Assembly: GCA_003249165.1 (NCBI GenBank) | Contig: QKJV01000332.1 | Span: 1 to 61,705, forward strand | Source of the DNA: Desulfobulbaceae bacterium | GTDB taxonomy: Bacteria; Desulfobacterota; Desulfobulbia; Desulfobulbales; SURF-16 | Length of the DNA stretch: 61,705 nt | Reading direction: 5' to 3' | Part shown: positions 1-61,705 of the stretch, in pieces | Position numbering within the stretch: position 1 is the stretch's first letter | Layout of the letters: the number at the start of each line of letters is the position of its first letter | Notes under the pieces: generated by a model | Seen by the model: the letters and a program-made list of their open reading frames with translations, nothing else | What the model was told of the DNA's origin: nothing | The model's database searches: none | Position numbers and translations under genes: made by a program

Positions 1-74
1 ATCTTTTTTGACCATTCCCTGAGCTTTACTTCTTCTTGTACCCTCGATATTTTATCCATTCCAATCAACTCCAT
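1..74 (-). CDS. 5' end of an ORF running off the left edge (MELIGMDKISRVQEEVKLREWSKK..), function unknown
   Basis: Reverse complement of 1-74 starts with ATG (72-74) and stays open to the window edge. It is too short to classify. Confidence 0.2.
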   Translation of the reverse strand, partial: MELIGMDKISRVQEEVKLREWSKK

Positions 75-250
75 AGACTTCGTTGGAGTCAGTTTAACAC
101 ATAGCTTTCTTAATTGGAAGACGCGGGGTTATTGAGCGGAGACGTTCTTTTTAATAAACTGCTACATTTTTAATTATACATAAGAATACCGTATATTTCA
201 TCCACATTTTGCAAAAAGAGCCAGCTGAATATCAACTAACTCTTTTACTA

Positions 251-490
251 CTAATTAAACACATTCATCGCATCCACATACCCTTGCAACCCATCAGGTT
301 TCAGTGCATATGACACATAATTTACAGGCTCCTCTCTTGCTAATCTCACAAGATAGCCTTCATCTTCTGGTTCATCAAATACAACCTGTGCATTTGCTCT
401 GGAACATTCTATTACCAGTTCCTTGTCATCTTTATCTTTCATAACCACGGAATCAAGAACCGAGTCATAATAATACAAATTATACTCCAT
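251..490 (-). CDS. hypothetical protein (79 aa)
   Basis: ORF-track entry directly downstream of the rumA tail on the same strand. No recognisable motif. Confidence 0.4.
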   Translation of the reverse strand: MEYNLYYYDSVLDSVVMKDKDDKELVIECSRANAQVVFDEPEDEGYLVRLAREEPVNYVSYALKPDGLQGYVDAMNVFN

Positions 491-507
491 CTATTCCACC
501 TCCAGCT

Positions 508-822
508 TTAGTTAATCATCCCAAAATGCTTCAACGCATCCACAATCGCCTTTTCTTTCTCATCTGGACAATTCGGTTGCTTCGCATCCTCTGACTTAGC
601 CAGATTATAATTCTCCCCAACCTCTAATCCACATTTCCTTTTTACCTGCGAAATATAAAGATTAGAAACCTTAAGTCCATGCTCTTTCAACACATAATCC
701 TTTATCTCCGCATAAGTCGCTTTCGTCTCTACACTTGTCACATCCAAATCATCCAAATCAAGATCTACCGCAATTCGATCACTCGGTTTTTGTTGGGACA
801 ACAGAACAACCGTCTCAACGTG
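508..822 (-). pseudogene. displaced 3'-terminal fragment (long C-terminal tail) of a RumA-family methyltransferase gene
   Basis: The track's 97-aa ORF starts at a TTG. The frame stays open upstream and reads ..ST|HVETVVLLSQQKPSDRIAV..MIN*. HVETVVL is the sequence that follows DMFPRT in the intact gene end at 61457-61522. The frame is closed by TGA at 835-837. Confidence 0.7.
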
Positions 823-1082
823 GGTTGAGATTAGTCAACTGCTGCCCGATTTTAAGATTTTTGAAAATCACCGTTGAGTGTGTAGTTTTTTATTTTTTTC
901 TACACTCACAAGGGTTCAGTGGGCAGGGGAAATAAAAGAGGTAAAAACTACAGTTTCAAATTCATCTTGCAACTTCATAAGTAGTAGCATCAACTAGTGG
1001 CTAATGAGTATTCTTAATAATAATCTGATTTTCAATGGATATGTCTATTCGTTTTTTAATGTTGTAGAAGCTAGTTACATTT

Positions 1083-2030
1083 TTATGATTGACCATATGA
1101 CCTAAATAAACCAGATAAGAATGCAGTTCTAATTTTATTGTATTCTGATCTGAAAAACATACATTCTTTTATACATACAGTGCACCCATTATTTCTTGAA
1201 AAAGGTACAGCACATTTTTTATAATCAATACATTGCTTGGAACCATCTTCAAATGTCACAGTTTCTTTATATATAGCACCTCCCGGACATTTCTTAACAC
1301 ATCGATTACATGTTTTACAAAAATCATTAATCCAAAGATGGTCATTATGATCCTCTATCGGTAAATTCTCAATATCGGTATAGACTGCAGCCAGCCTTAA
1401 AGACGGTCCTTGAATTGAACTAATTAACATGCCATGTTTTCCAATAACGCCCATTCCTGCTTTTTGAGCCAATAGAGGGTAATTCACTTCTCCACCCAAT
1501 GAGGGTCCAGCTGCTGCATTATAACCTCTATCATTAAGAAAATCTTTTATTCGATTAACTTGAACACATAACTCATAATAGGTCCTAAAGATTTCTTTTT
1601 CGGCACCTTTCGAAGGTGCAGTATTGATAATATTCGGGTTCATTTCCATCACTAACACTACTGCGTTTGGATAGATAATCAGTTTATCATCAAAAATATA
1701 GGAAGGATCAACCTTCGCAAATCCAATATCGCTTGCTCCTAATTTTCTGGCTAATTCTTTCATATCTTCCAAATCTTTTGTGGTGATTTCCTTTATGGGA
1801 TTTTGAGGCTGCTTATATAGCTCTTTATAAGTTTTTCGCATTTGTTTAAGCGAACCTAACATATACTTATATAGATTTGGTAATGATTTGGCCTTGGTTT
1901 TAATGCTTCCATACTCTAAAACAATTTGAGGCACATTTAGCCCCACATGGGCATTCTCACTTGGACTTATATATGGCCGACTTTTATCAACGTGTTTGTT
2001 GATATTTGGCATTATTGACTTGATATCCAT
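1083..2030 (-). CDS. QueG / reductive-dehalogenase-like 4Fe-4S oxidoreductase (paralog 3)
   Basis: 315 aa. C-terminal ferredoxin motifs CKTCNRCVKKCPGGAIY and CTVCIKEC. AGMGVIGKHGMLIS..RLAAVYTD block as in the QueG/RdhA family. Confidence 0.7.
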   Translation of the reverse strand: MDIKSIMPNINKHVDKSRPYISPSENAHVGLNVPQIVLEYGSIKTKAKSLPNLYKYMLGSLKQMRKTYKELYKQPQNPIKEITTKDLEDMKELARKLGASDIGFAKVDPSYIFDDKLIIYPNAVVLVMEMNPNIINTAPSKGAEKEIFRTYYELCVQVNRIKDFLNDRGYNAAAGPSLGGEVNYPLLAQKAGMGVIGKHGMLISSIQGPSLRLAAVYTDIENLPIEDHNDHLWINDFCKTCNRCVKKCPGGAIYKETVTFEDGSKQCIDYKKCAVPFSRNNGCTVCIKECMFFRSEYNKIRTAFLSGLFRSYGQS

Positions 2031-2056
2031 GGTCTGCTCCTTTCTATCATCTAACC

Positions 2057-2512
2057 CTATTCAATCAAACCTTCCACTAAATCTTTTGAATTTTGGTTTA
2101 AAAGCAGCAAATACTTGTAAAATGAATTAATATCTTCATTTTTAAAACCTTTAAACAACTCATCTTGTGCCTTTATTTTTACATCCATCAAAGAATCTAC
2201 TATTTTCTCCCCTTTTTCTGTAATATAGCAGAGGGTATTTCTCCTGTCTTTCGCATCTGCCTCTCTTCTTATAAAACCATCATCCTCAAGAATTTTAAGT
2301 GCTTTTGTCACACTTGCTTTTCCGACATTTATTAATCTGGCCAATTCCAACTGGTTGATGCCCGGACTGCTGAATATATGAAGAAAATATTCATATTGAC
2401 CCTGTTTAATCCCATGCTTTTCAACTTTCGAGCTAATAAAAAAATTTACATTTGCTGTGATTCCTCTAATCAATACACCCAATTCGTTTCCTCTCATAAG
2501 TTTACCTTTCAT
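2057..2512 (-). CDS. MarR-family transcriptional regulator
   Basis: 151 aa. Winged-helix segment LNQLELARLINVGKASVTKALKILEDDGFIRREADAKDRRNTLCYITEKGEKI. Confidence 0.85.
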   Translation of the reverse strand: MKGKLMRGNELGVLIRGITANVNFFISSKVEKHGIKQGQYEYFLHIFSSPGINQLELARLINVGKASVTKALKILEDDGFIRREADAKDRRNTLCYITEKGEKIVDSLMDVKIKAQDELFKGFKNEDINSFYKYLLLLNQNSKDLVEGLIE

Positions 2513-2560
2513 AATTCATTAACATTTTTTTAATTCACCTATGAACCAGATAGTGTTATG

Positions 2561-3634
2561 TCAGTTCTGTTTTTTCATAACGTTTTTTAATTTACTATAA
2601 GCATCCGCTCCACTTGAAAAAGGGCATACTCTAAGACATATACTACATCCAACTGTTCGCCTGTGCATTGAATGGCATTTTTCCATATCAGACGCTTTTT
2701 TATGTTGACCGATACCTTCAATATATTTCTCAACATTAATCGATTCATCATAAATGGCACCTGTTGGACATTCTCTTACACATCTTTTACAAGTATTACA
2801 AAAATCCTGTATCCACCTATGCTCATCATTGTCTGTATACTCAAAAATTTTATTCTGGATTAATATTGCTGAAATACGAAGTCTTGATCCGAACTCTTTA
2901 TTTATAACATTACCACTTTTCGAAAATCCTCCTAGCCCTGATTTCACAGCAAGCTGCGGAAGGTTAACATCTCCTCCTGCAGGATGGATAGTCTGGCATT
3001 TCACTAGGTGTTTAGCTCGTAATATGCTGGCTATTTCATTAGTGACAGCACCTAATTCTGCATAAATTCTCATCACTTCAGCTCCTGCTTCCTGAAATGG
3101 TGCTTTGTCAATTTTATCTTTTTGCATCTCTTGAATAAAAACTAATGCATACTCAAATAAAACAGGACGTGATAAGAAAACTGATTCTATAGGTATTTTG
3201 GTGTATCCAATTCTTACATCAGGATATTTTTCTTTCAAATATCTTATGATTTCAGCATAAAGTTCCTCATTGGGATAACTCTCAACCAAACACTTGTTAT
3301 TTTCTATATATCCTGTTTTCTTTATTTCTTTCAAATAGGGTCTGCAATCTGTTGATGCTCTAAACAATCCCACAAATAGTTTCTTCATATTATCTGATTT
3401 ACTAAACATGGATGTAAATGCAGGTTCATATTTATGTTTCATTTCTTCTGATTTAAACTCTGTTTTCTGAATGAATTTAAAGTGTTCTCCTATTTGATTG
3501 AATCCTTGCATTACTGCATCATCATAAGGGAATACTACGTTTTTAGCATACTTGTATAATATTTTGTGACGTAATTTTTCATTGGGTACTCCCGGTCCGA
3601 AGTATTTGATTTTCCTTCTTTTTTTGGCATCCAT
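2561..3634 (-). CDS. QueG / reductive-dehalogenase-like 4Fe-4S oxidoreductase (paralog 2)
   Basis: 357 aa. CNTCKRCVRECPTGAIY and CSICLRVCP motifs. SGLGGFSKSGNVIN..RISAILI block parallels the other two paralogs. Confidence 0.7.
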   Translation of the reverse strand: MDAKKRRKIKYFGPGVPNEKLRHKILYKYAKNVVFPYDDAVMQGFNQIGEHFKFIQKTEFKSEEMKHKYEPAFTSMFSKSDNMKKLFVGLFRASTDCRPYLKEIKKTGYIENNKCLVESYPNEELYAEIIRYLKEKYPDVRIGYTKIPIESVFLSRPVLFEYALVFIQEMQKDKIDKAPFQEAGAEVMRIYAELGAVTNEIASILRAKHLVKCQTIHPAGGDVNLPQLAVKSGLGGFSKSGNVINKEFGSRLRISAILIQNKIFEYTDNDEHRWIQDFCNTCKRCVRECPTGAIYDESINVEKYIEGIGQHKKASDMEKCHSMHRRTVGCSICLRVCPFSSGADAYSKLKNVMKKQN

Positions 3635-3645
3635 TTTATCCTCTT

Positions 3646-4593
3646 CTACTCCTTAACTTTATTCTTTGCAAAACCAGACTTGATCTTTTCATAATTACCG
3701 CAAGTAAAAGGACATTCTTTGATACATACACCACAGCCATATTTCATAAATCCTTTACTGCATTTTTCGTAGTCAATTCTGGTAGGATTAACTCCATCTA
3801 AAATAACAGGTTTTTCATAAATCGCTCCTTCTGGGCATTTTTTTATACATTTGCCGCACTTTTCGCAAAAATCTCTAATCCATGTCATGTCCTCTGTGTA
3901 TTTTATAAAATCGCCAAGATTTTCTATATTAGTGTATACAACCGAAATTCTGTTGCAAGCACCATTGCTTTTAGTTATTGCCATGCTATGTCGGCCTGTT
4001 ACAGCTATTCCTGCCCATTCGGCTGCCATTGAATAGTCAAGCTGTCCACCCATCGAGTGGTTCGGACTTGCGCCAAAACCAATATTTTGGAGAAATTTTG
4101 CAACTTTATTAGCGATGTTTCCAGTAACAGCATATACTCTTGCAACTTCAAGTTGACACTCAATGCTTGGAACATCTGCAAAAGCGTTTTTATCCATAGA
4201 CGATGAAAATACTAAAGCGTATTTATATGGAACACCACATTCTTTGAATATTTTTTCAGGTGTAACCTCAAAAAATCCAAAATCATCTACTTGTAGTTTT
4301 GTTATAAAATGAGCCAATTCATCAAAACTTTTCTTTGATATTTTGCTTTTTGTAGGCGTAATAATTTTCTTGATTAGCTTAACCGTTTCCCATAAAGTAT
4401 ATGGAAGCAAATATAATTTTTTAATGTTTTTTACAATAGCAATTATATCTTGCTTTCTAAAATCTGGTTTACGCCCTTCCACATATAGTCTTTTCTTAGG
4501 AGAATTATCATTCGAATAAATTTTTGCATATTTATTTAGTTCAATCTTCTGTGGTTCAACAACCTTGTTTAAACTTAATCCCATATTGACCAT
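3646..4593 (-). CDS. QueG / reductive-dehalogenase-like 4Fe-4S oxidoreductase (paralog 1)
   Basis: 315 aa. CEKCGKCIKKCPEGAIY and CGVCIKECP motifs. AGIAVTGRHSMAIT..RISVVYTN block. Only an 11-nt gap to the next gene. Confidence 0.7.
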   Translation of the reverse strand: MVNMGLSLNKVVEPQKIELNKYAKIYSNDNSPKKRLYVEGRKPDFRKQDIIAIVKNIKKLYLLPYTLWETVKLIKKIITPTKSKISKKSFDELAHFITKLQVDDFGFFEVTPEKIFKECGVPYKYALVFSSSMDKNAFADVPSIECQLEVARVYAVTGNIANKVAKFLQNIGFGASPNHSMGGQLDYSMAAEWAGIAVTGRHSMAITKSNGACNRISVVYTNIENLGDFIKYTEDMTWIRDFCEKCGKCIKKCPEGAIYEKPVILDGVNPTRIDYEKCSKGFMKYGCGVCIKECPFTCGNYEKIKSGFAKNKVKE

Positions 4594-4633
4594 CCTTTAC
4601 ATCTTCAAATAGTATACCAGTCAACTATATATG

Positions 4634-4662
4634 ATTATATGCTTTTTTAGTTTGCCTGTCAA
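4634..4662 (-). promoter_or_regulatory. sigma-A type promoter of the Fe-S/MarR operon
   Basis: The minus strand reads TTGACA (4657-4662), a 17-nt spacer, then TATAAT (4634-4639). A 9-mer GTCAACTAT occurs at the -35 (4658-4666) and again just downstream of the -10 (4619-4627), which could be a MarR operator. Confidence 0.55.
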
Positions 4663-4774
4663 CTATTCATCCATTACAATAGTGACAAATAAAAAGCCAC
4701 AGACAGCGATGCTCATCACACCATTGTTTGCGGCTTAAATCATATATAAAATTTATATTTATTGCATTATTTCC

Positions 4775-4984
4775 ATGGAAGCCTATATTCTAACTTACTA
4801 TTATAATGAACCATTACTCTTGTTCGGATTTGCTGCATTGCTGGCTTTTATTGGGTTTACATGTACAATCTGCTTGTCTGCCTTTGGCTCCATATTCAAA
4901 TTATTATTTTCTGAGTATTCTAAAACAACAAATACTATAATGGCGCTCTTAAAAGTGTATTGTGCTATTTCACTATTTTTATAA
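4775..4984 (+). CDS. small hydrophobic ORF (69 aa), doubtful
   Basis: Track ORF with two hydrophobic stretches. No RBS checked, AT-rich context. Confidence 0.2.
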   Translation: MEAYILTYYYNEPLLLFGFAALLAFIGFTCTICLSAFGSIFKLLFSEYSKTTNTIMALLKVYCAISLFL

Positions 4985-5173
4985 TGGCAGCGAAAGCCTG
5001 CCTTGACTGATTGAACAGCACCTTAAATAATTGATACTTCATTTTACTTAGAGATCAAATTTCTCATTTATCTCTTGGCTAATCATCATTCTGTCAATAG
5101 TCATATACTATGATTAGCTTTTCTCATACTTTTCTCTAGCAGCGACTTTACCACACAACCGATTCAAATCATA

Positions 5174-5253
5174 ACATCTAAATCGACCACTGCAAGCCGA
5201 TGTTATCTAATTCGACCACACGCAAACCCATGTTATCTAAATCGCTCTGTCAC
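5174..5253 (+). repeat. three direct repeats with ~30-bp phasing (left arm)
   Basis: aCATCTAAATCGACCAC / tTATCTAATTCGACCAC / tTATCTAAATCGCTCTG. The ATCTA starts are at 5176, 5205 and 5235. Homologous to the 61259-61338 repeats. Confidence 0.7.
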
Positions 5254-5277
5254 GTTTAAAATCATGCCTTTGGACTT

Positions 5278-5295
5278 GTTCCCACGAACAGATAT
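5278..5295 (+). repeat. inverted copy of the rumA att-core half-site (left arm)
   Basis: gttcccacgaacagatat is the reverse complement of GTTCGTGGGAAC, the core found at 5459-5562 and 61502-61522. The plus strand reads DLFPRT. Confidence 0.5.
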
Positions 5296-5372
5296 TTTTA
5301 CGATTTCAACACTTCGAATTCTCACTCTCAAACTCCGGAAAGCCTCTATTTCAAGGCTGTTCTTCACTCCTA

Positions 5373-5411
5373 CTATTTTACCCTTGACATCAATACTACC
5401 GTCTCAACGTG
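5373..5411 (-). pseudogene. short rumA 3' stub (HVETVVLMSRVK*)
   Basis: Reverse complement reads cac gtt gag acg gta gta ttg atg tca agg gta aaa tag. It parallels THVECVVLMSRAKE* at the live gene end. Upstream homology to rumA is lost at 5412. Confidence 0.65.
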
Positions 5412-5458
5412 GAACGATAGCATCAGATTGATGTCGAGTATGTGTTTTTAGTTTTGTC

Positions 5459-5562
5459 CGTTCGTGGAAATATGTCGATAGCCATTTTTAGGGTCGTTTC
5501 CGTTCGTGGAAACATATCAACATTATATTGCAACTTTTGTTCGTTCTTGGGAACATGTCGAT
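5459..5562 (-). repeat. array of three degenerate copies of the rumA crossover half-site, 41-42 bp apart
   Basis: Cores lie at 5459-5479, 5501-5521 and 5542-5562 (cgttcKtggRaaMatRtcRaY). The minus strand encodes IDIFPRT, VDMFPRT and IDMFPRT. The third copy matches the genuine core 61502-61522 at 18/21 positions. Confidence 0.7.
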
Positions 5563-5590
5563 AATTCGCACATTTGTGGCTGCCATTCAA

Positions 5591-7009
5591 TTATCCACCC
5601 AATTCCCGTATTGCTTCATCTTCATTAGCTACATCTGCCGTTTGCGGCTTCGGTAAATAGTAATACTTACCTTCCTTAATGATAAGTTCCACATCTTCAG
5701 CATAGACATCCCTCGGCTGTTCCGCTTTTCCAATTATGTGGTTGGCTTGAGAGGCTATCTCATGGGCTATAGTTTTCTTGATAGCTTTATAATTGTGCTT
5801 TTCGTCTATCCAACCCAGCGGAATCGAAATCACAGCTTTAATACCTGTCTTTGCAACCCGTTCCTTACTCAAATCAATCCTTAACGCATCGACCTGCTTG
5901 CTGTGCCATTCGCTAAGAAGTGTTCGGGTTTGCACCGACATCTCTGTGTATTTATTGTAAAGAGCGTAGCTTTGTTCAGTTGATATAGTGCATTTCCCCA
6001 ATAAATACGTTAGCTTGCTGATTTCTTCAAGAACTGCTGCTAACACATCTTGAAACCCTACTAAGGTTTTTAACTCCTCAACTACGGACTCGTATTCTTT
6101 ATAGTCGGGGTTGGGGTTCTTTTTCATAATGTCAGTTATCGTAATATTCACTTGACCCAAGAGTTCGGTTGCGGTAGCCTTTATACCCTCTAAGGCAGAA
6201 AGTTTAAGTTTTCGCTGACTGTCGTCCTCCAATATCTCTGTGCTAAACTGAGAAATCTCGCCGACGAGGGTTATCACGGACAAGATTCGGCTCTTAAACT
6301 CTCTATCTTGAAAGTCACTGATTTTACTGATGCTCTTCGTCAATGCTTCTAACTTGGAATCGATTAAGGACATATAGTATTGACCGACAACCAGAGAGGC
6401 AACATTCATCACATTGGCCGCCACGTTTGCTACCTTGGCGGTTTTCGCAATGTTCGCTGGAACAACTTCACTCGCTTTCTGTGCCGTCACAGGGACAAGA
6501 TTTGCTTGACCTTTTATTCCTTTTGCACCGTGAAAAATAGCCCGCTTTGCACCTTCCATTGCTTGGGAATCAGTAAGTTTGGCACCGGCAGGAATAACAG
6601 CCCTATAAATATTTCCAGATTGCAGTGTTTGGTTAGCCTTTTGTACCGCGACGTTTGCAGCTTTTGCGGTTTGTTGCAATGCAGCGTTCGCGGCATTGGA
6701 TGTCAGTGTTCTGCTTGCTATTTCGGCAACAGCAGGAAGCGTCTGTGATATGCGGGCAACTACCGAGCGGTCTTTGATTTCGACCAGACTGTTTTCATCA
6801 ATCTGCGTTGTCGTAGGTAGGAGTTCAATTGGTATAGATAATTCTCCGACATGCTTTCCCGTAGCTGCCAACATATCGGTTGGCATAGCTCGCTCTGTGC
6901 TTTCAGCATTGCTAAGAACAGAGCTTGTCCTTTTTCGCAAGAAAACAACCACAACCGCGATTGCGGTTATGGCAATTACCACTAATGCTATCGGCAATAT
7001 GTATTCCAT
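5591..7009 (-). CDS. membrane-anchored protein of unknown function (472 aa)
   Basis: N-terminal TM helix ILPIALVVIAITAIAVVVVFL followed by a long helical/Ala-rich region. AGGAG RBS 9 nt upstream. Last gene of the defence block. Confidence 0.6.
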   Translation of the reverse strand: MEYILPIALVVIAITAIAVVVVFLRKRTSSVLSNAESTERAMPTDMLAATGKHVGELSIPIELLPTTTQIDENSLVEIKDRSVVARISQTLPAVAEIASRTLTSNAANAALQQTAKAANVAVQKANQTLQSGNIYRAVIPAGAKLTDSQAMEGAKRAIFHGAKGIKGQANLVPVTAQKASEVVPANIAKTAKVANVAANVMNVASLVVGQYYMSLIDSKLEALTKSISKISDFQDREFKSRILSVITLVGEISQFSTEILEDDSQRKLKLSALEGIKATATELLGQVNITITDIMKKNPNPDYKEYESVVEELKTLVGFQDVLAAVLEEISKLTYLLGKCTISTEQSYALYNKYTEMSVQTRTLLSEWHSKQVDALRIDLSKERVAKTGIKAVISIPLGWIDEKHNYKAIKKTIAHEIASQANHIIGKAEQPRDVYAEDVELIIKEGKYYYLPKPQTADVANEDEAIRELGG

Positions 7010-7027
7010 CGCATATTACTCCTGTCT

Positions 7028-7378
7028 TTAGGTCTTAAATTTCGGCTTAATCAGGTCATAACTTCGACCAATCATTCTCTTCATCTCATCCTCCGGCACG
7101 TTGCCGCCGACCTTAACCGTGTTCCAATGTTCCTTGTTCATGTGGTAGGCGGGCGTGATGTCCTCAAATGCCTGCCGCATGATATCCGCTTCAAACGGGT
7201 CACATTTTAGGTTGACGCACAGCTTGCTGTGCCGCTCGTAAATCAACGCAAAGGACTTCTTATTTATCTTGTGCCGCATAACTGTCCACGCACCTGCGTC
7301 CGCTATATCGTCAAATGGGTAATCCTCGTAAGCAGCGGGGAATGTAAGGCAGAAATCGATGAGGTCTTGTCGGGTCAT
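7028..7378 (-). CDS. MmcQ/YjbR-family DNA-binding protein
   Basis: 116 aa. Family-typical FPAAYEDYPF, LKCDP and YHMNKEHWNTV segments. The start overlaps the stop of the upstream giant gene (ATGA). Confidence 0.8.
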   Translation of the reverse strand: MTRQDLIDFCLTFPAAYEDYPFDDIADAGAWTVMRHKINKKSFALIYERHSKLCVNLKCDPFEADIMRQAFEDITPAYHMNKEHWNTVKVGGNVPEDEMKRMIGRSYDLIKPKFKT

Positions 7379-10300
7379 ACACTTTCGTCCTCCACTCCAA
7401 TTTGACAGCGTACCGTGTAGTTGTCTCCCGTGATGCTAAATTTCGAATTGCAAAAACGATCTTCGCCATCAGCATAATTAAACAAATCTGAGAGTCGATA
7501 GATTTTACGTTCGTCCTCGCTCATTACAGCGGTCACCAAAACCACCTCATATTGTTGCGGGTGTTCTTCTGCAAAGTTCAATTCATTTTCTGTAATTACA
7601 AATGTAATTCCCGTCCCCGCAGTGGACTTAATTTCAACATAAATGGTTTCGCCGTTTGCGTTGGAATACTTAAGGTCGTAACCCAAACCGCCGATACCAT
7701 CAGGATTGATTCCTTCTTTTTTTGCGTTTTCCGAAACCCACATAACATTCTTGAAGGTTGATTTCATTTCTTCATAAACGAGTTTTTCAGCAAAGGCTCC
7801 CCAATCTGAAATATTTCGTTCTCGCTTCATTCCAGCCATGCGGCTTCCATTACGCACTGTGTGACCAGTGTTATTGGCGGAGTTGTTCGGCGGAGCAACA
7901 ACCTTAACCGATATTATAGGTGCGGAAGCTACGGAAGCTGTATTAAAAATCCTCGTTTCTTGTGCTTGTGCATTGTCAATGTCAGTCTTTCTGGCATTAT
8001 AAGCCTTGTTCAATTCTTCAAGATTACCAAAGTACAATAAACTCTCCAACTCCGAATCAACGAGCATATCATTTACAATTGACATATCCTTATCTTGCAC
8101 AAAGATTTCCTTATTCGCTTTCCAAGCCATGTTTGCGTCCTCTTCAGACTCTGACGAAATCACACTCCCAAACTGTTGTGAAAACTCAGCTTCCCAATCG
8201 TAATTAATGCTATTTGCAGGGTTAAAAGCGAATGTCTTGTATTTATCCAATTGCTTTAAGAATGTGCGTTGCACGCTAACAGGCTCGTTTTTAAGCATTG
8301 CAAACAATCCGTTTTTATATGAATTACTTTCATCATTTGCCCGTTTTTGTAAACACTCAAGATAAAAAGGAGTCAAGTCTACGATGACCTCGGATTTTTC
8401 ATTGAAATCATCAACATCAACTTTTAAGCCGCGTAAGACATTAATAAGTGACACTGCATTTGCCGTTGAGTTAAAATCAGCAAAATTTATAGAGTCAATG
8501 TCAGGTTCAATTGATGCAGTGCTGTCCTCACCAGCAATAAGAATGCAAGCCGAAAGAAACATTTCTTTTTCTGATTGTGTACGATTGAGGATATCACGAG
8601 ACCTTTCGAGAATGCTTAAATCATCATAATCGTGCAAGATTAAAGCGTTCCGATTGTGCGGTTCCTTCTCATATAAGGAGCGTACATATCCGAAAAGAGT
8701 GTCGTCCTGAATATCAATAGCCGTCATAAAAAGTTCAGCAATTGCGGAACAGAAGTCCACATTACTTTTTAGCTGTTTCAAACTTCCACCATTTCTTGGA
8801 GTCTGAACATAAACACAGTTTCTACCCCTGATATATGAACTGTCAGCTAATACAACCTCGCCTTTTCCGTAGTCGGCTTTTATGTAGGTACACAAACGAA
8901 CCTTCAACGCCTTCACGGTAGAGATTTCACTTTGCTTTGCAGTATCGACACGCGAGCAAAAAGCATAACAAATGAAATCGTTAAAATCTTGTTCAAAGGC
9001 AATGCTCTCTGGGTGAATGGCTGGCTCTCCGATTACAGACCCCTTGACCTTTAATGGCGACACGCCAAAATATCTCTTGATATTTTCTTGGCTTTGTCTG
9101 CTTGGTATGGCAATCAAGTTAAAGTCCTTTAGTATTTCACGACTTACCGTCTTTTCATTGAGATAGTGAACATCCTTTATTGCCACATATGTTTTTGAGG
9201 ATTTACAATACACATTTCCACTTTGTAAAAACTCGCGACATTTTGCGTTATTAGGATCGAAGTTCCTCAGACCACCTGACTTTAAAATAGATGTATAAAG
9301 AGCCTTGCTTATCTCGCCACCTTCATCAGCTTCAGGCAATGCCAATAACAATGAATATAGCGTTCCTGTGTCTAAGTCTGAATAGTCTGATGCAACGCCT
9401 ATCTGCTCCAAAATATCCTGGACGGCATTTGTTTCTGCGATTCTGCGGTTATGATTGTCGATAAAGAAGTCCAAATTAGGCGCGACAACTATGGGAGCAA
9501 ATAATGTGCCAATTTTACTCACAAACAAACATTGCTTCGGAGAATATCGGACACCCTCAACCTCTATCCAATTGCTTGTTGCAAAGGTAAAACGAAGGTG
9601 CGAAGCTAACTGCTCGCCGCTGATAGCTCTAAATTTTTGTTGATATAAATTATCGACGTAAGCACGGCTTGTGCTTGGCTCATAATCAGATAGCAATTGT
9701 CGGAGATTCTCATCATGTCGAATCCAATCAATTATGCTTTTGGTATTTGCTTTCTCAAGAATTTCATCAAGACGTTCAACCGTAACAATTTCTACGTATC
9801 TGAGAGTTGCACTGCGAAATTCCTGTTCGTTATGATACCGGTTGTCCTCTGCGAGCAGCGGGTATTTTTTTATACTTGTATATATGAGTTCTCTATAAGC
9901 CTCTGGTATTGAACGAATTGTTATTTTAGTTTTTCGCGGGAACTGGGCAACGCCTAACGCCGACAAAAATTCTCTATACTGCTGTTTTGTCAATTCGGTT
10001 AAGGCTATTCGCTTGGGTATTGAAACAAAAAGGCCATCGTTGCTATCAAACAAATTTTCAGTTACTTCATTATCGAACTCTTTCCCGAAATATAATTCGT
10101 TTGCGTTTTTCGCTTCGCCTTTACGATTTATCAATGGAATCGTCGTTAATGCAGACATTTCGTTTTTCAAAACGTTGGCTTTCCATAGCTTCCATAACCA
10201 CTCGACAGTGTCTTCATAGCACCCTCTGGTTTTCTTACTCGTTTGGTGTGCACGGCTTCTTAAGCGAGATATGACCGCGTTAATAATGTTTCCAAGGTTA

Positions 10301-11964
10301 TATTCACGAACATTGAATTTCGAGAGTTCAATGGCAAGGCCTCTCAATGTGTTTTCTTTCCCCTGCAAGTCGCGTAAAGCACTCACGAGGTCTTTATTCA
10401 TGAAAACGATTTTCGTAAAATCAGGTGGAGAAGAAAAGTCAACAGTTTCTGCTGGTAAGAATACTTGTTGACCATTGGTTACAGCATTGCCGCTACTATC
10501 CAATACAAAATGAGGCTTATTCTCTGAGGAAATCTCGTTACGGTACTCATTGATAAACGTAAGCCATAAAGCTGCCCTCTCTCGGATTTGAAGAGTCGGT
10601 AAAATAGAATTGATTCCCGTCGTTATCTCACTGTATTGATACCGCATACCTACTTTTCTATGCTTTGCAATGGATTTAATCATCGTTCTTATCGCAGTAT
10701 TATCCGTTGGAGGCATTAGTGACGAGAATGCATCTCCACTTAAAAAATCCGCAATATTGCTATCATAGAATCGCGGTTTTTCAGCAAATGTAATATATTT
10801 GTTGCCCACAGTAGGAAAAACATTGCTCGCAGCAACTGCTTCAAGATAATAGTCTTTGATAACGAAGTCGTCCCAACTCAAGTCAATTGGGAAATCCCCT
10901 ACCGTTGATAGCAAGGCGAGCGGGGCGTAATTAATGCTTTCAGTGGTTGTTATCAATGCAAGATCAACAAGCGTATCACAAATAACTTTGAGTATATGCT
11001 TATTAGCCTCTGTTTCATCGAGGTGGTTTCTGTCTGCATTTAAGTCAAACGTTGCATGAGCGAGAGCATGGACAGGAAATTGTACCTTTGTCTTGAAATA
11101 GCTGTATAAAACGTCCGGAACAACAGACATATCCTCTTTGTAGGCGACCATCACGCCATATTTTTGTTTCTTAAAACTGCCCTCTCGGGATAGGATAGAC
11201 CAATTGTCGGTTTCAACGGTTTCGCCATTTCTGTTTGTCATAATATGTATATCGATAATACCATTTTCACGTTTGGAAGGGTTTTTTTTATAAACAAAAA
11301 CATTCCCACTATATTCTATCGTCAGTTTCTCCAGCTTCTCTAAAAACAGAAGGGTTTTTGAATTGATTTGTTGTAGCTGACCAATAACTTTTCCAACAAC
11401 ATCAGATTTCAATTCGACCTCGATTACTGTGTCATATTCTTTATTATGCAAGGGCGAAATTAATCGAGGAGCAACAAGTGTCGCAATCTGCACATCATCA
11501 TATGTTTTACAAAACTCAGCAACATCATCATTTTCAAGCAATTCAACCAGCGTTTCACGAGCATAGAATTCGGAAAATTCAACGGACAAATCACCACTAT
11601 AAATGCGGACACGGTCTGCCCAGTTTAGTATGGAACGAAACCCAGTACCTTTATTGCCGATATATTCATTTTTGTTGTGCTTCGGGCTGAGATTTGAATA
11701 CATCAATGAAATAAAACCATCAAAAGTGAATACGCTTCCATTATTGCTTATTATCAGTATATTATCTTTCAAAACAATAGAAACAGAGCGGTCATCTGTA
11801 CCGCCGAGTTCGTCGACTGCGTTTTGAAGCAGTTCTAATAGTTCCCGACCATGATAACCGCGAATTTCAGCCGTTTCTTTTCTGTAATCCGATAATATAA
11901 GGTTAGGGTCAAGAATATAACCTTTTTTCCTAATCTCTATTTGACGTGCCACTTTATCGTTCAT
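7375..11964 (-). CDS. giant GHKL (sacsin/Hsp90-like) ATPase with C-terminal DUF3883 restriction-endonuclease-like domain
   Basis: 1529 aa. Bergerat N-box E44-LLQ-N48-AV-D51, ISNNGSVF, GNKGTGFRS. C-terminus GLGYDLKYSNANGETIYVEIKST..FVITENELNFAEEHPQQYEVVLV (D..E-x-K style core). Confidence 0.75.
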   Translation of the reverse strand: MNDKVARQIEIRKKGYILDPNLILSDYRKETAEIRGYHGRELLELLQNAVDELGGTDDRSVSIVLKDNILIISNNGSVFTFDGFISLMYSNLSPKHNKNEYIGNKGTGFRSILNWADRVRIYSGDLSVEFSEFYARETLVELLENDDVAEFCKTYDDVQIATLVAPRLISPLHNKEYDTVIEVELKSDVVGKVIGQLQQINSKTLLFLEKLEKLTIEYSGNVFVYKKNPSKRENGIIDIHIMTNRNGETVETDNWSILSREGSFKKQKYGVMVAYKEDMSVVPDVLYSYFKTKVQFPVHALAHATFDLNADRNHLDETEANKHILKVICDTLVDLALITTTESINYAPLALLSTVGDFPIDLSWDDFVIKDYYLEAVAASNVFPTVGNKYITFAEKPRFYDSNIADFLSGDAFSSLMPPTDNTAIRTMIKSIAKHRKVGMRYQYSEITTGINSILPTLQIRERAALWLTFINEYRNEISSENKPHFVLDSSGNAVTNGQQVFLPAETVDFSSPPDFTKIVFMNKDLVSALRDLQGKENTLRGLAIELSKFNVREYNLGNIINAVISRLRSRAHQTSKKTRGCYEDTVEWLWKLWKANVLKNEMSALTTIPLINRKGEAKNANELYFGKEFDNEVTENLFDSNDGLFVSIPKRIALTELTKQQYREFLSALGVAQFPRKTKITIRSIPEAYRELIYTSIKKYPLLAEDNRYHNEQEFRSATLRYVEIVTVERLDEILEKANTKSIIDWIRHDENLRQLLSDYEPSTSRAYVDNLYQQKFRAISGEQLASHLRFTFATSNWIEVEGVRYSPKQCLFVSKIGTLFAPIVVAPNLDFFIDNHNRRIAETNAVQDILEQIGVASDYSDLDTGTLYSLLLALPEADEGGEISKALYTSILKSGGLRNFDPNNAKCREFLQSGNVYCKSSKTYVAIKDVHYLNEKTVSREILKDFNLIAIPSRQSQENIKRYFGVSPLKVKGSVIGEPAIHPESIAFEQDFNDFICYAFCSRVDTAKQSEISTVKALKVRLCTYIKADYGKGEVVLADSSYIRGRNCVYVQTPRNGGSLKQLKSNVDFCSAIAELFMTAIDIQDDTLFGYVRSLYEKEPHNRNALILHDYDDLSILERSRDILNRTQSEKEMFLSACILIAGEDSTASIEPDIDSINFADFNSTANAVSLINVLRGLKVDVDDFNEKSEVIVDLTPFYLECLQKRANDESNSYKNGLFAMLKNEPVSVQRTFLKQLDKYKTFAFNPANSINYDWEAEFSQQFGSVISSESEEDANMAWKANKEIFVQDKDMSIVNDMLVDSELESLLYFGNLEELNKAYNARKTDIDNAQAQETRIFNTASVASAPIISVKVVAPPNNSANNTGHTVRNGSRMAGMKRERNISDWGAFAEKLVYEEMKSTFKNVMWVSENAKKEGINPDGIGGLGYDLKYSNANGETIYVEIKSTAGTGITFVITENELNFAEEHPQQYEVVLVTAVMSEDERKIYRLSDLFNYADGEDRFCNSKFSITGDNYTVRCQIGVEDESV

Positions 11965-12131
11965 TTATACGTTCTCCAAACCCTTTTTTACCGTTCTTTT
12001 ATTGATATTAACGCTCACAGAACATCCTGCATTTCCCACTGAGCGGACAGCCCTCGCAGAACGGCTTCTTCCAGTAATGCTCCTTAGCATTTATCGCGCT
12101 AAGTGAGCAGTTTATAATCATATATTTTGGT

Positions 12132-15125
12132 TTAAATTTTCGGCTGTTCGGAAGTGCCCCCCGGCTTATATGTCGAGTTAAAAACCATATCAAGCAGCCA
12201 CTTCTTAAAAGACTGATTGTTGCTGTTTCTCATATCATCTTGAAATGCGGTATACAATTCCATTCCGCTCGACATGGTTTTCAAAATCGCTTCAAAGACG
12301 GCGCGGTCGCTTTCATCACGGGCATTCTGGGCATCCGAATAACGCATAGCATTCTTATATGCCTCATCCTGTTTTACGATATCCGGCAAGTCTGCGATTT
12401 GCTTCCTGATTTTATCTTCGTCCGTCCAGTCGCAGTTACCCCATATATCATGAAATGTAGCGATGATATTGGACAGGGTATCCATCTCTGGCACTGGAAT
12501 GCCAACGTCGGTCTCTACAGGGATAGCATCGATTTCTGCATCCTCGTCTGCAAGACGAATAGCTACGGTTTCTTGTGCCACAACACGGTAGCTTTCAAGG
12601 TCCACATCCTCTATGATTCTTCTTATATCATTATCGTCAGATTCGGGACTTGGCAACTTTGAGACAAGTAGGTTTAAAAAGATAGACAGCTTCTCCCAAT
12701 CTTGCGAACCATACGGCAGTATAGCAGAGAGAAAGTTATAGGTGCGCACAAAGGTCTTGGCACTACTTTTGAAGGCAATTTGGTCTTCAAGATCGAGTGC
12801 CCTATAATTTTCCACACAAGCATCTATAATTGGGTCAAGTTTATCTCGCTCCGCATTGTTCAGATACAGACCTACGAAGGTATCAATCTGTTGCTGTGTA
12901 TAGACTTGCATCGGTTCCATTGTTTCAATAAGATCGTTCAGCTTGTTGGCGTCGGTTTCTCCAGAGAGGACAGTGGTCTTATAATAACGTTCAAACGCAT
13001 TCTGAATATCAGTAGGGTCATTTGCAAAATCCAGAACAAAAACATCATTCTTGCCGCTACAGCACCTGTTAAGGCGAGAAAGGGTCTGAACAGCCTTGAT
13101 GTCCGCCAACCCCTTGTCCACATACATTGTGTGAAGCAGCGGTTCATCATAGCCCGTCTGGAATTTATCTGCGACCACAAGAATGCGATAGGGATCGCGC
13201 TTAAATTTTTTCTCAATCTGTGCACTTGGAAACCCATTGATTTTTGCCTCGTTCAGGGTTTCTCCGTTGTAGTTTGAATCTCCAGAGAATGCAATTACCG
13301 CCTTGTACTGACTTCTTCTCTCATTCAGCGCTTTGGTAATTGCCATATAATATTCGATAGCTCGGTGAATGCTGCTGGTTACAACCATAGCACGTCCTTG
13401 CCCGTTAATCTTGTTCTTGACCGAGTTGTGGAAATGCTCCACGATTATACCCGCTTTTTCTTTGATGGCATATTCCTGATTTTCAACATATGTCCGTAAA
13501 ATGCTTTGCGCCCGCTTTTTATCAAAGAGCGGGTCATCTTCAGCCGTTTTCACAATGTGATAAAAACTATGATATGGTGTATAATATTTCAGAACATCAA
13601 GAATGAACTTTTCCTCAATGGCCTGTTTCATCGTATAAATATAGTGAGGCTCAGATTTCTTTGTGCCGTCCTCGTTTAATATAGAATTACCGTTTCCGTC
13701 TACAACGGTCTTGCCAAACATTTCTAAGGTTTTGTTTTTTGGCGTTGCAGTAAAAGCAAAGTAGCTGGCGTTCCTCGCCATCCGCTTTCCTTCAATTAGG
13801 CTGTTGATTTTATCCTCCAGTTCGTCATTATCATTGTAAACATTACCGGAAAGGACGATGTTCATCTTAGCAGATAGACTTCCGTTCTGGCTGGAATGCG
13901 CCTCATCAATGATGATGGCAAATTTCTTATTCTTGTGAACATCGGTAATATCACCCAAAATAAACTGAAATTTATGTACGATCGTAATAATTACGCGCTT
14001 GCCTTCGTCTAAAAGCCGTCGCAGCTCCGAAGAGTCTTTTGCCCAGCCGACTGTGGCGGATACCTGCATAAACTGATGAATAGTGTTCTTTATCTGCTTA
14101 TCAAGGTTGATACGATCGGTAACGACAATGACGGTGTCAAACACTTGCCCGTCTGCGTTCTTCAGCGTAACGAGCTGGTGAGCAAGCCATGCGATAGAAT
14201 TGGATTTGCCGGAACCAGCGCTGTGCTGAATGAGATAACGATGCCCCGCCCCGTCTCTTGATGCATCGAATAGCAGCGATTTTACGACATTCAGCTGATG
14301 ATAACGCGGGAATATTTGCTTATAGTACTTTTTCCCAGTATCCTCGTCCTTTTCTTCTACAACCTGAGCATAATTTTCAAGAATATTCGACAGTTCTGCT
14401 TTTGTCAGAATATCCTTCCAGAGGTAATCCGTTTTTATGCCTTCTGGATTTGGAGGATTTCCGGCGCCGTCATTATAACCCTTGTTAAATGGTAGGAAGA
14501 AGGATCTGTCACCCTTCAGTTCTGTACACATACGGATTTCGTTATCATCTACAGCGAAATGCACCAGGCAACGTTTGAAGCTGAAAATCAGCTCCGAGGG
14601 CAGCCTGTCTTTTTTATATTGAGCTTCCGCATCTGATGCGTTTTGCTTTGTGAACTGATTTTTCAACTCAAAGGTCATAATGGGAAGACCGTTGATGAAC
14701 AGAGCCATATCCAGGGCAAGGCGACCATACTCTTTGGAATACTGTAGCTGCCGTGTGACACTAAAAATGTTCTTGTTATACAAGGCTTCTGCCTCACGGT
14801 TTCCAGCAGAAGGCAGAACCATGTACAATTCCAAAGTACGATGCTTGTATTTAAAACCTTTACGTAAAATCTCGACAACGCCGGAATCGGACAGCTTTTT
14901 GCTGAGACGGTCAAGAAACTTCTTCTTTTCCGCATCCGATTCCAGAATGCGCAGTTCGTCTATATATTCCTTCTGTGTATCATTTAAAAATCGGAACAGT
15001 CGCGTTTCGTCAATAGCATACTCCTGATTGTAATCAGTGCTTGTCCCTTGCTCGTAATTATTTTGGGTTACGAGCCAATTGACAATAAGGGTTTCAAAGC
15101 CATTTTCCCTGGTATTGGTGGGCAT
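12132..15125 (-). CDS. hsdR: type I restriction endonuclease subunit R
   Basis: 997 aa. Walker A HSAGSGKSNS, DEAH box IIDEAHSSQ. The start overlaps the hsdS stop by 1 nt (TAATG). Confidence 0.9.
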   Translation of the reverse strand: MPTNTRENGFETLIVNWLVTQNNYEQGTSTDYNQEYAIDETRLFRFLNDTQKEYIDELRILESDAEKKKFLDRLSKKLSDSGVVEILRKGFKYKHRTLELYMVLPSAGNREAEALYNKNIFSVTRQLQYSKEYGRLALDMALFINGLPIMTFELKNQFTKQNASDAEAQYKKDRLPSELIFSFKRCLVHFAVDDNEIRMCTELKGDRSFFLPFNKGYNDGAGNPPNPEGIKTDYLWKDILTKAELSNILENYAQVVEEKDEDTGKKYYKQIFPRYHQLNVVKSLLFDASRDGAGHRYLIQHSAGSGKSNSIAWLAHQLVTLKNADGQVFDTVIVVTDRINLDKQIKNTIHQFMQVSATVGWAKDSSELRRLLDEGKRVIITIVHKFQFILGDITDVHKNKKFAIIIDEAHSSQNGSLSAKMNIVLSGNVYNDNDELEDKINSLIEGKRMARNASYFAFTATPKNKTLEMFGKTVVDGNGNSILNEDGTKKSEPHYIYTMKQAIEEKFILDVLKYYTPYHSFYHIVKTAEDDPLFDKKRAQSILRTYVENQEYAIKEKAGIIVEHFHNSVKNKINGQGRAMVVTSSIHRAIEYYMAITKALNERRSQYKAVIAFSGDSNYNGETLNEAKINGFPSAQIEKKFKRDPYRILVVADKFQTGYDEPLLHTMYVDKGLADIKAVQTLSRLNRCCSGKNDVFVLDFANDPTDIQNAFERYYKTTVLSGETDANKLNDLIETMEPMQVYTQQQIDTFVGLYLNNAERDKLDPIIDACVENYRALDLEDQIAFKSSAKTFVRTYNFLSAILPYGSQDWEKLSIFLNLLVSKLPSPESDDNDIRRIIEDVDLESYRVVAQETVAIRLADEDAEIDAIPVETDVGIPVPEMDTLSNIIATFHDIWGNCDWTDEDKIRKQIADLPDIVKQDEAYKNAMRYSDAQNARDESDRAVFEAILKTMSSGMELYTAFQDDMRNSNNQSFKKWLLDMVFNSTYKPGGTSEQPKI

Positions 15126-16510
15126 TATTCATCAACCTCCTCATCTGAAGTTTCATCGATTTCCCCCTCGGATTCTTCATCCGGCTCTTCTTCGTCTATG
15201 ATATCATCAGCTTCCGGCTCATATTGCGGAACTTCGACATTTCGGACATCCACTTTGCCGGTCACAACGTCTGAGATGGTTCTGGTACGGAGTTCTTGAA
15301 CACAAGATATTTCTTTATAAAGAGCATCAATCAATGCATCAATTTCTGCAGTTTTTGAGGGAATTGACTTAAGAATTTCCTTCTGTTCTTCCTCAGGAGG
15401 AACAAAAAACGGAATATGCTTCATTTTTTGCATCGACAAATCCCACTGTCCAATGCGTATTCCGTCCGAAAATTGAGCGAAGAAATTTACATAAACGCGG
15501 CTACGCATTGCAAAATGAAAGAATTCCTTGTTAGGAAAACGTAAATTAAAAACAAAATATGCAGGACTAACAATGCCATCATATTCTGAAACCCCATATG
15601 AGCCTTGCCACGCCTTCATTTTATTTATTACAAACTGTCCCTTGCGAACCAGCTTATATCCACTCAAATCATCAGGGATATAATTGTGATTAGTATCATA
15701 ATTGTCGACATCACGTTGTATGACTCCTTGCTCTCTGGTTACAGATAAAAGTAGCATTTCTGGATGATTTTTTTCACTGACTGAAAATAGAAACTGCCTT
15801 AATGAGCAGATATTCCAGTGAGCTGGAATCTGTGGCAACCATTCTATACCGGTGTCTTTCATTGGTACGTCATCATGAAGACCACGAGTTACAGCTCGAT
15901 TTACAATAGCTTTTTTGAGTTCAAGTAATCGTCTGATTTCACGCTTTTTCTCCTTGATGAAATGCACCATCTCCGCGATTTTCCAATCAAGGAAACGGAC
16001 AATCTGGTCTTGTTCTGGACGTGGCGGGGTGGCTAAGACTGTTCTCTTTAAGTAAGGAACAAATATCTGCCTTTGTATTGAACCAACACCCTTTGAAGCT
16101 AAAACGAACTGGTCAACCACGTCTTTATCACGAACCATATAATTTAAAAAATCAGAATTGATTTCAGTACGAGGCTTTAGAATATAGTATGCAGGGCTTA
16201 TGATTCCACGATATTTAGAAACGCCAACAGATCCACGCCAAGCCTGTTGGTTGTTTAATACGAAATCACCGACTTCTACCAACTGATACTTTGACATATC
16301 CTCGCTTGGCTTATGAACCTGTTTTTGGGAAGTAGAAGCGTAACTAACGACCCCTTTATCCAAAAATACCGACAAGAGTTCTTCATCAGAATTATTTTGA
16401 ACGGATGTAAACTTAAACATCCAAGATAAACGATTTTCTTGCCAATGCGCTGGGATGCTTCGTTCAAATGGGGACATAGATGTTTTATAGTCACAATATG
16501 GACGTAACAT
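15125..16510 (-). CDS. hsdS: type I R-M specificity subunit S
   Basis: 461 aa. Two-half architecture with duplicated blocks (GIISPAYYILKP / GIVSPAYFVFNL). Sits between hsdM and hsdR. Acidic C-terminal tail. Confidence 0.85.
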   Translation of the reverse strand: MLRPYCDYKTSMSPFERSIPAHWQENRLSWMFKFTSVQNNSDEELLSVFLDKGVVSYASTSQKQVHKPSEDMSKYQLVEVGDFVLNNQQAWRGSVGVSKYRGIISPAYYILKPRTEINSDFLNYMVRDKDVVDQFVLASKGVGSIQRQIFVPYLKRTVLATPPRPEQDQIVRFLDWKIAEMVHFIKEKKREIRRLLELKKAIVNRAVTRGLHDDVPMKDTGIEWLPQIPAHWNICSLRQFLFSVSEKNHPEMLLLSVTREQGVIQRDVDNYDTNHNYIPDDLSGYKLVRKGQFVINKMKAWQGSYGVSEYDGIVSPAYFVFNLRFPNKEFFHFAMRSRVYVNFFAQFSDGIRIGQWDLSMQKMKHIPFFVPPEEEQKEILKSIPSKTAEIDALIDALYKEISCVQELRTRTISDVVTGKVDVRNVEVPQYEPEADDIIDEEEPDEESEGEIDETSDEEVDE

Positions 16511-18574
16511 TCAGTTGACACCTCCTATAATAGAGGCAAGCAAGCCATCCGTACTTGCTTCAATCGCTTGAATGTCAGCAATAATATCAGTAGGTTCACG
16601 CAGTTCAACGGGCTTATAAAAATACTTCGTGAAGCTGAGTTCATATCCAAGAACGACCGATTTCTCATCCACCCATGCATCCGGCACATAGGGCTTGACT
16701 TCGGCTTCAAAGAAAGCGTTGATGCCTCCAGCATAGGTAAGTGGTATTTGTTCGGTATCACCCAGGTTTTTGTCAATCTCTGGCTTACCATCCTTATCCA
16801 GAACAGGTTCGGCATTCTCGTCAACTTTAGTGAAATAGGTACGGATGGTTTTCAGTCGTTTTGACGTAAGACGAACGTTTTCATTATCTGCCAAAGTGGA
16901 CAGCTTTTTTATGAATACATTAAAATCCATAAGCGGTGTGCTTCCGAGCTTTTCTTGTGCTTTAAGCATCAATGCGTTGAGTTCATCATCCTTTTCTTTT
17001 TTCAGTAATTCGAGGTTGGCAACGCTAATTTCTACAGCTAAACGTAGCGGGCGTGCAATACCCACCGACCAATAGCCAAACTCCTCATTATCAAAAACCT
17101 TACTGAACCGCTCGTCAGCATCTGTAAACGCGAGGTAAAGATCAATAATCTGTTTTCTGATGTCCAAGTCCACTTCACAGTTTTTGCTTCCGAGGTTTTT
17201 GCGCAGCGAGGATTTCATTAAGGTTGCGTCAATAAGTTGTACTTTGCCTTTACGCTTTATATCCTTTTTATTAGTTACAACCCACAGGAAAGTGCCGATG
17301 CCAGTGTTATAAAACATATTCTCCGGCAGTGCCACAATTGTTTCAAGCATATCTTGTTCAATAATGTATCTTCTGAGATTGCTCGGGCCACTCCCGGCTT
17401 TACCTGTAAACAGTGACGAACCGTTATGTACTTCCACAATACGGCTTCCCAAATCGGTGGAAGTTTTCATTTTGTTGATATTATTTGCAAGAAACAGCAT
17501 CTGTGGGTCGCCAATATCGGGGATAAGAGAATATTCTGGGTCTCCAGCATATTCAATGATAAATCGGGGATCTGTAATATCTTCCTTTTTAATATTGCCC
17601 CATGCTTTTAACTCAGATTTCCATGATGTGCCGAAGGGAGGATTAGAAAGCATAAAGTCAAATTCCTCACGTGCAAATTTGTCATCGGAAATCGTAGAGC
17701 CAAACCGAATATTGTTTGCCTGCGCACCCTCACCTTTTACAAGCATATCGGCGCGGGCAATAGCATAAGTTTCATCAGCATTTTCTTGTCCGAATAGTTT
17801 GATAGATACATTCTTTTGCCGTCTTGCTGCCAACAGCTTTATATGATCCTCACCCACAGTCAGCATGCCGCCTGTTCCACAGGCTCCATCGTAAATACGA
17901 TAGGTTGTGCTTTGAATCTTGTCCTGAACGGGAATGAACGCAAGGTCTGCCATCAGTTCAACAATATCTCTCGGTGTAAAATGACGTCCGGCGTCGGTTA
18001 CGTTCGTTTCCTCATTGAACATACGGATAACTTCTTCAAAGAGAGACCCCATTGTATGATTATCCAGTTCCTCAATACGAACACTACCGTCTTCATTAAA
18101 GACAGGTTTATTGCTGAAGTTATATCGCGGATCAACAAATTTTTCTATGAGTAGACCCAGACGATCTTGTTCGGAGAGCCTGTCAATCTCATTTCTGATT
18201 TTAAACTTGTTAAGGATTTCCTGCACATTCTGAGAAAATCCGTCTAAATAGTTATTAAAATCTCGCTTGAGTTGCTGTTGATTGGTTCTTGATTTTAAAT
18301 CGGTCAAAGTGTAGTCACATTTATTAACAAACGCCTGACCTGCAATAGCACATAAAGCCGGGTCCAAATCGACCGAAAGACCTTTTTTCTCATATTCTTT
18401 TTTCGCTTTAATAACATCATCGTGCTTCTCTTCTAAAACCGCATCAAAACGACGGATAACAAAAAACGGAAGAATAATTTTACGGTAGTCGCCAACGTCG
18501 TAAACGTCAACAAGACAATCGTTGGCGATCCCCCAAATAAATGCCTTTAAAGAATTATAAGTAGCCTGGTTCAT
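16511..18574 (-). CDS. hsdM: type I R-M N6-adenine DNA methyltransferase subunit M
   Basis: 687 aa. Motif I DGACGTGGML, motif IV NPPFG. The stop abuts the hsdS start (TGAATG). Confidence 0.9.
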   Translation of the reverse strand: MNQATYNSLKAFIWGIANDCLVDVYDVGDYRKIILPFFVIRRFDAVLEEKHDDVIKAKKEYEKKGLSVDLDPALCAIAGQAFVNKCDYTLTDLKSRTNQQQLKRDFNNYLDGFSQNVQEILNKFKIRNEIDRLSEQDRLGLLIEKFVDPRYNFSNKPVFNEDGSVRIEELDNHTMGSLFEEVIRMFNEETNVTDAGRHFTPRDIVELMADLAFIPVQDKIQSTTYRIYDGACGTGGMLTVGEDHIKLLAARRQKNVSIKLFGQENADETYAIARADMLVKGEGAQANNIRFGSTISDDKFAREEFDFMLSNPPFGTSWKSELKAWGNIKKEDITDPRFIIEYAGDPEYSLIPDIGDPQMLFLANNINKMKTSTDLGSRIVEVHNGSSLFTGKAGSGPSNLRRYIIEQDMLETIVALPENMFYNTGIGTFLWVVTNKKDIKRKGKVQLIDATLMKSSLRKNLGSKNCEVDLDIRKQIIDLYLAFTDADERFSKVFDNEEFGYWSVGIARPLRLAVEISVANLELLKKEKDDELNALMLKAQEKLGSTPLMDFNVFIKKLSTLADNENVRLTSKRLKTIRTYFTKVDENAEPVLDKDGKPEIDKNLGDTEQIPLTYAGGINAFFEAEVKPYVPDAWVDEKSVVLGYELSFTKYFYKPVELREPTDIIADIQAIEASTDGLLASIIGGVN

Positions 18575-18617
18575 AATATTTAATCTCCTAATCTGTATTT
18601 TTTTTGCAACCTTTTAG

Positions 18618-18836
18618 TTATTCGCTTTTATCATTCATCATTTCCATGATGTCTCCAACATCACACTCCAAGACTTTGCATATTTTCGCAAGAATGTCGG
18701 TGCTAACGTTTTCGTCTTTCCCTAACTTGGCAAGAGTCGTCGTACTAATGCCAGTTGCCATCCGCAGGTCTTTCTTTTTCATATTTTTATCGATTAACAG
18801 CTTCCAAAGTTTTTTATAGCTCACTGCCATGCTCAT
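18618..18836 (-). CDS. XRE-family helix-turn-helix protein (72 aa)
   Basis: KKKDLRMATGISTTTLAKLGKDENVSTDILAKICKVLECDVGDI is a Cro/C1-type HTH. It lies 43 nt upstream of hsdM on the same strand. Confidence 0.8.
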   Translation of the reverse strand: MSMAVSYKKLWKLLIDKNMKKKDLRMATGISTTTLAKLGKDENVSTDILAKICKVLECDVGDIMEMMNDKSE

Positions 18837-18890
18837 ACCTCGCTTTCAATTGCATTGTGAATTACATACAATTCGCATAACTCAACATAT

Positions 18891-18919
18891 AGTATATCAA
18901 GCAAATTCGAAATAATCAA
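18891..18919 (-). promoter_or_regulatory. candidate promoter of the HTH/R-M block
   Basis: The minus strand reads TTGATT (18914-18919), a 17-nt spacer, then TATACT (18891-18896). A partly palindromic ttcaattgcattgtgaa lies between the -10 and the start codon. Confidence 0.35.
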
Positions 18920-19031
18920 CATTTTGTCTGAATAATAAGAAAAATAATTTGATATATCGCATCATTTGTGCCAATTCCTCTCGGTGGCAATGCAATGGAA
19001 CTAAAAATATTTATTAACTTTACTTGTTCTA

Positions 19032-19060
19032 TTGACAGGGGTATCATGACTGTGTATAAT
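19032..19060 (+). promoter_or_regulatory. consensus sigma-A promoter of the repressor operon
   Basis: TTGACA (19032-19037), a 17-nt spacer, then TATAAT (19055-19060). The palindrome gaacatgcttgttc follows immediately at 19077-19090. Confidence 0.6.
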
Positions 19061-19109
19061 AGTGTTAGAATTAAGCGAACATGCTTGTTCAATACAAGGA
19101 GGTACCAAT

Positions 19110-19493
19110 ATGGACGCAAAATTTGGTGAATATGTAAAAGCCAAAAGGTTAGAGAAGGACGTCAACCTCAGAAAATTGGCGGAAATACTCGGCATCGTTC
19201 CCGCCTACATGAGTGACATTGAGAAAGGAAGACGCTATCCACCGGACAGGGAGAAAATTTATAAAATTGCCGAAGCCTTGTCTCTTAACGATGATGAAAC
19301 GAATGAGATGTTTGACCTTGCGGCACTTGCAAAAGAGAACTCTATCTCTCCTGATTTGCCAGAGTATATTATGGGAACTGAAAAAGCACGTGTTGCTTTG
19401 AGAATGGCTCGTGATATAAATGCAGATGACAAAGATTGGCTGAAAATAATCGAGATGTTGGAAGCAAAGGAAAAAGGAGACGCAAATCATTGA
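19110..19493 (+). CDS. XRE/cI-like phage repressor
   Basis: Start chosen at ATG 19110 behind AAGGAGG. HTH LRKLAEILGIVPAYMSDIEKGRRYP. Confidence 0.85.
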   Translation: MDAKFGEYVKAKRLEKDVNLRKLAEILGIVPAYMSDIEKGRRYPPDREKIYKIAEALSLNDDETNEMFDLAALAKENSISPDLPEYIMGTEKARVALRMARDINADDKDWLKIIEMLEAKEKGDANH

Positions 19494-20212
19494 TATATTA
19501 CCAGTATTCGCCTTCTCAACTTGAAGCAAAAGCCATCGAGCTGACACAATGTTTTGACAATGAACGACTTATCTATCCAAAGTGCATTGATGTTTATGAT
19601 GTAGTTGATTTTATCGGTTGTACACCAGACTGGGTATACCTTACCCCGAACCAGTCTTATCTCGGCTTGACTGCGTATAACGACGGTTATTGGTGGGCAT
19701 GGCCTAAACCATACTATGAAGAAGGCATGTTCCCTACTAAGATTGCTGTTTCTTCGGGAACTATACTGATTGACCGAACCATAAGCGAAGGCGATAATCG
19801 TGGGATTGAAAACTTCACGGTTATACACGAATGCTTTCATCAAATACTACATCCTCGATGTTTTCGGAACAAATCGGCAAACTATCAGCATTTCTGCCAG
19901 AAGAAAGACTTCCGTGCCGAATCTGAAAACCGAAATAATATAACAGCAATTGAGCGCATTGAGGCTCAGGCAAATTACTGTACTGCTGCGTTTTTGATGC
20001 CTAAGTCAGCCTTAGAAGCGGTCTTTATGGAGAAAATGGAGCTGTCGTCTTTGCCTTCCTTGCCTATAAAAATCAACTGGAAAATCGATAGCATCATCGG
20101 AGAAATGGCAACTTTATTCAGCGTAAACTACTCACCCATGAAATACAGATTGCAGACATTAAATCTCCTTTCACGCGAAGGATCTTCTCTCGAAGAATAT
20201 CTTTGTAGTTAG
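19436..20212 (+). CDS. ImmA/IrrE-family metallopeptidase (anti-repressor protease)
   Basis: HEXXH motif IHECFHQILH. Paired with the XRE repressor. The true start may be TTG 19490 behind AGGAG, which would overlap the repressor stop. Confidence 0.8.
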   Translation: MAENNRDVGSKGKRRRKSLIYYQYSPSQLEAKAIELTQCFDNERLIYPKCIDVYDVVDFIGCTPDWVYLTPNQSYLGLTAYNDGYWWAWPKPYYEEGMFPTKIAVSSGTILIDRTISEGDNRGIENFTVIHECFHQILHPRCFRNKSANYQHFCQKKDFRAESENRNNITAIERIEAQANYCTAAFLMPKSALEAVFMEKMELSSLPSLPIKINWKIDSIIGEMATLFSVNYSPMKYRLQTLNLLSREGSSLEEYLCS

Positions 20213-20215
20213 AAC

Positions 20216-20256
20216 CGGGAGTGTGCGTAAAACAGTGCATTCCCGTTATTTTTTAA
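20216..20256 (+). terminator. rho-independent terminator candidate
   Basis: Stem cgggagtg / cattcccg followed by ttatttttt. Confidence 0.4.
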
Positions 20257-20347
20257 CCATAGTGTAGTAAATAAGCGAACAAGCTAATTTGCTACGAAAA
20301 ATAATTGGAGGTGTTGCTTATAAATATGAGTGAAAGGAGGACGTCTC

Positions 20348-20554
20348 ATGGAGATACTCCGTGATTGTATCGGTCGTATTGCCTGTAAAGGCGATGCCAC
20401 CACCGGTCTTATTGAAGTCCTGTATAAAGGGCATAAGATCCGAACAAAGATTCCCATTGGTGAAAAATTTATCATCGAAAGGGAGGACACCGTGACAACG
20501 GTCACGCGCAATACTACAACTTTCCATGTGGAGAGCTACCGCAGCGCAGCGTAA
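20348..20554 (+). CDS. small hypothetical protein (68 aa)
   Basis: ATG 20348 preceded by AAAGGAGG. In frame with the track ORF 20330..20554. Confidence 0.5.
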   Translation: MEILRDCIGRIACKGDATTGLIEVLYKGHKIRTKIPIGEKFIIEREDTVTTVTRNTTTFHVESYRSAA

Positions 20555-20593
20555 GGCGCAAACAACTGAATAAGGAATCCGCAGAGCTGCACG

Positions 20594-20640
20594 ACGGCCA
20601 GGATTAGTTCTCATACCAGAGGACTATCCCGGCCGTTTTT
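20594..20640 (+). terminator. rho-independent terminator candidate
   Basis: Stem acggcc(a)gga / tcc(c)ggccgt followed by ttttt. Confidence 0.4.
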
Positions 20641-20701
20641 CTATTTCTACGGATTGATTGGCTCCTGCGGATTTCATGAAAATCTGAAAGGAGTCGACCT
20701 T

Positions 20702-21184
20702 ATGACAATCAATCACAACAACACAAAAACACAACATTACATCGAAATCGACGGAGAGCAAATCCCCGTCACGGAAGAAGTCTACAGAGCTTTCAAACGT
20801 CCGCTTTGGGCTGAACATAAGCGTAAAGAACGGGAAAAACGCTGTATCAGCGAAAACGGAAGCCGTTGCAACAAAGACTGCAGCAAGTGCCACAAGCAGC
20901 GGACAGGCAGTGTCCTCTCGTTGGACAAATTCACAGAGGATGGGTTTGAAATTACTGAACCCATTGACCTTGCTGAACTGATAGCGGACAAGCTGCTTCT
21001 CGAAGAGTTGTATGTCGCTTTGGATGAACTCGACCCAGACAACCGCAGAATTATGGAGCTATTCAGTATCGGTAAGTCTGAGCGTGAAATCGCAGCCGAT
21101 ATCGGGCTTTCACAAAAAGCCATTAATAAAAGGAAAACAAAGTTATTTGCGCAGCTTCGGGAGCACCTTAAAGATTTTATTTGA
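20702..21184 (+). CDS. sigma-70 region-4-like transcription factor with Cys-rich N-terminal part
   Basis: Start at ATG 20702 behind GAAAGGAG. C-terminal LDPDNRRIMELFSIGKSEREIAADIGLSQKAINKRKTKL resembles a sigma region 4 HTH. Confidence 0.65.
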   Translation: MTINHNNTKTQHYIEIDGEQIPVTEEVYRAFKRPLWAEHKRKEREKRCISENGSRCNKDCSKCHKQRTGSVLSLDKFTEDGFEITEPIDLAELIADKLLLEELYVALDELDPDNRRIMELFSIGKSEREIAADIGLSQKAINKRKTKLFAQLREHLKDFI

Positions 21185-21188
21185 TCTT

Positions 21189-21223
21189 GGTACTCAAAAT
21201 GCCCTCTGGTGTCCTGTGTATAT
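21189..21223 (+). promoter_or_regulatory. conserved motif copy 1 (GGTACTCAAA-N12-GTCCTGTG)
   Basis: One of four copies with identical 22-nt register. Lies directly after the sigma-like gene. Confidence 0.5.
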
Positions 21224-21256
21224 CAGAGGGCAACACAAAAAAAGAATTTTAAGCTC

Positions 21257-21291
21257 GGTACTCAAACTTCCATCTTCTGTCCTGTGGATGG
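21257..21291 (+). promoter_or_regulatory. conserved motif copy 2 (GGTACTCAAA-N12-GTCCTGTGGATGG)
   Basis: Same motif and spacing, upstream of the replication module. Confidence 0.5.
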
Positions 21292-21328
21292 CGAGGGAGA
21301 TAACCAGCCCTCAGAACGGAGGTTCAAA

Positions 21329-21502
21329 ATGCAGACACAGGAAAGACAAACCGACACTGAAATCCGCGATTGTGAGATGGACGAGGAACTGGCAGATGTC
21401 CTCACAGCAATCAGTGTGGTGTCAAAACGACTCGCCCGAAAGCTGGCAATGCTTTCACGGCAGGAGAAAGCAAAAAAGGAAGGAGGAAAAGCGGATGAGT
21501 AA
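21329..21502 (+). CDS. small hypothetical protein (57 aa)
   Basis: ATG 21329 behind GGAGG. In frame with the track ORF 21209..21502. Confidence 0.4.
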   Translation: MQTQERQTDTEIRDCEMDEELADVLTAISVVSKRLARKLAMLSRQEKAKKEGGKADE

Positions 21503-21827
21503 GACAAGTGAACTTTCCCTTGCGGTATCGGAACTGAAGCGTTGTGGTGAAGCACTGATTGGAATATCAGAATCACTGGCTGACTTTTTTAGTGGCAGTG
21601 GTGGAGTCGAAGTAGCTGAACAACCACAGCAGCAAGTTTCAGCCCCGGAAGATAAGCCAATCACCCTTGAAGCAGTAAGAGCCGTTCTTGCGGAAAAGAG
21701 CCGCGCCGGTCACACCGCAGAGGTTCGTGTACTGCTTGAAAAGCATGGTGCTGGGAAATTGTCGGAAATTGACCCTGCGAAATATCCGGCACTGCTTGCG
21801 GAAGCCGAGGTACTGGGAAATGGGTAA
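21495..21827 (+). CDS. hypothetical protein (110 aa)
   Basis: ATG 21495 behind AGGAGGAAAA. In frame with the C-terminal part of the track ORF 21012..21827. Confidence 0.45.
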   Translation: MSKTSELSLAVSELKRCGEALIGISESLADFFSGSGGVEVAEQPQQQVSAPEDKPITLEAVRAVLAEKSRAGHTAEVRVLLEKHGAGKLSEIDPAKYPALLAEAEVLGNG

Positions 21828-22941
21828 ACACGCTCTCCTCTCGGCTTCCGCGTCACACAGGTGGTTGAACTGCCCCCCTTCCGTAAGGCTCTGTGAGAGT
21901 TACGAGGACAAGGGTAGCGACTATGCGGCCGAAGGAACGGATGCGCACACTCTCTGTGAGTACAAGCTGAAAACCGCTCTCGGTATCAATGCCAAAGACC
22001 CCACCATCAGCCTTACCTATTACAACGAGGAGATGGAGGAATGCGCTAACGGATATGCCGCCTACATCCTGGAACTTGTAGAATCGGCAAAGCAGAATTG
22101 CACTGACCCGGTTATCCTCATCGAACAAAGGCTCGATTTTTCAAGGTATGTTGAGGGCGGCTTCGGCACCGGCGACTGCGTGGTCATCGCGGACGGTACG
22201 CTCCACATCGTGGATTACAAACACGGGCAGGGTGTTCTGGTGGAAGCCGAAGACAATCCGCAGATGAAACTGTATGCGCTGGGCGCCTTGGAAATCTTTG
22301 ATGGCATCTACGACATCGACACGGTTTCCATGACAATCTATCAGCCCCGGCGTGACAACGTATCTACCCACACTGTGTTCAAAGAATCCTTATACCAATG
22401 GGCTGATGAAGTCCTGAAACCAACGGCTGAACTCGCTTATGCAGGCGAAGGTGAATTTAACTGCGGTGAATGGTGTCAATTCTGCAAGGCAAAGCATGAC
22501 TGCCGCGCCAGGACCGAACGCAACATGGAACTCGCACGATACGAATTCAAGCTGCCGCCGCTGCTTTCGGAGGATGATGTCGAGGATATCCTCGGAAAAA
22601 TTGATGACCTGATCTCATGGGCTTCAGATATTAAGGACTACGCTCTGCAGGCTGCCATCAGCGGTAAACAGTGGAATGGCTGGAAGCTGGTTGAAGGTCG
22701 CTCCAACCGCAAATACACAGACGAAGCGGCTGTTGCCGAAGCCGTCAGTGTCGCCGGGTTCGACCCATATGAACATAAGGTTCTCGGCATTACTGCCATG
22801 ACCTCTCTGCTCGGTAAAAGACGCTTTGAAGAAATCATCGGAAGTTTTATTGAAAAGCCGCAAGGCAAACCAACGCTCGTACCGGAGAGCGATAAACGCC
22901 CGGCAATCTATACAGCACAACAAGATTTTAATGAAATTTAA
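21820..22941 (+). CDS. DUF2800-type PD-(D/E)XK (Cas4-like) nuclease
   Basis: Starts MGKHALLSASASHRWLNCPPS..AAEGTDAHTL. C-terminal Cys cluster CGEWCQFCKAKHDC. Confidence 0.75.
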   Translation: MGKHALLSASASHRWLNCPPSVRLCESYEDKGSDYAAEGTDAHTLCEYKLKTALGINAKDPTISLTYYNEEMEECANGYAAYILELVESAKQNCTDPVILIEQRLDFSRYVEGGFGTGDCVVIADGTLHIVDYKHGQGVLVEAEDNPQMKLYALGALEIFDGIYDIDTVSMTIYQPRRDNVSTHTVFKESLYQWADEVLKPTAELAYAGEGEFNCGEWCQFCKAKHDCRARTERNMELARYEFKLPPLLSEDDVEDILGKIDDLISWASDIKDYALQAAISGKQWNGWKLVEGRSNRKYTDEAAVAEAVSVAGFDPYEHKVLGITAMTSLLGKRRFEEIIGSFIEKPQGKPTLVPESDKRPAIYTAQQDFNEI

Positions 22942-22954
22942 GGAGGAAAATCTA

Positions 22955-23533
22955 ATGTCTACTAATGTAAACAAAGTCAACAGCAACCCTATGAAAGTCA
23001 TCACCGGTCCTGACACCCGCTGGTCTTACGCCAATGTCTGGGAAGCAAAATCCATCAACGGAGGTACACCGAAATTTTCGGTATCTCTCATTATTCCCAA
23101 GTCTGATACACGCACCGTTGCAAAAATTAAGGGCGCAATCGAAGCTGCCTACCATGAGGGTGAATCAAAGCTAAAAGGCAACGGCAAGTCTGTGCCACCC
23201 CTCTCCGCCATCAAGACACCCCTACGCGACGGTGATTCCGAACGTCCGGATGATCCAGCCTATGCAAACGCTTACTTCATCAATGCCAACTCAGCAACCG
23301 CGCCCGGTATCGTTGATGCCGACCGCCAGCCTATCATCACCCGCTCCGATGTATACAGCGGTGTGTACGGAAGGGCAAGCATCAATTTTTATGCCTTCAA
23401 CAGTAACGGCAATAGGGGTATCGCCTGTGGACTGAACAATCTGCAGAAAATTAGCGATGGTGAACCGCTCGGAGGTAAGTCCAGGGCTGAGGATGATTTC
23501 GACTCTGACCTTGATGAGGACTTCCTATCGTGA
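22955..23533 (+). CDS. DUF2815-type single-strand DNA-binding-like protein
   Basis: ATG 22955 behind AGGAGG. KVITGPDTRWSYANVWEAK..KFSVSLIIPKSD is the family signature. Confidence 0.7.
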   Translation: MSTNVNKVNSNPMKVITGPDTRWSYANVWEAKSINGGTPKFSVSLIIPKSDTRTVAKIKGAIEAAYHEGESKLKGNGKSVPPLSAIKTPLRDGDSERPDDPAYANAYFINANSATAPGIVDADRQPIITRSDVYSGVYGRASINFYAFNSNGNRGIACGLNNLQKISDGEPLGGKSRAEDDFDSDLDEDFLS

Positions 23534-25470
23534 GGGCGGTCAGCATCGACATAGAAACGTATAGCAGTGTAGACCTCGCCAAAAGCGGGGTCTACCGCTA
23601 TGCGGAATCACCGGACTTTGAAATCCTTCTTTTCGGATATTCCGTTGATGGGAGCGAGGTTCAAGTCGTCGACCTTGCCAGCGGTGAAAGATTGCCGGAT
23701 GAAATACGTTCAGCCATTATCGACCCAGCAGTTATTAAGTGGGCATTTAACGCCCAGTTCGAACGCATCTGCCTGTCAAAGTGGCTCGGGTTGCCTGAAG
23801 GTCAATATCTCGACCCCACGTCCTGGCACTGCACAATGGTGTGGTCAGCATATATGGGTCTGCCCCTATCTCTCGAAGGATGCGGTGCTGTCCTTGGTCT
23901 TGAAAAGCAGAAATTGACTGAGGGAAAAGATCTTATCCGATACTTCTGCAAACCATGCGCTCCAACTGCAGCCAATGGTGGTCGCACCCGCAACTTGCCT
24001 GTTCATGCACAGGATAAATGGGCGGCGTTCAAAACATATAATCTCCGCGACGTTGAGACAGAAATCGCCATTAAGGAAAAGCTGGCGAAGTTCCCCGTCC
24101 CTAATAATACCTGGGAGGAATACGGTCTTGACCAAACAATCAACGACCGTGGCATTGCCCTGGATATGGGTCTTGTGCATCAAGCCATAGATATGGATAA
24201 CAGTTCCCGTTCCCAACTTACCCACCAGATGCGGGAAATGACTGAACTTGATAATCCAAACTCCGTTATGCAGATGAAGCAGTGGCTTTCAGAACATGGG
24301 CTTGAAACCGACACACTCGGGAAAAAGGCAGTTGCAGAACTGTTGAAGTCAGCCCCAGAACCTCTTGGTAAGGTATTAAATCTCAGACAGTCGCTTGCAA
24401 AGTCATCTATAAAGAAATACACGGCAATGGAAAATGCGGTCTGTGCTGATAACCGTACCCGCGGTATGTTCCAGTTTCATGGGGCTAACCGTACCGGCAG
24501 ATGGGCAGGCAGGATTATTCAATTGCAAAATCTCCCCCAGAACCATTTGCCGGATTTGGAACAGGCTCGCAGCCTTGTGCAGTCCGGCGATCTCACCGCT
24601 TTGGAAATGCTCTATGGCTCCGTACCGGAAGTACTGTCTGAACTTATTCGTACAGCCTTTATCCCAAAAAAGGGTTGTAAATTTATTGTGGCCGACTTCT
24701 CGGCAATTGAAGCAAGGGTCATCGCCTGGCTCGCAGGTGAAACGTGGCGGCAGGAGGTCTTTGCATCAGGCGGCGATATCTACTGTGCTTCCGCTTCTCA
24801 GATGTTCAGGGTACCGGTTGAGAAACACGGTGTAAACAGCCACCTGCGACAGAAAGGTAAAATTGCTGAACTGGCTCTGGGTTATGGCGGATCGGTTGGC
24901 GCTCTTAAGTCTATGGGTGCATTGGAGATGGGGCTTACTGGAAACGAACTTGGGCCGCTGGTTTCAGCCTGGCGTTCTTCCAATCCCAAAATAGTGAGGT
25001 TTTGGTGGGATGTTGACCGTGCCGCAATGAAAGCTGTACGGGAACATTCCATAACTGAAACGCATGGCCTTCGCTTCACTTACGGGAGCGGTATGCTATT
25101 TATCACACTCCCATCCGGCAGACGGCTTGCCTATGTAAAACCACGTATCGGTATAAATCAGTTTGGTTCGGAATGCATCACCTATGAGGGTGTGGGAAGT
25201 ACGAAAAAGTGGGAACGGATTGAAAGCTATGGTCCCAAATTCGTTGAGAACATCGTACAGGCCACAAGCCGCGACATCCTCTGCTTTGCCATGATTAACC
25301 TTCGCCATTTTTCCATTGTGATGCATATTCACGACGAGCTGGTCATCGAAGCCGACCAACAAATTTCTATTGAAGAAATATGCAAACTTATGGGTCAAAC
25401 CCCACCCTGGGCAAAAGGCCTTTTACTTCGGGCGGACGGATATGAAACATCATTTTATAAAAAAGACTGA
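23530..25470 (+). CDS. family A DNA polymerase (PolA-like, with 3'-5' exonuclease)
   Basis: 646 aa, GTG start. Exo motif SIDIETYS. Polymerase motifs ADFSAIEARV, RQKGKIAELALGYGG, HIHDELVIEA. Confidence 0.9.
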   Translation: MRAVSIDIETYSSVDLAKSGVYRYAESPDFEILLFGYSVDGSEVQVVDLASGERLPDEIRSAIIDPAVIKWAFNAQFERICLSKWLGLPEGQYLDPTSWHCTMVWSAYMGLPLSLEGCGAVLGLEKQKLTEGKDLIRYFCKPCAPTAANGGRTRNLPVHAQDKWAAFKTYNLRDVETEIAIKEKLAKFPVPNNTWEEYGLDQTINDRGIALDMGLVHQAIDMDNSSRSQLTHQMREMTELDNPNSVMQMKQWLSEHGLETDTLGKKAVAELLKSAPEPLGKVLNLRQSLAKSSIKKYTAMENAVCADNRTRGMFQFHGANRTGRWAGRIIQLQNLPQNHLPDLEQARSLVQSGDLTALEMLYGSVPEVLSELIRTAFIPKKGCKFIVADFSAIEARVIAWLAGETWRQEVFASGGDIYCASASQMFRVPVEKHGVNSHLRQKGKIAELALGYGGSVGALKSMGALEMGLTGNELGPLVSAWRSSNPKIVRFWWDVDRAAMKAVREHSITETHGLRFTYGSGMLFITLPSGRRLAYVKPRIGINQFGSECITYEGVGSTKKWERIESYGPKFVENIVQATSRDILCFAMINLRHFSIVMHIHDELVIEADQQISIEEICKLMGQTPPWAKGLLLRADGYETSFYKKD

Positions 25471-25475
25471 CACGG

Positions 25476-25510
25476 GGTACTCAAAACAGTGCTTCGTGTC
25501 CTGTGGATGG
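25476..25510 (+). promoter_or_regulatory. conserved motif copy 3 (GGTACTCAAA-N12-GTCCTGTGGATGG)
   Basis: Same motif and spacing, in the 85-nt gap before the Bro/KilAC gene. Confidence 0.5.
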
Positions 25511-25555
25511 TGAGGGGGTTTATCCCTCAATAAATCCATTTTCAGGAGGTTCAAT

Positions 25556-26329
25556 ATGAACAATGAATTACAAGTGTTTTCCTATGAAGGAAACGAAATC
25601 AGGACGGTACAACATGACGGCAATCCGTGGTGGGTACTCAAGGATGTTTGCGATGTGTTGGAACTCAGCAATCCCAGCATGATTGCTTACAGATTGGATG
25701 ATGACGAACGGGCTAAGTATTGCTTAGGGCGTCAAGGCGATACCAATATCATTAGTGAAAGCGGTTTGTATAACGTCATACTGCTCTCCCGCAAGCCCGA
25801 AGCCAAAAAGTTCAAACGCTGGGTCACACACGAAGTGCTTCCGACCATCCGCAAGCACGGTGCGTATGTCACTCCCGCCAAACTGGAAGAGATCATGAAT
25901 GACCCCGATGCCTGGATTAAGGTGCTTACAGCCCTTAAGGAGGAACGCTCTGCCAAGGAACGCCTTCAGTTGGAAGCTGCCGAGAACAAGCCAAAAGTCG
26001 TATTCGCTGATGCTGTATCGGTTTCGGATGGCACTATCCTTATCGGGGAGTTGGCGAAAATCATCAAAGGCAACGGTATCGAAATCGGTCAGAACCGACT
26101 TTTTGAGCGGCTGCGCCAGGACGGTTACCTCATCAAACGCAGAGGCACGGATTACAACGCACCGACGCAAAGGGCGATGGAACTCGGATTGTTCAAAGTA
26201 AAGGAAACTGCCATCACTCACTCGGACGGTCATGTTACCATCAGCAAAACAACAAAGGTCACAGGTAAAGGTCAGCAATACTTTATTAACCTGTTCCTTG
26301 GGGAAAGGAGTCATTATGGACAAATATAA
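25556..26329 (+). CDS. Bro-N / KilAC-domain phage antirepressor
   Basis: N-terminus LQVFSYEGNEIRTV..PWWVLKDVCDVLEL (Bro-N). C-terminus LIGELAKII..GQNRLFERLRQDGYL (KilAC). Confidence 0.8.
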   Translation: MNNELQVFSYEGNEIRTVQHDGNPWWVLKDVCDVLELSNPSMIAYRLDDDERAKYCLGRQGDTNIISESGLYNVILLSRKPEAKKFKRWVTHEVLPTIRKHGAYVTPAKLEEIMNDPDAWIKVLTALKEERSAKERLQLEAAENKPKVVFADAVSVSDGTILIGELAKIIKGNGIEIGQNRLFERLRQDGYLIKRRGTDYNAPTQRAMELGLFKVKETAITHSDGHVTISKTTKVTGKGQQYFINLFLGERSHYGQI

Positions 26330-26747
26330 CAGCTCAGGCTACCCAGACCCCACAGCATATGAAGCACTTTCCAACATTGAAAAAGAAGAAAAGGTTACAA
26401 ATCCAAACCCTTATCTCCCGCTCGTTTATATCGCATCCCCCTTTGCGGGAGATATAGAACACAACGCAGAAAATGCACGTTGCTACTGCCGTTTTGCAGT
26501 AAGCAATAGACGCATACCGATAGCTCCGCATTTACTGTACCCGCAGTTTATGGATGATACAGATAAAGAACAGCGTGAACTTGGCATCCGCTTCGGTCTC
26601 ATCCTCCTTGGCAAATGCGATGAGTTATGGGTGTTCGGCGATAAGATCAGCAATGGAATGTCTCGGGAAATTGCAAAGGCAAAAAAGCACGGTATACCAA
26701 TCAGTTATTTCAACAGTAAATGCGAGGTGCAAGAATATGGAGCTTAA
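26316..26747 (+). CDS. DUF4406 / nucleoside 2-deoxyribosyltransferase-like protein
   Basis: ATG 26316 behind GGAAAGGAG. VYIASPFAGD..IAPHLLYPQFMDD..CDELWVFG pattern. Confidence 0.55.
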   Translation: MDKYNSSGYPDPTAYEALSNIEKEEKVTNPNPYLPLVYIASPFAGDIEHNAENARCYCRFAVSNRRIPIAPHLLYPQFMDDTDKEQRELGIRFGLILLGKCDELWVFGDKISNGMSREIAKAKKHGIPISYFNSKCEVQEYGA

Positions 26748-29073
26748 AATCGCCTACGGCGACAGTCGTCTGTCGAAGCGGTGGGTTAATAAGAAAACCA
26801 CTTTTGACGAGTTGTGTGAGCGATTCAGGATTACGCGCCGCACGACCGAAGCGGTTGCCGAATACAAGAAACTGCCGAAGGATCGGCGAGACGGCATAAA
26901 GGACGTTGGCGGCTACGTCCTCGGTCACCTGAAAAGCGGACGCCGTAAAAAGGATACTGTGGAGAGCCGCTCCGGAATAACACTTGATGCGGACCATGCC
27001 GACAGTGAATTCCTCGGTCAGGTGGAAATGCTGTTCCCGCACAAGTGTGCGGTCTATTCCACGCACAGCCACACACCGGAAGCACCGCGTCTGCGTGTGG
27101 TCATTCCGCTTTCCAGAGAGGTCACCCCGGATGAATATTCCGCTCTCTCACGACTGGTTGCTGATGAAATAGGAATGGATTATTTTGATGACAGCACTTA
27201 TGAGCCGGAGCGCCTGATGTACTGGCCGTCCACCCCCTCTAATGGCGAATATGTTTATAAAATAATTAACGGTGGGGTCCTTAATCCCGATGATTACCTT
27301 TCAAAGTTATCCGACTGGCGTGACTGCTCACTCTGGCCGACATCCAGCCGCCAATCTGAAGTTATACAGAGAAATATCCGTCAGCAGCAAGACCCTACTG
27401 CAAAGGAAGGTGTTGTTGGGGCTTTCTGCCGTGCTTACAGTATCGAGGACGTTATTGCAACCTTTCTGCCCGATATTTATGAACCTTCAGCAATGGTAGG
27501 CCGTTACGATTATATCCCAGCAGACAGTTCCGCAGGTGTGGTAATCTACGACACCAAATGGGCATATTCCCACCACGCCACCGACCCTGCCTGCGGAAAA
27601 CTTCTGAACGCTTTTGACCTTGTTCGTGTTCATAAATTCACCGACCTTGATGAAAAAACAGGCTTTAAAGCGATGAGCGAGTTTGCCGTTGCTGATGAAC
27701 GGGTTAAAGCGCAGTTTGCCGAAGAACGTAAAACACAGGCCAGCGCCGACTTTTCTGATGAATCTGACTGGCAGACATATCTTGAACTTGACAAAGCGGG
27801 AGCAGTAAAGGACACATTTGGAAATTTTCTGCTGATCCTAAACCACGACCCCACACTTTCAAATATTGCGTTCAATCAGATGCGTGATGGTGTGGATGCA
27901 AGGGGTGAATTACCTTGGAAACGCGTTAAGCCCGGCTGGGGTGAAACCGATGGTGCAAAGCTATATGAATATTTGCAGAATAGCTACGGCATTTATTCCC
28001 CGACCAAAGCAAACCATGCAGTGCTTGCAGCGGCTGCGAAACGAATCTATCACCCTATACGGGAATATCTGAACAATTTGCCGTCATGGGATGGTGTTTC
28101 CAGGGTGGAATCTCTTATCATTGATTATTTCGGTGCCCAGGATAACGCTTACGTTCGCGCTGTTACCCGCAAGACCTTTGCGGCAGCGGTAGCCCGTGTT
28201 TTCCAACCGGGCATCAAGTTCGATTATATGCTTGTCCTCAACGGCAGGACAGGACTTGGTAAGTCGACATTTTTCGACAAGTTGGCAGGCGAATGGTTCT
28301 CTGATAGCCTAACCTTTGCGGATATGGGCAAAGGCAAGGATGCCCCTGAAAAGATACAGGGCTTTTGGATTCTTGAAATTCCAGAGTTGGCCGGGATACG
28401 CAAGACGGATGTGAATAATGTTAAGGCTTTCCTTTCAAGACGTGATGATAATTACCGTGCCAGTTACGGGCATAACAGTGAGAGTCATCCGCGACAATGC
28501 ATCATTGTTGGTAGCACTAACTCCGAGTCGATGGGTTTTCTCCGTGATGTTACCGGAAACCGCCGTTTCTGGCCTATCAGGGTTGGCGGCACAGAAGCCC
28601 GTAAGGGTTGGGACGTAACCGACGCCGATGTCCTCCAAATATGGGCCGAGGCAAAGTCTATCTGGGAAAAAGGTGAAAAGCTGTTCCTTGAAGGCGATGT
28701 TGCAGAACTTGCCGAATCCGCTCAGAAGGAAGCATTAGAGAGCGATGAGCGTGAAGGAATGGTGCGTGAGTATCTTGATACCCTACTCCCCGAAAACTGG
28801 GAGAGCTTTGACATCTATCGCCGTCAGGAGTTTTTCCGTGCTGCTGACGACCCGACGCAACCAAAAGGTACGATTCGCCGTGACACCGTATGCAACATGG
28901 AAATCTGGTGTGAGTGTTTCGGCAGACCTCGTGAGGGTTTTGAACGCTCGGAAGCTTACAAAATCATTGCCATTATGGAGAAAATCGGCGGTTGGGAACG
29001 CGCTGAAAAGAAACGCAGGATGGGCTTTTACGGCATCGTACCATATTGGGTGCGCGTTCAAGGCAAGCAGTAA
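26737..29073 (+). CDS. VirE-family primase/helicase-like replication protein
   Basis: ATG 26737. 778 aa. P-loop LNGRTGLGKST. Sits in the position usual for this replication module. Confidence 0.75.
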   Translation: MELKIAYGDSRLSKRWVNKKTTFDELCERFRITRRTTEAVAEYKKLPKDRRDGIKDVGGYVLGHLKSGRRKKDTVESRSGITLDADHADSEFLGQVEMLFPHKCAVYSTHSHTPEAPRLRVVIPLSREVTPDEYSALSRLVADEIGMDYFDDSTYEPERLMYWPSTPSNGEYVYKIINGGVLNPDDYLSKLSDWRDCSLWPTSSRQSEVIQRNIRQQQDPTAKEGVVGAFCRAYSIEDVIATFLPDIYEPSAMVGRYDYIPADSSAGVVIYDTKWAYSHHATDPACGKLLNAFDLVRVHKFTDLDEKTGFKAMSEFAVADERVKAQFAEERKTQASADFSDESDWQTYLELDKAGAVKDTFGNFLLILNHDPTLSNIAFNQMRDGVDARGELPWKRVKPGWGETDGAKLYEYLQNSYGIYSPTKANHAVLAAAAKRIYHPIREYLNNLPSWDGVSRVESLIIDYFGAQDNAYVRAVTRKTFAAAVARVFQPGIKFDYMLVLNGRTGLGKSTFFDKLAGEWFSDSLTFADMGKGKDAPEKIQGFWILEIPELAGIRKTDVNNVKAFLSRRDDNYRASYGHNSESHPRQCIIVGSTNSESMGFLRDVTGNRRFWPIRVGGTEARKGWDVTDADVLQIWAEAKSIWEKGEKLFLEGDVAELAESAQKEALESDEREGMVREYLDTLLPENWESFDIYRRQEFFRAADDPTQPKGTIRRDTVCNMEIWCECFGRPREGFERSEAYKIIAIMEKIGGWERAEKKRRMGFYGIVPYWVRVQGKQ

Positions 29074-29076
29074 GGC

Positions 29077-29219
29077 CTGTTGCCGTGTTGCCGTTGTTGC
29101 TGTAAGCAATATACGACTTGTGGATAAAAAACACTACCTATTATATAGCACTACAACAAGCGAGAATGTGTGCGCGCGTATATAAGCAAACATAGCAACT
29201 TCGGCAACAACGGCAACAG
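29077..29219. repeat. imperfect ~26-bp inverted repeat flanking ~90 bp of AT-rich DNA
   Basis: ctgttgccgtgttgccgttgttgctg (29077-29102) versus tagcaacttcggcaacaacggcaacag (29193-29219). Confidence 0.6.
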
Positions 29220-29277
29220 ACACGATAACGTAAAAACAGGGCGAACGCCTTAAATGCTGTATTTATAGGAGGGACTT

Positions 29278-29559
29278 ATGCGAGAAAAGTCATTAGAACG
29301 AAAACTTGTTCAGGCAGTAAAGACGATCGGAGGTATCGCACCGAAGTTCGTAAGCCCCGGTTATGATGGAATACCCGACCGTCTCGTACTTTTACCGTTG
29401 GGGAAAATCGCCTTTGTGGAAGTCAAGCGAAATGGTGAGAAACCCCGCCCCTTGCAGGAGGCACGGCATGGAGTGTTGCGGCGGTTGGGATTTCGCGTGT
29501 ACATCTTGGATGAATGTGATCAGATCGGGAGGATACTTAATGAAATACAATCCACATAA
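29278..29559 (+). CDS. VRR-NUC domain nuclease
   Basis: 93 aa. GIPDRLVLLP..IAFVEVKRNGEKP matches the D..E-x-K core of VRR-NUC. Confidence 0.8.
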   Translation: MREKSLERKLVQAVKTIGGIAPKFVSPGYDGIPDRLVLLPLGKIAFVEVKRNGEKPRPLQEARHGVLRRLGFRVYILDECDQIGRILNEIQST

Positions 29560-30904
29560 TTATCAACAATATGCCGCGGAGTTTATCGAGGTGAACACCA
29601 TATCCTGCCTCCTGCTTGACATGGGACTTGGCAAGACATCGATAACTTTGACCGCCTTGAACGACTTGCTGTTTGATAGTTTCCAGGCACACAGGGTTCT
29701 GGTAATCGCACCACTTAGGGTGGCCAGAGATACATGGCCCGAAGAACTCGTTAAATGGGATCACCTCAACGGACTCCGGTTTTCGGTAGCAGTCGGTACA
29801 GAATCGGAACGCAAAACCGCCCTACAAAAACAAGTAGACATTTATATTATCAACCGTGAAAATGTCCAATGGCTTGTGGAACACAGCGGTTTACCATTTG
29901 ATTATGACACAGTGGTAGTCGACGAACTTTCATCGTTTAAGAGCCACCAATCAAAGCGGTTCAGAACTTTAATGAAAGTGCGTCCCCGCGTAAGTAGGAT
30001 TATAGGTCTGACCGGCACACCTACAGGTAATGGTCTGATGGATTTATGGGCGGAGTTTCGGCTTTTGGATATGGGCAAACGGCTCGGACGGTTCATCGGA
30101 CAGTATCGTAACGACTACTTCACCCCGGACAAACGAAACGGGCAGGTTATTTTCAGCTATAAACCCCTACCGGATGCAGAAAGACGGATTTACGACAGAA
30201 TTTCGGATATTACAATTTCTATGAAATCAAGAGACCACCTGAAAATGCCTGAACTGGTCAGTGCGGAATATGCGGTTAAATTATCCATACCGGAGCGCAA
30301 GCGGTATGACGAACTGAAACACGACCTGGTGCTTCAGTTGCCGGATGGTGATATCACCGCTGCCAATGCCGCAGCCCTGTGCGGGAAGCTATGCCAAATG
30401 GCAAATGGCGCCGTTTACTCGGATAACAATGAAATTATCGGGATTCACGACCGCAAGTTGGATGCTTTGGAAGATTTGATTGAATCCGCAAACGACAAGC
30501 CCGTCCTTGTTGCCTACTGGTTTCGGCATGATCTTGAGCGGATTTCCGAACGACTTCATAAACTGCATATCCCTTTTTCACGCCTGGACACTACAGAGAG
30601 CATCAAGCGCTGGAACAACGGTGAATTATCGGTCGCCCTCATCCACCCCGCTTCAGCAGGTCATGGATTGAATCTTCAAAGTGGTGGCTCCATTCTTATT
30701 TGGTTCGGTCTTACCTGGAGTCTTGAACTTTATCAGCAGACCGTAGCCAGATTGTGGCGGCAAGGTCAAGCATCAGAAACCGTGGTTATTCAGCATATTA
30801 CCGTTAAAGAAACGGTTGATGAGCGTATATTAAAATCATTGAAAGAAAAAGACAATACCCAGACAGCTTTAATCGATGCAGTTAGGGCAAATCTGAAAAT
30901 CTGA
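29540..30904 (+). CDS. SNF2-family helicase
   Basis: ATG 29540. Motif I DMGLGKT, motif II VVDELSSFK, helicase-C segment ASAGHGLNLQ. Confidence 0.85.
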   Translation: MKYNPHNYQQYAAEFIEVNTISCLLLDMGLGKTSITLTALNDLLFDSFQAHRVLVIAPLRVARDTWPEELVKWDHLNGLRFSVAVGTESERKTALQKQVDIYIINRENVQWLVEHSGLPFDYDTVVVDELSSFKSHQSKRFRTLMKVRPRVSRIIGLTGTPTGNGLMDLWAEFRLLDMGKRLGRFIGQYRNDYFTPDKRNGQVIFSYKPLPDAERRIYDRISDITISMKSRDHLKMPELVSAEYAVKLSIPERKRYDELKHDLVLQLPDGDITAANAAALCGKLCQMANGAVYSDNNEIIGIHDRKLDALEDLIESANDKPVLVAYWFRHDLERISERLHKLHIPFSRLDTTESIKRWNNGELSVALIHPASAGHGLNLQSGGSILIWFGLTWSLELYQQTVARLWRQGQASETVVIQHITVKETVDERILKSLKEKDNTQTALIDAVRANLKI

Positions 30905-30963
30905 GAAAAACAACGACAATCAATGCCAATCCGAGGGAAATTCATTTTTTCGGAGGGCAGATT

Positions 30964-31398
30964 ATGAATAAACTACAGTTATCGGCAAAGGACTTTCTGT
31001 CTCAAGCCTATCGTATCGACCAACGTATTGACAGCAAGATTGAGCAGGTCTCTTCCCTGCACGACTTGGCTGCAAAAGCGACATCCACACTCAGCGATGT
31101 TCCACCGAGCGGAACAAGAAACATCCACCGAATGGAAGATATCATTTGCAAAATTGTTGATTTAGAAGCGGAAATCAATACAGATATCTGCAACCTTGTT
31201 GACTTGAAGCGTGAAATCATTGAGGTTATCAAATCCGTTTCCAACACTGAATACCAGACAATCCTGGAACTTCGTTATTTGTGCTTTAAAACATGGGAGC
31301 AGATTGCTGTAGATATGTGCTACAGCATCCACCATCTTTATAAGATGCACAACGCTGCGCTGGATGTTTGCAACTGGCTTATGAATCATGATACCTAA
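30964..31398 (+). CDS. sigma-like / DUF1492-type late transcriptional regulator
   Basis: 144 aa. C-terminal EYQTILELRYLCFKTWEQIAVDMCYSIHHLYKMHNAAL resembles a region-4 HTH. Located just before the packaging genes. Confidence 0.55.
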   Translation: MNKLQLSAKDFLSQAYRIDQRIDSKIEQVSSLHDLAAKATSTLSDVPPSGTRNIHRMEDIICKIVDLEAEINTDICNLVDLKREIIEVIKSVSNTEYQTILELRYLCFKTWEQIAVDMCYSIHHLYKMHNAALDVCNWLMNHDT

Positions 31399-31516
31399 AG
31401 ACATAGAATGATACCCGCGCCTCATGATAGTATTAAAATGCCAGGAAAGAATGGTTGAAGCCTTCACGGGAGAAATCCCGCGGGGGCTTTTCTTATGCCC
31501 CGAAGGAGGTGAACCG

Positions 31517-31888
31517 ATGCCCCACAAACCCAAGCGTCCCTGTGCTTACCCCGGCTGCGGTCGGCTTGCTGTGCGTGAGCAATACTGTGCCGAGCATCAG
31601 AAGACTGTGAACAGAAACTACAACAAGTACGAACGAGACCCCGTGTCCAACAAACGCTACGGTCGTTCTTGGAAACGAATACGAGACAGGTACATCAAGG
31701 CGCACCCTTTGTGTGAAGAGTGTCAGAAGCAAGGTTTGCTTACCCCAGCCGAGGAAGTTCACCATGTCCTCCCGCTCTCAAAGGGCGGTGGCAACGAAGC
31801 GAGTAACCTCATGGCTTTGTGTAAGTCATGTCACTCACGCATCACAGCTGAGAGCGGTGACCGATGGCATGGTATCGAAAGAGGTTAG
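31517..31888 (+). CDS. HNH endonuclease
   Basis: ATG 31517 behind GGAGG. CEEC..EVHHVLPLSKGG..NLMALCKSCHSRIT. Confidence 0.85.
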   Translation: MPHKPKRPCAYPGCGRLAVREQYCAEHQKTVNRNYNKYERDPVSNKRYGRSWKRIRDRYIKAHPLCEECQKQGLLTPAEEVHHVLPLSKGGGNEASNLMALCKSCHSRITAESGDRWHGIERG

Positions 31889-32069
31889 GGCTAAAATGTT
31901 GCCCTGACCACCTTAAAAAGATGTTCGACCCAAATTGTAGGCCTAACCTCCCCGTGGGGGCGGTAAAATCTCTAAAACTAATTTTTACGGACAGCGGCCT
32001 GGGGCTTCGTGTTGAAAAACGCGGTTTCAAACGGGGTAATAGCCCCAAATCGAAAGTGAGGTGTGATTA

Positions 32070-32621
32070 TTGGCAAAGGACGGTACAAACAGAGGCGGCG
32101 CCCGAGTCGGTGCGGGAGCCAAAAAGAAAGCAATCGCCGACAAAATCGCCGAAGGCAATCCCGGCGGCAGGAAGTTGACGGTTATGGAGTTTTCGGATAC
32201 CGCAGATTTGCATGGTCAGGTGATGCCCGAACCAAACAAAATGCTTGAAGCCGTGCAAAAGGACGGAAAGACGCTCGTTGCGAGTGAAATTTATAAGTCC
32301 ACATGGCAGTGGCTCAACAAGCGTGGTTGTGCCGCTCTCGTATCACCTCAGCTACTGGAATGCTACGCAATGAGCGTGGCCCGATGGATTCAGTGTGAAG
32401 AAGCGGTAACCGAATATGGTTTTCTTGCGAAGCACCCAACCACCGGAAATGCAATCCAAAGCCCGTATGTTGCAATGGGCCAAAACTACATGAACCAAAC
32501 CAATCGCCTGTGGTTTGAGATTTTCCAGATAGTCAAGGAAAACTGTACCGGAGATTACAAGGGTGCAAACCCACAGGACGATGTTATGGAGCGGCTTCTG
32601 ACCGCCCGGAAAGGAAAATAA
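32070..32621 (+). CDS. terminase small subunit (P27 family)
   Basis: 183 aa, TTG start behind GTGAGGTG. Family-like LPEP..W..L..YC segments. Follows the HNH gene. Confidence 0.75.
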   Translation: MAKDGTNRGGARVGAGAKKKAIADKIAEGNPGGRKLTVMEFSDTADLHGQVMPEPNKMLEAVQKDGKTLVASEIYKSTWQWLNKRGCAALVSPQLLECYAMSVARWIQCEEAVTEYGFLAKHPTTGNAIQSPYVAMGQNYMNQTNRLWFEIFQIVKENCTGDYKGANPQDDVMERLLTARKGK

Positions 32622-32625
32622 CCAT

Positions 32626-33804
32626 ATGACTACTTACAAAACAGCTGAAAGTGTATGCATGGGTCACCCGGATAAACTATGCGACCTCATTGCAGACAGC
32701 ATTCTGGACTCCTGCCTTCGGAAGGATAAAGCATCCCGTGTGGCCTGCGAGGTCATGACAACCAAAGGCAAAATTATCGTAGCGGGCGAAATCACCTGCA
32801 GCGAAAAAGTAGACATTCGCTATATCGTACGGAATGTCTTGCGTGAGGTCGGATACAATCCGTGGAAATTCACGATATTTATATTCGTTCATCATCAAAG
32901 TAAGGACATCGCCGCCGGAGTGGATACCGCACTCGAAGCAAGAAACGGTAACTATGAACCTTACGGCTCTGTCGGTGCCGGTGACCAAGGTACAATGTAC
33001 GGCTATGCAACGGACGAGACCCGTGAGAAGCTGCCGCTCCCTCTTGTATTGTCGCATCGTATCGTGAAGCGCATTGACGACTGCCGCAGAGGAAAACTCA
33101 TCAAAGGCATTCGACCGGACGGCAAGGCACAGGTAACCTTGGAATATCAGGACGGAAAACCAAAACGAATAAAAACCATTGTGGTTTCTGTTCAGCATGA
33201 TAAGGACAAGTCACAGGAAGAACTCCGCGTGGATATTCTGAACAATGTATTGTGGCAGTGCTTTGAAGATTTACCGTTTGATGACGACACCGAATTGCTC
33301 ATCAATCCGTCCGGCAGATTTGTCGAGGGTGGTCCCGCAGCGGATACGGGATTGACGGGTCGTAAAATCATGGTGGATACCTATGGAGGGCTTGCCTCTC
33401 ACGGTGGAGGAGCGCTTTGCGGAAAAGACCCGACCAAAGTTGACCGGAGCGGTGCCTATATGGCACGGTACATTGCAAAGAACATCGTATGGAGCGGTCT
33501 TGCAGATAAATGCGAGGTCGCTCTTTCATATGCCATCGGCAAAGCAAATCCGGTGGCGGTGGATGTAAATTCATTTGGCACAAGCAAACTCACTGATGAG
33601 CAGCTTGCGATTATTGTACAAGAAGTGTTTAACCTTCGTCCCGCGGCGATCATTGAAAAGCTGCGACTGCGAAACGCAATTTACTCTGACACGGCGGTTT
33701 ACGGGCATTTCAATTCCTGCCTGTTTCCCTGGGAGGATGTCAATATGTATACAAACTTACGAAAGGCGGCGGAAAAGTATGCAGATAGAAAAACTGAAGA
33801 CTGA
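32626..33804 (+). CDS. metK: S-adenosylmethionine synthetase
   Basis: 392 aa. GHPDK, GAGDQGTMYGYA, GGGALCGKDPTKVDRSGAY (compare GGGAFSGKD). Full-length MetK architecture. Confidence 0.9.
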   Translation: MTTYKTAESVCMGHPDKLCDLIADSILDSCLRKDKASRVACEVMTTKGKIIVAGEITCSEKVDIRYIVRNVLREVGYNPWKFTIFIFVHHQSKDIAAGVDTALEARNGNYEPYGSVGAGDQGTMYGYATDETREKLPLPLVLSHRIVKRIDDCRRGKLIKGIRPDGKAQVTLEYQDGKPKRIKTIVVSVQHDKDKSQEELRVDILNNVLWQCFEDLPFDDDTELLINPSGRFVEGGPAADTGLTGRKIMVDTYGGLASHGGGALCGKDPTKVDRSGAYMARYIAKNIVWSGLADKCEVALSYAIGKANPVAVDVNSFGTSKLTDEQLAIIVQEVFNLRPAAIIEKLRLRNAIYSDTAVYGHFNSCLFPWEDVNMYTNLRKAAEKYADRKTED

Positions 33805-35020
33805 ACTGTTGCTCCCCGCTGACTACAATCCCAGGAAGAACCTCAAGCCGGGAGATGCCGAATATGAAAAGTTGAAACGCTCCATTGAGCAATTCGGCTA
33901 TGTCGAGCCTGTTATCTGGAACAAGACCACAGGTAGAGTTGTCGGTGGTCACCAACGTTTGAAAGTGCTGCTTGATTTAGGGCTGACCGAAGTGGAATGC
34001 GTTGTCATTGAAATGGATGAGGAAAAAGAAAAAGCCCTCAACATCGCACTTAATAAAATCAGTGGCGATTGGGATAAGGATAAACTTGCTCTTTTAATCG
34101 CTGATTTGCAAGGCGCGGACTTTGACGTTTCGCTTACAGGATTTGAGCCTGCCGAGCTGGACGCACTGTTCAAGGATTCGCTCAAGGATGGCGTACATGA
34201 CGATGACTTCGACGTGGAAGCCGAATTGCAGAAACCTGCCGTCACCAAACCCGGCGATGTTTGGAGTCTCGGACGACACAGACTGGTCTGCGGCGATTCC
34301 ACCAAGGCTGACACCTTTGCCGTTCTCATGGATGGAAAGCTCGCAAACCTTGTGGTAACCGATCCCCCGTACAACGTCAACTATGAAGGTTCGGCGGGCA
34401 AAATCAAAAATGACAACATGGCACATGAAGCATTCTATGACTTCCTGCTTGCTGCGTTTACAAATACCGAATCAGCAATGGCACAGGATGCTTCTATTTA
34501 TGTATTCCACGCCGATACCGAAGGACTCAATTTCCGGAAAGCATTTGCAGAGGCTGGCTTTTATCTTTCCGGCACCTGCATCTGGAAAAAGCAGTCGCTT
34601 GTTCTCGGTCGTTCCCCTTATCAATGGCAGCATGAACCTGTACTATTCGGCTGGAAGAAATCCGGCAAGCACAACTGGTATGCCGACCGCAAGCAGACTA
34701 CCATATGGGAATTTGAGAAGCCGAAGAAAAACGGCGATCACCCCACCATGAAACCCGTGGCACTGGTAGCGCATCCGATTCTCAACTCAAGTTTAACTAA
34801 TTGTATCGTGCTTGACCCGTTCGGAGGTTCGGGCAGTACGCTTATTGCGTGTGAGCAAACGAATAGAATCTGCCACACGATTGAGCTTGACGAAAAGTAT
34901 TGCGACGTCATTGTGAAACGCTTTATTGAACAAGCCGGGAATACCGACGGTGTATTTCTGCTGAGAGATGGTGTTCAATATCGGCGTCAAGATGTACCGG
35001 GGGTGACTGAAAATGAATAA
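33779..35020 (+). CDS. ParB-like nuclease domain fused to an N6/N4 DNA methyltransferase
   Basis: Start moved to the in-frame ATG 33779 (MQIEKLK..). ParB-like GGHQRLKVL. Motif IV TDPPY. Motif I DPFGGSGST. Confidence 0.85.
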   Translation: MQIEKLKTELLLPADYNPRKNLKPGDAEYEKLKRSIEQFGYVEPVIWNKTTGRVVGGHQRLKVLLDLGLTEVECVVIEMDEEKEKALNIALNKISGDWDKDKLALLIADLQGADFDVSLTGFEPAELDALFKDSLKDGVHDDDFDVEAELQKPAVTKPGDVWSLGRHRLVCGDSTKADTFAVLMDGKLANLVVTDPPYNVNYEGSAGKIKNDNMAHEAFYDFLLAAFTNTESAMAQDASIYVFHADTEGLNFRKAFAEAGFYLSGTCIWKKQSLVLGRSPYQWQHEPVLFGWKKSGKHNWYADRKQTTIWEFEKPKKNGDHPTMKPVALVAHPILNSSLTNCIVLDPFGGSGSTLIACEQTNRICHTIELDEKYCDVIVKRFIEQAGNTDGVFLLRDGVQYRRQDVPGVTENE

Positions 35021-37277
35021 ACTCACCCTTGGCTCTCTCTTTGACGGCAGCGGGGGTTTCCCCTTGGGTGGTCTGCTCTGCGGAATTGAACCCCTGTGGG
35101 CTTCTGAAATTGAGCCGTTTCCGATACGGGTAACTACAAAACGAATCCCGCAAATGATGCATTACGGAGACATATCCAAGCTAAATGGTGCGGAATTACC
35201 GCCTGTTGATATAATCACTTTTGGCTCTCCCTGCACCGATATGAGTGTGGCGGGCAAAAGAGCCGGTCTGGACGGTAGCCAATCCGTCCTTTTTTATGAA
35301 GCAATACGGATCATTAAGGAAATGAGGTGCAAAACCAATGGAAGATATCCGAGATACGCTGTCTGGGAAAATGTCCCCGGCGCTTTCTCAAGCAACAAGG
35401 GCGAAGACTTCAAGGCAGTCCTTGAAGCGGTCGCTGGCATCTGCGATCCGGATGCCGAGGTGCCTTCGCCTGAAAACGGCAGATGGTCATACTCCGACAT
35501 ACTCCTGGGAACCGGATGGAGCATGGCTTATAGAACTATCGACGCGCAATACTTCGGAGTCCCCCAACGCCGACGCAGAATCTACCTTGTCGCAGATCTT
35601 GCAGGCGAAAGTGCCGGAAACATATTATTTGAGCCAGAAGGCGTGTCAAGGAATTTTACGCCGTGCGGCAGCCCGTGGCAAAGAACTGCCGGAAATGTTG
35701 AGGACAGCATTGGAACATCAGGCGACTGCGTGACTTGTCTAAACGACCAGGGCGGCAGTGTTATGTCGGTTTCGGAAAATATTTCTGCAACACTGCGTGC
35801 CGAAGAACATGGACACCAGCCTTGTGTTATGCAGTCGGGAGGTTTCTGCACAGAGCATTCTGCAAAAAGCCGCAGTATCGGTTATGAGGCAGAGACCTCT
35901 CCCACCCTTCGCGCAGGTGTTGTTCCCGGTGCGGTAATGTCATTTGAACCCGGTGCGGTTTCCCGTATCGGCGGGCATACAGACGAAAACATCAGCGGCT
36001 CTCTCCGTGCAAGTATGGGAGATAACCAGACCGCTGTTGCGATTGAAAACCATCCAACAGACGGCCGGTGCAAAATCGAAACTGAGGGTAAGGTACAGAC
36101 GCTTACTTCCCGTATGGGTACCGGCGGTATGAATGTCCCCCTTGTTATGAATTCACCTAAAACCCTGAAAATCCGCTCCGGCTGTGAGGGTGGCGGTAAA
36201 GGTGCGCTGGTACAGAACGATATGTCCGCCACGCTCTCCTGCAATAACGACCAGACGGTATTCGTACCGACTGTGTTTGACGGAAAGCAGGTTACTTCAA
36301 AGGAAAACAGAAGCAATCCAAAACCTGATGCACCCTGTCATACTTTAGCGAAAGGAAATGCAGACAGCGCTGTTGTCTGCTTTGGCATATGCTCGGATGG
36401 CAGTAATTCCATGAAGTCAGACAACCCGCATAGCGGTATTTATGAAGCGGCAACCTCGCGTAGCCTTGATGCCAATGGAGGTAATCCGGGATGCAACCAG
36501 GGTGGTATGGCAGTCGTTGCATTGCAAGGCTCCATGATCGGCCGTGATGATAAAAACGGTCCTTTGGGCAGTGGCATTAATGAGGATGTCAGTTTCTCCC
36601 TCACAGCCGCTGACCGCCATGCCGTTGCTTATGCCATGACAACCGGTGGTTTCACACAGATAGAAGAAGGTGTCTCCCCGACATTACTGTCGAGAGATTA
36701 TAAAGACGCTCCTGTGGTCGGTCATCCGACATACGGCATTGACCGGGCAGCTTTCAATCAAGGTCGGAATGCTCAGTATAAACCCGCTTTTGAGGAAGAA
36801 CAGCAACCCACCCTTACAGCGAAAGGACCGGGCGCCGTTGCACAGCCTGCTTCATTCTATCCCCAGATGAAGGCTGAAAGCCAATGTTTCTGTCGGGATG
36901 GCACAGCAAACACGCTTGTTAACGAAACCACCCCCGGCTATCATAATGCGCTTGTTGAACCAGGTTATATTGTCCGAAGATTGACACCGACTGAGTGCGC
37001 CCGCCTTCAGGGATTTCCGGACTGGTGGTGTGACAACCTCGGCACGGAGAATCCTTCCGAGAATGAGGTTGCGTTCTGGACTGATGTATGGGAAACACAT
37101 CGCTGTATTATCGGAACAAGCAGCAAGGCAAAAACAAAGAAGCAAATCATTAAGTGGCTGCGTGACCCGCACTCCGACGCATCCGAGTATAAAATGTGGG
37201 GCAATGGAGTGGCACTCCCGTGTGTTTGTTTTGTACTGATGGGCATTGTGTTATCTGCACAAGAAACCGCCGATTAA
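35013..37277 (+). CDS. DNA (cytosine-5) methyltransferase with greatly expanded variable region
   Basis: 754 aa. Motifs FDGSGG, GSPCTDMS, ENVPG, QRRRRIY, RRLTPTECARLQGFP, GNGVALP. About 460 aa lie between motifs VIII and IX. Confidence 0.85.
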   Translation: MNKLTLGSLFDGSGGFPLGGLLCGIEPLWASEIEPFPIRVTTKRIPQMMHYGDISKLNGAELPPVDIITFGSPCTDMSVAGKRAGLDGSQSVLFYEAIRIIKEMRCKTNGRYPRYAVWENVPGAFSSNKGEDFKAVLEAVAGICDPDAEVPSPENGRWSYSDILLGTGWSMAYRTIDAQYFGVPQRRRRIYLVADLAGESAGNILFEPEGVSRNFTPCGSPWQRTAGNVEDSIGTSGDCVTCLNDQGGSVMSVSENISATLRAEEHGHQPCVMQSGGFCTEHSAKSRSIGYEAETSPTLRAGVVPGAVMSFEPGAVSRIGGHTDENISGSLRASMGDNQTAVAIENHPTDGRCKIETEGKVQTLTSRMGTGGMNVPLVMNSPKTLKIRSGCEGGGKGALVQNDMSATLSCNNDQTVFVPTVFDGKQVTSKENRSNPKPDAPCHTLAKGNADSAVVCFGICSDGSNSMKSDNPHSGIYEAATSRSLDANGGNPGCNQGGMAVVALQGSMIGRDDKNGPLGSGINEDVSFSLTAADRHAVAYAMTTGGFTQIEEGVSPTLLSRDYKDAPVVGHPTYGIDRAAFNQGRNAQYKPAFEEEQQPTLTAKGPGAVAQPASFYPQMKAESQCFCRDGTANTLVNETTPGYHNALVEPGYIVRRLTPTECARLQGFPDWWCDNLGTENPSENEVAFWTDVWETHRCIIGTSSKAKTKKQIIKWLRDPHSDASEYKMWGNGVALPCVCFVLMGIVLSAQETAD

Positions 37278-37376
37278 AAGAACATTAATCTCTACAATAG
37301 TTACTCGAAACAACTTGCTATTTACAGCATTTAGAGTGATATATGTAGTACAAAAAAATGAAAGGCGGTATGCAAA

Positions 37377-38036
37377 ATGCAGATTGACTACAATGTAACA
37401 GGCAGCGAGCGTAAACGGCTTGTACAAACAATTGCGGAGATAATGGAGTGCGAGACAAAATACAAGGGTGCTCCGACCTTTGCCTATGAGGTGGATTATT
37501 TCACCATCGACAAAAACGGCGTTCTATCGTTCGACGACCGTGCAGACAGCGAAGAAATTGAAAAGCTCATCGAGGGGCTGGCGGAGCGGGGCTTTGAATT
37601 TGACGGGTATGACAAAACTGTGCTTACCATTGAAATGCCCTGCTCATTCTTTACCGACACAGCGCTTGAAAATCTTAGTCGGTTGGTGGAAAGCAAAGGC
37701 TCACTCCTCAAAAAAGCACTCGGAATCACCGACCTGTCTATTCTAAAGGGTGAAGAGACGGTCAGCTTTCCGTGGTTCTCCGATACAAGCGACTCGGATG
37801 AGGTAAAAGCTTATACCCACCTTGTCACTGCCCTTTGTGAAATGGCAAAATCACTGCACAGGGTCAGTGCCGTAGAAAAGCCTGTGGAAAATGAGAAGTA
37901 TGCTTTCCGTTGCTTTCTCCTACGGCTTGGCTTTATCGGTTCGGAATATAAAACGGAACGTAAAATTCTGCTTTCAAAACTCACAGGCAGTTCGGCATTC
38001 AGAAATCCAACTAATGGAGGTGCAGACGATGAATAA
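37377..38036 (+). CDS. hypothetical protein (219 aa)
   Basis: Track ORF with plausible spacing. No motif recognised. Confidence 0.5.
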   Translation: MQIDYNVTGSERKRLVQTIAEIMECETKYKGAPTFAYEVDYFTIDKNGVLSFDDRADSEEIEKLIEGLAERGFEFDGYDKTVLTIEMPCSFFTDTALENLSRLVESKGSLLKKALGITDLSILKGEETVSFPWFSDTSDSDEVKAYTHLVTALCEMAKSLHRVSAVEKPVENEKYAFRCFLLRLGFIGSEYKTERKILLSKLTGSSAFRNPTNGGADDE

Positions 38037-38271
38037 TTTTCCTTCGAGAGAAACGGTCGAGCGTATTCGCAAGCAATATCCGGTTGGCTGCCGTGTGGAA
38101 ATTGTCCGTATGAACGATGTACAAGCACCTCCAATAGGTACGAAAGGCACAGTGGCCGGTGTGGATGACATAGGCAGTATTATGGTTCGCTGGGACAACG
38201 GTTCATCACTAAATATCGTTTACGGTGAGGATTTATGCCGGAAAATTGAGGAGGATAACGATGGACAGTAA
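38029..38271 (+). CDS. DUF4314-like small protein
   Basis: ATG 38029. YPVGCRVEIVRMNDVQAPPIGTKGTVAGVDDIGSIMVRWDNGSSL. Confidence 0.55.
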   Translation: MNNFPSRETVERIRKQYPVGCRVEIVRMNDVQAPPIGTKGTVAGVDDIGSIMVRWDNGSSLNIVYGEDLCRKIEEDNDGQ

Positions 38272-38440
38272 AATCAAGGAACAGATACTCGCCATTCGTG
38301 CCACAGGCGAAACGAATATGTTTGACGTGCCGAAGGTTCGGGAAATCGCTCTGCGTGAGGGATACAATGAATTGATTGCTTTTCTTAACGAAAGTACAAA
38401 TGCATATGTTCGTTTCATCCTTACGGGTGATGAAGGGTAA
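38261..38440 (+). CDS. small hypothetical protein (DUF5049-like)
   Basis: ATG 38261. 59 aa. ATGETNMFDVPKVREIA segment. Confidence 0.45.
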   Translation: MDSKIKEQILAIRATGETNMFDVPKVREIALREGYNELIAFLNESTNAYVRFILTGDEG

Positions 38441-38546
38441 CAAAAATACACAATAGGAGAACAGTGCCGAAAACGGCTCTGTTTCTCGTACAGATATCAT
38501 TTGAAGGCTTGCTTTATGGCAGGTCTATTTTTATGCCTGAAAGGGG

Positions 38547-40157
38547 GTGGCGGAAATACGAAAACTCAAGAAATACACACCGACACGGTTCAGGTCAGCG
38601 GATTCTGTATATGACAAGTCCGCCGCCGATTATTCCGTGGCTTTTGTTGAAGCGCTATCCCATACCAAAGGAACATGGGCAGGAAAGCCCTTTGAACTGA
38701 TCGACTGGCAGGAACAGATTATCCGCGACGTGTTCGGAACACTGAAACCGAACGGTTATCGGCAGTTCAACACCGCATATGTGGAGATACCGAAAAAGAT
38801 GGGAAAAAGTGAGCTTGCGGCGGCTGTTGCCCTGTTACTCACTTGCGGTGATAACGAGGAACGCGCCGAGGTTTACGGCTGCGCCGCAGACAGAAACCAG
38901 GCATCCATTGTTTTCAACGTGGCGGCAGATATGGTACGGATGTGTCCGGCACTCTCCAAGCGGGTTAAAATCCTTGATTCACAAAAAAGGCTTATTTTCC
39001 TGCCGACCAGAAGCATCTATCAGGTGCTGTCAGCAGATGTCGGCAACAAGCATGGGTTTAATACGCATGGTGTTGTATTTGATGAACTTCATACCCAGCC
39101 GAACCGTAAGCTTTACGATGTTATGACCAAAGGCAGCGGTGATGCGCGTATGCAACCGCTGTATTTTCTCATTACCACCGCTGGAGATAACCAAAACAGT
39201 ATCTGCTGGGAGGTACACCAAAAGGCGCTTGATATTTTAGACGGCAGAAAACATGACCCCACCTTCTACCCCGTGATTTATGGAGCGGGACCGGAGGATG
39301 ATTGGTCAGACCCAAAGGTGTGGAAAAAAGCAAATCCATCCCTCGGTATTACCGTAAGCATGGATAAAGTCAAGGCGGCGTTTGAATCGGCAAGGCAGAA
39401 TCCTGCTGAAGAAAATAGTTTCCGGCAACTGCGTCTGAACCAGTGGGTCAAACAAGCTGTACGATGGATGCCCATGGATAAGTGGGATGCGTGTGCTTTT
39501 GCGGTTGATCCGGTATCTCTGTACGGGCGCATCTGCTACGGCGGGCTTGACCTTTCCTCTTCCACTGACATTACGGCTTTCGTACTGGTCTTTCCTCCGC
39601 TGGATGAGGATGATAAGTACATCGTACTGCCGTTCTTCTGGATACCCGAGGACAACATCGACTTGCGCGTCCGCCGTGACCATGTGAATTATGACATATG
39701 GAAAAAGCAAGGCTTCATACAAACAACTGAAGGAAATGTGGTTCATTACGGATTTATCGAAAGTTTTATTGAAGAACTCGGCACGAAGTATAACATCCGC
39801 GAGATTGCCTTTGACCGCTGGGGTGCCGTGCAAATGACTCAAAACCTTGAAAACCTCGGCTTTACGGTTGTGCCGTTCGGACAGGGTTTCAAGGATATGT
39901 CCCCACCAACCAAAGAACTGATGAAATTGACCCTGGAACAAAAAATAGCCCACGGCGGTCACCCGGTACTTCGTTGGATGATGGACAATATTTTCATCCG
40001 CACTGACCCAGCAGGCAATATCAAGCCGGATAAAGAAAAATCCACCGAGCGTATTGATGGCGCGGTAGCAACGATAATGGCGCTTGATCGCGCTATTCGC
40101 TGTGGCGGTGAAACAGGCACCTCGGTATATGACCAGCGAGGGCTGCTTGTATTTTAG
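38547..40157 (+). CDS. terminase large subunit
   Basis: 536 aa, GTG start. ATPase segment GVVFDELH. Sits directly upstream of portal. Confidence 0.9.
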   Translation: MAEIRKLKKYTPTRFRSADSVYDKSAADYSVAFVEALSHTKGTWAGKPFELIDWQEQIIRDVFGTLKPNGYRQFNTAYVEIPKKMGKSELAAAVALLLTCGDNEERAEVYGCAADRNQASIVFNVAADMVRMCPALSKRVKILDSQKRLIFLPTRSIYQVLSADVGNKHGFNTHGVVFDELHTQPNRKLYDVMTKGSGDARMQPLYFLITTAGDNQNSICWEVHQKALDILDGRKHDPTFYPVIYGAGPEDDWSDPKVWKKANPSLGITVSMDKVKAAFESARQNPAEENSFRQLRLNQWVKQAVRWMPMDKWDACAFAVDPVSLYGRICYGGLDLSSSTDITAFVLVFPPLDEDDKYIVLPFFWIPEDNIDLRVRRDHVNYDIWKKQGFIQTTEGNVVHYGFIESFIEELGTKYNIREIAFDRWGAVQMTQNLENLGFTVVPFGQGFKDMSPPTKELMKLTLEQKIAHGGHPVLRWMMDNIFIRTDPAGNIKPDKEKSTERIDGAVATIMALDRAIRCGGETGTSVYDQRGLLVF

Positions 40158-40169
40158 CAAAGGAGAGTA

Positions 40170-41435
40170 ATGTATATGGGAATATTGCAAGGAATATTTA
40201 AGGCGCGTGACAAGCCAAAAGACGCACTTGGCGGTAGTCGTTACAGCTTCTTTTTTGGAAGCACAAGTGCAGGAAAACCTGTCAACGAACATACTGCTAT
40301 GCAAATGACGGCCGTTTACTCCTGTGTCAGGATATTATCAGAGACACTGGCGGGCTTGCCGCTTCATGTGTATAAGTACAACGACAGCGGCGGCAAGGAA
40401 AAAGACCTGAAACATCCGTTATATAAGCTGCTCCACGACGAGCCAAACCCTGAGATGACTTCATTCGCGTTTAGAGAAACGCTGATGAGTCATCTTTTGT
40501 TATGGGGCAATGCTTATGCACAGATTATCAGAAACGCCCGTGGCGAGGTTATCGCCCTCTACCCTCTGATGCCAAACAAGATGGCGGTCGACCGTGACAG
40601 CAAGGGTCGGCTTTACTACCTTTATCAGCGAGCCGCTGAAGACGCACCCACACTCGGAAAGGATAGCCAGGTTTACCTTGATCCATCTGATGTTCTGCAC
40701 ATCCCCGGTTTAGGCTTTGACGGGTTGGTCGGTTATTCGCCGATTGCTATGGCAAAAAATGCTGTGGGATTAGCGATTGCCACCGAGGAGTACGGAGCGA
40801 AATTCTTTGCGAATGGAGCCGCTCCCGGCGGTGTATTGGAACACCCCGGTACTATCAAAGACCCGCAGAAGGTCAAGGAAAGCTGGAACTCCGCTTACCA
40901 GGGTTCCTCAAACGCACACCGCGTGGCTGTTTTGGAGGAAGGCATGAAGTATCAGCCTATTGGCATCTCACCGGAGCATGCACAGTTTCTGGAAACACGA
41001 AAGTTTCAGATTAATGAAATTGCCCGTATCTTCCGCGTACCGCCACATATGCTCGCCGACCTTGAGAAATCATCCTTTTCCAATATCGAGCAGCAGTCGC
41101 TTGAATTTGTGAAATACACCCTTGACCCTTGGGTGGTGCGCTGGGAGCAATCCATGTGCCGTGCCCTGCTCATGGAAAGCGAAAAGCCCGCGGTGTTCAT
41201 CAAGTTTAATGTGGACGGCTTGCTCCGCGGCGATTACCAAAGCCGTATGAATGGTTATGCCACCGCACGACAGAACGGTTGGATGAGCGCCAACGATATC
41301 CGTGAGCTTGAAAATCTTGACCGTATTTCTACTGAACTCGGCGGCGATCTCTACCTCATAAACGGTGCAATGACCAAATTACAGGACGCGGGAGCGTTCG
41401 CAAATAAATCAGGAACGGAGGAAACAACCAAATGA
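40170..41435 (+). CDS. portal protein (HK97 family)
   Basis: 421 aa. AVYSCVRILSETLAGLPLHVY is typical of HK97-type portals. Gene order TerL-portal-protease-capsid. Confidence 0.9.
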   Translation: MYMGILQGIFKARDKPKDALGGSRYSFFFGSTSAGKPVNEHTAMQMTAVYSCVRILSETLAGLPLHVYKYNDSGGKEKDLKHPLYKLLHDEPNPEMTSFAFRETLMSHLLLWGNAYAQIIRNARGEVIALYPLMPNKMAVDRDSKGRLYYLYQRAAEDAPTLGKDSQVYLDPSDVLHIPGLGFDGLVGYSPIAMAKNAVGLAIATEEYGAKFFANGAAPGGVLEHPGTIKDPQKVKESWNSAYQGSSNAHRVAVLEEGMKYQPIGISPEHAQFLETRKFQINEIARIFRVPPHMLADLEKSSFSNIEQQSLEFVKYTLDPWVVRWEQSMCRALLMESEKPAVFIKFNVDGLLRGDYQSRMNGYATARQNGWMSANDIRELENLDRISTELGGDLYLINGAMTKLQDAGAFANKSGTEETTK

Positions 41436-42130
41436 AGAAATTCTGGAACTGGGTAAAGGACGAAGAGTCCGGTGTCCGAACGCTATTCCTTGACGGCGTG
41501 ATTGCCGAAGAGTCATGGTTTGATGATGATGTCACCCCACGGGCATTCAAAGCTGATTTGACTGCCGGAGAGGGTGACATTGTTTTATGGCTCAACTCGC
41601 CTGGCGGTGACTGCGTTGCGGCAAGTCAGATATATGCAATGCTTATGGACTACAAAGGCAAGGTAACCGTCAAGGTTGATGGTATTGCCGCATCTGCCGC
41701 TTCAGTAATCGCAATGGCTGGAACTACAGTATTGATGGCACCGACTGCGCTGATGATGATTCATAACCCTCTGACCATTGCAATTGGCGACAGTGAGGAA
41801 ATGCAAAAGGCCATCGCCATGCTCTCGGAGGTCAAGGAAAGCATCATCAACGCTTACGAAATCAAGACCGGTCAATCACGGGCTAAACTCTCCCACCTTA
41901 TGGATGCGGAGACCTGGCTCAATGCCAATAAGGCCATTGAACTCGGCTTTGCGGATGGCATCCTGGAAGATGAGAAAAAGCGTACCCAACCCGAGGATGT
42001 CACTTATGCGTTCAGCCGCAGGGTCGTAACAAACTCGCTGCTGGACAAGGTGAAACCCAAACTACCAAAACAAAAAACAGGCACACCCGTAGAGTCGCTG
42101 GAAAAGCGGCTTTCTTTAATTCAACACTAA
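41432..42130 (+). CDS. ClpP-like prohead protease
   Basis: LNSPGGDCVAASQIY..GIAASAASVIAMAG (ClpP serine-protease core). Confidence 0.85.
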   Translation: MKKFWNWVKDEESGVRTLFLDGVIAEESWFDDDVTPRAFKADLTAGEGDIVLWLNSPGGDCVAASQIYAMLMDYKGKVTVKVDGIAASAASVIAMAGTTVLMAPTALMMIHNPLTIAIGDSEEMQKAIAMLSEVKESIINAYEIKTGQSRAKLSHLMDAETWLNANKAIELGFADGILEDEKKRTQPEDVTYAFSRRVVTNSLLDKVKPKLPKQKTGTPVESLEKRLSLIQH

Positions 42131-42149
42131 TTTTTAGGAGGAAAACACT

Positions 42150-43358
42150 ATGAACAAAATTCTTGAACTGCGTGAGAAACGCGCAAAAGCATGGGAAGCT
42201 GCAAAGGCTTTCCTCGATACCAAGCGTGGTACGGATGGGCTGGTTTCCCCCGAAGACACCGCAACCTACGAAAAAATGGAAGCCGATGTGGTCAACCTCG
42301 GCAAGGAAATTGACCGTTTGGAAAAACAGGAAGCCCTTGACCGTGAACTTTCCAAACCACTGAACGCACCCCTTACAGGAAAACCAGTCGTTCCGGGAAT
42401 GGATACAAAAACCGGAAAGGCGTCCGATGAATATCGAAAGGCATTCTGGAATGCCATGCGTACACGTGCCGGTGAAGGTCTTGACCCCGTTGTGAAAAAT
42501 GCTCTGCAGATTGGCAGTGACACCGAGGGCGGCTATCTTGTTCCGGATGAATTTGAACGCACCCTTGTGGAAGCACTCGAGGATGAGAACATTTTCCGTA
42601 AACTGGCCAACGTCATCACCACTGCTTCCGGTGACCGTAAAATACCGGTCGTTGCATCCAAGGGTACAGCTTCCTGGATTGATGAGGAAGGCGCCATTAC
42701 CGAAAGTGACGACAGCTTCGGTCAGGTGTCTATCGGTGCTTACAAGTTGGGGACTATGATTAAGGTTTCCGAGGAATTGCTTAACGACAGTGTGTTCAAC
42801 CTCGAATCCTACATCTCGAAAGAATTCGCCAGACGAATCGGTAATAAAGAAGAGGAATCCTTCTTCGCAGGTGATGGTTCAGGCAAGCCTACAGGTATCC
42901 TCGCGGCTACCAGCGGCGCACAACTCGGTATTACTACCGCGAGCGCCACTGCGATCACCATTGACGAGGTGCTTGATCTGTTCTACGCACTGAAGGCCTC
43001 ATACCGTAACAAGGCTGTATTTGTCATGAATGATGCCACCGTCAAAGCAATCCGCAAGCTGAAGGACGGTCAGGGACAATACCTCTGGCAGCCTTCTCTG
43101 CAGTCCGGTACTCCCGACACCATTTTGAACCGTCCGCTGTACACCTCGGCATATGTCCCTGCCATAGCTGCGGCTGCAAAGACCGTTGTATTCGGCGATT
43201 TCAGTTATTACTGGGTAGCCGACCGTCAGGGGCGCGTATTTAAGAGACTTAACGAGCTTTACGCAGCTACCGGTCAGGTGGGCTTTGTTGCCACCCAGCG
43301 TGTCGACGGAAAGCTGATTCTGCCGGAAGCCATCAAGGTCCTTCAGCAGAAGGCTTAA
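42150..43358 (+). CDS. major capsid protein (HK97 family)
   Basis: 402 aa. Helical N-terminal delta-like region followed by a capsid body. Position after the protease. Confidence 0.9.
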   Translation: MNKILELREKRAKAWEAAKAFLDTKRGTDGLVSPEDTATYEKMEADVVNLGKEIDRLEKQEALDRELSKPLNAPLTGKPVVPGMDTKTGKASDEYRKAFWNAMRTRAGEGLDPVVKNALQIGSDTEGGYLVPDEFERTLVEALEDENIFRKLANVITTASGDRKIPVVASKGTASWIDEEGAITESDDSFGQVSIGAYKLGTMIKVSEELLNDSVFNLESYISKEFARRIGNKEEESFFAGDGSGKPTGILAATSGAQLGITTASATAITIDEVLDLFYALKASYRNKAVFVMNDATVKAIRKLKDGQGQYLWQPSLQSGTPDTILNRPLYTSAYVPAIAAAAKTVVFGDFSYYWVADRQGRVFKRLNELYAATGQVGFVATQRVDGKLILPEAIKVLQQKA

Positions 43359-43370
43359 CGGAGGTGCGAC

Positions 43371-43604
43371 ATGAGCTATAACACAAAGAACTACACCGAG
43401 CAGGGCGGCGAAAAAACCGTAATTGGCGGCACGCTGGAAATCAAGGAGGGGGCCTCGGTAACGGGACTCCCTTCCCCATTTACTCCGGCAGCAAATCAAA
43501 CGGAAAGCACGGCGGAGGATGTCGCAGGACTTCTTGCCGATTTCAATGCTCTGCTTGCAAAACTGAAAGCCGCAGGTCTTATGACAGCGGATACACAAGG
43601 ATAA
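43371..43604 (+). CDS. small head-associated hypothetical protein
   Basis: 77 aa. Sits between the capsid and connector genes. Confidence 0.4.
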   Translation: MSYNTKNYTEQGGEKTVIGGTLEIKEGASVTGLPSPFTPAANQTESTAEDVAGLLADFNALLAKLKAAGLMTADTQG

Positions 43605-43622
43605 TGAAAGGACGGTGGCGGT

Positions 43623-43931
43623 ATGACACTGCTTGAAAAAGTCAAAGCAAACCTTATTCTTGAACACTCGGCGGACGATGAACTTCTTCAATTGTACATT
43701 ACCGCTGCGGTCAAATATGCTGAAAGCTATCAGCATCTGGCCGAGAACTTTTATACCCAAAATCAAATGCCGCCTACCACCGAACAAGCAGTCATCATGC
43801 TGTCGTCCCACTTTTACGAAAGTCGGGACGGCAGCACGGGCGGCTTTTTCTCGGATAATGTACAGGCAAGTCAGCAGGTATGGGAAACAGTCAACCTACT
43901 GCTTAGGCTCGACAGGGATTGGAAGGTGTGA
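43623..43931 (+). CDS. gp6-like head-tail connector protein
   Basis: LEKVKANLILEHSADDELLQLYITAAVKYAESY is typical of the family. Confidence 0.7.
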   Translation: MTLLEKVKANLILEHSADDELLQLYITAAVKYAESYQHLAENFYTQNQMPPTTEQAVIMLSSHFYESRDGSTGGFFSDNVQASQQVWETVNLLLRLDRDWKV

Positions 43932-43933
43932 AC

Positions 43934-44260
43934 ATGAGTTTCGGAAAGATGAACACTGCAATTGATATTATCAGCACCGAGCCACAGAAAGATGCTGAGG
44001 GGTTTGTAAATCATGGCGATACTGTTCTGGCAAGGATCAGAGCGTATTTTGAGCAAAAAAACTCCACGGAAAAGTGGCGGAATATGGCACAATCAAGCGA
44101 AGCAAATGCCCTTTTCAGATTCCGATGCATTCCCAATCTGGAGATTACAAAGCAGCACATTATTGTTTGCAACGGGATGAGGTACAACATTTTCTCGGTT
44201 GAAAACATTAAAAACCGTAATATGTATGTTGAAGTTTTGGCGGTGAGTGTGGATGGCTAA
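43934..44260 (+). CDS. head-closure / head-tail adaptor protein
   Basis: Start at MSFGKMN (43934). Size and position fit an SPP1 gp16-like adaptor. Confidence 0.6.
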   Translation: MSFGKMNTAIDIISTEPQKDAEGFVNHGDTVLARIRAYFEQKNSTEKWRNMAQSSEANALFRFRCIPNLEITKQHIIVCNGMRYNIFSVENIKNRNMYVEVLAVSVDG

Positions 44261-44684
44261 GGTAAATTTCAAGATGCCGGATGATTTTTTAATGAAGATT
44301 TCTAAGCTCGCAGATAAAACGGATGAAATAATTCCGAAGGTGCTGGAAGCAGGTGGCGAAGTTGTGGAAGCAAAGGTGATGTCTAACCTGCAAGCTGTAA
44401 TCGGTAGCGGAACAAAGGAGGAAAGCCGCTCTACGGGTGAGCTTGCATCGGCACTCGGCACTACTTCCGCAAAACAGGACAAGGATGGCAACTTCAATAT
44501 TAAGGTGGGATTTGCCGAACCGCGTTCTGATGGCAAAAGCAACGCTATGATTGCGGGTGTGCTTGAGTATGGCAAAAGCGGGCAACCACCGAAACCTTTT
44601 TTAAAGCCTGCAAAGGTTCAATCAAAAAATGTTTGTATTGACGCTATGAAAAACAAACTTGAAAGCGAGATGGAAAAGCTATGA
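44247..44684 (+). CDS. HK97 gp10-like neck protein
   Basis: 145 aa. Position and C-terminal GVLEYGKSGQPPKPFLKPA segment. Confidence 0.65.
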   Translation: MWMAKVNFKMPDDFLMKISKLADKTDEIIPKVLEAGGEVVEAKVMSNLQAVIGSGTKEESRSTGELASALGTTSAKQDKDGNFNIKVGFAEPRSDGKSNAMIAGVLEYGKSGQPPKPFLKPAKVQSKNVCIDAMKNKLESEMEKL

Positions 44685-45025
44685 ATGTTTTGACGGAATT
44701 GAATACCTTGTTCTCTACCTTGGATATCCCTCTTGAAACCGGAGTGTTCAGCGGTGTTCCTCCCAATGAATATATGGTGCTTACCCCGCTCGTTGACAGC
44801 TTTGCTGTACACGGCGACAACAAGCCGCAGTTTGATGTTGAAGAGGTAAGGCTTTCACTTTTTTGCAAGAAGAATTATATAAAACGAAAAGATCAGCTTG
44901 TAAGGCTTCTCCTTCAGGCTGATTTTGTTATTACAGACCGCCGGTATGTCGGTCACGAGGACGATACCGGCTTTCACCATTATGCCATTGATGTGGCAAA
45001 ACAATATGAAACGGAGGAATTTTAA
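44681..45025 (+). CDS. tail-completion / neck protein (putative)
   Basis: 114 aa. Called from position only. Confidence 0.45.
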   Translation: MNVLTELNTLFSTLDIPLETGVFSGVPPNEYMVLTPLVDSFAVHGDNKPQFDVEEVRLSLFCKKNYIKRKDQLVRLLLQADFVITDRRYVGHEDDTGFHHYAIDVAKQYETEEF

Positions 45026-45621
45026 TGGCTACGATAGGATTAGACAGCCTTTTCTATTCAAAAATAACCGAAGCCACCAACGGTACGGAAACATATGTAA
45101 CACCTGTTTCGCTGGCAAAGGCGATGAAAGCGGATTTATCCGTGGAACTCGCCGAAGCAATCCTTTATGCGGATGACGGGGCCGCTGCGGTTATAAAGGA
45201 ATTTAAAAGCGGCAAGCTCTCTCTCGGCATAGATGATATCGGAACGGCAGCCGCTCAAGATTTAACAGGTGCGGTTGTTGACGATAACGGAGTGCTTATA
45301 TCTGCAAGTGAGGACGGCGGCTCACCGGTTGCAATCGGGTTCAGAGCAAAAAAGGCAAACGGCAAATACCGTTATTTCTGGCTATACCGTGTGAAATTCG
45401 GCATTCCGGCAACCAACCTTGAAACCAAAGGCGACAGCATCAAGTTTTCCACACCTACTATTGAAGGAACGGTTATGCGCAGGAACAAGCTTGACGGTAA
45501 CGGAAATCATCCGTGGAAAGCCGAAGTCAGCGAGGATGATACAGGAGTTATTGCATCTACAATCACCGGCTGGTTTACCGAGGTTTACGAACCTACTTTC
45601 GCTGTTGAAGGTGGTGCATGA
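45025..45621 (+). CDS. major tail protein
   Basis: 198 aa. MATIGLDSLFYSKITE start typical of phi13-type tail tube proteins. Precedes the chaperone and tape measure genes. Confidence 0.75.
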   Translation: MATIGLDSLFYSKITEATNGTETYVTPVSLAKAMKADLSVELAEAILYADDGAAAVIKEFKSGKLSLGIDDIGTAAAQDLTGAVVDDNGVLISASEDGGSPVAIGFRAKKANGKYRYFWLYRVKFGIPATNLETKGDSIKFSTPTIEGTVMRRNKLDGNGNHPWKAEVSEDDTGVIASTITGWFTEVYEPTFAVEGGA

Positions 45622-46010
45622 AAATGATAGATACGGATAGATCTGCAACCATAACAATTGCTGGTCAGGAGTATCAGCTTATTCTGACCACCAAGGCGAC
45701 AAAGGAAATCGCCAAACGGTACGGAGGTCTTCAAAACCTCGGTGATAAGCTGATGAAGTCAGAGAACTTTGAAATGGCACTGGATGAGGTGGTTTGGCTG
45801 CTCACCCTGCTTGCCAACCAAAGCATCCTCATACACAACCTACAAAACAAGGATAAGCGGGAATTGCTGACTGAGGATGCCGTTGAACTTCTCACCTCAC
45901 CTTTAGAACTTGCAACCTATAAAAACGCAATTATGGAGGCTATGTTCAAAGGGACGAAGCGAAATATCGAAAGTGAGGAAACCGATACAAAAAACGCGAA
46001 AGCCGAGTAA
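45618..46010 (+). CDS. tail assembly chaperone (short form)
   Basis: 130 aa, immediately upstream of the tape measure gene. Carries a slippery heptamer near its 3' end. Confidence 0.7.
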   Translation: MKMIDTDRSATITIAGQEYQLILTTKATKEIAKRYGGLQNLGDKLMKSENFEMALDEVVWLLTLLANQSILIHNLQNKDKRELLTEDAVELLTSPLELATYKNAIMEAMFKGTKRNIESEETDTKNAKAE

Positions 46011-46198
46011 ACGATGATGAATTGTTTACCCGGCTTTTATATTACGGCACAGTCCAGCTTAACAGCAGCGAAACGGAAATCTGGCTTATGCCGTTCGGGT
46101 ATTTACTGGATTTATGGGAGTGCCATAAGCAGTTTAATGGATTGGCAAAGCCGAAGTTTGAGCTATTTATCGACGATGTCATACCAAACGGCATATAG
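45618..46198 (+). CDS. tail assembly chaperone long form via programmed -1 frameshift
   Basis: A AAA AAC at 45989-45995 is in the X XXY YYZ register. The -1 frame stays open to TAG 46196-46198 and encodes ..DDELFTRLLYYGTVQL..IDDVIPNGI*. Confidence 0.6.
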
Positions 46199-46213
46199 GA
46201 AGGAGGCGGTAAT

Positions 46214-48487
46214 GTGGCAGATAATTTCGGATTAAAAATCGGCGTCGAGGGTGAAAAGGAATTCAAGAACGCTCTTCGCGATATCAATCAGTCATTTAAG
46301 GTTTTAGGTTCTGAAATGAACCTGGTATCCTCACAGTTTGATAAAAATGATCGCAGCGTCGAAGCTTTGACCGCCCGTAATCAAGTTTTGAATAAGGAAA
46401 TTGATGCCCAGAAAGAAAAAATCGATACCCTTGAAAAAGCCTTAAGCAATGCCGCCTCCTCCTTTGGCGAAAATGATAAACGCACTCAGGCTTGGCAGGT
46501 TCAGTTGAACAATGCAAAAGCGGAGCTGAATGGTCTTGAAAAGGAACTCAAGCAGAATGACGATGCATTGGAGGATGTCGGCAAAGAATTTAACGATGCC
46601 GAGAAACAATCGGAACAGTTTAACAAAGCGCTAAAAAACAGCGCCGACACAGCGGATAATGCCGAAGGTAAATTTTCAAAACTTGGCTCGGTTCTCGGTA
46701 AAATCGGTGTTGGTCTTGGAGCGGGAGTTGCCGCAATCGGCACCGCAGCGGTCGGTGCGGGCAAAGCACTCGCTGATATGACTGTTGGCGCTTCACAGTA
46801 TGCGGACGAAATCCTTACGCAGTCCACTGTTACTGGAATGTCCACAGAAAGCCTGCAGGCATATAAATATGCGGCAGAACTGATTGACACCGACCTCGAT
46901 ACCGTTACAAAAACAATGTCCAAAAATATAAAGTCCATGGATTCGGCACGAAACGGTACGGGTGCCGCGGCAGAAGCATATCGGAAATTAGGCATATCCG
47001 TCACCGATGCCCACGGCAACTTAAAAGACGGTGAAACCGTTTACTGGCAAGCAATCGATGCCCTCGGCAAAATGCAAAATGAAACCGAACGGGATGCGCT
47101 GGCCATGCAGATATTCGGTAAATCGGCGCAGGAACTCAACCCATTAATTCAGCAAGGTTCTGCCGGATTCGGTAAACTTACCGATGAAGCAAAACGCATG
47201 GGCGCTGTGATGAGCGAGGATTCATTGAATGCCCTCGGTAAGTTCGACGACAGTATGCAGCGTTTAAAGTCAGGTGCCGGTGCCGCAAAGAATATGCTTG
47301 GTACGGTACTTCTTCCCCAGCTTCAGCTTTTGGCTGATGATGGGGTTTCTTTATTGGGCGATTTCACAAAAGGACTCAGTGAAGCAAACGGGGATTGGGG
47401 TAAAATCTCCGATGTCATCGGTAATACGGTCGGCGGCATCGTCAACATGATAATGGAAAACCTGCCGAAAATCATTGAACTTGGGATGGATATTGTAAGT
47501 TCAATCGGAAATGCAATACTCGAAAACCTTCCAATGATAATTGATTCGGCGGTAAGCATTATAATGACCTTACTGCAAGGACTCATTGACGCGTTGCCTC
47601 AGCTGACACAAGGCGCGTTGCAGCTGATATTGGCGTTGGTAAACGGTATTATCGAGAACCTACCGATGCTTATTCAGGCGGCAATCGATATGGTGGTAAC
47701 CCTGGCGCTTGGAATAGCCGATGCTCTGCCGGAACTGATTCCTTCCATAATTGAAGCTATTATTCTGATTGTACAAACACTGCTGAATAATATGGATAAA
47801 ATTCTTGAGGCCGCATTTGCAATTATTCAAGGCTTGGCTACAGGCCTTCTTAACGCACTGCCGAAACTGATAGATGCTCTGCCGAGTATCATTGCATCAA
47901 TCATCGATTTCATAACAAATAATTTACCGAAGATTATTGAAATGGGCATAAAACTCGTTGTTCAGTTAGCAATCGGGCTTGTGAAAGCAATTCCTCAGTT
48001 GATTGCAAAACTGCCGGAAATCATAACCGCTCTTATCATAGGACTTGGAAAAGCCGTAGGTATGGTCGGAGAAATCGGTGTCAATATCGTAAAAGGTTTA
48101 TGGGACGGGATTGTGAGCATGGGCAAATGGATAGCCGATAAGGTCACCGGATTTTTCAGTGGTATTGTTGACGGAGTAAAAGGACTACTCGGTATCCACT
48201 CCCCGTCAACAGTCTTTGCCGGTATCGGTGGCAACATGGGTGAAGGTCTGGGATCGGGATTTTTAAAGGCAATGACATCCGTTGAAAAGGATATGAAAAA
48301 GGCTATTCCCACTAACTTTGATATTAACGCAAGTCTGAACGGACTGCAGCCCGCCTATTCAGGAGTGCCTACCATGACATATAACCACACCGGCACAATC
48401 CGGGTTGAAGGCATCAATTCCAAAAGTGAATTAACAGGCGTGGTGGATATTATCATCGATGAGCTGAGGAAGGAGGTGCGAAGATAA
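46214..48487 (+). CDS. tail tape measure protein
   Basis: 757 aa, GTG start behind AGGAGG. Coiled-coil N-terminus and repetitive hydrophobic LP..I helices. Confidence 0.9.
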   Translation: MADNFGLKIGVEGEKEFKNALRDINQSFKVLGSEMNLVSSQFDKNDRSVEALTARNQVLNKEIDAQKEKIDTLEKALSNAASSFGENDKRTQAWQVQLNNAKAELNGLEKELKQNDDALEDVGKEFNDAEKQSEQFNKALKNSADTADNAEGKFSKLGSVLGKIGVGLGAGVAAIGTAAVGAGKALADMTVGASQYADEILTQSTVTGMSTESLQAYKYAAELIDTDLDTVTKTMSKNIKSMDSARNGTGAAAEAYRKLGISVTDAHGNLKDGETVYWQAIDALGKMQNETERDALAMQIFGKSAQELNPLIQQGSAGFGKLTDEAKRMGAVMSEDSLNALGKFDDSMQRLKSGAGAAKNMLGTVLLPQLQLLADDGVSLLGDFTKGLSEANGDWGKISDVIGNTVGGIVNMIMENLPKIIELGMDIVSSIGNAILENLPMIIDSAVSIIMTLLQGLIDALPQLTQGALQLILALVNGIIENLPMLIQAAIDMVVTLALGIADALPELIPSIIEAIILIVQTLLNNMDKILEAAFAIIQGLATGLLNALPKLIDALPSIIASIIDFITNNLPKIIEMGIKLVVQLAIGLVKAIPQLIAKLPEIITALIIGLGKAVGMVGEIGVNIVKGLWDGIVSMGKWIADKVTGFFSGIVDGVKGLLGIHSPSTVFAGIGGNMGEGLGSGFLKAMTSVEKDMKKAIPTNFDINASLNGLQPAYSGVPTMTYNHTGTIRVEGINSKSELTGVVDIIIDELRKEVRR

Positions 48488-48825
48488 TGGCTTTACTCAC
48501 AAACCGTGATACAAACGAGGAAATTACCCGTTTTGTAAGCCTTTTGGAAAAACAGGATGTTATCCGCACCATCCATATCACCCTTGACGGGCAGCAATAT
48601 ATTCAGCGTATCGGCGCGCCTACCATAAGTTATGAATTAAAGCTGTATGTTACGGATGACGGCAAACGGCTGCTTTCACAAGCAGAGGATGCCGCTTCCC
48701 TTTTGGAAGCAAGTGTGAAAACAGGTATTTACTACGGCAGAATTATTGAGCTCTCCGATTTTAAAAGGTTGACTTCCGGGTACTACGAAGTGACTGCCAT
48801 ACTTTCCAAGGTTACGGAGGTGTAG
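48487..48825 (+). CDS. tail component (putative)
   Basis: 112 aa. Called from position after the tape measure gene. Confidence 0.45.
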   Translation: MALLTNRDTNEEITRFVSLLEKQDVIRTIHITLDGQQYIQRIGAPTISYELKLYVTDDGKRLLSQAEDAASLLEASVKTGIYYGRIIELSDFKRLTSGYYEVTAILSKVTEV

Positions 48826-48828
48826 CCG

Positions 48829-50232
48829 ATGAAATACATTCCTGCTGAACTATTAAACAAGCTGAATGAAAAATGGCAGGTTGAATCAAAAGACACACAG
48901 CCAAACTTACGGCTTGTTGCGACACAGGCAACAATAAATACCTTGATTTCAGAACCAATCCATGAGGATATCCCTTCCGCGTTCGGTGATGTGGCAATAA
49001 GGCAGCTTCCGGGCGAAAAAACACCGTCAATGGCCTATGCGGTTTGTATTGATAACGGGACGGCAAGAATCTATGAACGCCGCTTTCCCGCTTCGCTTGA
49101 CAATGCCTGGCAGTATATATGGACGCTTGGTCCCGCAAAGGATGCGGCGATAGAATATGGCGGAAACTGGTTTCTGGAAGCCAAAAACCGATGGTATATC
49201 CTTGAAACCGAAGAAACACCGTATTTATTCTGGATAGGAACCGATGATACGCTTTACGCCCAAAAATGGGATAACGAGCAAACGCGTATAATCCTTGATA
49301 CCGGCGTATCGCAAATCAGTGTATGCAAGGGTTGGCGCTCTTCCTTAATGGCAGGGCTTGACCAGGGGCTGGTTGTCGGATATTTGAAAGCCGGTAAAGT
49401 TTATTATAGGGCTTTTTGCATTCAGGATGATGGCATCGCTATTTGGGAACCGTCCTATGAAGTGACTGAACTTGGCACCGGTAACAACACACTGTCGGTG
49501 TTCCGCACTAATGATTTCAGAATCGGTTTTGTATGTGAAAACGCAGGACAAATGAAATGGACGCTTTCCCAAAGAAATTATGCCGGGATGTCCTTCAGAC
49601 CCGAAACCGTCAATGCACAGGCTCAAAATGTTGTTTGCTTGATTGAAAATACAAAGGATGTGTTTATCCAAAGCGACGGCATCAATTATGCTGAGGCTGA
49701 TATTGATGGCTTATGGTTTTTACAATACCCCACTACCGCACCCACACTTTCGGTTACAAGAACAGAGAAAATAAACGTTGATGCAAAAAACGCATCCGGT
49801 TTCAAGCTGTTTTTGAATCTCCCGATATCTTCAGTGCCTGATGATCTGTCATCAAAGATTACCATAACCCCGGCTATGCCTGTTACCGGTGTGAGCTATG
49901 ACAGTGTAAATCAGGCACTAATTATTTCTGTGTCACCGAATTTTGTCAGAAGCATTGACGTGACCATAAACATTGCCGAGAGTCGCGGGGCTTATTACTA
50001 TAAGTATCCGGGTCAGAAGCATCCGTTGGAAGCATTATCAGGCTTTGCAGCACGAGAAATCATCAGTTTCTACGGCTACGCAAAAAATGAAACGGTAAAT
50101 GCTTCAATAAACAACCCACGAATAATCCTTGTAAATGCTGCATTCCGGTATTCTACCCATAAGGAAACAGTGGCGGCAACTGTTCAAGGGGTTACTGTAA
50201 CACTTACGGCTGTATCAAGTTTACCGATTTAG
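48829..50232 (+). CDS. tail/baseplate structural protein (putative)
   Basis: 467 aa. Called from position only. Confidence 0.5.
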   Translation: MKYIPAELLNKLNEKWQVESKDTQPNLRLVATQATINTLISEPIHEDIPSAFGDVAIRQLPGEKTPSMAYAVCIDNGTARIYERRFPASLDNAWQYIWTLGPAKDAAIEYGGNWFLEAKNRWYILETEETPYLFWIGTDDTLYAQKWDNEQTRIILDTGVSQISVCKGWRSSLMAGLDQGLVVGYLKAGKVYYRAFCIQDDGIAIWEPSYEVTELGTGNNTLSVFRTNDFRIGFVCENAGQMKWTLSQRNYAGMSFRPETVNAQAQNVVCLIENTKDVFIQSDGINYAEADIDGLWFLQYPTTAPTLSVTRTEKINVDAKNASGFKLFLNLPISSVPDDLSSKITITPAMPVTGVSYDSVNQALIISVSPNFVRSIDVTINIAESRGAYYYKYPGQKHPLEALSGFAAREIISFYGYAKNETVNASINNPRIILVNAAFRYSTHKETVAATVQGVTVTLTAVSSLPI

Positions 50233-50241
50233 GAGGGCAAA

Positions 50242-52575
50242 ATGAATTTATACGAAAAAGTAAATGTGCATAATAAATTTGAGTTTTTAGTTGTTGACTC
50301 TGTTACGGGCAAGGAAAAACAAAAAGCCGTGGCATATAACACTATTCTTGACCAGTGGTTTAATGCGAGGGTCGTTAATGCTTATCCAAGCTATAATAAC
50401 GGAGCAAGCAGAACCTATGATGTACTTCAGTATATAACCTTTGGTACAGGAACGGGGACTATTTCACCAACAAGGACGTCGCTTTTCACCTATCTGGACC
50501 GGAAAACGGCTACAACACAGCAGATTGTTTACGGTTATCCGACTTCATATGTTCAGAAGCAGATTAAACTTGAAGCAAATGAATATATCGGAAAGACCAT
50601 AACAGAAGTCGGCTTTGAATTTTATTGCAGCCAATTTTGGGCATCCGATTCAAAATATTATCTCATGACGCACGCCCTTTTGCAGGACAGTGAAGGCAAC
50701 CAGATAGCCATCAGTAAGACCGACACGGATGTAGTGTATATTACCGCAACCTTTTATTGCTCGCATACCCCGGCGGGCTTTGGTGCAAATGCGGTATATC
50801 CTGCGGCGGATAAAAACTATATAGCACGATGGGTACTGACCGGCGGCTTTGATACTACTGTCAGGTTCTCAAAATTTAACCTTGAATATTCAAGTGATAT
50901 GCTTTCTTACAGCTCTGGTGGTCAGCAAATAAGAACAGGTGAAAAAAGCATGGATTTAAGCACTGCGATTGGAAACCTTGCCACCGGAAAAATGGATCTG
51001 CCCATGCTCACCTTCCTTGACAGCGAATGCAACAACAGGATAATCAAGCACCTTGGAGTTGCCGGAATCGGTGCTATAACCTTTCCGAATCATGATCTTT
51101 TCCCGCCGTACTTGGTCGAGCGTATTCCGATTGGCACAGGTGATGGTGTGCTGACTGATTTCAATATCAAAGCACCGTTAATAATGCTTGGCAGTGAAAC
51201 CATATATGTGAACAATGTTGCAAAGGTAAGGGATGTTGACTACACGATTGATTACGAAAACAACTGCGGTGATTGGTATGAAAATTACCATACGGCTGGA
51301 TTAACCTGTAAAAGTGCCGGAGTATCGTTCGGAGATCTGGCATCAAAAACTCCGAACAGCAGCTATGATTACCGTGACCCTTTTTCTTGGTGGAACTGTT
51401 ATGACAGGACAGTATATCCCTCTTCCTGCACAGTAAACGATGTGAACCCGATAAAGATTGATTTTGGGACTGCAAAAGCCTGCAATACACTGAAATTTGA
51501 TATTCTGACCGTACCGGCCGCAAGGATAGATACCCTTAAAATACAGTATTCGACCAACGGAACCGATTGGACTGATGTATCAGGGCTTTCAAGGACAGGT
51601 CAGGTCTGGAAATTTACTGAGGTTTCAGCAAGGTACTGGAGAACATTTTTAAGCGGTGAAGGGAATGCCACAGTTGTTGTAACATCAAGCGGTATGACAG
51701 GTTCGCCGATAACCCTTTCAGTACCTGTAGCATCATCAGATACGGCGAGTATTGTGGCGGGCAAGATAAAAACTGCCCTTGAAAACAATGCAAACATTTC
51801 GGCTTTATATGATGCTTCGGTTTCGGGTGCAAACGTAATTTTAACCGCAAAAACACCGATAGCAAATGTCTCGAGCTTGAATATCGCGCTTTCAAACGGA
51901 ACTTGCGCCGGGCTGACTACAGTTTCAACCTCGACTGACACGACTGCCGGTGTCGCTGCCGTAAAGCAACAGGAAAATATTAATATAGCAGGAACCGTTG
52001 GAACTTCAGGGAATGCAACAGTTGTGGTCACGGCTAATGGAATGGCAAACTCACCAATAAACCTTTCAGTTCCGGTTACAAGCGGCGACTCGGCAACAAC
52101 TGTTGCAAATAAGGTTAACGCGGCTCTCAATCAAAATTCAGACATTACGAACTTCTTTACAATCAGTGCTGCAAACGGCAGTTATGTACGGCTGACCGTA
52201 AAAACAGCTGCGGCAAATGATCCAACCTTAAATATCAGCATTGCAAATGGAACTTGTACAGGATTAACCACCATTTCAACATCCACAACTGATGCATCTG
52301 GTAATGCAGGAACAAAACAAGTAGAAACCTTAACCGTAGCGGGCAGTGTCAGCTACAATTGGACTTACAGTTTATATTATCAAAGTTTCCCGACAAGGGA
52401 CGGTCAGAGTTTCGGCTCAACCTTCTTTTTGGGCAAAACAGTTCCCGGACTAAAATTCACCACACCGCCCCCGGCTGGCGCTGCGATAGACGCCACTTAT
52501 TCATTAGAATATCCGTTTAAAACAGCAAATAACCTGCTTCGGTTCACCTACTCAATCGTACTCCAAAGGGGGTAA
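50242..52575 (+). CDS. tail fibre / receptor-binding protein with discoidin-like domain and internal tandem repeat
   Basis: 777 aa. NTLKFD..IQYSTNGTDW..ARYWR resembles an F5/8-type-C fold. Contains two 116-aa repeats. Confidence 0.6.
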   Translation: MNLYEKVNVHNKFEFLVVDSVTGKEKQKAVAYNTILDQWFNARVVNAYPSYNNGASRTYDVLQYITFGTGTGTISPTRTSLFTYLDRKTATTQQIVYGYPTSYVQKQIKLEANEYIGKTITEVGFEFYCSQFWASDSKYYLMTHALLQDSEGNQIAISKTDTDVVYITATFYCSHTPAGFGANAVYPAADKNYIARWVLTGGFDTTVRFSKFNLEYSSDMLSYSSGGQQIRTGEKSMDLSTAIGNLATGKMDLPMLTFLDSECNNRIIKHLGVAGIGAITFPNHDLFPPYLVERIPIGTGDGVLTDFNIKAPLIMLGSETIYVNNVAKVRDVDYTIDYENNCGDWYENYHTAGLTCKSAGVSFGDLASKTPNSSYDYRDPFSWWNCYDRTVYPSSCTVNDVNPIKIDFGTAKACNTLKFDILTVPAARIDTLKIQYSTNGTDWTDVSGLSRTGQVWKFTEVSARYWRTFLSGEGNATVVVTSSGMTGSPITLSVPVASSDTASIVAGKIKTALENNANISALYDASVSGANVILTAKTPIANVSSLNIALSNGTCAGLTTVSTSTDTTAGVAAVKQQENINIAGTVGTSGNATVVVTANGMANSPINLSVPVTSGDSATTVANKVNAALNQNSDITNFFTISAANGSYVRLTVKTAAANDPTLNISIANGTCTGLTTISTSTTDASGNAGTKQVETLTVAGSVSYNWTYSLYYQSFPTRDGQSFGSTFFLGKTVPGLKFTTPPPAGAAIDATYSLEYPFKTANNLLRFTYSIVLQRG
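51661..52344 (+). repeat. tandem duplication of a ~116-aa coding module
   Basis: GNATVVVTSSGMTGSPITLSVPVASSDTASIVAGKIKTALENN.. (aa 474-589) versus GNATVVVTANGMANSPINLSVPVTSGDSATTVANKVNAALNQN.. (aa 590-701). Confidence 0.8.
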
Positions 52576-52581
52576 TATTTT

Positions 52582-53916
52582 ATGAGATTGACATTTGAAT
52601 ACACACAGACAATAGGGCAAGGCTTATCACCGCAGGTGGTTCATATGATGGATAACGGTTTAAAGGTTATCTATATCTCGGATGATGGGTTGGTGAAAGG
52701 GCTTGAAGCGTTCCCAAACCTCGGTTTGTATGACAATCTGACTTACAAGGATAAAGGCAGAATTTCCGCTGATTTCGGGGTGTCAAAACCTTCCCTCAAA
52801 AAGGTTGCCCATTATGGCGCTTATGGCTTTTGGAGTGCCGAAGAAATGCACAAGTTTGTCATGTATATGCTCCCCACGGATGTTTCACATACTCTTTTGA
52901 ACGGCAACCTCTCCTGTTCCAAGGGGAGCGTTATATCGCAGCTTTCAGTCAGCCTTCAAAACGCAGGCGGTGAACTGATTGGCAGCAGACGGTGTGTTAT
53001 CGCGCCAAACACAATCCTGGAGTTTTACTTCAGCCTTGGAAGCAGCGGAGAACTTTCCATGGGGCGCTTTTATATTGACAGAACGTCTGTCGGTTACCCG
53101 GAACAGAGCATATCAGTTACGGCAAGAAACGCAATCGGGAAACTACTAAAAGAACAGACCTTTGATGACAACACTGCTTTCACCGCATCAACCTTGAAGG
53201 ATAATCTGACTGCTGTTTTAACACTTGCCGGGGTTGAGAATTTCTTTGTTGCAGACCAGCAAAAGCCTTGGAAACTGACCTTTGAACCGCAGGTAGCAAT
53301 CCTTGACGGGATTCAGAATGTCATACAGCTGCTGCCCGGCTGGCAGATATCCGAAAATACAGACGGAACGGTCGGTATCGGACCCGTCACTGATGGGCGC
53401 TTTGAACAGCCGTCCACTTATATTTTTGAACGGGACAAATCCTGCTGGAGCTATGATATTGAATATGATGACGAGCAAACCGTAAGCAAATTATGCATCA
53501 CCTGCAAAGAGCCTGCCAACACCGTGTTCCGGCAGTTACCGCCTCATAAATGGTGGGTATCTCCACCTAACAAGACAATGTATATCACCGTGCCGGACGG
53601 CACTTCCCTTGCCGATATGAACGCTTATGCCGATGAACTGACCGAGTCGGTTGCCGTATCAGGCAGAATAGAAAGTTTTGTCGGTATTTTTACCCCTCAT
53701 ATGCTTATTGGCGATGTGGTGGAATTGGTGGAGCCAGACGGAAAGCGCAGCATGATTGGAACAGTGACTTCCGTTAAGCACAACCTCGGCAGAAGCGGTT
53801 TTTACACTGAATTCTCGGTTGACAGCGGCGGGAGAAAAGGCAAACCTTTCTTGAAGGATTTAATGGGTCAGATTTCAGGCAGCAGAAAAACTGACGGCGT
53901 GGTTATATCGCTATAA
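52582..53916 (+). CDS. tail/baseplate structural protein (putative)
   Basis: 444 aa. Last structural ORF before the lysis genes. Confidence 0.45.
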   Translation: MRLTFEYTQTIGQGLSPQVVHMMDNGLKVIYISDDGLVKGLEAFPNLGLYDNLTYKDKGRISADFGVSKPSLKKVAHYGAYGFWSAEEMHKFVMYMLPTDVSHTLLNGNLSCSKGSVISQLSVSLQNAGGELIGSRRCVIAPNTILEFYFSLGSSGELSMGRFYIDRTSVGYPEQSISVTARNAIGKLLKEQTFDDNTAFTASTLKDNLTAVLTLAGVENFFVADQQKPWKLTFEPQVAILDGIQNVIQLLPGWQISENTDGTVGIGPVTDGRFEQPSTYIFERDKSCWSYDIEYDDEQTVSKLCITCKEPANTVFRQLPPHKWWVSPPNKTMYITVPDGTSLADMNAYADELTESVAVSGRIESFVGIFTPHMLIGDVVELVEPDGKRSMIGTVTSVKHNLGRSGFYTEFSVDSGGRKGKPFLKDLMGQISGSRKTDGVVISL

Positions 53917-54004
53917 ATTACTGCCAAATACAGCGGTACGGCATCTTTGCTAAATGCAGAGGTGCTTTTTTATATATCCAAATTAAAAAAACGGAGGTAA
54001 TTTC

Positions 54005-54418
54005 ATGAAAGACATTTGGAACTTAATTCAAGTCGGCATTGCCGCAATTGGCGGGTGGCTCGGGTATTTTCTCGGAGGGTGGGATGGCTTTTTGTATGCG
54101 TTGCTTGCATTTGTAGTGATCGACTACATCACCGGGCTGATGTGTGCGGTACTCGATAAAAAACTGTCCAGTGAGGTCGGCTTCCGGGGAATATTCAAAA
54201 AGGTGATTATGTTTGCCCTTGTCGGCGTTGGACACATCATTGATAGAAGCATTATCGGAGATGGCTCTGTTATCAGAACAGCGGTCATCTTTTTTTATCT
54301 TTCGAATGAAGGTGTATCCATACTCGAAAATGCGGCACACATCGGATTGCCTATCCCCGACAAATTGAAGGACATTTTAGAACAGCTCCATAACAAAAGC
54401 GATGAGGAGGACAAGTAA
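54005..54418 (+). CDS. phage holin
   Basis: 137 aa with several TM segments. VIDYITGL..FRGIFKKV..YLSNEGVSILENAAHIGLPIP is typical of holin family 4. Confidence 0.8.
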   Translation: MKDIWNLIQVGIAAIGGWLGYFLGGWDGFLYALLAFVVIDYITGLMCAVLDKKLSSEVGFRGIFKKVIMFALVGVGHIIDRSIIGDGSVIRTAVIFFYLSNEGVSILENAAHIGLPIPDKLKDILEQLHNKSDEEDK

Positions 54419-55198
54419 ATGAATCTGAAAAAACTGATACTTACAAACAATTCCTGCTATAAGGCAGGTCGCACCATAACCCCAAAAGGTATTATGGTAC
54501 ATTCCACCGGGGCGAATAATCCGAACCTGAAACGCTATGTCGGCCCAGATGATGGTTTCCTCGGCAAAAACCAGTACAACAACCACTGGAATCAGGATAA
54601 ACCGGATGGCAGACAGGTTTGCGTCCACGGCTTCATCGGCAAGCTGGCAGACGGCAGCATCGCAACCTACCAGACGCTCCCTTGGAACTGGCGCGGTTGG
54701 CATGCCGGAGGTTCGGCAAATGATACACATATCGGCTTTGAAATCTGCGAGGATGGTCTGACCGATACCTCGTATTTTAATGCCGTATACAAGGAAGCGG
54801 TGGAACTTTGCGTGTATCTTTGCAAGCAGTACAACCTTACCGAAAAGAACATCATCTGCCATAGCGAGGGCTGCAAATTGGGCATAGCCAGTAACCACAG
54901 CGATGTTATGCACTGGTTTCCGAAGTATGGCAAGTCGATGGATACCTTTAGAGAAGATGTTCGCAAAGGACTTGTAGTAACAGCTCCCGCTCCAAATCCG
55001 TCCTCGGGATTCTCAGTCGGTGACAAAGTCATCCTCAATGGCTCGCTCTATTCTGACAGCTACGGAGGTGGGAAAGGCCGCTCTTTCCAGAACAAGACTT
55101 GCACTGTCACTCGCATTGTTGATACAAAGCGCAAATGCCCGTATCTGCTGGACAACGGACTGGGCTGGGTACCGAAGGACAGTATACTCAAAGCATAA
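54419..55198 (+). CDS. N-acetylmuramoyl-L-alanine amidase endolysin with SH3-like C-terminal domain
   Basis: GIMVHSTGANNP..WHAGGSANDTHIGFEICED..ICHSEG (amidase_2 pattern). The C-terminal 60 aa are SH3b-like. Confidence 0.85.
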   Translation: MNLKKLILTNNSCYKAGRTITPKGIMVHSTGANNPNLKRYVGPDDGFLGKNQYNNHWNQDKPDGRQVCVHGFIGKLADGSIATYQTLPWNWRGWHAGGSANDTHIGFEICEDGLTDTSYFNAVYKEAVELCVYLCKQYNLTEKNIICHSEGCKLGIASNHSDVMHWFPKYGKSMDTFREDVRKGLVVTAPAPNPSSGFSVGDKVILNGSLYSDSYGGGKGRSFQNKTCTVTRIVDTKRKCPYLLDNGLGWVPKDSILKA

Positions 55199-55216
55199 TA
55201 GTATTTTTTTTACATT

Positions 55217-55260
55217 GCCGCTCGTTAGGTTTAATAACCTGGCGGGCGGCTTTATTTTTT
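55217..55260 (+). terminator. rho-independent terminator after the lysis genes
   Basis: 14-bp stem gccgctcgttaggt / acctggcgggcggc (three G-U pairs), loop ttaata, then tttatttttt. Confidence 0.6.
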
Positions 55261-55285
55261 TATGGTCACCCACTTTTATTTTTCC

Positions 55286-55320
55286 GGTACTCAAACCACC
55301 CTCTTCTGTCCTTTGGATAG
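55286..55320 (+). promoter_or_regulatory. conserved motif copy 4 (GGTACTCAAA-N12-GTCCTTTGGATAG)
   Basis: Same motif and spacing, upstream of the recombinase operon. Confidence 0.5.
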
Positions 55321-55338
55321 TGAAGGGAGTGGTAAAAC

Positions 55339-55536
55339 ATGATTGATGAAAAGCCGGAAATCGAAAATAAGACTGTTCCACAGGAGCAATTGCAGCGTGA
55401 AGTGGATTATGCAAGGGCACAGCGGGTGCTTAAGTCCATGCTTGAAAATGGACTTATTTCCTTGTCGGAATTCAACAAGATAACAGCGTTAAACCGCCAA
55501 TCTTTCTCTCCTGCGCTGGCACAGATTATGCCCTAA
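55339..55536 (+). CDS. small protein preceding the recombinases (65 aa)
   Basis: Track ORF. No recognised domain. Could be a directionality or regulatory factor (speculative). Confidence 0.45.
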   Translation: MIDEKPEIENKTVPQEQLQREVDYARAQRVLKSMLENGLISLSEFNKITALNRQSFSPALAQIMP

Positions 55537-55595
55537 AACCGTTGATATTACTTAGGTTTAGAGGTAATATGTGACACTGACAAGGAGGTGATAGT

Positions 55596-57158
55596 TTGAA
55601 AAAGGTAACAAAAATCGCTCAAAATAATGATAATCATACCGAACATTCCAAACTGCGTGTTGCGGCATATTGCCGCGTATCCACCGATAGCGATGATCAG
55701 CTGGTCAGCCTTGAAACACAAATAAAGCACTATGAATCCTACATCAATGCAAATCCCGACTGGGAGTTTGCAGGGCTTTATTATGACGAAGGCATCACCG
55801 GCACAAAAAAGGAAAAACGTCCTGAATTGCTTCGGATGATTGCCGACTGTGAAAATAAGCAAATAGACTTCATCGTAACTAAATCAATCAGCCGGTTTGC
55901 CAGGAACACTACCGACTGCCTGGAACTGGTGAGAAAGCTACTTGACCTCGGTATATGTATTTATTTTGAGAAAGAAAACATAAACACCGGGTCAATGGAA
56001 AGTGAACTCATGCTGTCAATCCTAAGTGGACTGGCCGAAAGCGAGTCGGTCTCTATCTCGGAAAACAGCAAGTGGTCGGTAAAGCGCAGATTTCAAAACG
56101 GCACCTTTAAAATATCCTATCCTCCCTACGGTTATGAAACTGATGATGGGAAGTTGGTCGTGAACAAAACACAGGCTGATATTGTCCGTTTTATATTCGC
56201 TGAAATTTTGTCCGGTAAGGGCACCCACAAAATTGCGGATGAGTTGAACCGATGCAACATACCTTCCAAGAAAGGTGGTCGTTGGACGGCGACAACTATT
56301 CGTGGGATGGTAGGAAACGAAAAATACTCCGGTGATGCCATTTTTCAAAAGACCTATACCGATGAGTATTTTAGTCGTCACTATAATTATGGTGAGCAAG
56401 AGCAATATCTTATGAAAAACCATCATGATGCGATTATCAGCCATGAAGATTTTGAAGCAGCACAGACCATCATTAATCAGCGCGGTAAAGAAAAAGGTGT
56501 GGTAAAGCATCATGGCAAATACCAGAACCGATACCCCTTTTCGGGTAAAATTATTTGCGGTAAGTGTGGCGGCAAATTCAAACGCCGCATCCATTCCACA
56601 GGCAGACATAATATTGCCTGGTGCTGTACCAACCACATATCGGACATCGGAAAATGCTCCATGAAATACATCCCCCAGTCCGATTTTGAATATGCTTTTG
56701 TCACTATGATGAACAAACTCATTTTCGGACACCAGACAGTACTCAGACCACTGCTTATAGCCTTACGAGAAATAAACTCAGATGACAGTCTGGCAACCAT
56801 ACGGGAACTTGACAAAAAACTCGAAGAAAATGCAGAACAGAGAAATGTACTGGTCGGTCTTATGACCAAAGGCTACCTTGAGCCGGCAGTATATAAAAAG
56901 AGTAATAATGAACTTTTGCAGGAGGCAGAACGTATACAACGCCAGAAGGAATCCTTACTCCGCTTTTTGAACAGCGACAGTAAAAACCAGAGTGAAGTCA
57001 GTGCAATTCTGCAATACGCTACCAAGGCGGCAATGTTGAAAGGCTTTGACAGTGATATTTTTGGGCGTTTTGTGGAGCGGATTATTGTTTACTCCCGAAC
57101 GGAAATTGGGTTTGAATTAAAATGCGGAATTACGCTGAAAGAAAGGTTGGTGAGATAA
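55596..57158 (+). CDS. large serine recombinase (1 of 3)
   Basis: 520 aa. Catalytic N-terminus [16 protein letters not shown], recombinase domain, zinc ribbon CGKCGGKF..WCC. Confidence 0.9.
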   Translation: MKKVTKIAQNNDNHTEHSKLRVAAYCRVSTDSDDQLVSLETQIKHYESYINANPDWEFAGLYYDEGITGTKKEKRPELLRMIADCENKQIDFIVTKSISRFARNTTDCLELVRKLLDLGICIYFEKENINTGSMESELMLSILSGLAESESVSISENSKWSVKRRFQNGTFKISYPPYGYETDDGKLVVNKTQADIVRFIFAEILSGKGTHKIADELNRCNIPSKKGGRWTATTIRGMVGNEKYSGDAIFQKTYTDEYFSRHYNYGEQEQYLMKNHHDAIISHEDFEAAQTIINQRGKEKGVVKHHGKYQNRYPFSGKIICGKCGGKFKRRIHSTGRHNIAWCCTNHISDIGKCSMKYIPQSDFEYAFVTMMNKLIFGHQTVLRPLLIALREINSDDSLATIRELDKKLEENAEQRNVLVGLMTKGYLEPAVYKKSNNELLQEAERIQRQKESLLRFLNSDSKNQSEVSAILQYATKAAMLKGFDSDIFGRFVERIIVYSRTEIGFELKCGITLKERLVR

Positions 57159-57590
57159 ATGGGACATACACCATATGGCTACCGGATTGAAAACGGAAAA
57201 GCGGTAATTGATGAAACAGCCAGCAAACAAGTAAAAACCCTGTTTCAGTCCTATCTGACAGGCGATTCATTAGCAACCGCTGCAAAGAAAGCTGGTATCA
57301 AAGCCTTCCATGCGGGAATCGGAAAAAATCTTCAGAATACTCACTATCTCGGTGATGAATATTATCCAGCGATTATCGACCCGGACACTTTTGAAGCCGC
57401 ACAGGAGGAACGCATCAAGCGGGCTGAAAAGCTTGGTCGTATTCGAGAACCAAAAGAAGAAATAAAGGTCGTCTATCCCACTTCCTTTCGCATCAGCGAA
57501 GGGACAAAGCGGTTTGACGACCCGTTCCAGCAGGCGGAATACGCCTATAGTCTTATAGAAAGTGAGGTGCATGAAAATGGAGGTCAGTAA
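57159..57590 (+). CDS. recombinase-domain-only protein (2 of 3; lacks the catalytic resolvase domain)
   Basis: 143 aa. [20 protein letters not shown] resembles the 'recombinase' domain of large serine recombinases. There is no STD catalytic motif. Confidence 0.65.
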
Positions 57591-59145
57591 GAATGTAACC
57601 GTGATCCCGGCAAGGAAGCATACCCGAAAGAGTAATGATGAAGAAAAACCAAAACTTCGGGTGGCTGCCTACTGCCGTGTTTCCACAGACAGCGATGAGC
57701 AATCCACCAGCTATGAAGCGCAGATTGAACACTATACTGCATATATTAATGCCTGTCCCGATTGGGAACTTGCCGGAATTTATGCCGACGATGGTATATC
57801 GGGAACTAACACAAAAAAGCGTGATGAATTCAACCGTATGATTGACGAATGCATGGCGGGTAATGTCGATATGGTTATTACAAAATCAATCAGCAGGTTT
57901 GCCCGAAATACACTTGATTGCCTAAAATATATCCGTCAGCTGAAGGAAAAAAACATATCCGTCTATTTTGAAAAAGAAAACATCAACTCCATGGATTCAA
58001 AGGGCGAGGTCATGCTCACAATTATGGCGTCACTTGCACAGCAGGAAAGCCAATCCTTAAGTCAGAACGTGAAGCTGGGTCTGCAATATCGTTACCAACA
58101 GGGTGAAATCCAAATCAACTGCAAATGGTTTCTCGGATACACAAAAGATGAGAATAAACACTTGGTGGTAGTGCCAGAGGAAGCCGAAATTGTAAAGCGC
58201 ATCTTCCGGGAATACCTTGAGGGAGCGAGTATGCTGAAAATCGCCCGCGGTTTGGAAGCGGACGGTATACAAAACGGAGCAGGTAAAGAAAAGTGGCACA
58301 CCAGCAATATCAACACAATTTTGCGGAATGAAAAGTACATCGGCGATGCCCTTTTGCAGAAAACCTACACCGTTGACTTCCTCACAAAAAAGCGGGTCAA
58401 GAATAACGGACTTGTACCACAATACTATGTGGAAAACAGCCATGAAGCCATTATCCCGCGTGAAATTTTCATGCAGGTTCAGGAAGAACTGGTTCGGCGC
58501 CGAAGCGTTCATACCAGCAAGAATGGTAAAAACAGAACTTTTAGCAGTAACCATTGCTTTTCCCAGATGATATTCTGCGGCAACTGCGGCGAAGTGTTCC
58601 GCAGGGTCCACTGGAACAACCGTGGCAAAAAGTCCGTGGTCTGGCGCTGCGTCAGTCGCCTGGAAAATACCGGACTGTTCTGCGATGCCCGCACGGTACT
58701 GGAAAGCACCATCGAGCGGGTACTGGTCACCGCTATCAACCAAACATTATGCGACAAAGACGAATTCCTTACCACCTTGCAGAGCAACATCAAAACTGTC
58801 CTATGTTATGAAAATAATCAGACACTTGCTGATATCGAAAAACGGCTGGCAGAACTTCAGATGGAACTTCTGAAACTGGCAAACTCCAAAGCTGACTATG
58901 AGGATGTCGCAGATGAGATTTACCGCCTACGTGAGCAAAAGCAACAGGTGCAAGTTGAAAATGCAGGGCGGGATGAATTGAAAAAACGCATTGCCGACAT
59001 GGGCGCTTTTCTGCGGGAACAGCCCACCGCCCTGACCGAATACGATGAGCCGCTCGTCCGACGGCTGATTGAGAAAGTCACCGTTTTTGAGGGTAAGTTT
59101 ACGGTGGAATTCAAATCCGGTGTGACCGTGGACGTGAATGAATAG
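57562..59145 (+). CDS. large serine recombinase (3 of 3)
   Basis: [16 protein letters not shown], zinc ribbon [11 protein letters not shown], coiled-coil tail. The real start is probably ATG 57577 behind GAGGTG. Confidence 0.9.
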
Positions 59146-59155
59146 GTATAAAAAC

Positions 59156-59204
59156 AAACAAGGCACTCTACGATGTGATTTTGTGTAGGGTGCCTTGTTT
59201 TTTA
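59156..59204 (+). terminator. rho-independent terminator after the recombinase operon
   Basis: 15-bp stem aaacaaggcactcta / tagggtgccttgttt followed by a T run. Confidence 0.65.
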
Positions 59205-59236
59205 GTATAAACATAAAGCAAATCTCATTATTCTCT

Positions 59237-61075
59237 TCACGATAAATGTAGTTTCTCAGCTAAAAGGTCTTTATCAAATCCTATCTGTACAAATTCATAG
59301 AAAGCTGTTCCATCAGGCGAAAAGATACTAACATCATTTTGCTTAATAAAAATTGGTGTTTTTATTGCTCCAATATTCATTTTAATCCATTCATCACTTT
59401 CTACAGGTATATCCCAAAAATCTTGAATTGAAACCTTGGCTTCCGTTGCGATTGTTTTCAAATATTCGACTGTATTATCATTAGAGTCTATTTTTTTAAT
59501 AAAATGCAAAATGTGTTTTTCTCGCAACCACTTTAATGGTTCGATAATTTCAGTGCCATTAGAGTAAATCAATATTATTTCAGAGTGCGGATGTAAGTCA
59601 TTCCAACAAAGCATTTTATATTTATCAATTAGTTGTTCAATACTGTCGGTAGTTCCGTCTTTTCCTATAAATCTGTTATAAAGGTTTCTAAATATTTTAC
59701 AGGCATCATTTAAATTCGAATCATTAATTATAAAAGGATCTTCTTTGTCATGTAATGCTTCATCGATATAGGTCTCCAATTGAAAGGCTTTTAGCTGATT
59801 ACAATTGCTGTCGAGAGAATTCAACATATGTAATGCTAACTGCATATGTTGAGAACTTCCATTATCCAGCAAACTCATAAAGCAGCCACTAACATTCATC
59901 ATTTTACTTAGTAAATTTTGAAGTTTCATAGGGAGCCGATATGCTCTCATAGCACTTCTTGTATCGCTGAGAAAGCTATATATAATCTCTCTATCGTGTT
60001 CATTATACATTTTATCGGTTATAGGAACTGTGAAAAATTTAGGCACAGTCCAGCAAAATTTATCTCTTAATATGTAACTGTACATCTTATCGTCATAGGG
60101 TTCAATAGCTGGAATGACTATGTTATATGCACACCATTGACTTGGCCACATACTTGTATCAATACAAGTGAAATATGAAATACCTTGTACTACTAAATTA
60201 TTGCGCTGAACCCACTGCATAAGCATTTGAGGAATAATGTATTCCTGTTTGTATGGAACCTTACCGCTCTGATTCACAAATGAACAAGCTAATATCAAAG
60301 GATAGATTTTCAAATACTTGGTAACGACGTCTATCCAAAGGTCAAAATGATTATACTTTATGGATGTCCCCCAATTGCAAATTTCGTCTGGAGAATACAA
60401 AGAGAGGAATCGTAGTTCCTTGTCGAACAATCGGTTTTCAAAAGTCGAATCATAGCTATACTCATACTGATATTCAGAATAATAGTATTTTTGCGGATAT
60501 CCGCATTCCTGCCAAGCTAAAGGAAGCATTGTCGATAAATACAGGCTTGGGAAACCCGCTAAACTGAATCGTTCGTTATTAGAATATGCCCGCTTGGAAA
60601 GCGGAAGATGGAATAGTTCATCTGCATTTTGCGAAATATTGTAAGATTCATATTCAACAGGCCTAACCCTAAAATATCGATATCCTGGAGTGGTGCGAAA
60701 TCTTGTCCAAAAAGTCTGCTCATTAGTAGTTATTTGAACGTGGTCATCAATCGAACTGATAAAAATATCATCTTTTATTCTGCTCATCAATATATCAAAT
60801 TCTTCTTGAGCATTTTTAAGATTAGCACTTTGGTAATGCTTTAATATATTAAGGAGAGAGTCTATATTTAATTTTGTTGCATCACAAATCTCAGACATTT
60901 TATGTTTAATTTTTGCTTCTTCATCATTCTTAAATTCTTCGCCGTTACATTGGAGAAGAAATGATACAAAGGCATCCGTTTCTTCTCTAAACTTGTCAGA
61001 AATAATAAAATCATTATTAAAATACCTTTTAGGCAATGTTATTTTTCGCAACATCTCTTCTATTTTTAATGCCAT
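59237..61075 (-). CDS. RES-domain protein (612 aa)
   Basis: Start moved to ATG 61075 behind AGAAGGGA. YFRVRP..LFHLPLSKRAYSNNERFSLAGFPSLYLSTMLPLAWQEC fits the R..(G)RFN..G.P.LY.S....A..E pattern of RES domains. Confidence 0.65.
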   Translation of the reverse strand: MALKIEEMLRKITLPKRYFNNDFIISDKFREETDAFVSFLLQCNGEEFKNDEEAKIKHKMSEICDATKLNIDSLLNILKHYQSANLKNAQEEFDILMSRIKDDIFISSIDDHVQITTNEQTFWTRFRTTPGYRYFRVRPVEYESYNISQNADELFHLPLSKRAYSNNERFSLAGFPSLYLSTMLPLAWQECGYPQKYYYSEYQYEYSYDSTFENRLFDKELRFLSLYSPDEICNWGTSIKYNHFDLWIDVVTKYLKIYPLILACSFVNQSGKVPYKQEYIIPQMLMQWVQRNNLVVQGISYFTCIDTSMWPSQWCAYNIVIPAIEPYDDKMYSYILRDKFCWTVPKFFTVPITDKMYNEHDREIIYSFLSDTRSAMRAYRLPMKLQNLLSKMMNVSGCFMSLLDNGSSQHMQLALHMLNSLDSNCNQLKAFQLETYIDEALHDKEDPFIINDSNLNDACKIFRNLYNRFIGKDGTTDSIEQLIDKYKMLCWNDLHPHSEIILIYSNGTEIIEPLKWLREKHILHFIKKIDSNDNTVEYLKTIATEAKVSIQDFWDIPVESDEWIKMNIGAIKTPIFIKQNDVSIFSPDGTAFYEFVQIGFDKDLLAEKLHLS

Positions 61076-61180
61076 ATAGTCCCTTCTTTCAATTAGCAAA
61101 CTTCCTGTTATTGCTACTACCAGCTATTTAATTGAACTTCACATTTTTGTCACAACACTGCTTCATCAAACTTTTTTACT

Positions 61181-61210
61181 ATTATAATTGATAAGTTGTA
61201 AAAATGTAAA
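61181..61210 (-). promoter_or_regulatory. candidate promoter of the RES gene
   Basis: The minus strand reads TTTACA (61205-61210), an 18-nt spacer, then TATAAT (61181-61186). Confidence 0.45.
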
Positions 61211-61219
61211 ACTACGTCT

Positions 61220-61338
61220 ACATCCAACCTGCTCTGTCAACCTCGGATTTTTGAAAAAACATCTAATCTGCTCTGTACGCTACCTCTAACATCTAATCTG
61301 CTCTGTACCGAACACCTGACATCTAATCTGCTCTGTAC
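61220..61338 (+). repeat. three perfect 20-bp direct repeats at exactly 30-bp phasing plus one degenerate copy (right arm)
   Basis: acatctaatctgctctgtac occurs at 61259, 61289 and 61319. A degenerate copy catccaacctgctctgtcaa lies at 61221. Confidence 0.8.
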
Positions 61339-61363
61339 GGTTCAAAATTTGCCCTTTTGACTT

Positions 61364-61380
61364 ATTCCCGTGAACCGATA
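61364..61380 (+). repeat. inverted copy of the rumA att-core half-site (right arm)
   Basis: attcccgtgaaccgata. Positional homologue of 5278-5295. Confidence 0.45.
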
Positions 61381-61456
61381 ATACCACAGTTTCTGATCAT
61401 CGGTTTTCAACCAGTAAAATTCACAAATCCCCTTATTTCAAGCCTTTTACACACAC

Positions 61457-61705
61457 TTACTCTTTCGCCCTTGACATCAATACCACGCACTCGACGTGCG
61501 TCGTTCTTGGGAACATATCAACAGCCCTTGCCCTTAATATATGATAGCCTTTTTTACAAAAGAACGCACAGTCACGTGCAGCTGTTGCAGGATTGCAGGA
61601 AATCATCACTATTTTAGATGGTGACATTTTAAGTATCGCTTCAAGAGTATTGCTATCACAGCCTTTGCGAGGTGGATCGACAACAATTAAATCAGGGGCA
61701 GTATT
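61457..61705 (-). CDS. rumA: 3' end of a RumA/TrmA-family rRNA (uracil-5)-methyltransferase gene (5' part off-window)
   Basis: Reverse complement reads NTAPDLIVVDPPRKGCDSNTLEAILKMSPSKIVMISCNPATAARDCAFFCKKGYHILRARAVDMFPRTTHVECVVLMSRAKE*. The DPPR.G, SCNPAT.ARD and VDMFP.T.HVE blocks are family hallmarks. Missing from the ORF track because the gene start lies off-window and the longest in-window Met-initiated piece is short. Confidence 0.8.
   Translation of the reverse strand, partial: NTAPDLIVVDPPRKGCDSNTLEAILKMSPSKIVMISCNPATAARDCAFFCKKGYHILRARAVDMFPRTTHVECVVLMSRAKE

Follow-up and report, generated by a model that had tools for sequence, protein, structure and literature searches.

A probable tandem array of mobile elements at the rumA 3′-end hotspot, with a two-recombinase prophage next to the gene

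Introduction

The 3′ end of rumA is a described integration hotspot, mapped to codon 443 with a GA target and occupied by elements whose left ends of 101-115 codons become fused in frame to rumA, as well as by tandems of vanG elements and ICE-r (Srinivasan et al. 2014, PMC4120198); counting back from the stop once the gene is reconstituted, the GAG of the target is codon 11 (PMC4120198). Single serine integrases of ICEs and IMEs also target rumA (Ambroset et al. 2016, PMC4701971). Huang et al. (2016, PMC5053989) reported elements accreted in tandem at rum, with three att sites, and Huang et al. (2026, PMC13651849) described phage-ICE tandems there that are driven by IntI and IntE, the two integrases of the phage; the Streptococcus rum tandems include prophages of the Φm46.1/SMphage type that carry these two integrases (PMC5053989, PMC13651849). 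The hotspot, the in-frame element tails and the phage/ICE tandems were already published in 2014, 2016 and 2026, contrary to an initial annotation of the locus studied here, to which a hotspot of this kind did not seem to have been described as such (PMC4120198, PMC4701971, PMC5053989, PMC13651849).

Here we analyse a locus of this kind in a 61,705-nucleotide stretch of DNA (the window, meaning the whole stretch), which very probably holds three or more mobile elements in tandem at the HVE codons of the known rumA last-codon hotspot.

Results and discussion

Three copies of the rumA tail core

The host gene enters the window at its right edge and is read on the minus strand:

61499-61705, minus strand: 3′ part of the host rumA (RumA/RlmD-type), ending at the crossover; PF05958 match
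61457-61498, minus strand: tail A (HVECVVLMSRAKE and stop), start of the prophage P′ arm; homologous to P′ arms by LSR3 in related phages

The window-edge fragment of the protein, 82 residues long, matches PF05958 (RumA/TrmA-type tRNA (uracil-5)-methyltransferase family) at profile positions 286-356 of 357, and the best relatives of this RumA, 75-76% identical, come from Oscillospiraceae/Ruminococcus. On the minus strand, the translation of 61457-61705 ends in ..VDMFPRTTHVECVVLMSRAKE and a stop, that of 5373-5411 (stub B) is HVETVVLMSRVK and a stop, and that of 508-822 (tail C) is HVETVVLLSQQKPSD..MIN and a stop. The shared tail core, CACGTYGAG…, encodes HVE… and lies on the same strand in copies A, B and C, and the degenerate pattern CACGTYGAGNSNGTNGTNYTGNTGTC has exactly three matches in the window (61473-61498, 5386-5411 and 797-822, all minus strand) against a chance expectation of 0.00 in 100 shuffles. 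All three copies are broken at CAC-GTY-GAG; similarity left of CAC is missing in three of three, which makes their shared codon-boundary break genuine. The initial annotation had claimed both the three tail copies in one orientation and their common breakpoint, and the agreeing translations bear it out.

Counted from GAG, tail A (ECVVLMSRAKE) is 11 codons long, which makes GAG the 11th codon from the stop, as at the published hotspot. Tails A, B and C are each in frame and element-derived, and the homology between copies A and B reaches far beyond the stop codon (61321-61498 against 5235-5411, 67% over 178 bp).

A temperate siphovirus next to rumA

Island 1 (5412-61498) is a single whole prophage, a temperate siphovirus of 56,087 bp, with these parts between its arms:

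5591-18574, minus strand: cargo on the P-arm side (472-aa unknown, YjbR, TmtA, HsdR/HsdS/HsdM); Pfam, PADLOC
7375-11964, minus strand: TmtA (Tiamat defence); PADLOC, E=0, full length
12132-18574, minus strand: type I R-M, HsdR/HsdS/HsdM; PADLOC REase_I, Specificity_I, MTase_I
19062-55198, plus strand: siphovirus-type prophage core; Pfam and PHROG matches
55596-59145, plus strand: integration cassette, LSR1 + 143-aa protein + LSR3; domain matches
55596-57158, plus strand: LSR1, large serine recombinase, 520 aa
57159-57590, plus strand: 143-aa protein, partial Recombinase domain only
57562-59145, plus strand: LSR3, large serine recombinase, 527 aa
59237-61099, minus strand: 620-aa cargo gene that separates the recombinases from the att site; phrog_7835

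The full set of phage modules is present by Pfam and PHROG, in the order repressor/M78, DUF2800, SSB, PolA, Ant, primase-helicase and DNA methyltransferases, followed by TerL, portal, protease, major capsid protein, tape measure protein, tail, holin and endolysin; TerL is 72-82% identical to its counterparts in gut viral contigs. In PV036457.1, a complete relative, attP is flanked by cargo on either side, so that the defence block of the window belongs to the phage itself. The 620-aa gene has a GC content of 35%, against 45-52% in the phage and 33% in island 2, and is missing from 80 related phage loci. It had been labelled a RES gene, a label we drop: the ORF has no Pfam, NCBIfam or PADLOC match and only matches phrog_7835, a PHROG family of unknown function.

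What had been read as a recombinase triplet consists of two full LSRs plus a conserved protein of 143 aa, whose Recombinase domain is only partial. LSR1 and LSR3 are full length, as expected of a recombinase at this hotspot, with Resolvase, Recombinase and Zn_ribbon_recom domains; they fall outside the Ccr family, as the CcrA/B/C models give the window recombinases 66-140 bits against curated cutoffs of 700-900. The LSR/small ORF/LSR cassette is kept as a unit 3′ of the lysin gene in ~80 viral contigs. LSR3 is 85% identical to that of PV036457.1 and 67% identical over its full length to that of Streptococcus phage phi-SsuFJNP3_rum, a record compared with the window prophage by recombinases only, in which the LSR/small ORF/LSR order is the same and the first LSR is truncated. 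In L097, L125 and L127, as in the window, LSR3 is followed after 1.5-3.3 kb by a convergent rumA end.

Attachment arms of the phage

Two further features complete the prophage ends:

61220-61456, minus strand: non-coding P′ arm; inverted rumA-like motif and iterons
5412-5563, minus strand: prophage P arm; direct rumA-like motifs, match to PV036457.1 and L090

Tail A, previously taken for a regenerated host end, is instead the phage's own P′ arm. Related phages have homologous arms beyond LSR3, the similarity covering the tail and ~270 bp downstream of it (76% over 271 bp in L096; L125, L135 and L150 as well). Within the arm, a rumA-like motif lies inverted at 61359-61375, and four iterons (..CAGAGCAGATTAGATGT) are found at about 61220-61338. 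A scan of related P′ arms found the inverted motif at an offset of +120 to +123 in 14 of 15, and an alignment shows blocks conserved in the arm. The P arm in turn has three direct rumA-like 18-mers (5459-5476, 5501-5518 and 5542-5559), while the 18-mer that codes for DMFPRT, at 61502-61519 inside the host part of rumA, is the B half-site; the search for rumA-like motifs gave seven matches against 0.52 expected.

The attP reconstructed from junctions A and B occurs intact in PV036457.1, a complete phage genome. The window P arm reads TCGACATCAATCTGATGCTATCGTTC, then CAC; the intact attP of PV036457.1 reads CAGACATCAATCTGATGCTATCGTTC followed directly by CACGTTGAG.., with the tail HVETVVLMSRVDK and a stop. 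The final 26 bases of the P arm are identical at 24/26 positions to that attP and at 25/26 to L090. PV036457.1 has the same three direct motifs as the window, at -138/-107/-65, and the inverted motif at +123, and L090 shows the same layout. Sequence comparison identifies tails A and B as P′ arms, on the rumA side, from the phage family that encodes two LSRs and the 143-aa protein. The phage crossover is probably the CA of CAC, to judge from the dyad GACATCAAT-N15-CA-N15-ATTGATGTC, whose two halves lie at 5427-5435 in the P arm and at 61473-61481 in tail A, and the prophage may still be able to excise.

A second unit without a recombinase

Left of the prophage, the following features make up island 2 (823-5411, 4.6 kb):

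5200-5411, minus strand: stub B (5373-5411) and a second phage-family P′ arm; arm homology, motif
823-5199, minus strand: island 2 body, three Fe-S proteins and MarR; 33% GC
1083-2030, 2561-3634 and 3646-4593, minus strand: three paralogous reductive-dehalogenase/QueG-like Fe-S proteins; TIGR02486 below cutoff
2057-2512, minus strand: MarR regulator, within the island 2 body

As the initial annotation stated, no recombinase gene is found in this unit, and its distal end (823-900) shows neither phage P-arm features nor a recombinase remnant. One could read stub B as the native short tail of rumA and island 2 as native chromosome, with the prophage as the only insertion in rumA and tail C as part of an unrelated downstream element; the native tails of the lineage are indeed short, and island 2 lacks mobility genes and differs from the phage in GC content. 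Against this stand the 210 bp from B, which bear the full P′-arm signature (an inverted motif at 5273-5290, offset +122, and iteron-like repeats as well) and are 75-79% identical to the LSR3-linked P′ arms of L125, where the arm adjoins rumA, and of L135, L150 and L091. The junction between B and C, moreover, falls exactly at the CAC of the core, as expected of site-specific recombination and not of chance adjacency, and we give the native reading of stub B very little credence. Island 2 most likely represents either a second prophage that has decayed or a remnant that can be mobilised in cis. Its 210 bp on the rumA side are the P′ arm of another phage from the prophage's own family.

The left end of a third element

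The remaining left end of the window contains:

508-822, minus strand: long tail C, putative left end (P′ arm) of a single-LSR ICE/IME of ICE-r/vanG type; homologues, half-site
1-490, minus strand: candidate third-element interior, a 79-aa ORF at 251-490 and the first part of a further gene, from 58 towards 1

The initial annotation treated tail C as the original host end of rumA, with two successive islands inserted before it and the array ending at 508. In many Clostridia rumA does run on into a long tail of the same type, and since the identity of such tails to that of the window spans 33% to 90%, the tail domain can be resident in rumA. The tail in the window, however, is a near-identical disseminated variant: it has 3895 homologues, mostly orphan ORFs of 97-170 aa with 78-95% identity, the Streptococcus suis and Anaerobium copies match its DNA at 88% identity, and the sequence upstream differs in each displaced copy. 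Where it is fused to methyltransferases, the tails are 80-90% identical and the methyltransferase parts just 45-56% identical to that of the window, and the S. suis copy is the left end of a small recombinase element (IME) within a Nudix gene, not rumA. Comparison with the RumA proteins of close relatives, which had been proposed as a check, also speaks against an original long tail, as the closest relatives of the host's RumA all have short tails. Segments of 101-115 codons have, furthermore, already been identified as element ends (PMC4120198), and tail C, at 103 codons from GAG, falls within that range.

The 79-aa ORF likewise travels with the tail in other genomes and leads to a single LSR. 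It is 54-59% identical to ORFs behind the same tail in L004, L009 and L011, and in L009 the element continues to a single LSR ~8.4 kb downstream. L009 and L012 share the layout rumA, tail, cargo, single LSR; the single LSR is at the right end in L009, L012 and P0036, its ORF runs through the att site in L012 and P0036, and in L012 it runs into a second, vanG-type tail. We regard an original host tail as very unlikely and the case for it as largely refuted.

Tail C more probably belongs to a third element ("island 3"), which we infer from ~0.8 kb in the window and from its relatives. Its half-site is intact (GA, then 13 bases, then TTGTCCC) and agrees with the attP rebuilt from the S. suis junctions, GGGACAA-N13-GA-N13-TTGTCCC, the P half lying outside the window. 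This symmetric sequence and the published target (PMC4120198) point to the GA of GAG as the probable ICE/IME crossover.

The array as a whole

Site-specific insertion by serine recombinases into the rumA 3′ end, followed by tandem accretion, was the core of the initial annotation and is upheld, as are the repeated att-type junctions. It had counted two islands, where the array holds at least three elements, and both the native rumA tail and the recombinase of the third element lie outside the window. Outward from rumA, the proposed order is the 56-kb prophage, the 4.6-kb recombinase-less unit and then the ICE/IME left end from 822 leftwards, whose long tail forms the first 103 codons of an element that continues off the window. 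Each element supplies an in-frame substitute for the rumA C-terminus, so that rumA stays open after every insertion, and the outermost element is presumably the oldest arrival. Tandem insertion needs recombination of attP with a hybrid site (B + P′), which canonical LSRs do not normally carry out. That the repeats are pieces of rumA paralogues (duplicated or pseudogenised), or result from a chimeric assembly, has nothing specific in its favour in a window that is one assembled sequence, and is barely credible against the same break base in three of three copies, flanks that are known element arms, an intact attP in an independent complete phage genome and an architecture that recurs in dozens of independent contigs.

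Comparison with known systems

The Streptococcus rum tandems resemble the window in target gene and position, in the two LSR genes of their prophages, parted by a small ORF and placed after the lysis genes, in the cargo between phage core and att sites, in the three att-type junctions and in a neighbouring element of single-LSR ICE/IME type. They differ in host, which in the window is an Oscillospiraceae/Ruminococcus-like gut anaerobe and not a streptococcus, and in their phages, the nearest relatives of the window phage being gut 'Ca. Heliusvirales' records (PV036457.1, 85%). The cargo differs too, with anti-phage defence (Tiamat, type I R-M) in the window in place of antibiotic resistance. 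The window's recombinase genes are convergent with rumA; those of the S. suis record are co-directional with it. In the window, moreover, a unit with no recombinase separates the phage from the ICE/IME end. With vanG elements and ICE-r the window shares a long startless left end, either joined in frame to rumA or moved behind a different element, a likely crossover at the GA of GAG, a recombinase ORF through the right-end att (in L012 and P0036) and the tandem insertion already described for them, although it holds just the left 0.8 kb of such an element, a part in which neither its recombinase nor any conjugation or mobilisation genes are seen.

Att-bounded, recombinase-less units beside a competent element are reportedly able to be mobilised in cis in the CIMEs of the ICESt1/ICESt3 family, from the work of Guédon, Pavlovic and Bellanger. 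The window has the same arrangement, with serine recombinases at rumA in place of tyrosine integrases at fda. The parallel with SCCmec at orfX (rlmH), drawn in the initial annotation, holds in part: in both, an rRNA methyltransferase gene stays open when LSRs insert elements into its 3′ end, and SCC arrays are likewise composite, with recombinase-less pseudo-elements bounded by integration-site repeats. It fails for the target, which is PF05958 RumA-type and not RlmH, and for the recombinases, which are not Ccr, and the main element here is a phage. The locus is an ordinary new example of a well-described integration hotspot, not a new kind of system, to which the conserved rumA-mimic repeats in the phage att arms possibly add a new detail.

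Three recombination junctions at the rumA 3′ end

The 3′ end of rumA occurs in three copies, all in the same orientation:

61457-61705, minus strand: live rumA end, translation ..VDMFPRTTHVECVVLMSRAKE then stop (tail A, 61457-61498)
5373-5411, minus strand: stub B, translation HVETVVLMSRVK then stop
508-822, minus strand: tail C, translation HVETVVLLSQQKPSD…MIN then stop

At the window edge, 82 residues of the live end align with the terminal part of PF05958, the family of RumA/TrmA-type methyltransferases. The three translations are identical to those of the initial annotation, and the degenerate DNA core CACGTYGAGNSNGTNGTNYTGNTGTC has exactly three matches (61473-61498, 5386-5411 and 797-822, all minus strand), where none is expected in shuffled sequence. 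Pairwise comparison within the window found no similarity common to the three copies left of CAC, which bears out the claim that all of them break at one codon; these repeats are true recombination junctions. The proposed tandem accretion of islands in the gene end holds in outline, but its polarity was wrong, since every one of the three tails was brought in by an element and no fewer than three members make up the array: island 1 (5412-61498), island 2 (823-5411) and a third element running leftwards from 822.

A two-recombinase prophage integrated in rumA

The ORFs at 19-55 kb make up a complete siphovirus-type prophage, with modules for repressor/M78, DUF2800 nuclease, SSB, PolA, Ant, primase-helicase and DNA methyltransferases, followed by large terminase, portal, protease, major head protein, tape measure, holin and endolysin. 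Located 3′ of the endolysin are two full large serine recombinases (LSRs) of 520 and 527 aa, each with Resolvase, Recombinase and Zn ribbon domains, and between their genes an ORF with only a partial Recombinase domain:

55596-57158, plus strand: LSR1
57159-57590, plus strand: 143-aa ORF
57562-59145, plus strand: LSR3

When viral contigs were scanned with the second recombinase, 80 loci came up (70-91% identity), and the order lysin, LSR1, 143-aa ORF, LSR3 is kept in nearly all of them; the 143-aa ORF, which is conserved in the S. suis rum phage and about 80 contigs of related phages (46-87% identity), is therefore a third component of the system rather than a pseudogene, and its product may act as an accessory or directionality factor. 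LSR3 is 67% identical to its counterpart in Streptococcus phage phi-SsuFJNP3_rum and 85% identical to that of the complete related phage genome PV036457.1. As in the window, a convergent rumA end lies 1.5-3.3 kb past LSR3 in three comparison loci (L097, L125 and L127), and we therefore conclude that this two-LSR phage family integrates in rumA.

The phage attachment sites can be read from both ends of island 1. Tail A, together with the next ~270 bp downstream, shows homology to the arms found after LSR3 in other phages (76% over 271 bp in L096; also L125, L135 and L150), so the live rumA end is the phage P′ arm, that is, the flank of attP on the rumA side after integration, and not host sequence. 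That it is a native gene end, as the similar short tails of close relatives would suggest, was rejected on account of the phage arm in the 270 bp that follow. At the opposite end, the 26-base stretch left of stub B (TCGACATCAATCTGATGCTATCGTTC) is found with hardly a change in L090 and in PV036457.1; in the latter it is joined directly to CACGTTGAG…, coding HVETVVLMSRVDK and a stop; this PV036457.1 junction is an intact attP. Joined to tail A, the other flank (the P arm) of the window gives GACATCAAT-N15-CA-N15-ATTGATGTC, a perfect 9-bp inverted repeat that spans ~50 bp and is centred on the CA of a His codon. As a rule, an LSR attP is a simple, symmetric site of ~50 bp. Because the size and symmetry of the joined site are usual for such an attP, we infer from the sequence that the phage crosses over at this CA, the block CACGTYGAG common to attP and attB being wider than the dinucleotide. 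Island 1 is a single prophage of 56,087 bp.

Its cargo includes a defence block:

5591-18574, minus strand: cargo block with a 472-aa ORF, YjbR, TmtA and type I R-M
7375-11964, minus strand: TmtA (Tiamat defence), PADLOC match over the full length, E=0
12132-18574, minus strand: complete type I R-M (HsdR, HsdS, HsdM)

The 472-aa protein beside YjbR has no family match. The attP of PV036457.1 is flanked on both sides by minus-strand cargo, and the block at 5591-18574 therefore belongs to the prophage; this two-sided cargo, together with the lack of any further core copy, led us to reject a separate defence island. A 620-aa gene situated between LSR3 and rumA was found in none of the relatives and is variable cargo; it has no match in Pfam, NCBIfam or PADLOC, which leaves its earlier label of 'RES gene' unsupported. 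Exact look-up of this ORF and of the 97-aa ORF of the window in public assemblies returned nothing on record.

The prophage also contains a direct repeat of ~45 bp, 84% identical between its two copies (21256-21299 and 55285-55329, plus strand; core CGGTACTCAAAC..CTCTTCTGTCCT.TGGAT). One copy falls within an ORF of the early region, the second a short way upstream of LSR1, and the repeat may be a common regulatory site.

Stub B and island 2

The 210 bp from stub B on are 75-79% identical to other P′ arms of the family, including the rumA-adjoining arm of L125, and carry both the inverted motif of these arms (at +122) and iteron-like repeats; stub B therefore comes from a second, related phage, whose P′ arm it is, and is no host tail. 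GC content in the island body is 33%:

1083-4593, minus strand: three paralogous Fe-S proteins (315-357 aa) flanking a MarR regulator

The Fe-S paralogues have weak, sub-threshold matches to the reductive dehalogenase (TIGR02486) and QueG models, and the island 2 genes have no homologues among all fetched loci. At the distal end (823-900), neither P-arm motifs nor a recombinase/LSR remnant were found. We read island 2 as a decayed second prophage or a cis-mobilisable remnant, a reading that is the least secure element of the reconstruction.

Tail C and a third element

A search with the 105-aa tail returned 3895 homologues, the best 120 of which are almost all orphan ORFs (97-172 aa, 78-95% identity) whose upstream sequence differs in each case and ends at HVE. 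Where the tail is fused to a methyltransferase (proteins P0063, P0089, P0092 and P0119; loci L002, L009, L011 and L014), the methyltransferase part is only 45-56% identical to that of the window, and the tail 80-90%. At the DNA level, tail C is 88% identical in Streptococcus suis and Anaerobium acetethylicum. In an S. suis locus (L006; GCA_044048415.1, 9880-14640), a 4.6-kb IME-like element (long tail, HTH, DUF6933, single LSR), of which the tail is the left end, is inserted in a Nudix gene at GGHVECGE, a rumA-site look-alike that is a secondary site mimicking the rumA HVE core. The two junctions of this element give an attP of GGGACAA-N13-GA-N13-TTGTCCC, and tail C of the window has the GA, N13 and TTGTCCC intact.

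Other loci have a comparable layout. In L009, rumA is followed by the tail, a homologue of a 79-aa ORF of the window, ABC-F, a NikA-like protein, AAA_21/RloB and a single LSR. In L012 (Falcatimonas sp. MSJ-15, 10196-18152), rumA is followed by an ICE-r-type tail and a ~6-kb element whose 665-codon LSR ORF runs in frame into a second, vanG-type tail of 115 codons, so that two long-tail elements stand in tandem. The 79-aa ORF of the window (251-490) is the ORF that follows the tail in L004, L009 and L011. Given this ORF, the fusions and the layouts of L006, L009 and L012, tail C opens a third element, which continues beyond the window edge; this tail had been taken for the original rumA tail, a view at odds with the discordant identities of tail and methyltransferase and with its position as an element end in the S. 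suis Nudix gene. A metagenome scan for the left end of the window gave 0 matches.

The long tail itself (~100 aa) is strongly conserved in our alignment (A2; ..KATYAEIKDYVLKEHGLKVSNLYISQVKRKCG..NYNL..CP.EKEKAI..AL.HF.MI). Neither Pfam nor NCBIfam has a model for it and the PDB has no relative, a profile search there returning one chance-level match only, and its AlphaFold model, built on a shallow alignment, has a mean pLDDT of 44.

Native rumA tails and database chimeras

The nearest RumA C-termini (at most 76% identical; Oscillospiraceae, Ruminococcus) are all short-tailed, and with the 82-aa rumA end as query, the homologues were limited to short fragments (best 76%), with no same-species empty site among them. 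In three GTDB representatives (L063, L064 and L082), the short 'VVLMSR' tails likewise come with the phage inverted motif; these tails, too, are phage arms. Many database RumA proteins ending in ..HVECVVLMSRxxx and a stop (P0121-P0137) have this motif about 121 bp downstream, and their annotated C-termini are chimeras of phage origin, right behind which contigs often break. Likely empty sites end otherwise, with HVECVVKLVRNK and a stop in L072 and HVETVVKLSR and a stop in L085, and the native tail of the rumA studied here lies outside the window. Many RumA C-termini in databases, both short ('VVLMSR..') and long ('KATY..VSNLYISQVKRKCG'), are thus element-derived chimeras, which affects annotation as well as the mapping of empty sites.

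rumA-mimic repeats and iterons in the attachment-site arms

The B half-site in rumA is a 17-24-bp sequence coding the invariant RumA motif DMFPRT. An 18-mer coding this motif, GAYATRTTYCCAMGAACG, lies 21 bp before the core in rumA and is repeated in the phage arms, which also carry iterons:

5459-5476, 5501-5518 and 5542-5559, minus strand: direct 18-mer copies, P arm
5273-5290 and 61359-61375, plus strand: inverted 18-mer copies, one per P′ arm
about 61220-61338 and about 5200-5250: iterons, conserved in 15 related arms

The 18-mer pattern search of the window gave 7 matches against 0.52 expected, the copy at 61359-61375 coming from a looser scan. The direct copies sit at offsets -65, about -107 and about -140/-148 of the P arm, and the one at -65 is present in every P arm examined (window, L090, L096, L126 and PV036457.1), while a scan found the inverted copy at +120 to +123 in 14 of 15 P′ arms of relatives. 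These offsets are conserved across divergent phages, being the same in L090, L096, L126 and L169 (about 12500). Aligned with one another (A1), 15 P′ arms have a mean identity of 65% and three conserved islands: the core with the tail, the inverted motif (CTTCGTGGGAACAAGTC), and 3-4 iterons ending in TTAGATGT, spaced ~31 bp, between the P′ arm and the first cargo gene (A1 columns 160-255).

In the papers we read, no description of this arm architecture was found, and the occurrence of rumA-mimic repeats and iterons in the arms of two-integrase phages is the sole lead here that might be new. The attP anatomy is clean, and the conserved repeats are candidate accessory sites for serine integrases; the rumA-mimic copies could be bound by the second recombinase or the 143-aa recombinase-domain protein. 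If so, they might set directionality and let attP recombine with hybrid, already occupied sites, and might therefore explain how tandems form. It is conceivable, if rather doubtful, that two-LSR phages use a higher-order, multi-site attP, unlike the simple ~50-bp LSR site.

Comparison with known systems

The initial annotation had likened this layout to SCCmec and stated that a hotspot here stacking defence, phage and metabolic cargo did not seem to have been described. The first is apt as an analogy only: the target gene differs from rlmH, and the recombinases fall far short of the Ccr models. The second is contradicted by published work. Streptococci, E. faecalis and Roseburia share the rumA 3′ end as a conserved hotspot, at which elements have left ends of 101-115 codons that lack a start and are fused in frame to rumA, and a right-end serine recombinase gene without a stop codon; vanG+ICE-r tandem insertions were also reported (Srinivasan et al., 2014, PMC4120198). 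Single serine integrases target rumA with reciprocal exchange of the 3′ end (Ambroset et al., 2016, PMC4701971), and 'tandem accretion' at rum includes ICE_ICE and ICE_prophage arrays with three att sites (Huang et al., 2016, PMC5053989). Experiments showed that excision of phage, ICE and tandem at rum is driven by two phage integrases, IntI and IntE; in the same study, cargo was found to separate the phage core from the att sites (Huang et al., 2026, PMC13651849). The Heliusvirales paper makes no mention of integration.

The rumA 3′ end is thus an established cross-species hotspot whose phage/ICE tandems have been dissected experimentally, and as a discovery the present locus has little weight. 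Its novelty lies in the host lineage and the defence cargo: it adds Oscillospiraceae-type gut anaerobes to the known range of two-integrase rum phages and long-tail ICE/IMEs, the cargo here being anti-phage defence.

What the first reader, a model, noticed from the sequence alone, without database searches (positions are those of the whole stretch)
7375..11964. 1529-aa GHKL ATPase fused to a DUF3883 nuclease-like domain, appended to a type I R-M operon
The N-terminus has a clean Bergerat fold signature: E44xxxN48xxD51, NNGSVF and GNKGTGFRS, which is sacsin/Hsp90/MORC-like. The last ~120 aa (7464-7810) read GLGYDLKYSNANGETIYVEIKST..FVITENELNFAEEH..YEVVLV, a PD-(D/E)xK-style DUF3883 core. About 1000 aa in between have no motif I can recognise. 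The gene follows hsdR after 167 nt on the same strand and is translationally coupled (ATGA) to a YjbR-like gene. GHKL/MORC-type ATPases are known from comparative genomics to associate with R-M loci. As far as I know, no characterised named defence system has this ATPase-nuclease-YjbR-membrane protein composition. It is a strong candidate for an uncharacterised defence or DNA-surveillance module.
Basis: partly seen in the sequence, partly recalled or inferred. Interest (0 to 1): 0.75.

Follow-up and report, generated by a model that had tools for sequence, protein, structure and literature searches.

The report
Tiamat (TmtA) defence gene on prophage
The 1529-residue ATPase-nuclease is real, but it belongs to a defence family that already has a name, Tiamat (TmtA); here it sits with a type I restriction system in the accessory arm of a prophage, and its mechanism is still unknown.

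Summary
ORF 7375-11964(-) encodes 1529 aa with an N-terminal sacsin/Hsp90-type GHKL domain and a C-terminal DUF3883/NOV_C PD-(D/E)xK nuclease. It lies 167 nt after hsdR and overlaps a YjbR gene by ATGA.

The claim that no named system matches is wrong. The protein matches the PADLOC TmtA model end to end (E=0, 1125 bits). TmtA is the only gene of the Tiamat system.

Across 78 homologous loci there is no conserved partner:
- YjbR is absent elsewhere and is frameshifted in a 96%-identical sister locus.
- The 472-aa membrane protein follows TmtA only in the closest clade. It belongs to a separate, widespread family that sits behind varied defence genes, most often a Macro-domain protein.
- Type I R-M genes are the only recurrent neighbours, in about 14% of loci. 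The sister locus carries a different R-M module.

AlphaFold models (pLDDT 87) show an Hsp90-like N-terminal part and a well-folded middle region of about 660 aa with no structural relative. A disordered linker then leads to an Hjc-like nuclease.

The block forms the leftward accessory arm of a Heliusvirales-like prophage.

Verdict: a new member of a known kind, interest about 0.3. An ATP-gated nuclease is the most likely mechanism, but this is inferred, not shown.

The parts
7375..11964 (-). tmtA: 1529-aa Tiamat protein (whole ORF, stop codon included)
   Evidence: ORF. PADLOC TmtA PDLC03964: E=0, 1125 bits, aa 2-1521 against model positions 10-1535 of 1538. 389 homologues, mostly full length at 1500-1630 aa.
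11035..11859 (-). N-terminal GHKL (Bergerat-fold) ATPase-like domain, aa ~36-310, sacsin/Hsp90 type. Motif I is E44/N48/D51, motif II is N74-N-G76, motif III is G103-x-K-G-x-G108, motif IV is T179.
   Evidence: NCBIfam NF047352 at aa 40-122, E 7e-17. Pfam SACS matches 17 of 30 relatives. The motif residues are invariant in 94 sequences. Foldseek to Hsp90: E 3e-8, probability 1.0.
7885..11034 (-). Middle region, aa ~311-1360. The first part aligns with the middle and C-terminal parts of Hsp90. From aa ~700 it is a well-folded alpha/beta region followed by an all-helical region with no detectable relative.
   Evidence: AF2 pLDDT is mostly 80-95. The Foldseek alignments to Hsp90 span about 700 columns. 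There is no PDB or BFVD match to the remainder, no Pfam match and no internal repeat.
7819..7884 (-). Predicted disordered linker, aa 1361-1382, ahead of the nuclease domain
   Evidence: This is the only internal segment with pLDDT below 50 (model residues 962-983). The alignments are poorly conserved and gap-rich here.
7378..7812 (-). C-terminal NOV_C/DUF3883 PD-(D/E)xK nuclease domain, aa ~1385-1529. Catalytic candidates are E1393, D1430, E1444 and K1446.
   Evidence: Pfam PF13020, E 3e-13, found in 30 of 30 relatives. D1430, E1444 and K1446 are invariant. Structural matches to the Hjc resolvase (TM 0.55 on the target) and to the SPARDA nuclease domain, with weak E-values, and to viral NOV_C, VRR-NUC and RecU proteins.
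7028..7378 (-). yjbR/mmcQ-like gene (116 aa). Its start overlaps the tmtA stop (ATGA). It is a local passenger, not part of Tiamat.
   Evidence: PF04237, E 7e-27. The overlap is visible. It is absent from the other 79 TmtA loci. In L007 it carries a 212-nt deletion between GTTATG repeats.
5591..7009 (-). 472-aa membrane-anchored protein ('TM472'). It belongs to an independent family found in defence islands and mobile elements. It is not a conserved Tiamat component.
   Evidence: No Pfam, PADLOC, NCBIfam or PHROG match. 343 homologues, some misnamed 'topoisomerase IV'. It follows TmtA only in the window, L007 and L001. Elsewhere it follows Macro-domain proteins, GmrSD, type III Res, integrases and others.
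12132..18574 (-). Complete type I R-M operon upstream on the same strand: hsdM 16511-18574, hsdS 15125-16510, hsdR 12132-15125
   Evidence: Pfam, PADLOC and NCBIfam matches.
18618..18836 (-). 72-aa Xre-type helix-turn-helix gene, 43 nt upstream of hsdM on the same strand. It faces a divergent HTH + ImmA/M78 pair at 19062-20212(+).
   Evidence: ORF and translation. Peptidase_M78 match. The HTH assignment rests on reading the sequence; it was not scanned against a profile.
19062..59145 (+). Body of a Heliusvirales-like prophage: regulation, DUF2800, SSB, PolA, VapE, SNF2, methyltransferase, terminase, portal, capsid, tape measure and two large serine recombinases. The R-M/Tiamat block is its leftward accessory arm.
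   Evidence: Megablast matches to Oscillospiraceae and other Heliusvirales phages. The complete phage PV036457.1 has the same layout, and its leftward arm carries R-M and other defence genes.

Best explanation
The gene encodes TmtA, the only protein of the known Tiamat anti-phage system.

Architecture:
- an N-terminal sacsin/Hsp90-type GHKL nucleotide-binding domain with an Hsp90-like continuation;
- a family-specific, well-folded scaffold of about 660 aa;
- a short disordered tether;
- a C-terminal DUF3883/NOV_C PD-(D/E)xK nuclease.

Most likely mechanism (inferred, not shown). TmtA is an ATP-gated nuclease. As in other GHKL proteins, nucleotide binding would drive N-terminal dimerisation and a conformational cycle. 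The large middle region would read an infection cue, either a DNA structure or a phage protein. The cycle would then release or position the tethered nuclease to cut DNA. The outcome would be destruction of the invader or arrest of the infected cell.

TmtA works on its own. The type I R-M operon in front of it, the YjbR gene coupled to it and the membrane protein behind it are independent neighbours. All of them were gathered in the defence-cargo arm of a Heliusvirales-like prophage, probably transcribed leftward from the regulatory region.

Shown here: family identity, domain folds, invariant catalytic residues, the lack of any conserved partner, and the defence-island and prophage context. 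Inferred: ATP dependence, DNA as substrate, the trigger, and the order of events.
For: Identity:
- PADLOC TmtA PDLC03964 matches full length at E=0, and eight further TmtA models also match.
- 389 homologues share the same length and architecture.

Folds:
- NCBIfam sacsin ATP-binding-like domain and Pfam SACS and NOV_C.
- AF2 models with pLDDT 87.
- Foldseek to Hsp90 at E 3e-8, probability 1.0, over about 700 columns.
- Nuclease domain resembles Hjc, the SPARDA nuclease domain and restriction enzymes and viral NOV_C, VRR-NUC and RecU proteins.

Catalytic potential:
- E44/N48/D51, G103-G108, T179 and D1430/E1444/K1446 are invariant across sequences that share only 27-85% identity.

Stand-alone system:
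- Clustering all neighbours in 78 loci gives no conserved partner.
- 126 immediate neighbours fall into 133 Pfam families.
- YjbR is broken in L007, and the R-M module is swapped in L007.

Defence context:
- Gabija, type III Res and GmrSD in L001.
- Gabija and Hachiman around the 85%-identical P0003.
- Mrr and HNH next to P0004.
- SIR2-Piwi, DUF499, a DrmA-like helicase and AddA-like proteins.

Analogy: VcSduA, a GHKL ATPase fused to a PD-(D/E)xK nuclease, needs both activities for defence (PMC12137116).

Literature: Tiamat is described as a single-gene PD-(D/E)xK system of unknown mechanism.
Against: - No experiment on this protein, and no mechanistic or structural paper on Tiamat was found in the library or in the PDB.
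- GHKL motif II is NNG (N74 invariant) instead of the canonical DxGxG, so the residue that normally contacts adenine is changed. ATP binding is therefore not certain. From memory, the sacsin Hsp90-like domain has the same feature and its nucleotide binding is disputed.
- The structural matches to nucleases have weak E-values (0.2-1), because the domain is about 10% of a 1130-residue query.
- Nothing here identifies the trigger or the substrate.
- Only monomers were modelled, so dimerisation is assumed from the superfamily.
Confidence: 0.6

Rival explanations
1. This would be a new multi-gene defence module: the ATPase-nuclease, YjbR (a DNA-binding adaptor) and the membrane protein (an effector) work together and are appended functionally to the type I R-M operon.
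For: All the genes are on the same strand with tight spacing. There is an ATGA overlap between tmtA and yjbR and an 18-nt gap before TM472. TM472 also directly follows TmtA in L001 and L007.
Against: YjbR is next to TmtA in no other of 80 loci and is frameshifted in the 96%-identical L007. TM472 is missing from relatives at 85%, 84%, 84%, 68% and 67% identity: P0003, P0004, L009, L013 and L002. The TM472 family mostly follows other genes. PADLOC recognises TmtA as a known single-gene system.
Confidence: 0.06
2. TmtA is a second line that guards the R-M system, as the anticodon nuclease PrrC does. It would stay silent while the Hsd complex is intact and fire when a phage anti-restriction protein disables that complex.
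For: Type I hsd genes are the only recurrent neighbours: HsdR in 11 and HsdM in 11 of 78 loci. In six Bacteroidota loci (L044, L049, L050, L055, L058, L065) tmtA lies 4-13 nt upstream of hsdR; in five of them hsdM and hsdS lie directly upstream, so tmtA sits between hsdS and hsdR, the position PrrC occupies in the prr locus (PrrC position from memory). In L049 the upstream genes are on the other strand and no hsdM or hsdS was detected. GHKL-nuclease fusions embedded in R-M operons have been proposed as analogues of PrrC and RloC (PMC3710099).
Against: About 86% of loci have no type I R-M within 10 kb. The sister prophage L007 keeps TmtA at 96% identity but has a type II R-M plus SNF2/NOV_C instead of hsdMSR. 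Tiamat is catalogued as a functional single-gene system. Defence genes cluster together in any case.
Confidence: 0.1
3. TmtA does not cut DNA as its main action. Like MORC-type GHKL proteins it would clamp and compact or silence invading DNA, and the DUF3883 domain would serve as a DNA-recognition module.
For: GHKL clamps such as MORC entrap and compact DNA (abstracts listed). The scaffold is large and nothing defines its role.
Against: The complete D-ExK catalytic triad, plus E1393, is invariant in sequences as little as 27% identical. The ATPase is Hsp90/sacsin-like rather than MORC-like.
Confidence: 0.1
4. It is not an immune gene but a housekeeping chaperone or DNA-repair factor related to sacsin and NO VEIN that happens to lie in a variable region.
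For: The closest structural relatives are the chaperone Hsp90 and the sacsin domain. Its eukaryotic counterparts are not known immune proteins.
Against: Distribution is patchy, and the gene sits on prophages, plasmids and islands among known defence systems. The family was defined as a defence system by others, and the PADLOC model matches.
Confidence: 0.03

Closest known systems
Tiamat (TmtA), single-gene anti-phage system (Millman et al. 2022; PADLOC and DefenseFinder models)
   Same: Full-length match to a TmtA profile (E=0). Same architecture of an N-terminal ATPase-like domain and a C-terminal DUF3883 nuclease. Stand-alone gene in defence islands.
   Different: Only 27-30% identical to the Bacillaceae branch of the family. 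From memory, the tested Tiamat came from a Bacillus, so I believe this clade has not been tested. Here it is carried in a prophage accessory arm behind a type I R-M operon.
VcSduA / type I-D Shedu and paraMORC3 (GHKL ATPase + DUF4263 PD-(D/E)xK nuclease; PMC12137116)
   Same: An N-terminal GHKL domain fused to a C-terminal PD-(D/E)xK nuclease in one polypeptide. Both activities are needed for defence in VcSduA. It is a plausible model for ATP-gated nuclease control.
   Different: The GHKL clade differs (MORC/MutL-like versus sacsin/Hsp90-like). The nuclease family differs (DUF4263 versus DUF3883). VcSduA is roughly a third of the size, judging from its nuclease-site residue K557, and lacks the ~1000-aa middle region. 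No Shedu profile matches here.
Prokaryotic MORC and paraMORC GHKL ATPases in R-M operons (Iyer, Abhiman and Aravind 2008, PMC2292703)
   Same: GHKL ATPases genomically linked to R-M systems and to restriction-fold nucleases.
   Different: Those have the MORC-type GHKL plus an S5 domain and partner with SF2 helicases. TmtA has no conserved helicase partner, and its best structural matches are Hsp90, not MutL or MORC.
Sacsin (animals) and NO VEIN (plants)
   Same: The sacsin-type N-terminal ATP-binding-like domain (NF047352, PF25794) and the NOV_C domain (PF13020) both carry eukaryotic names. Sacsin also ends in a nuclease-superfamily domain, HEPN (PMC3710099). Tiamat profiles hit plant genomes (PMC12409356).
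   Different: The eukaryotic proteins are much larger, have other added domains (Ubl and DnaJ in sacsin) and are not known to act in immunity. No direct alignment with them was made here.
PrrC and RloC (nucleases embedded in type I R-M loci)
   Same: In five Bacteroidota loci tmtA lies between hsdS and hsdR, the same position as prrC.
   Different: PrrC is an ABC-ATPase plus HEPN RNase that depends on the Hsd complex. TmtA is usually found without R-M.
Hma-type SNF2 helicase-nuclease and other DUF3883 proteins
   Same: The DUF3883/NOV_C nuclease serves as the effector domain in a defence gene (PMC11232893, listed). An SNF2 gene followed by a NOV_C gene sits directly upstream of tmtA in L007.
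   Different: The motor is different (SNF2 versus GHKL).

Membership tests
Tiamat (TmtA) | Significant full-length match to a curated TmtA profile | tested here: met
   PADLOC PDLC03964: E=0, 1125 bits, aa 2-1521 against model positions 10-1535 of 1538. Eight other TmtA models also match.
Tiamat (TmtA) | N-terminal ATPase-like domain and C-terminal DUF3883 nuclease in one protein of about 1500 aa | tested here: met
   NF047352 at aa 40-122. PF13020 at aa 1393-1488. Same in 30 of 30 relatives.
Tiamat (TmtA) | Single-gene system with no obligatory partner gene | tested here: met
   No conserved neighbour in 78 loci. YjbR is broken and the R-M module replaced in the sister locus L007.
Tiamat (TmtA) | Protects against phage when expressed | not testable with these tools
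   Needs a phage challenge experiment.
GHKL (Bergerat-fold) ATPase superfamily | Motif I (ExxxNxxD), motif III (GxxGxG) and the motif IV Thr | tested here: met
   E44, N48, D51, G103, G106, G108 and T179 are invariant in 94 sequences.
GHKL (Bergerat-fold) ATPase superfamily | Motif II DxGxG, with the adenine-contacting Asp | tested here: not met
   The motif reads S-N74-N-G76-x-x-F79, and N74 is invariant. This is the sacsin-type variant, so nucleotide binding is uncertain.
GHKL (Bergerat-fold) ATPase superfamily | Bergerat fold in three dimensions | tested here: met
   AF2 model with pLDDT 87. Foldseek matches to Hsp90, GRP94 and TRAP1 N-terminal domains and to full-length proteins, best E 3e-8, probability 1.0.
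MORC / paraMORC clade | MORC-type GHKL (HATPase_c_3) with an S5 domain, nearest to MutL and MORC | tested here: not met
   HATPase_c_3 matches only 1 of 30 relatives, at E 0.0098. There is no MORC or MutL chain among the 50 best structural matches listed, all of which are Hsp90-family proteins.
PD-(D/E)xK nuclease superfamily (NOV_C/DUF3883) | D ... (D/E)xK catalytic motif on the restriction-endonuclease core fold | tested here: met
   D1430, E1444 and K1446 are invariant. PF13020 at E 3e-13. Structural matches to Hjc, the SPARDA nuclease, SwaI and AvaII: TM up to 0.55 on the target, with weak E-values.
Shedu (SduA, DUF4263) | DUF4263 nuclease domain | tested here: not met
   No SduA or DUF4263 match in PADLOC or Pfam.
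Type I restriction-modification (the upstream operon) | hsdM, hsdS and hsdR all present and intact | tested here: met
   N6_Mtase + HsdM_N, Methylase_S, and HSDR_N + SWI2_SNF2 + T1R_D3, plus the PADLOC MTase_I, Specificity_I and REase_I models.

The most novel reading that the evidence does not exclude
TmtA may act as a guard of restriction-modification, triggered when a phage disables the neighbouring Hsd complex. This would be the PrrC principle, but with a sacsin/Hsp90-like sensor and a DNase as the output. It would explain why tmtA is repeatedly inserted between hsdS and hsdR or directly behind hsdR, and why prophages carry the two together.
Probability: 0.1. Interest if true: 0.65.

Novelty: new member of a known kind. 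Interest (0 to 1): 0.3.

Why it matters
Tiamat is one of the defence systems catalogued since 2022 for which I found no mechanism and no solved structure. This locus adds the following.

1. A well-supported domain map: a sacsin/Hsp90-like N-terminal part, a confidently folded region of about 660 aa with no structural relative, and a tethered Hjc-like nuclease.
2. A list of invariant residues for mutagenesis, including the unusual NNG motif II.
3. Evidence that Tiamat travels in the accessory arm of Heliusvirales-like prophages, a phage order common in the human gut (PMC11283538), and next to tandem serine recombinases.
4. A recurrent link to type I R-M that suggests a testable guard hypothesis.

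The same two domains give their names to the eukaryotic proteins sacsin and NO VEIN, whose biochemistry is poorly understood. A bacterial model could therefore inform them.

Separately, the 472-aa membrane protein family looks like an unrecognised gene of defence islands and mobile elements, most often paired with a Macro-domain protein.

Tried and rejected
- **Sequence search of the PDB.** Searching with the protein and with a 30-sequence profile gave nothing, apart from a spurious 45-residue LEKTI match.
- **Internal repeats in the middle region.** hhalign of six segments of the family alignment against each other gave probabilities of 2% or less, so there is no detectable duplication.
- **Pfam on 30 diverse relatives.** This was meant to annotate the middle region; only NOV_C and SACS were found.
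- **Foldseek of aa 400-1529 against the PDB and BFVD.** Only the C-terminal nuclease domain matched. TPR-like hits had probabilities of 0.05 or less and were rejected.
- **A mechanistic Tiamat paper.** Five literature searches found only catalogues and surveys. The 2022 preprint text does not describe Tiamat in words.
- **YjbR as a partner.** Rejected.
- **TM472 as a Tiamat component.** Rejected as a general feature.
- **TmtA in sequenced phage genomes.** No match in 50,697 records. Prophage carriage is therefore seen only in genome and metagenome contigs and in 7 IMG/VR contigs.
- **Promoter and terminator scan of 4.4-19.3 kb.** Counts were no higher than in shuffled sequence, so nothing was concluded about transcription units.
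- **Rfam on the repeat region 4600-5650.** No match.


Full report
**1.

The minus-strand ORF 7375..11964 is an uninterrupted 1529-codon frame with a GGAGAA ribosome-binding site 8 nt before the ATG. It begins 167 nt after hsdR (12132..15125). Its stop overlaps the start of a 116-aa YjbR gene (GTATGACC, ATGA overlap). That gene is followed after 18 nt by a 472-aa protein with an N-terminal transmembrane helix. hsdM, hsdS and hsdR are all recognised by Pfam, PADLOC and NCBIfam.

In an alignment of 94 homologues sharing 26-85% identity, these residues are invariant: E44, N48, D51, N74, G76, G103, K105, G106, G108 and T179. In the C-terminal core, D1430, E1444 and K1446 are invariant too.

**2. 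What it is.**

PADLOC's TmtA model PDLC03964 matches the protein from residue 2 to 1521, covering model positions 10-1535 of 1538 (E=0, 1125 bits). Eight other TmtA models also match. TmtA is the sole gene of the Tiamat system. The literature at hand lists Tiamat among the Millman et al. 2022 systems, as a single-gene PD-(D/E)xK system of unknown mechanism.

Other profile matches:
- Pfam gives NOV_C/DUF3883 at aa 1393-1488 and a sub-threshold sacsin-domain match.
- NCBIfam gives the sacsin N-terminal ATP-binding-like domain at aa 40-122, above its cut-off.
- Across 30 diverse relatives only NOV_C (30 of 30) and SACS (17 of 30) are found. The MORC-type HATPase_c_3 matches one sequence, at E 0.01.

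**3. Structure.**

Two overlapping AlphaFold2 models built on a 94-sequence alignment are confident. Residues 1-1200 have mean pLDDT 87.1 and residues 400-1529 have 87.6. The only disordered internal stretch is aa 1361-1382.

- The N-terminal model matches full-length Hsp90, GRP94, TRAP1 and HtpG (best E 3e-8, probability 1.0, about 700 aligned columns). The ATPase-like part is therefore Hsp90/sacsin-like and continues into an Hsp90-like middle part. No MORC or MutL chain is among the 50 best matches listed.
- The C-terminal model matches only through its last ~140 residues. The matches are Hjc Holliday-junction resolvases (TM 0.55 on the target), the nuclease domain of SPARDA, and restriction enzymes. 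E-values are weak because the domain is a small part of the query.
- In the viral library it matches NOV_C, VRR-NUC and RecU proteins.
- Residues ~700-1360 are well folded (alpha/beta, then all helical) but have no relative in the PDB, BFVD or Pfam, and no internal repeat.
- No PDB chain is related by sequence.

One caveat: GHKL motif II reads NNG, with N74 invariant, instead of DxGxG. ATP binding is therefore plausible but not assured.

**4. Partners: there are none.**

I fetched 80 genome loci encoding homologues and searched them with the window's neighbouring proteins. I also clustered every neighbouring ORF.

- **YjbR.** It occurs next to TmtA nowhere else. In L007, whose TmtA is 96% identical, yjbR carries a 212-nt deletion between GTTATG repeats. 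The deletion shifts the frame, while tmtA and the downstream gene stay intact.
- **The 472-aa protein.** It follows TmtA only in the window, in L007 (96%) and in L001 ([Clostridium] fimetarium; TmtA 82%, this protein 46%). It is absent next to relatives at 85%, 84%, 84%, 68% and 67% identity.
- **Type I hsd genes.** These are the only recurrent neighbours: HsdR-like in 11, HsdM-like in 11 and HsdS-like in 8 of 78 loci.
  - In six Bacteroidota loci tmtA lies 4-13 nt upstream of hsdR; in five of them (L044, L050, L055, L058, L065) hsdM and hsdS lie directly upstream, so tmtA sits between hsdS and hsdR. In L049 no hsdM or hsdS was detected.
  - In the window and L020 it directly follows hsdR (91-167 nt).
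- **Immediate neighbours overall.** 126 proteins fall into 133 Pfam families. The most frequent are R-M domains, followed by C5 methylases and integrases.
- **Other neighbours.**
  - Gabija, a type III Res protein and GmrSD.
  - Gabija and Hachiman.
  - Mrr and HNH.
  - A SIR2-Piwi fusion, a DUF499 ATPase, an AddA-like helicase-nuclease and a DEAD+MZB helicase of the DISARM type.

But the gene is a stand-alone system.

**5. Local context: a prophage defence arm.**

From 19 kb onwards the window is a prophage. It encodes:
- an HTH + ImmA/M78 pair, DUF2800, an Enc34-type SSB, PolA, an antirepressor, VapE and SNF2;
- a methyltransferase, terminase, portal, capsid, tape measure and two large serine recombinases at 55.6-59.1 kb.

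It matches Oscillospiraceae and other 'Ca. Heliusvirales' phages of 55-65 kb at 72-78% identity.

The complete phage PV036457.1 has the same plan. It has a block of about 24 kb of leftward genes, a divergent regulatory region, rightward replication, structural and lysis genes, and recombinases at the right end. Its leftward block encodes a type I R-M, a type III R-M, a HamA-like protein and an LmuB-like protein.

The window's leftward block is the equivalent arm. It runs: 72-aa HTH gene 18618-18836, hsdM, hsdS, hsdR, tmtA, yjbR, TM472.

L007 belongs to the same prophage lineage (o271 90%, DUF2800 84%). There the arm carries a DpnII-type enzyme, an SNF2 helicase and a separate NOV_C protein in place of hsdMSR, followed by the same tmtA and TM472. 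The arm is therefore modular, and TmtA is not tied to the Hsd system.

In five further loci (six locus ids; L093 is the same contig as L010) a tandem pair of homologous serine recombinases lies 0.5-3.5 kb upstream of tmtA: L010/L093, L022, L096, L097 and L098.

TmtA is absent from 50,697 deposited phage genomes. It is present on 18 plasmids, once at full length, and on 7 IMG/VR contigs.

**6. Mechanism (inferred).**

By analogy with GHKL proteins in general, and with VcSduA in particular, I consider an ATP-gated nuclease the most likely mechanism. VcSduA is a GHKL-PD-(D/E)xK fusion in which both activities are required for defence (PMC12137116).

The proposed sequence is:
1. A nucleotide-driven cycle in the N-terminal Hsp90/sacsin-like module.
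2. Cue recognition by the large family-specific scaffold.
3. Release or positioning of the flexibly tethered DUF3883 nuclease to cut DNA.

What is shown is the pair of folds and the invariance of their catalytic residues. ATP dependence, dimerisation, the substrate, the trigger, and whether the outcome is direct immunity or abortive infection are all inferred.

The main alternative worth testing is a PrrC-like guard of R-M. It is suggested by the repeated insertion of tmtA into hsd operons and by earlier proposals for GHKL-nuclease fusions in R-M loci (PMC3710099; PMC2292703). The many R-M-free loci and the module swap in L007 argue against it as a general rule.

**7. The 472-aa membrane protein.**

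This family has at least 343 members in Bacillota, some misnamed 'topoisomerase IV', and no Pfam, PADLOC, NCBIfam or PHROG match. Of 57 loci with room upstream, 43 have a co-directional gene within 150 nt. Those upstream genes are:
- a ~340-aa Macro-domain protein in 11 loci, usually 3-8 nt away;
- tyrosine integrases (4), GNAT acetyltransferases (3), DUF4268 proteins (3), GmrSD (2), type III Res (2), an HsdR C-terminus (1), and TmtA.

It is an independent gene of islands and mobile elements, possibly one half of an unrecognised Macro + membrane-protein pair. It is not a Tiamat subunit.

**8. Verdict.**

The finding is a correct description of a real and intact gene, but the gene belongs to a known, named family. 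It is a new member of a known kind. Residual interest comes from four things: Tiamat's unknown mechanism, the domain map and residue list obtained here, carriage on a prophage arm together with type I R-M, and the side lead on the membrane protein. Interest 0.3.

Noticed in passing
window 19062-59145: A prophage of about 40 kb related to 'Ca. Heliusvirales' gut phages. It has HTH+ImmA, DUF2800, an Enc34-type SSB, PolA, VapE, SNF2, a large methyltransferase, terminase, portal, capsid, tape measure and two tandem large serine recombinases (55596-57158 and 57562-59145). The R-M/Tiamat block is its leftward accessory arm. A related complete phage (PV036457.1) carries type I and type III R-M plus HamA-like and LmuB-like genes in the same arm.
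   Followed up: partly
window 5591-7009 (-); loci L081-L088 and L100-L179: The 472-aa membrane protein belongs to a widespread Bacillota family with no profile match, some members misnamed 'topoisomerase IV'. It usually sits a few nucleotides behind a variable upstream gene. Most often this is a ~340-aa Macro-domain protein (11 of 57 loci); it can also be GmrSD, type III Res, an integrase or TmtA. This may be an unrecognised two-gene module of defence islands.
   Followed up: partly
window 5150-5563 and 61210-61520: Two non-coding regions of about 300 nt, 71% identical and in direct orientation, bracket the defence arm plus the prophage (56 kb apart). Each has three tandem ~30-nt units (ATCTAA...), a conserved CCCTTGACATCAATAC box and copies of GTTCGTGGAAAYATRTC (6 matches in the window against 0.5 expected). 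G+C rises from 0.35 to about 0.42 at the left copy. There is no Rfam match. Their function is unknown; they could be element ends or a regulatory region.
   Followed up: partly
L007 14587-14744 compared with window 7028-7378: In the 96%-identical sister locus, yjbR has a 212-nt deletion between GTTATG direct repeats, which makes it a pseudogene. The flanking tmtA and membrane-protein genes are intact.
   Followed up: yes
L044, L049, L050, L055, L058, L065 (Flavobacteriia and other Bacteroidota): In all six loci tmtA lies 4-13 nt upstream of hsdR. In five of them (L044, L050, L055, L058, L065) hsdM and hsdS lie directly upstream, so tmtA is inserted between hsdS and hsdR, the position the anticodon nuclease gene prrC occupies in its locus. 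In L049 the upstream genes are on the opposite strand and no hsdM or hsdS was detected.
   Followed up: partly
L010/L093, L022, L096, L097, L098: A tandem pair of large serine recombinases, 40-58% identical to those of the window's prophage, lies 0.5-3.5 kb upstream of tmtA on the same strand. In L022 they follow a DUF2800-SSB-PolA module. Tiamat therefore seems to be recurrent cargo of this kind of element.
   Followed up: partly
window 18618-18836 (-): A 72-aa Xre-type helix-turn-helix gene lies 43 nt upstream of hsdM on the same strand and faces the divergent HTH+ImmA pair. It could be an R-M controller (C) protein or the phage's own switch protein. It was not scanned against profiles.
   Followed up: no
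window 1083-4593 (-): Three paralogous ~315-357-aa proteins with 4Fe-4S cluster motifs (1083-2030, 2561-3634, 3646-4593) and a 151-aa regulator-like gene I did not scan against profiles (2057-2512) lie in a low-G+C (0.34-0.36) stretch to the left of the defence arm. This is presumably host chromosome.
   Followed up: no
window 21188-21229, 21256-21297, 25475-25516, 55285-55326: A 42-nt repeat family (GGTACTCAAA...GTCCTGTGGATGG.GAGGG) occurs four times on the same strand in the prophage. It may be a regulatory or terminator-like element.
   Followed up: no
window 11737-11745 (aa 74-76 of TmtA): GHKL motif II is NNG, with N74 invariant in 94 homologues, instead of the canonical DxGxG. The adenine-contacting Asp is replaced throughout the family.
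   Followed up: partly
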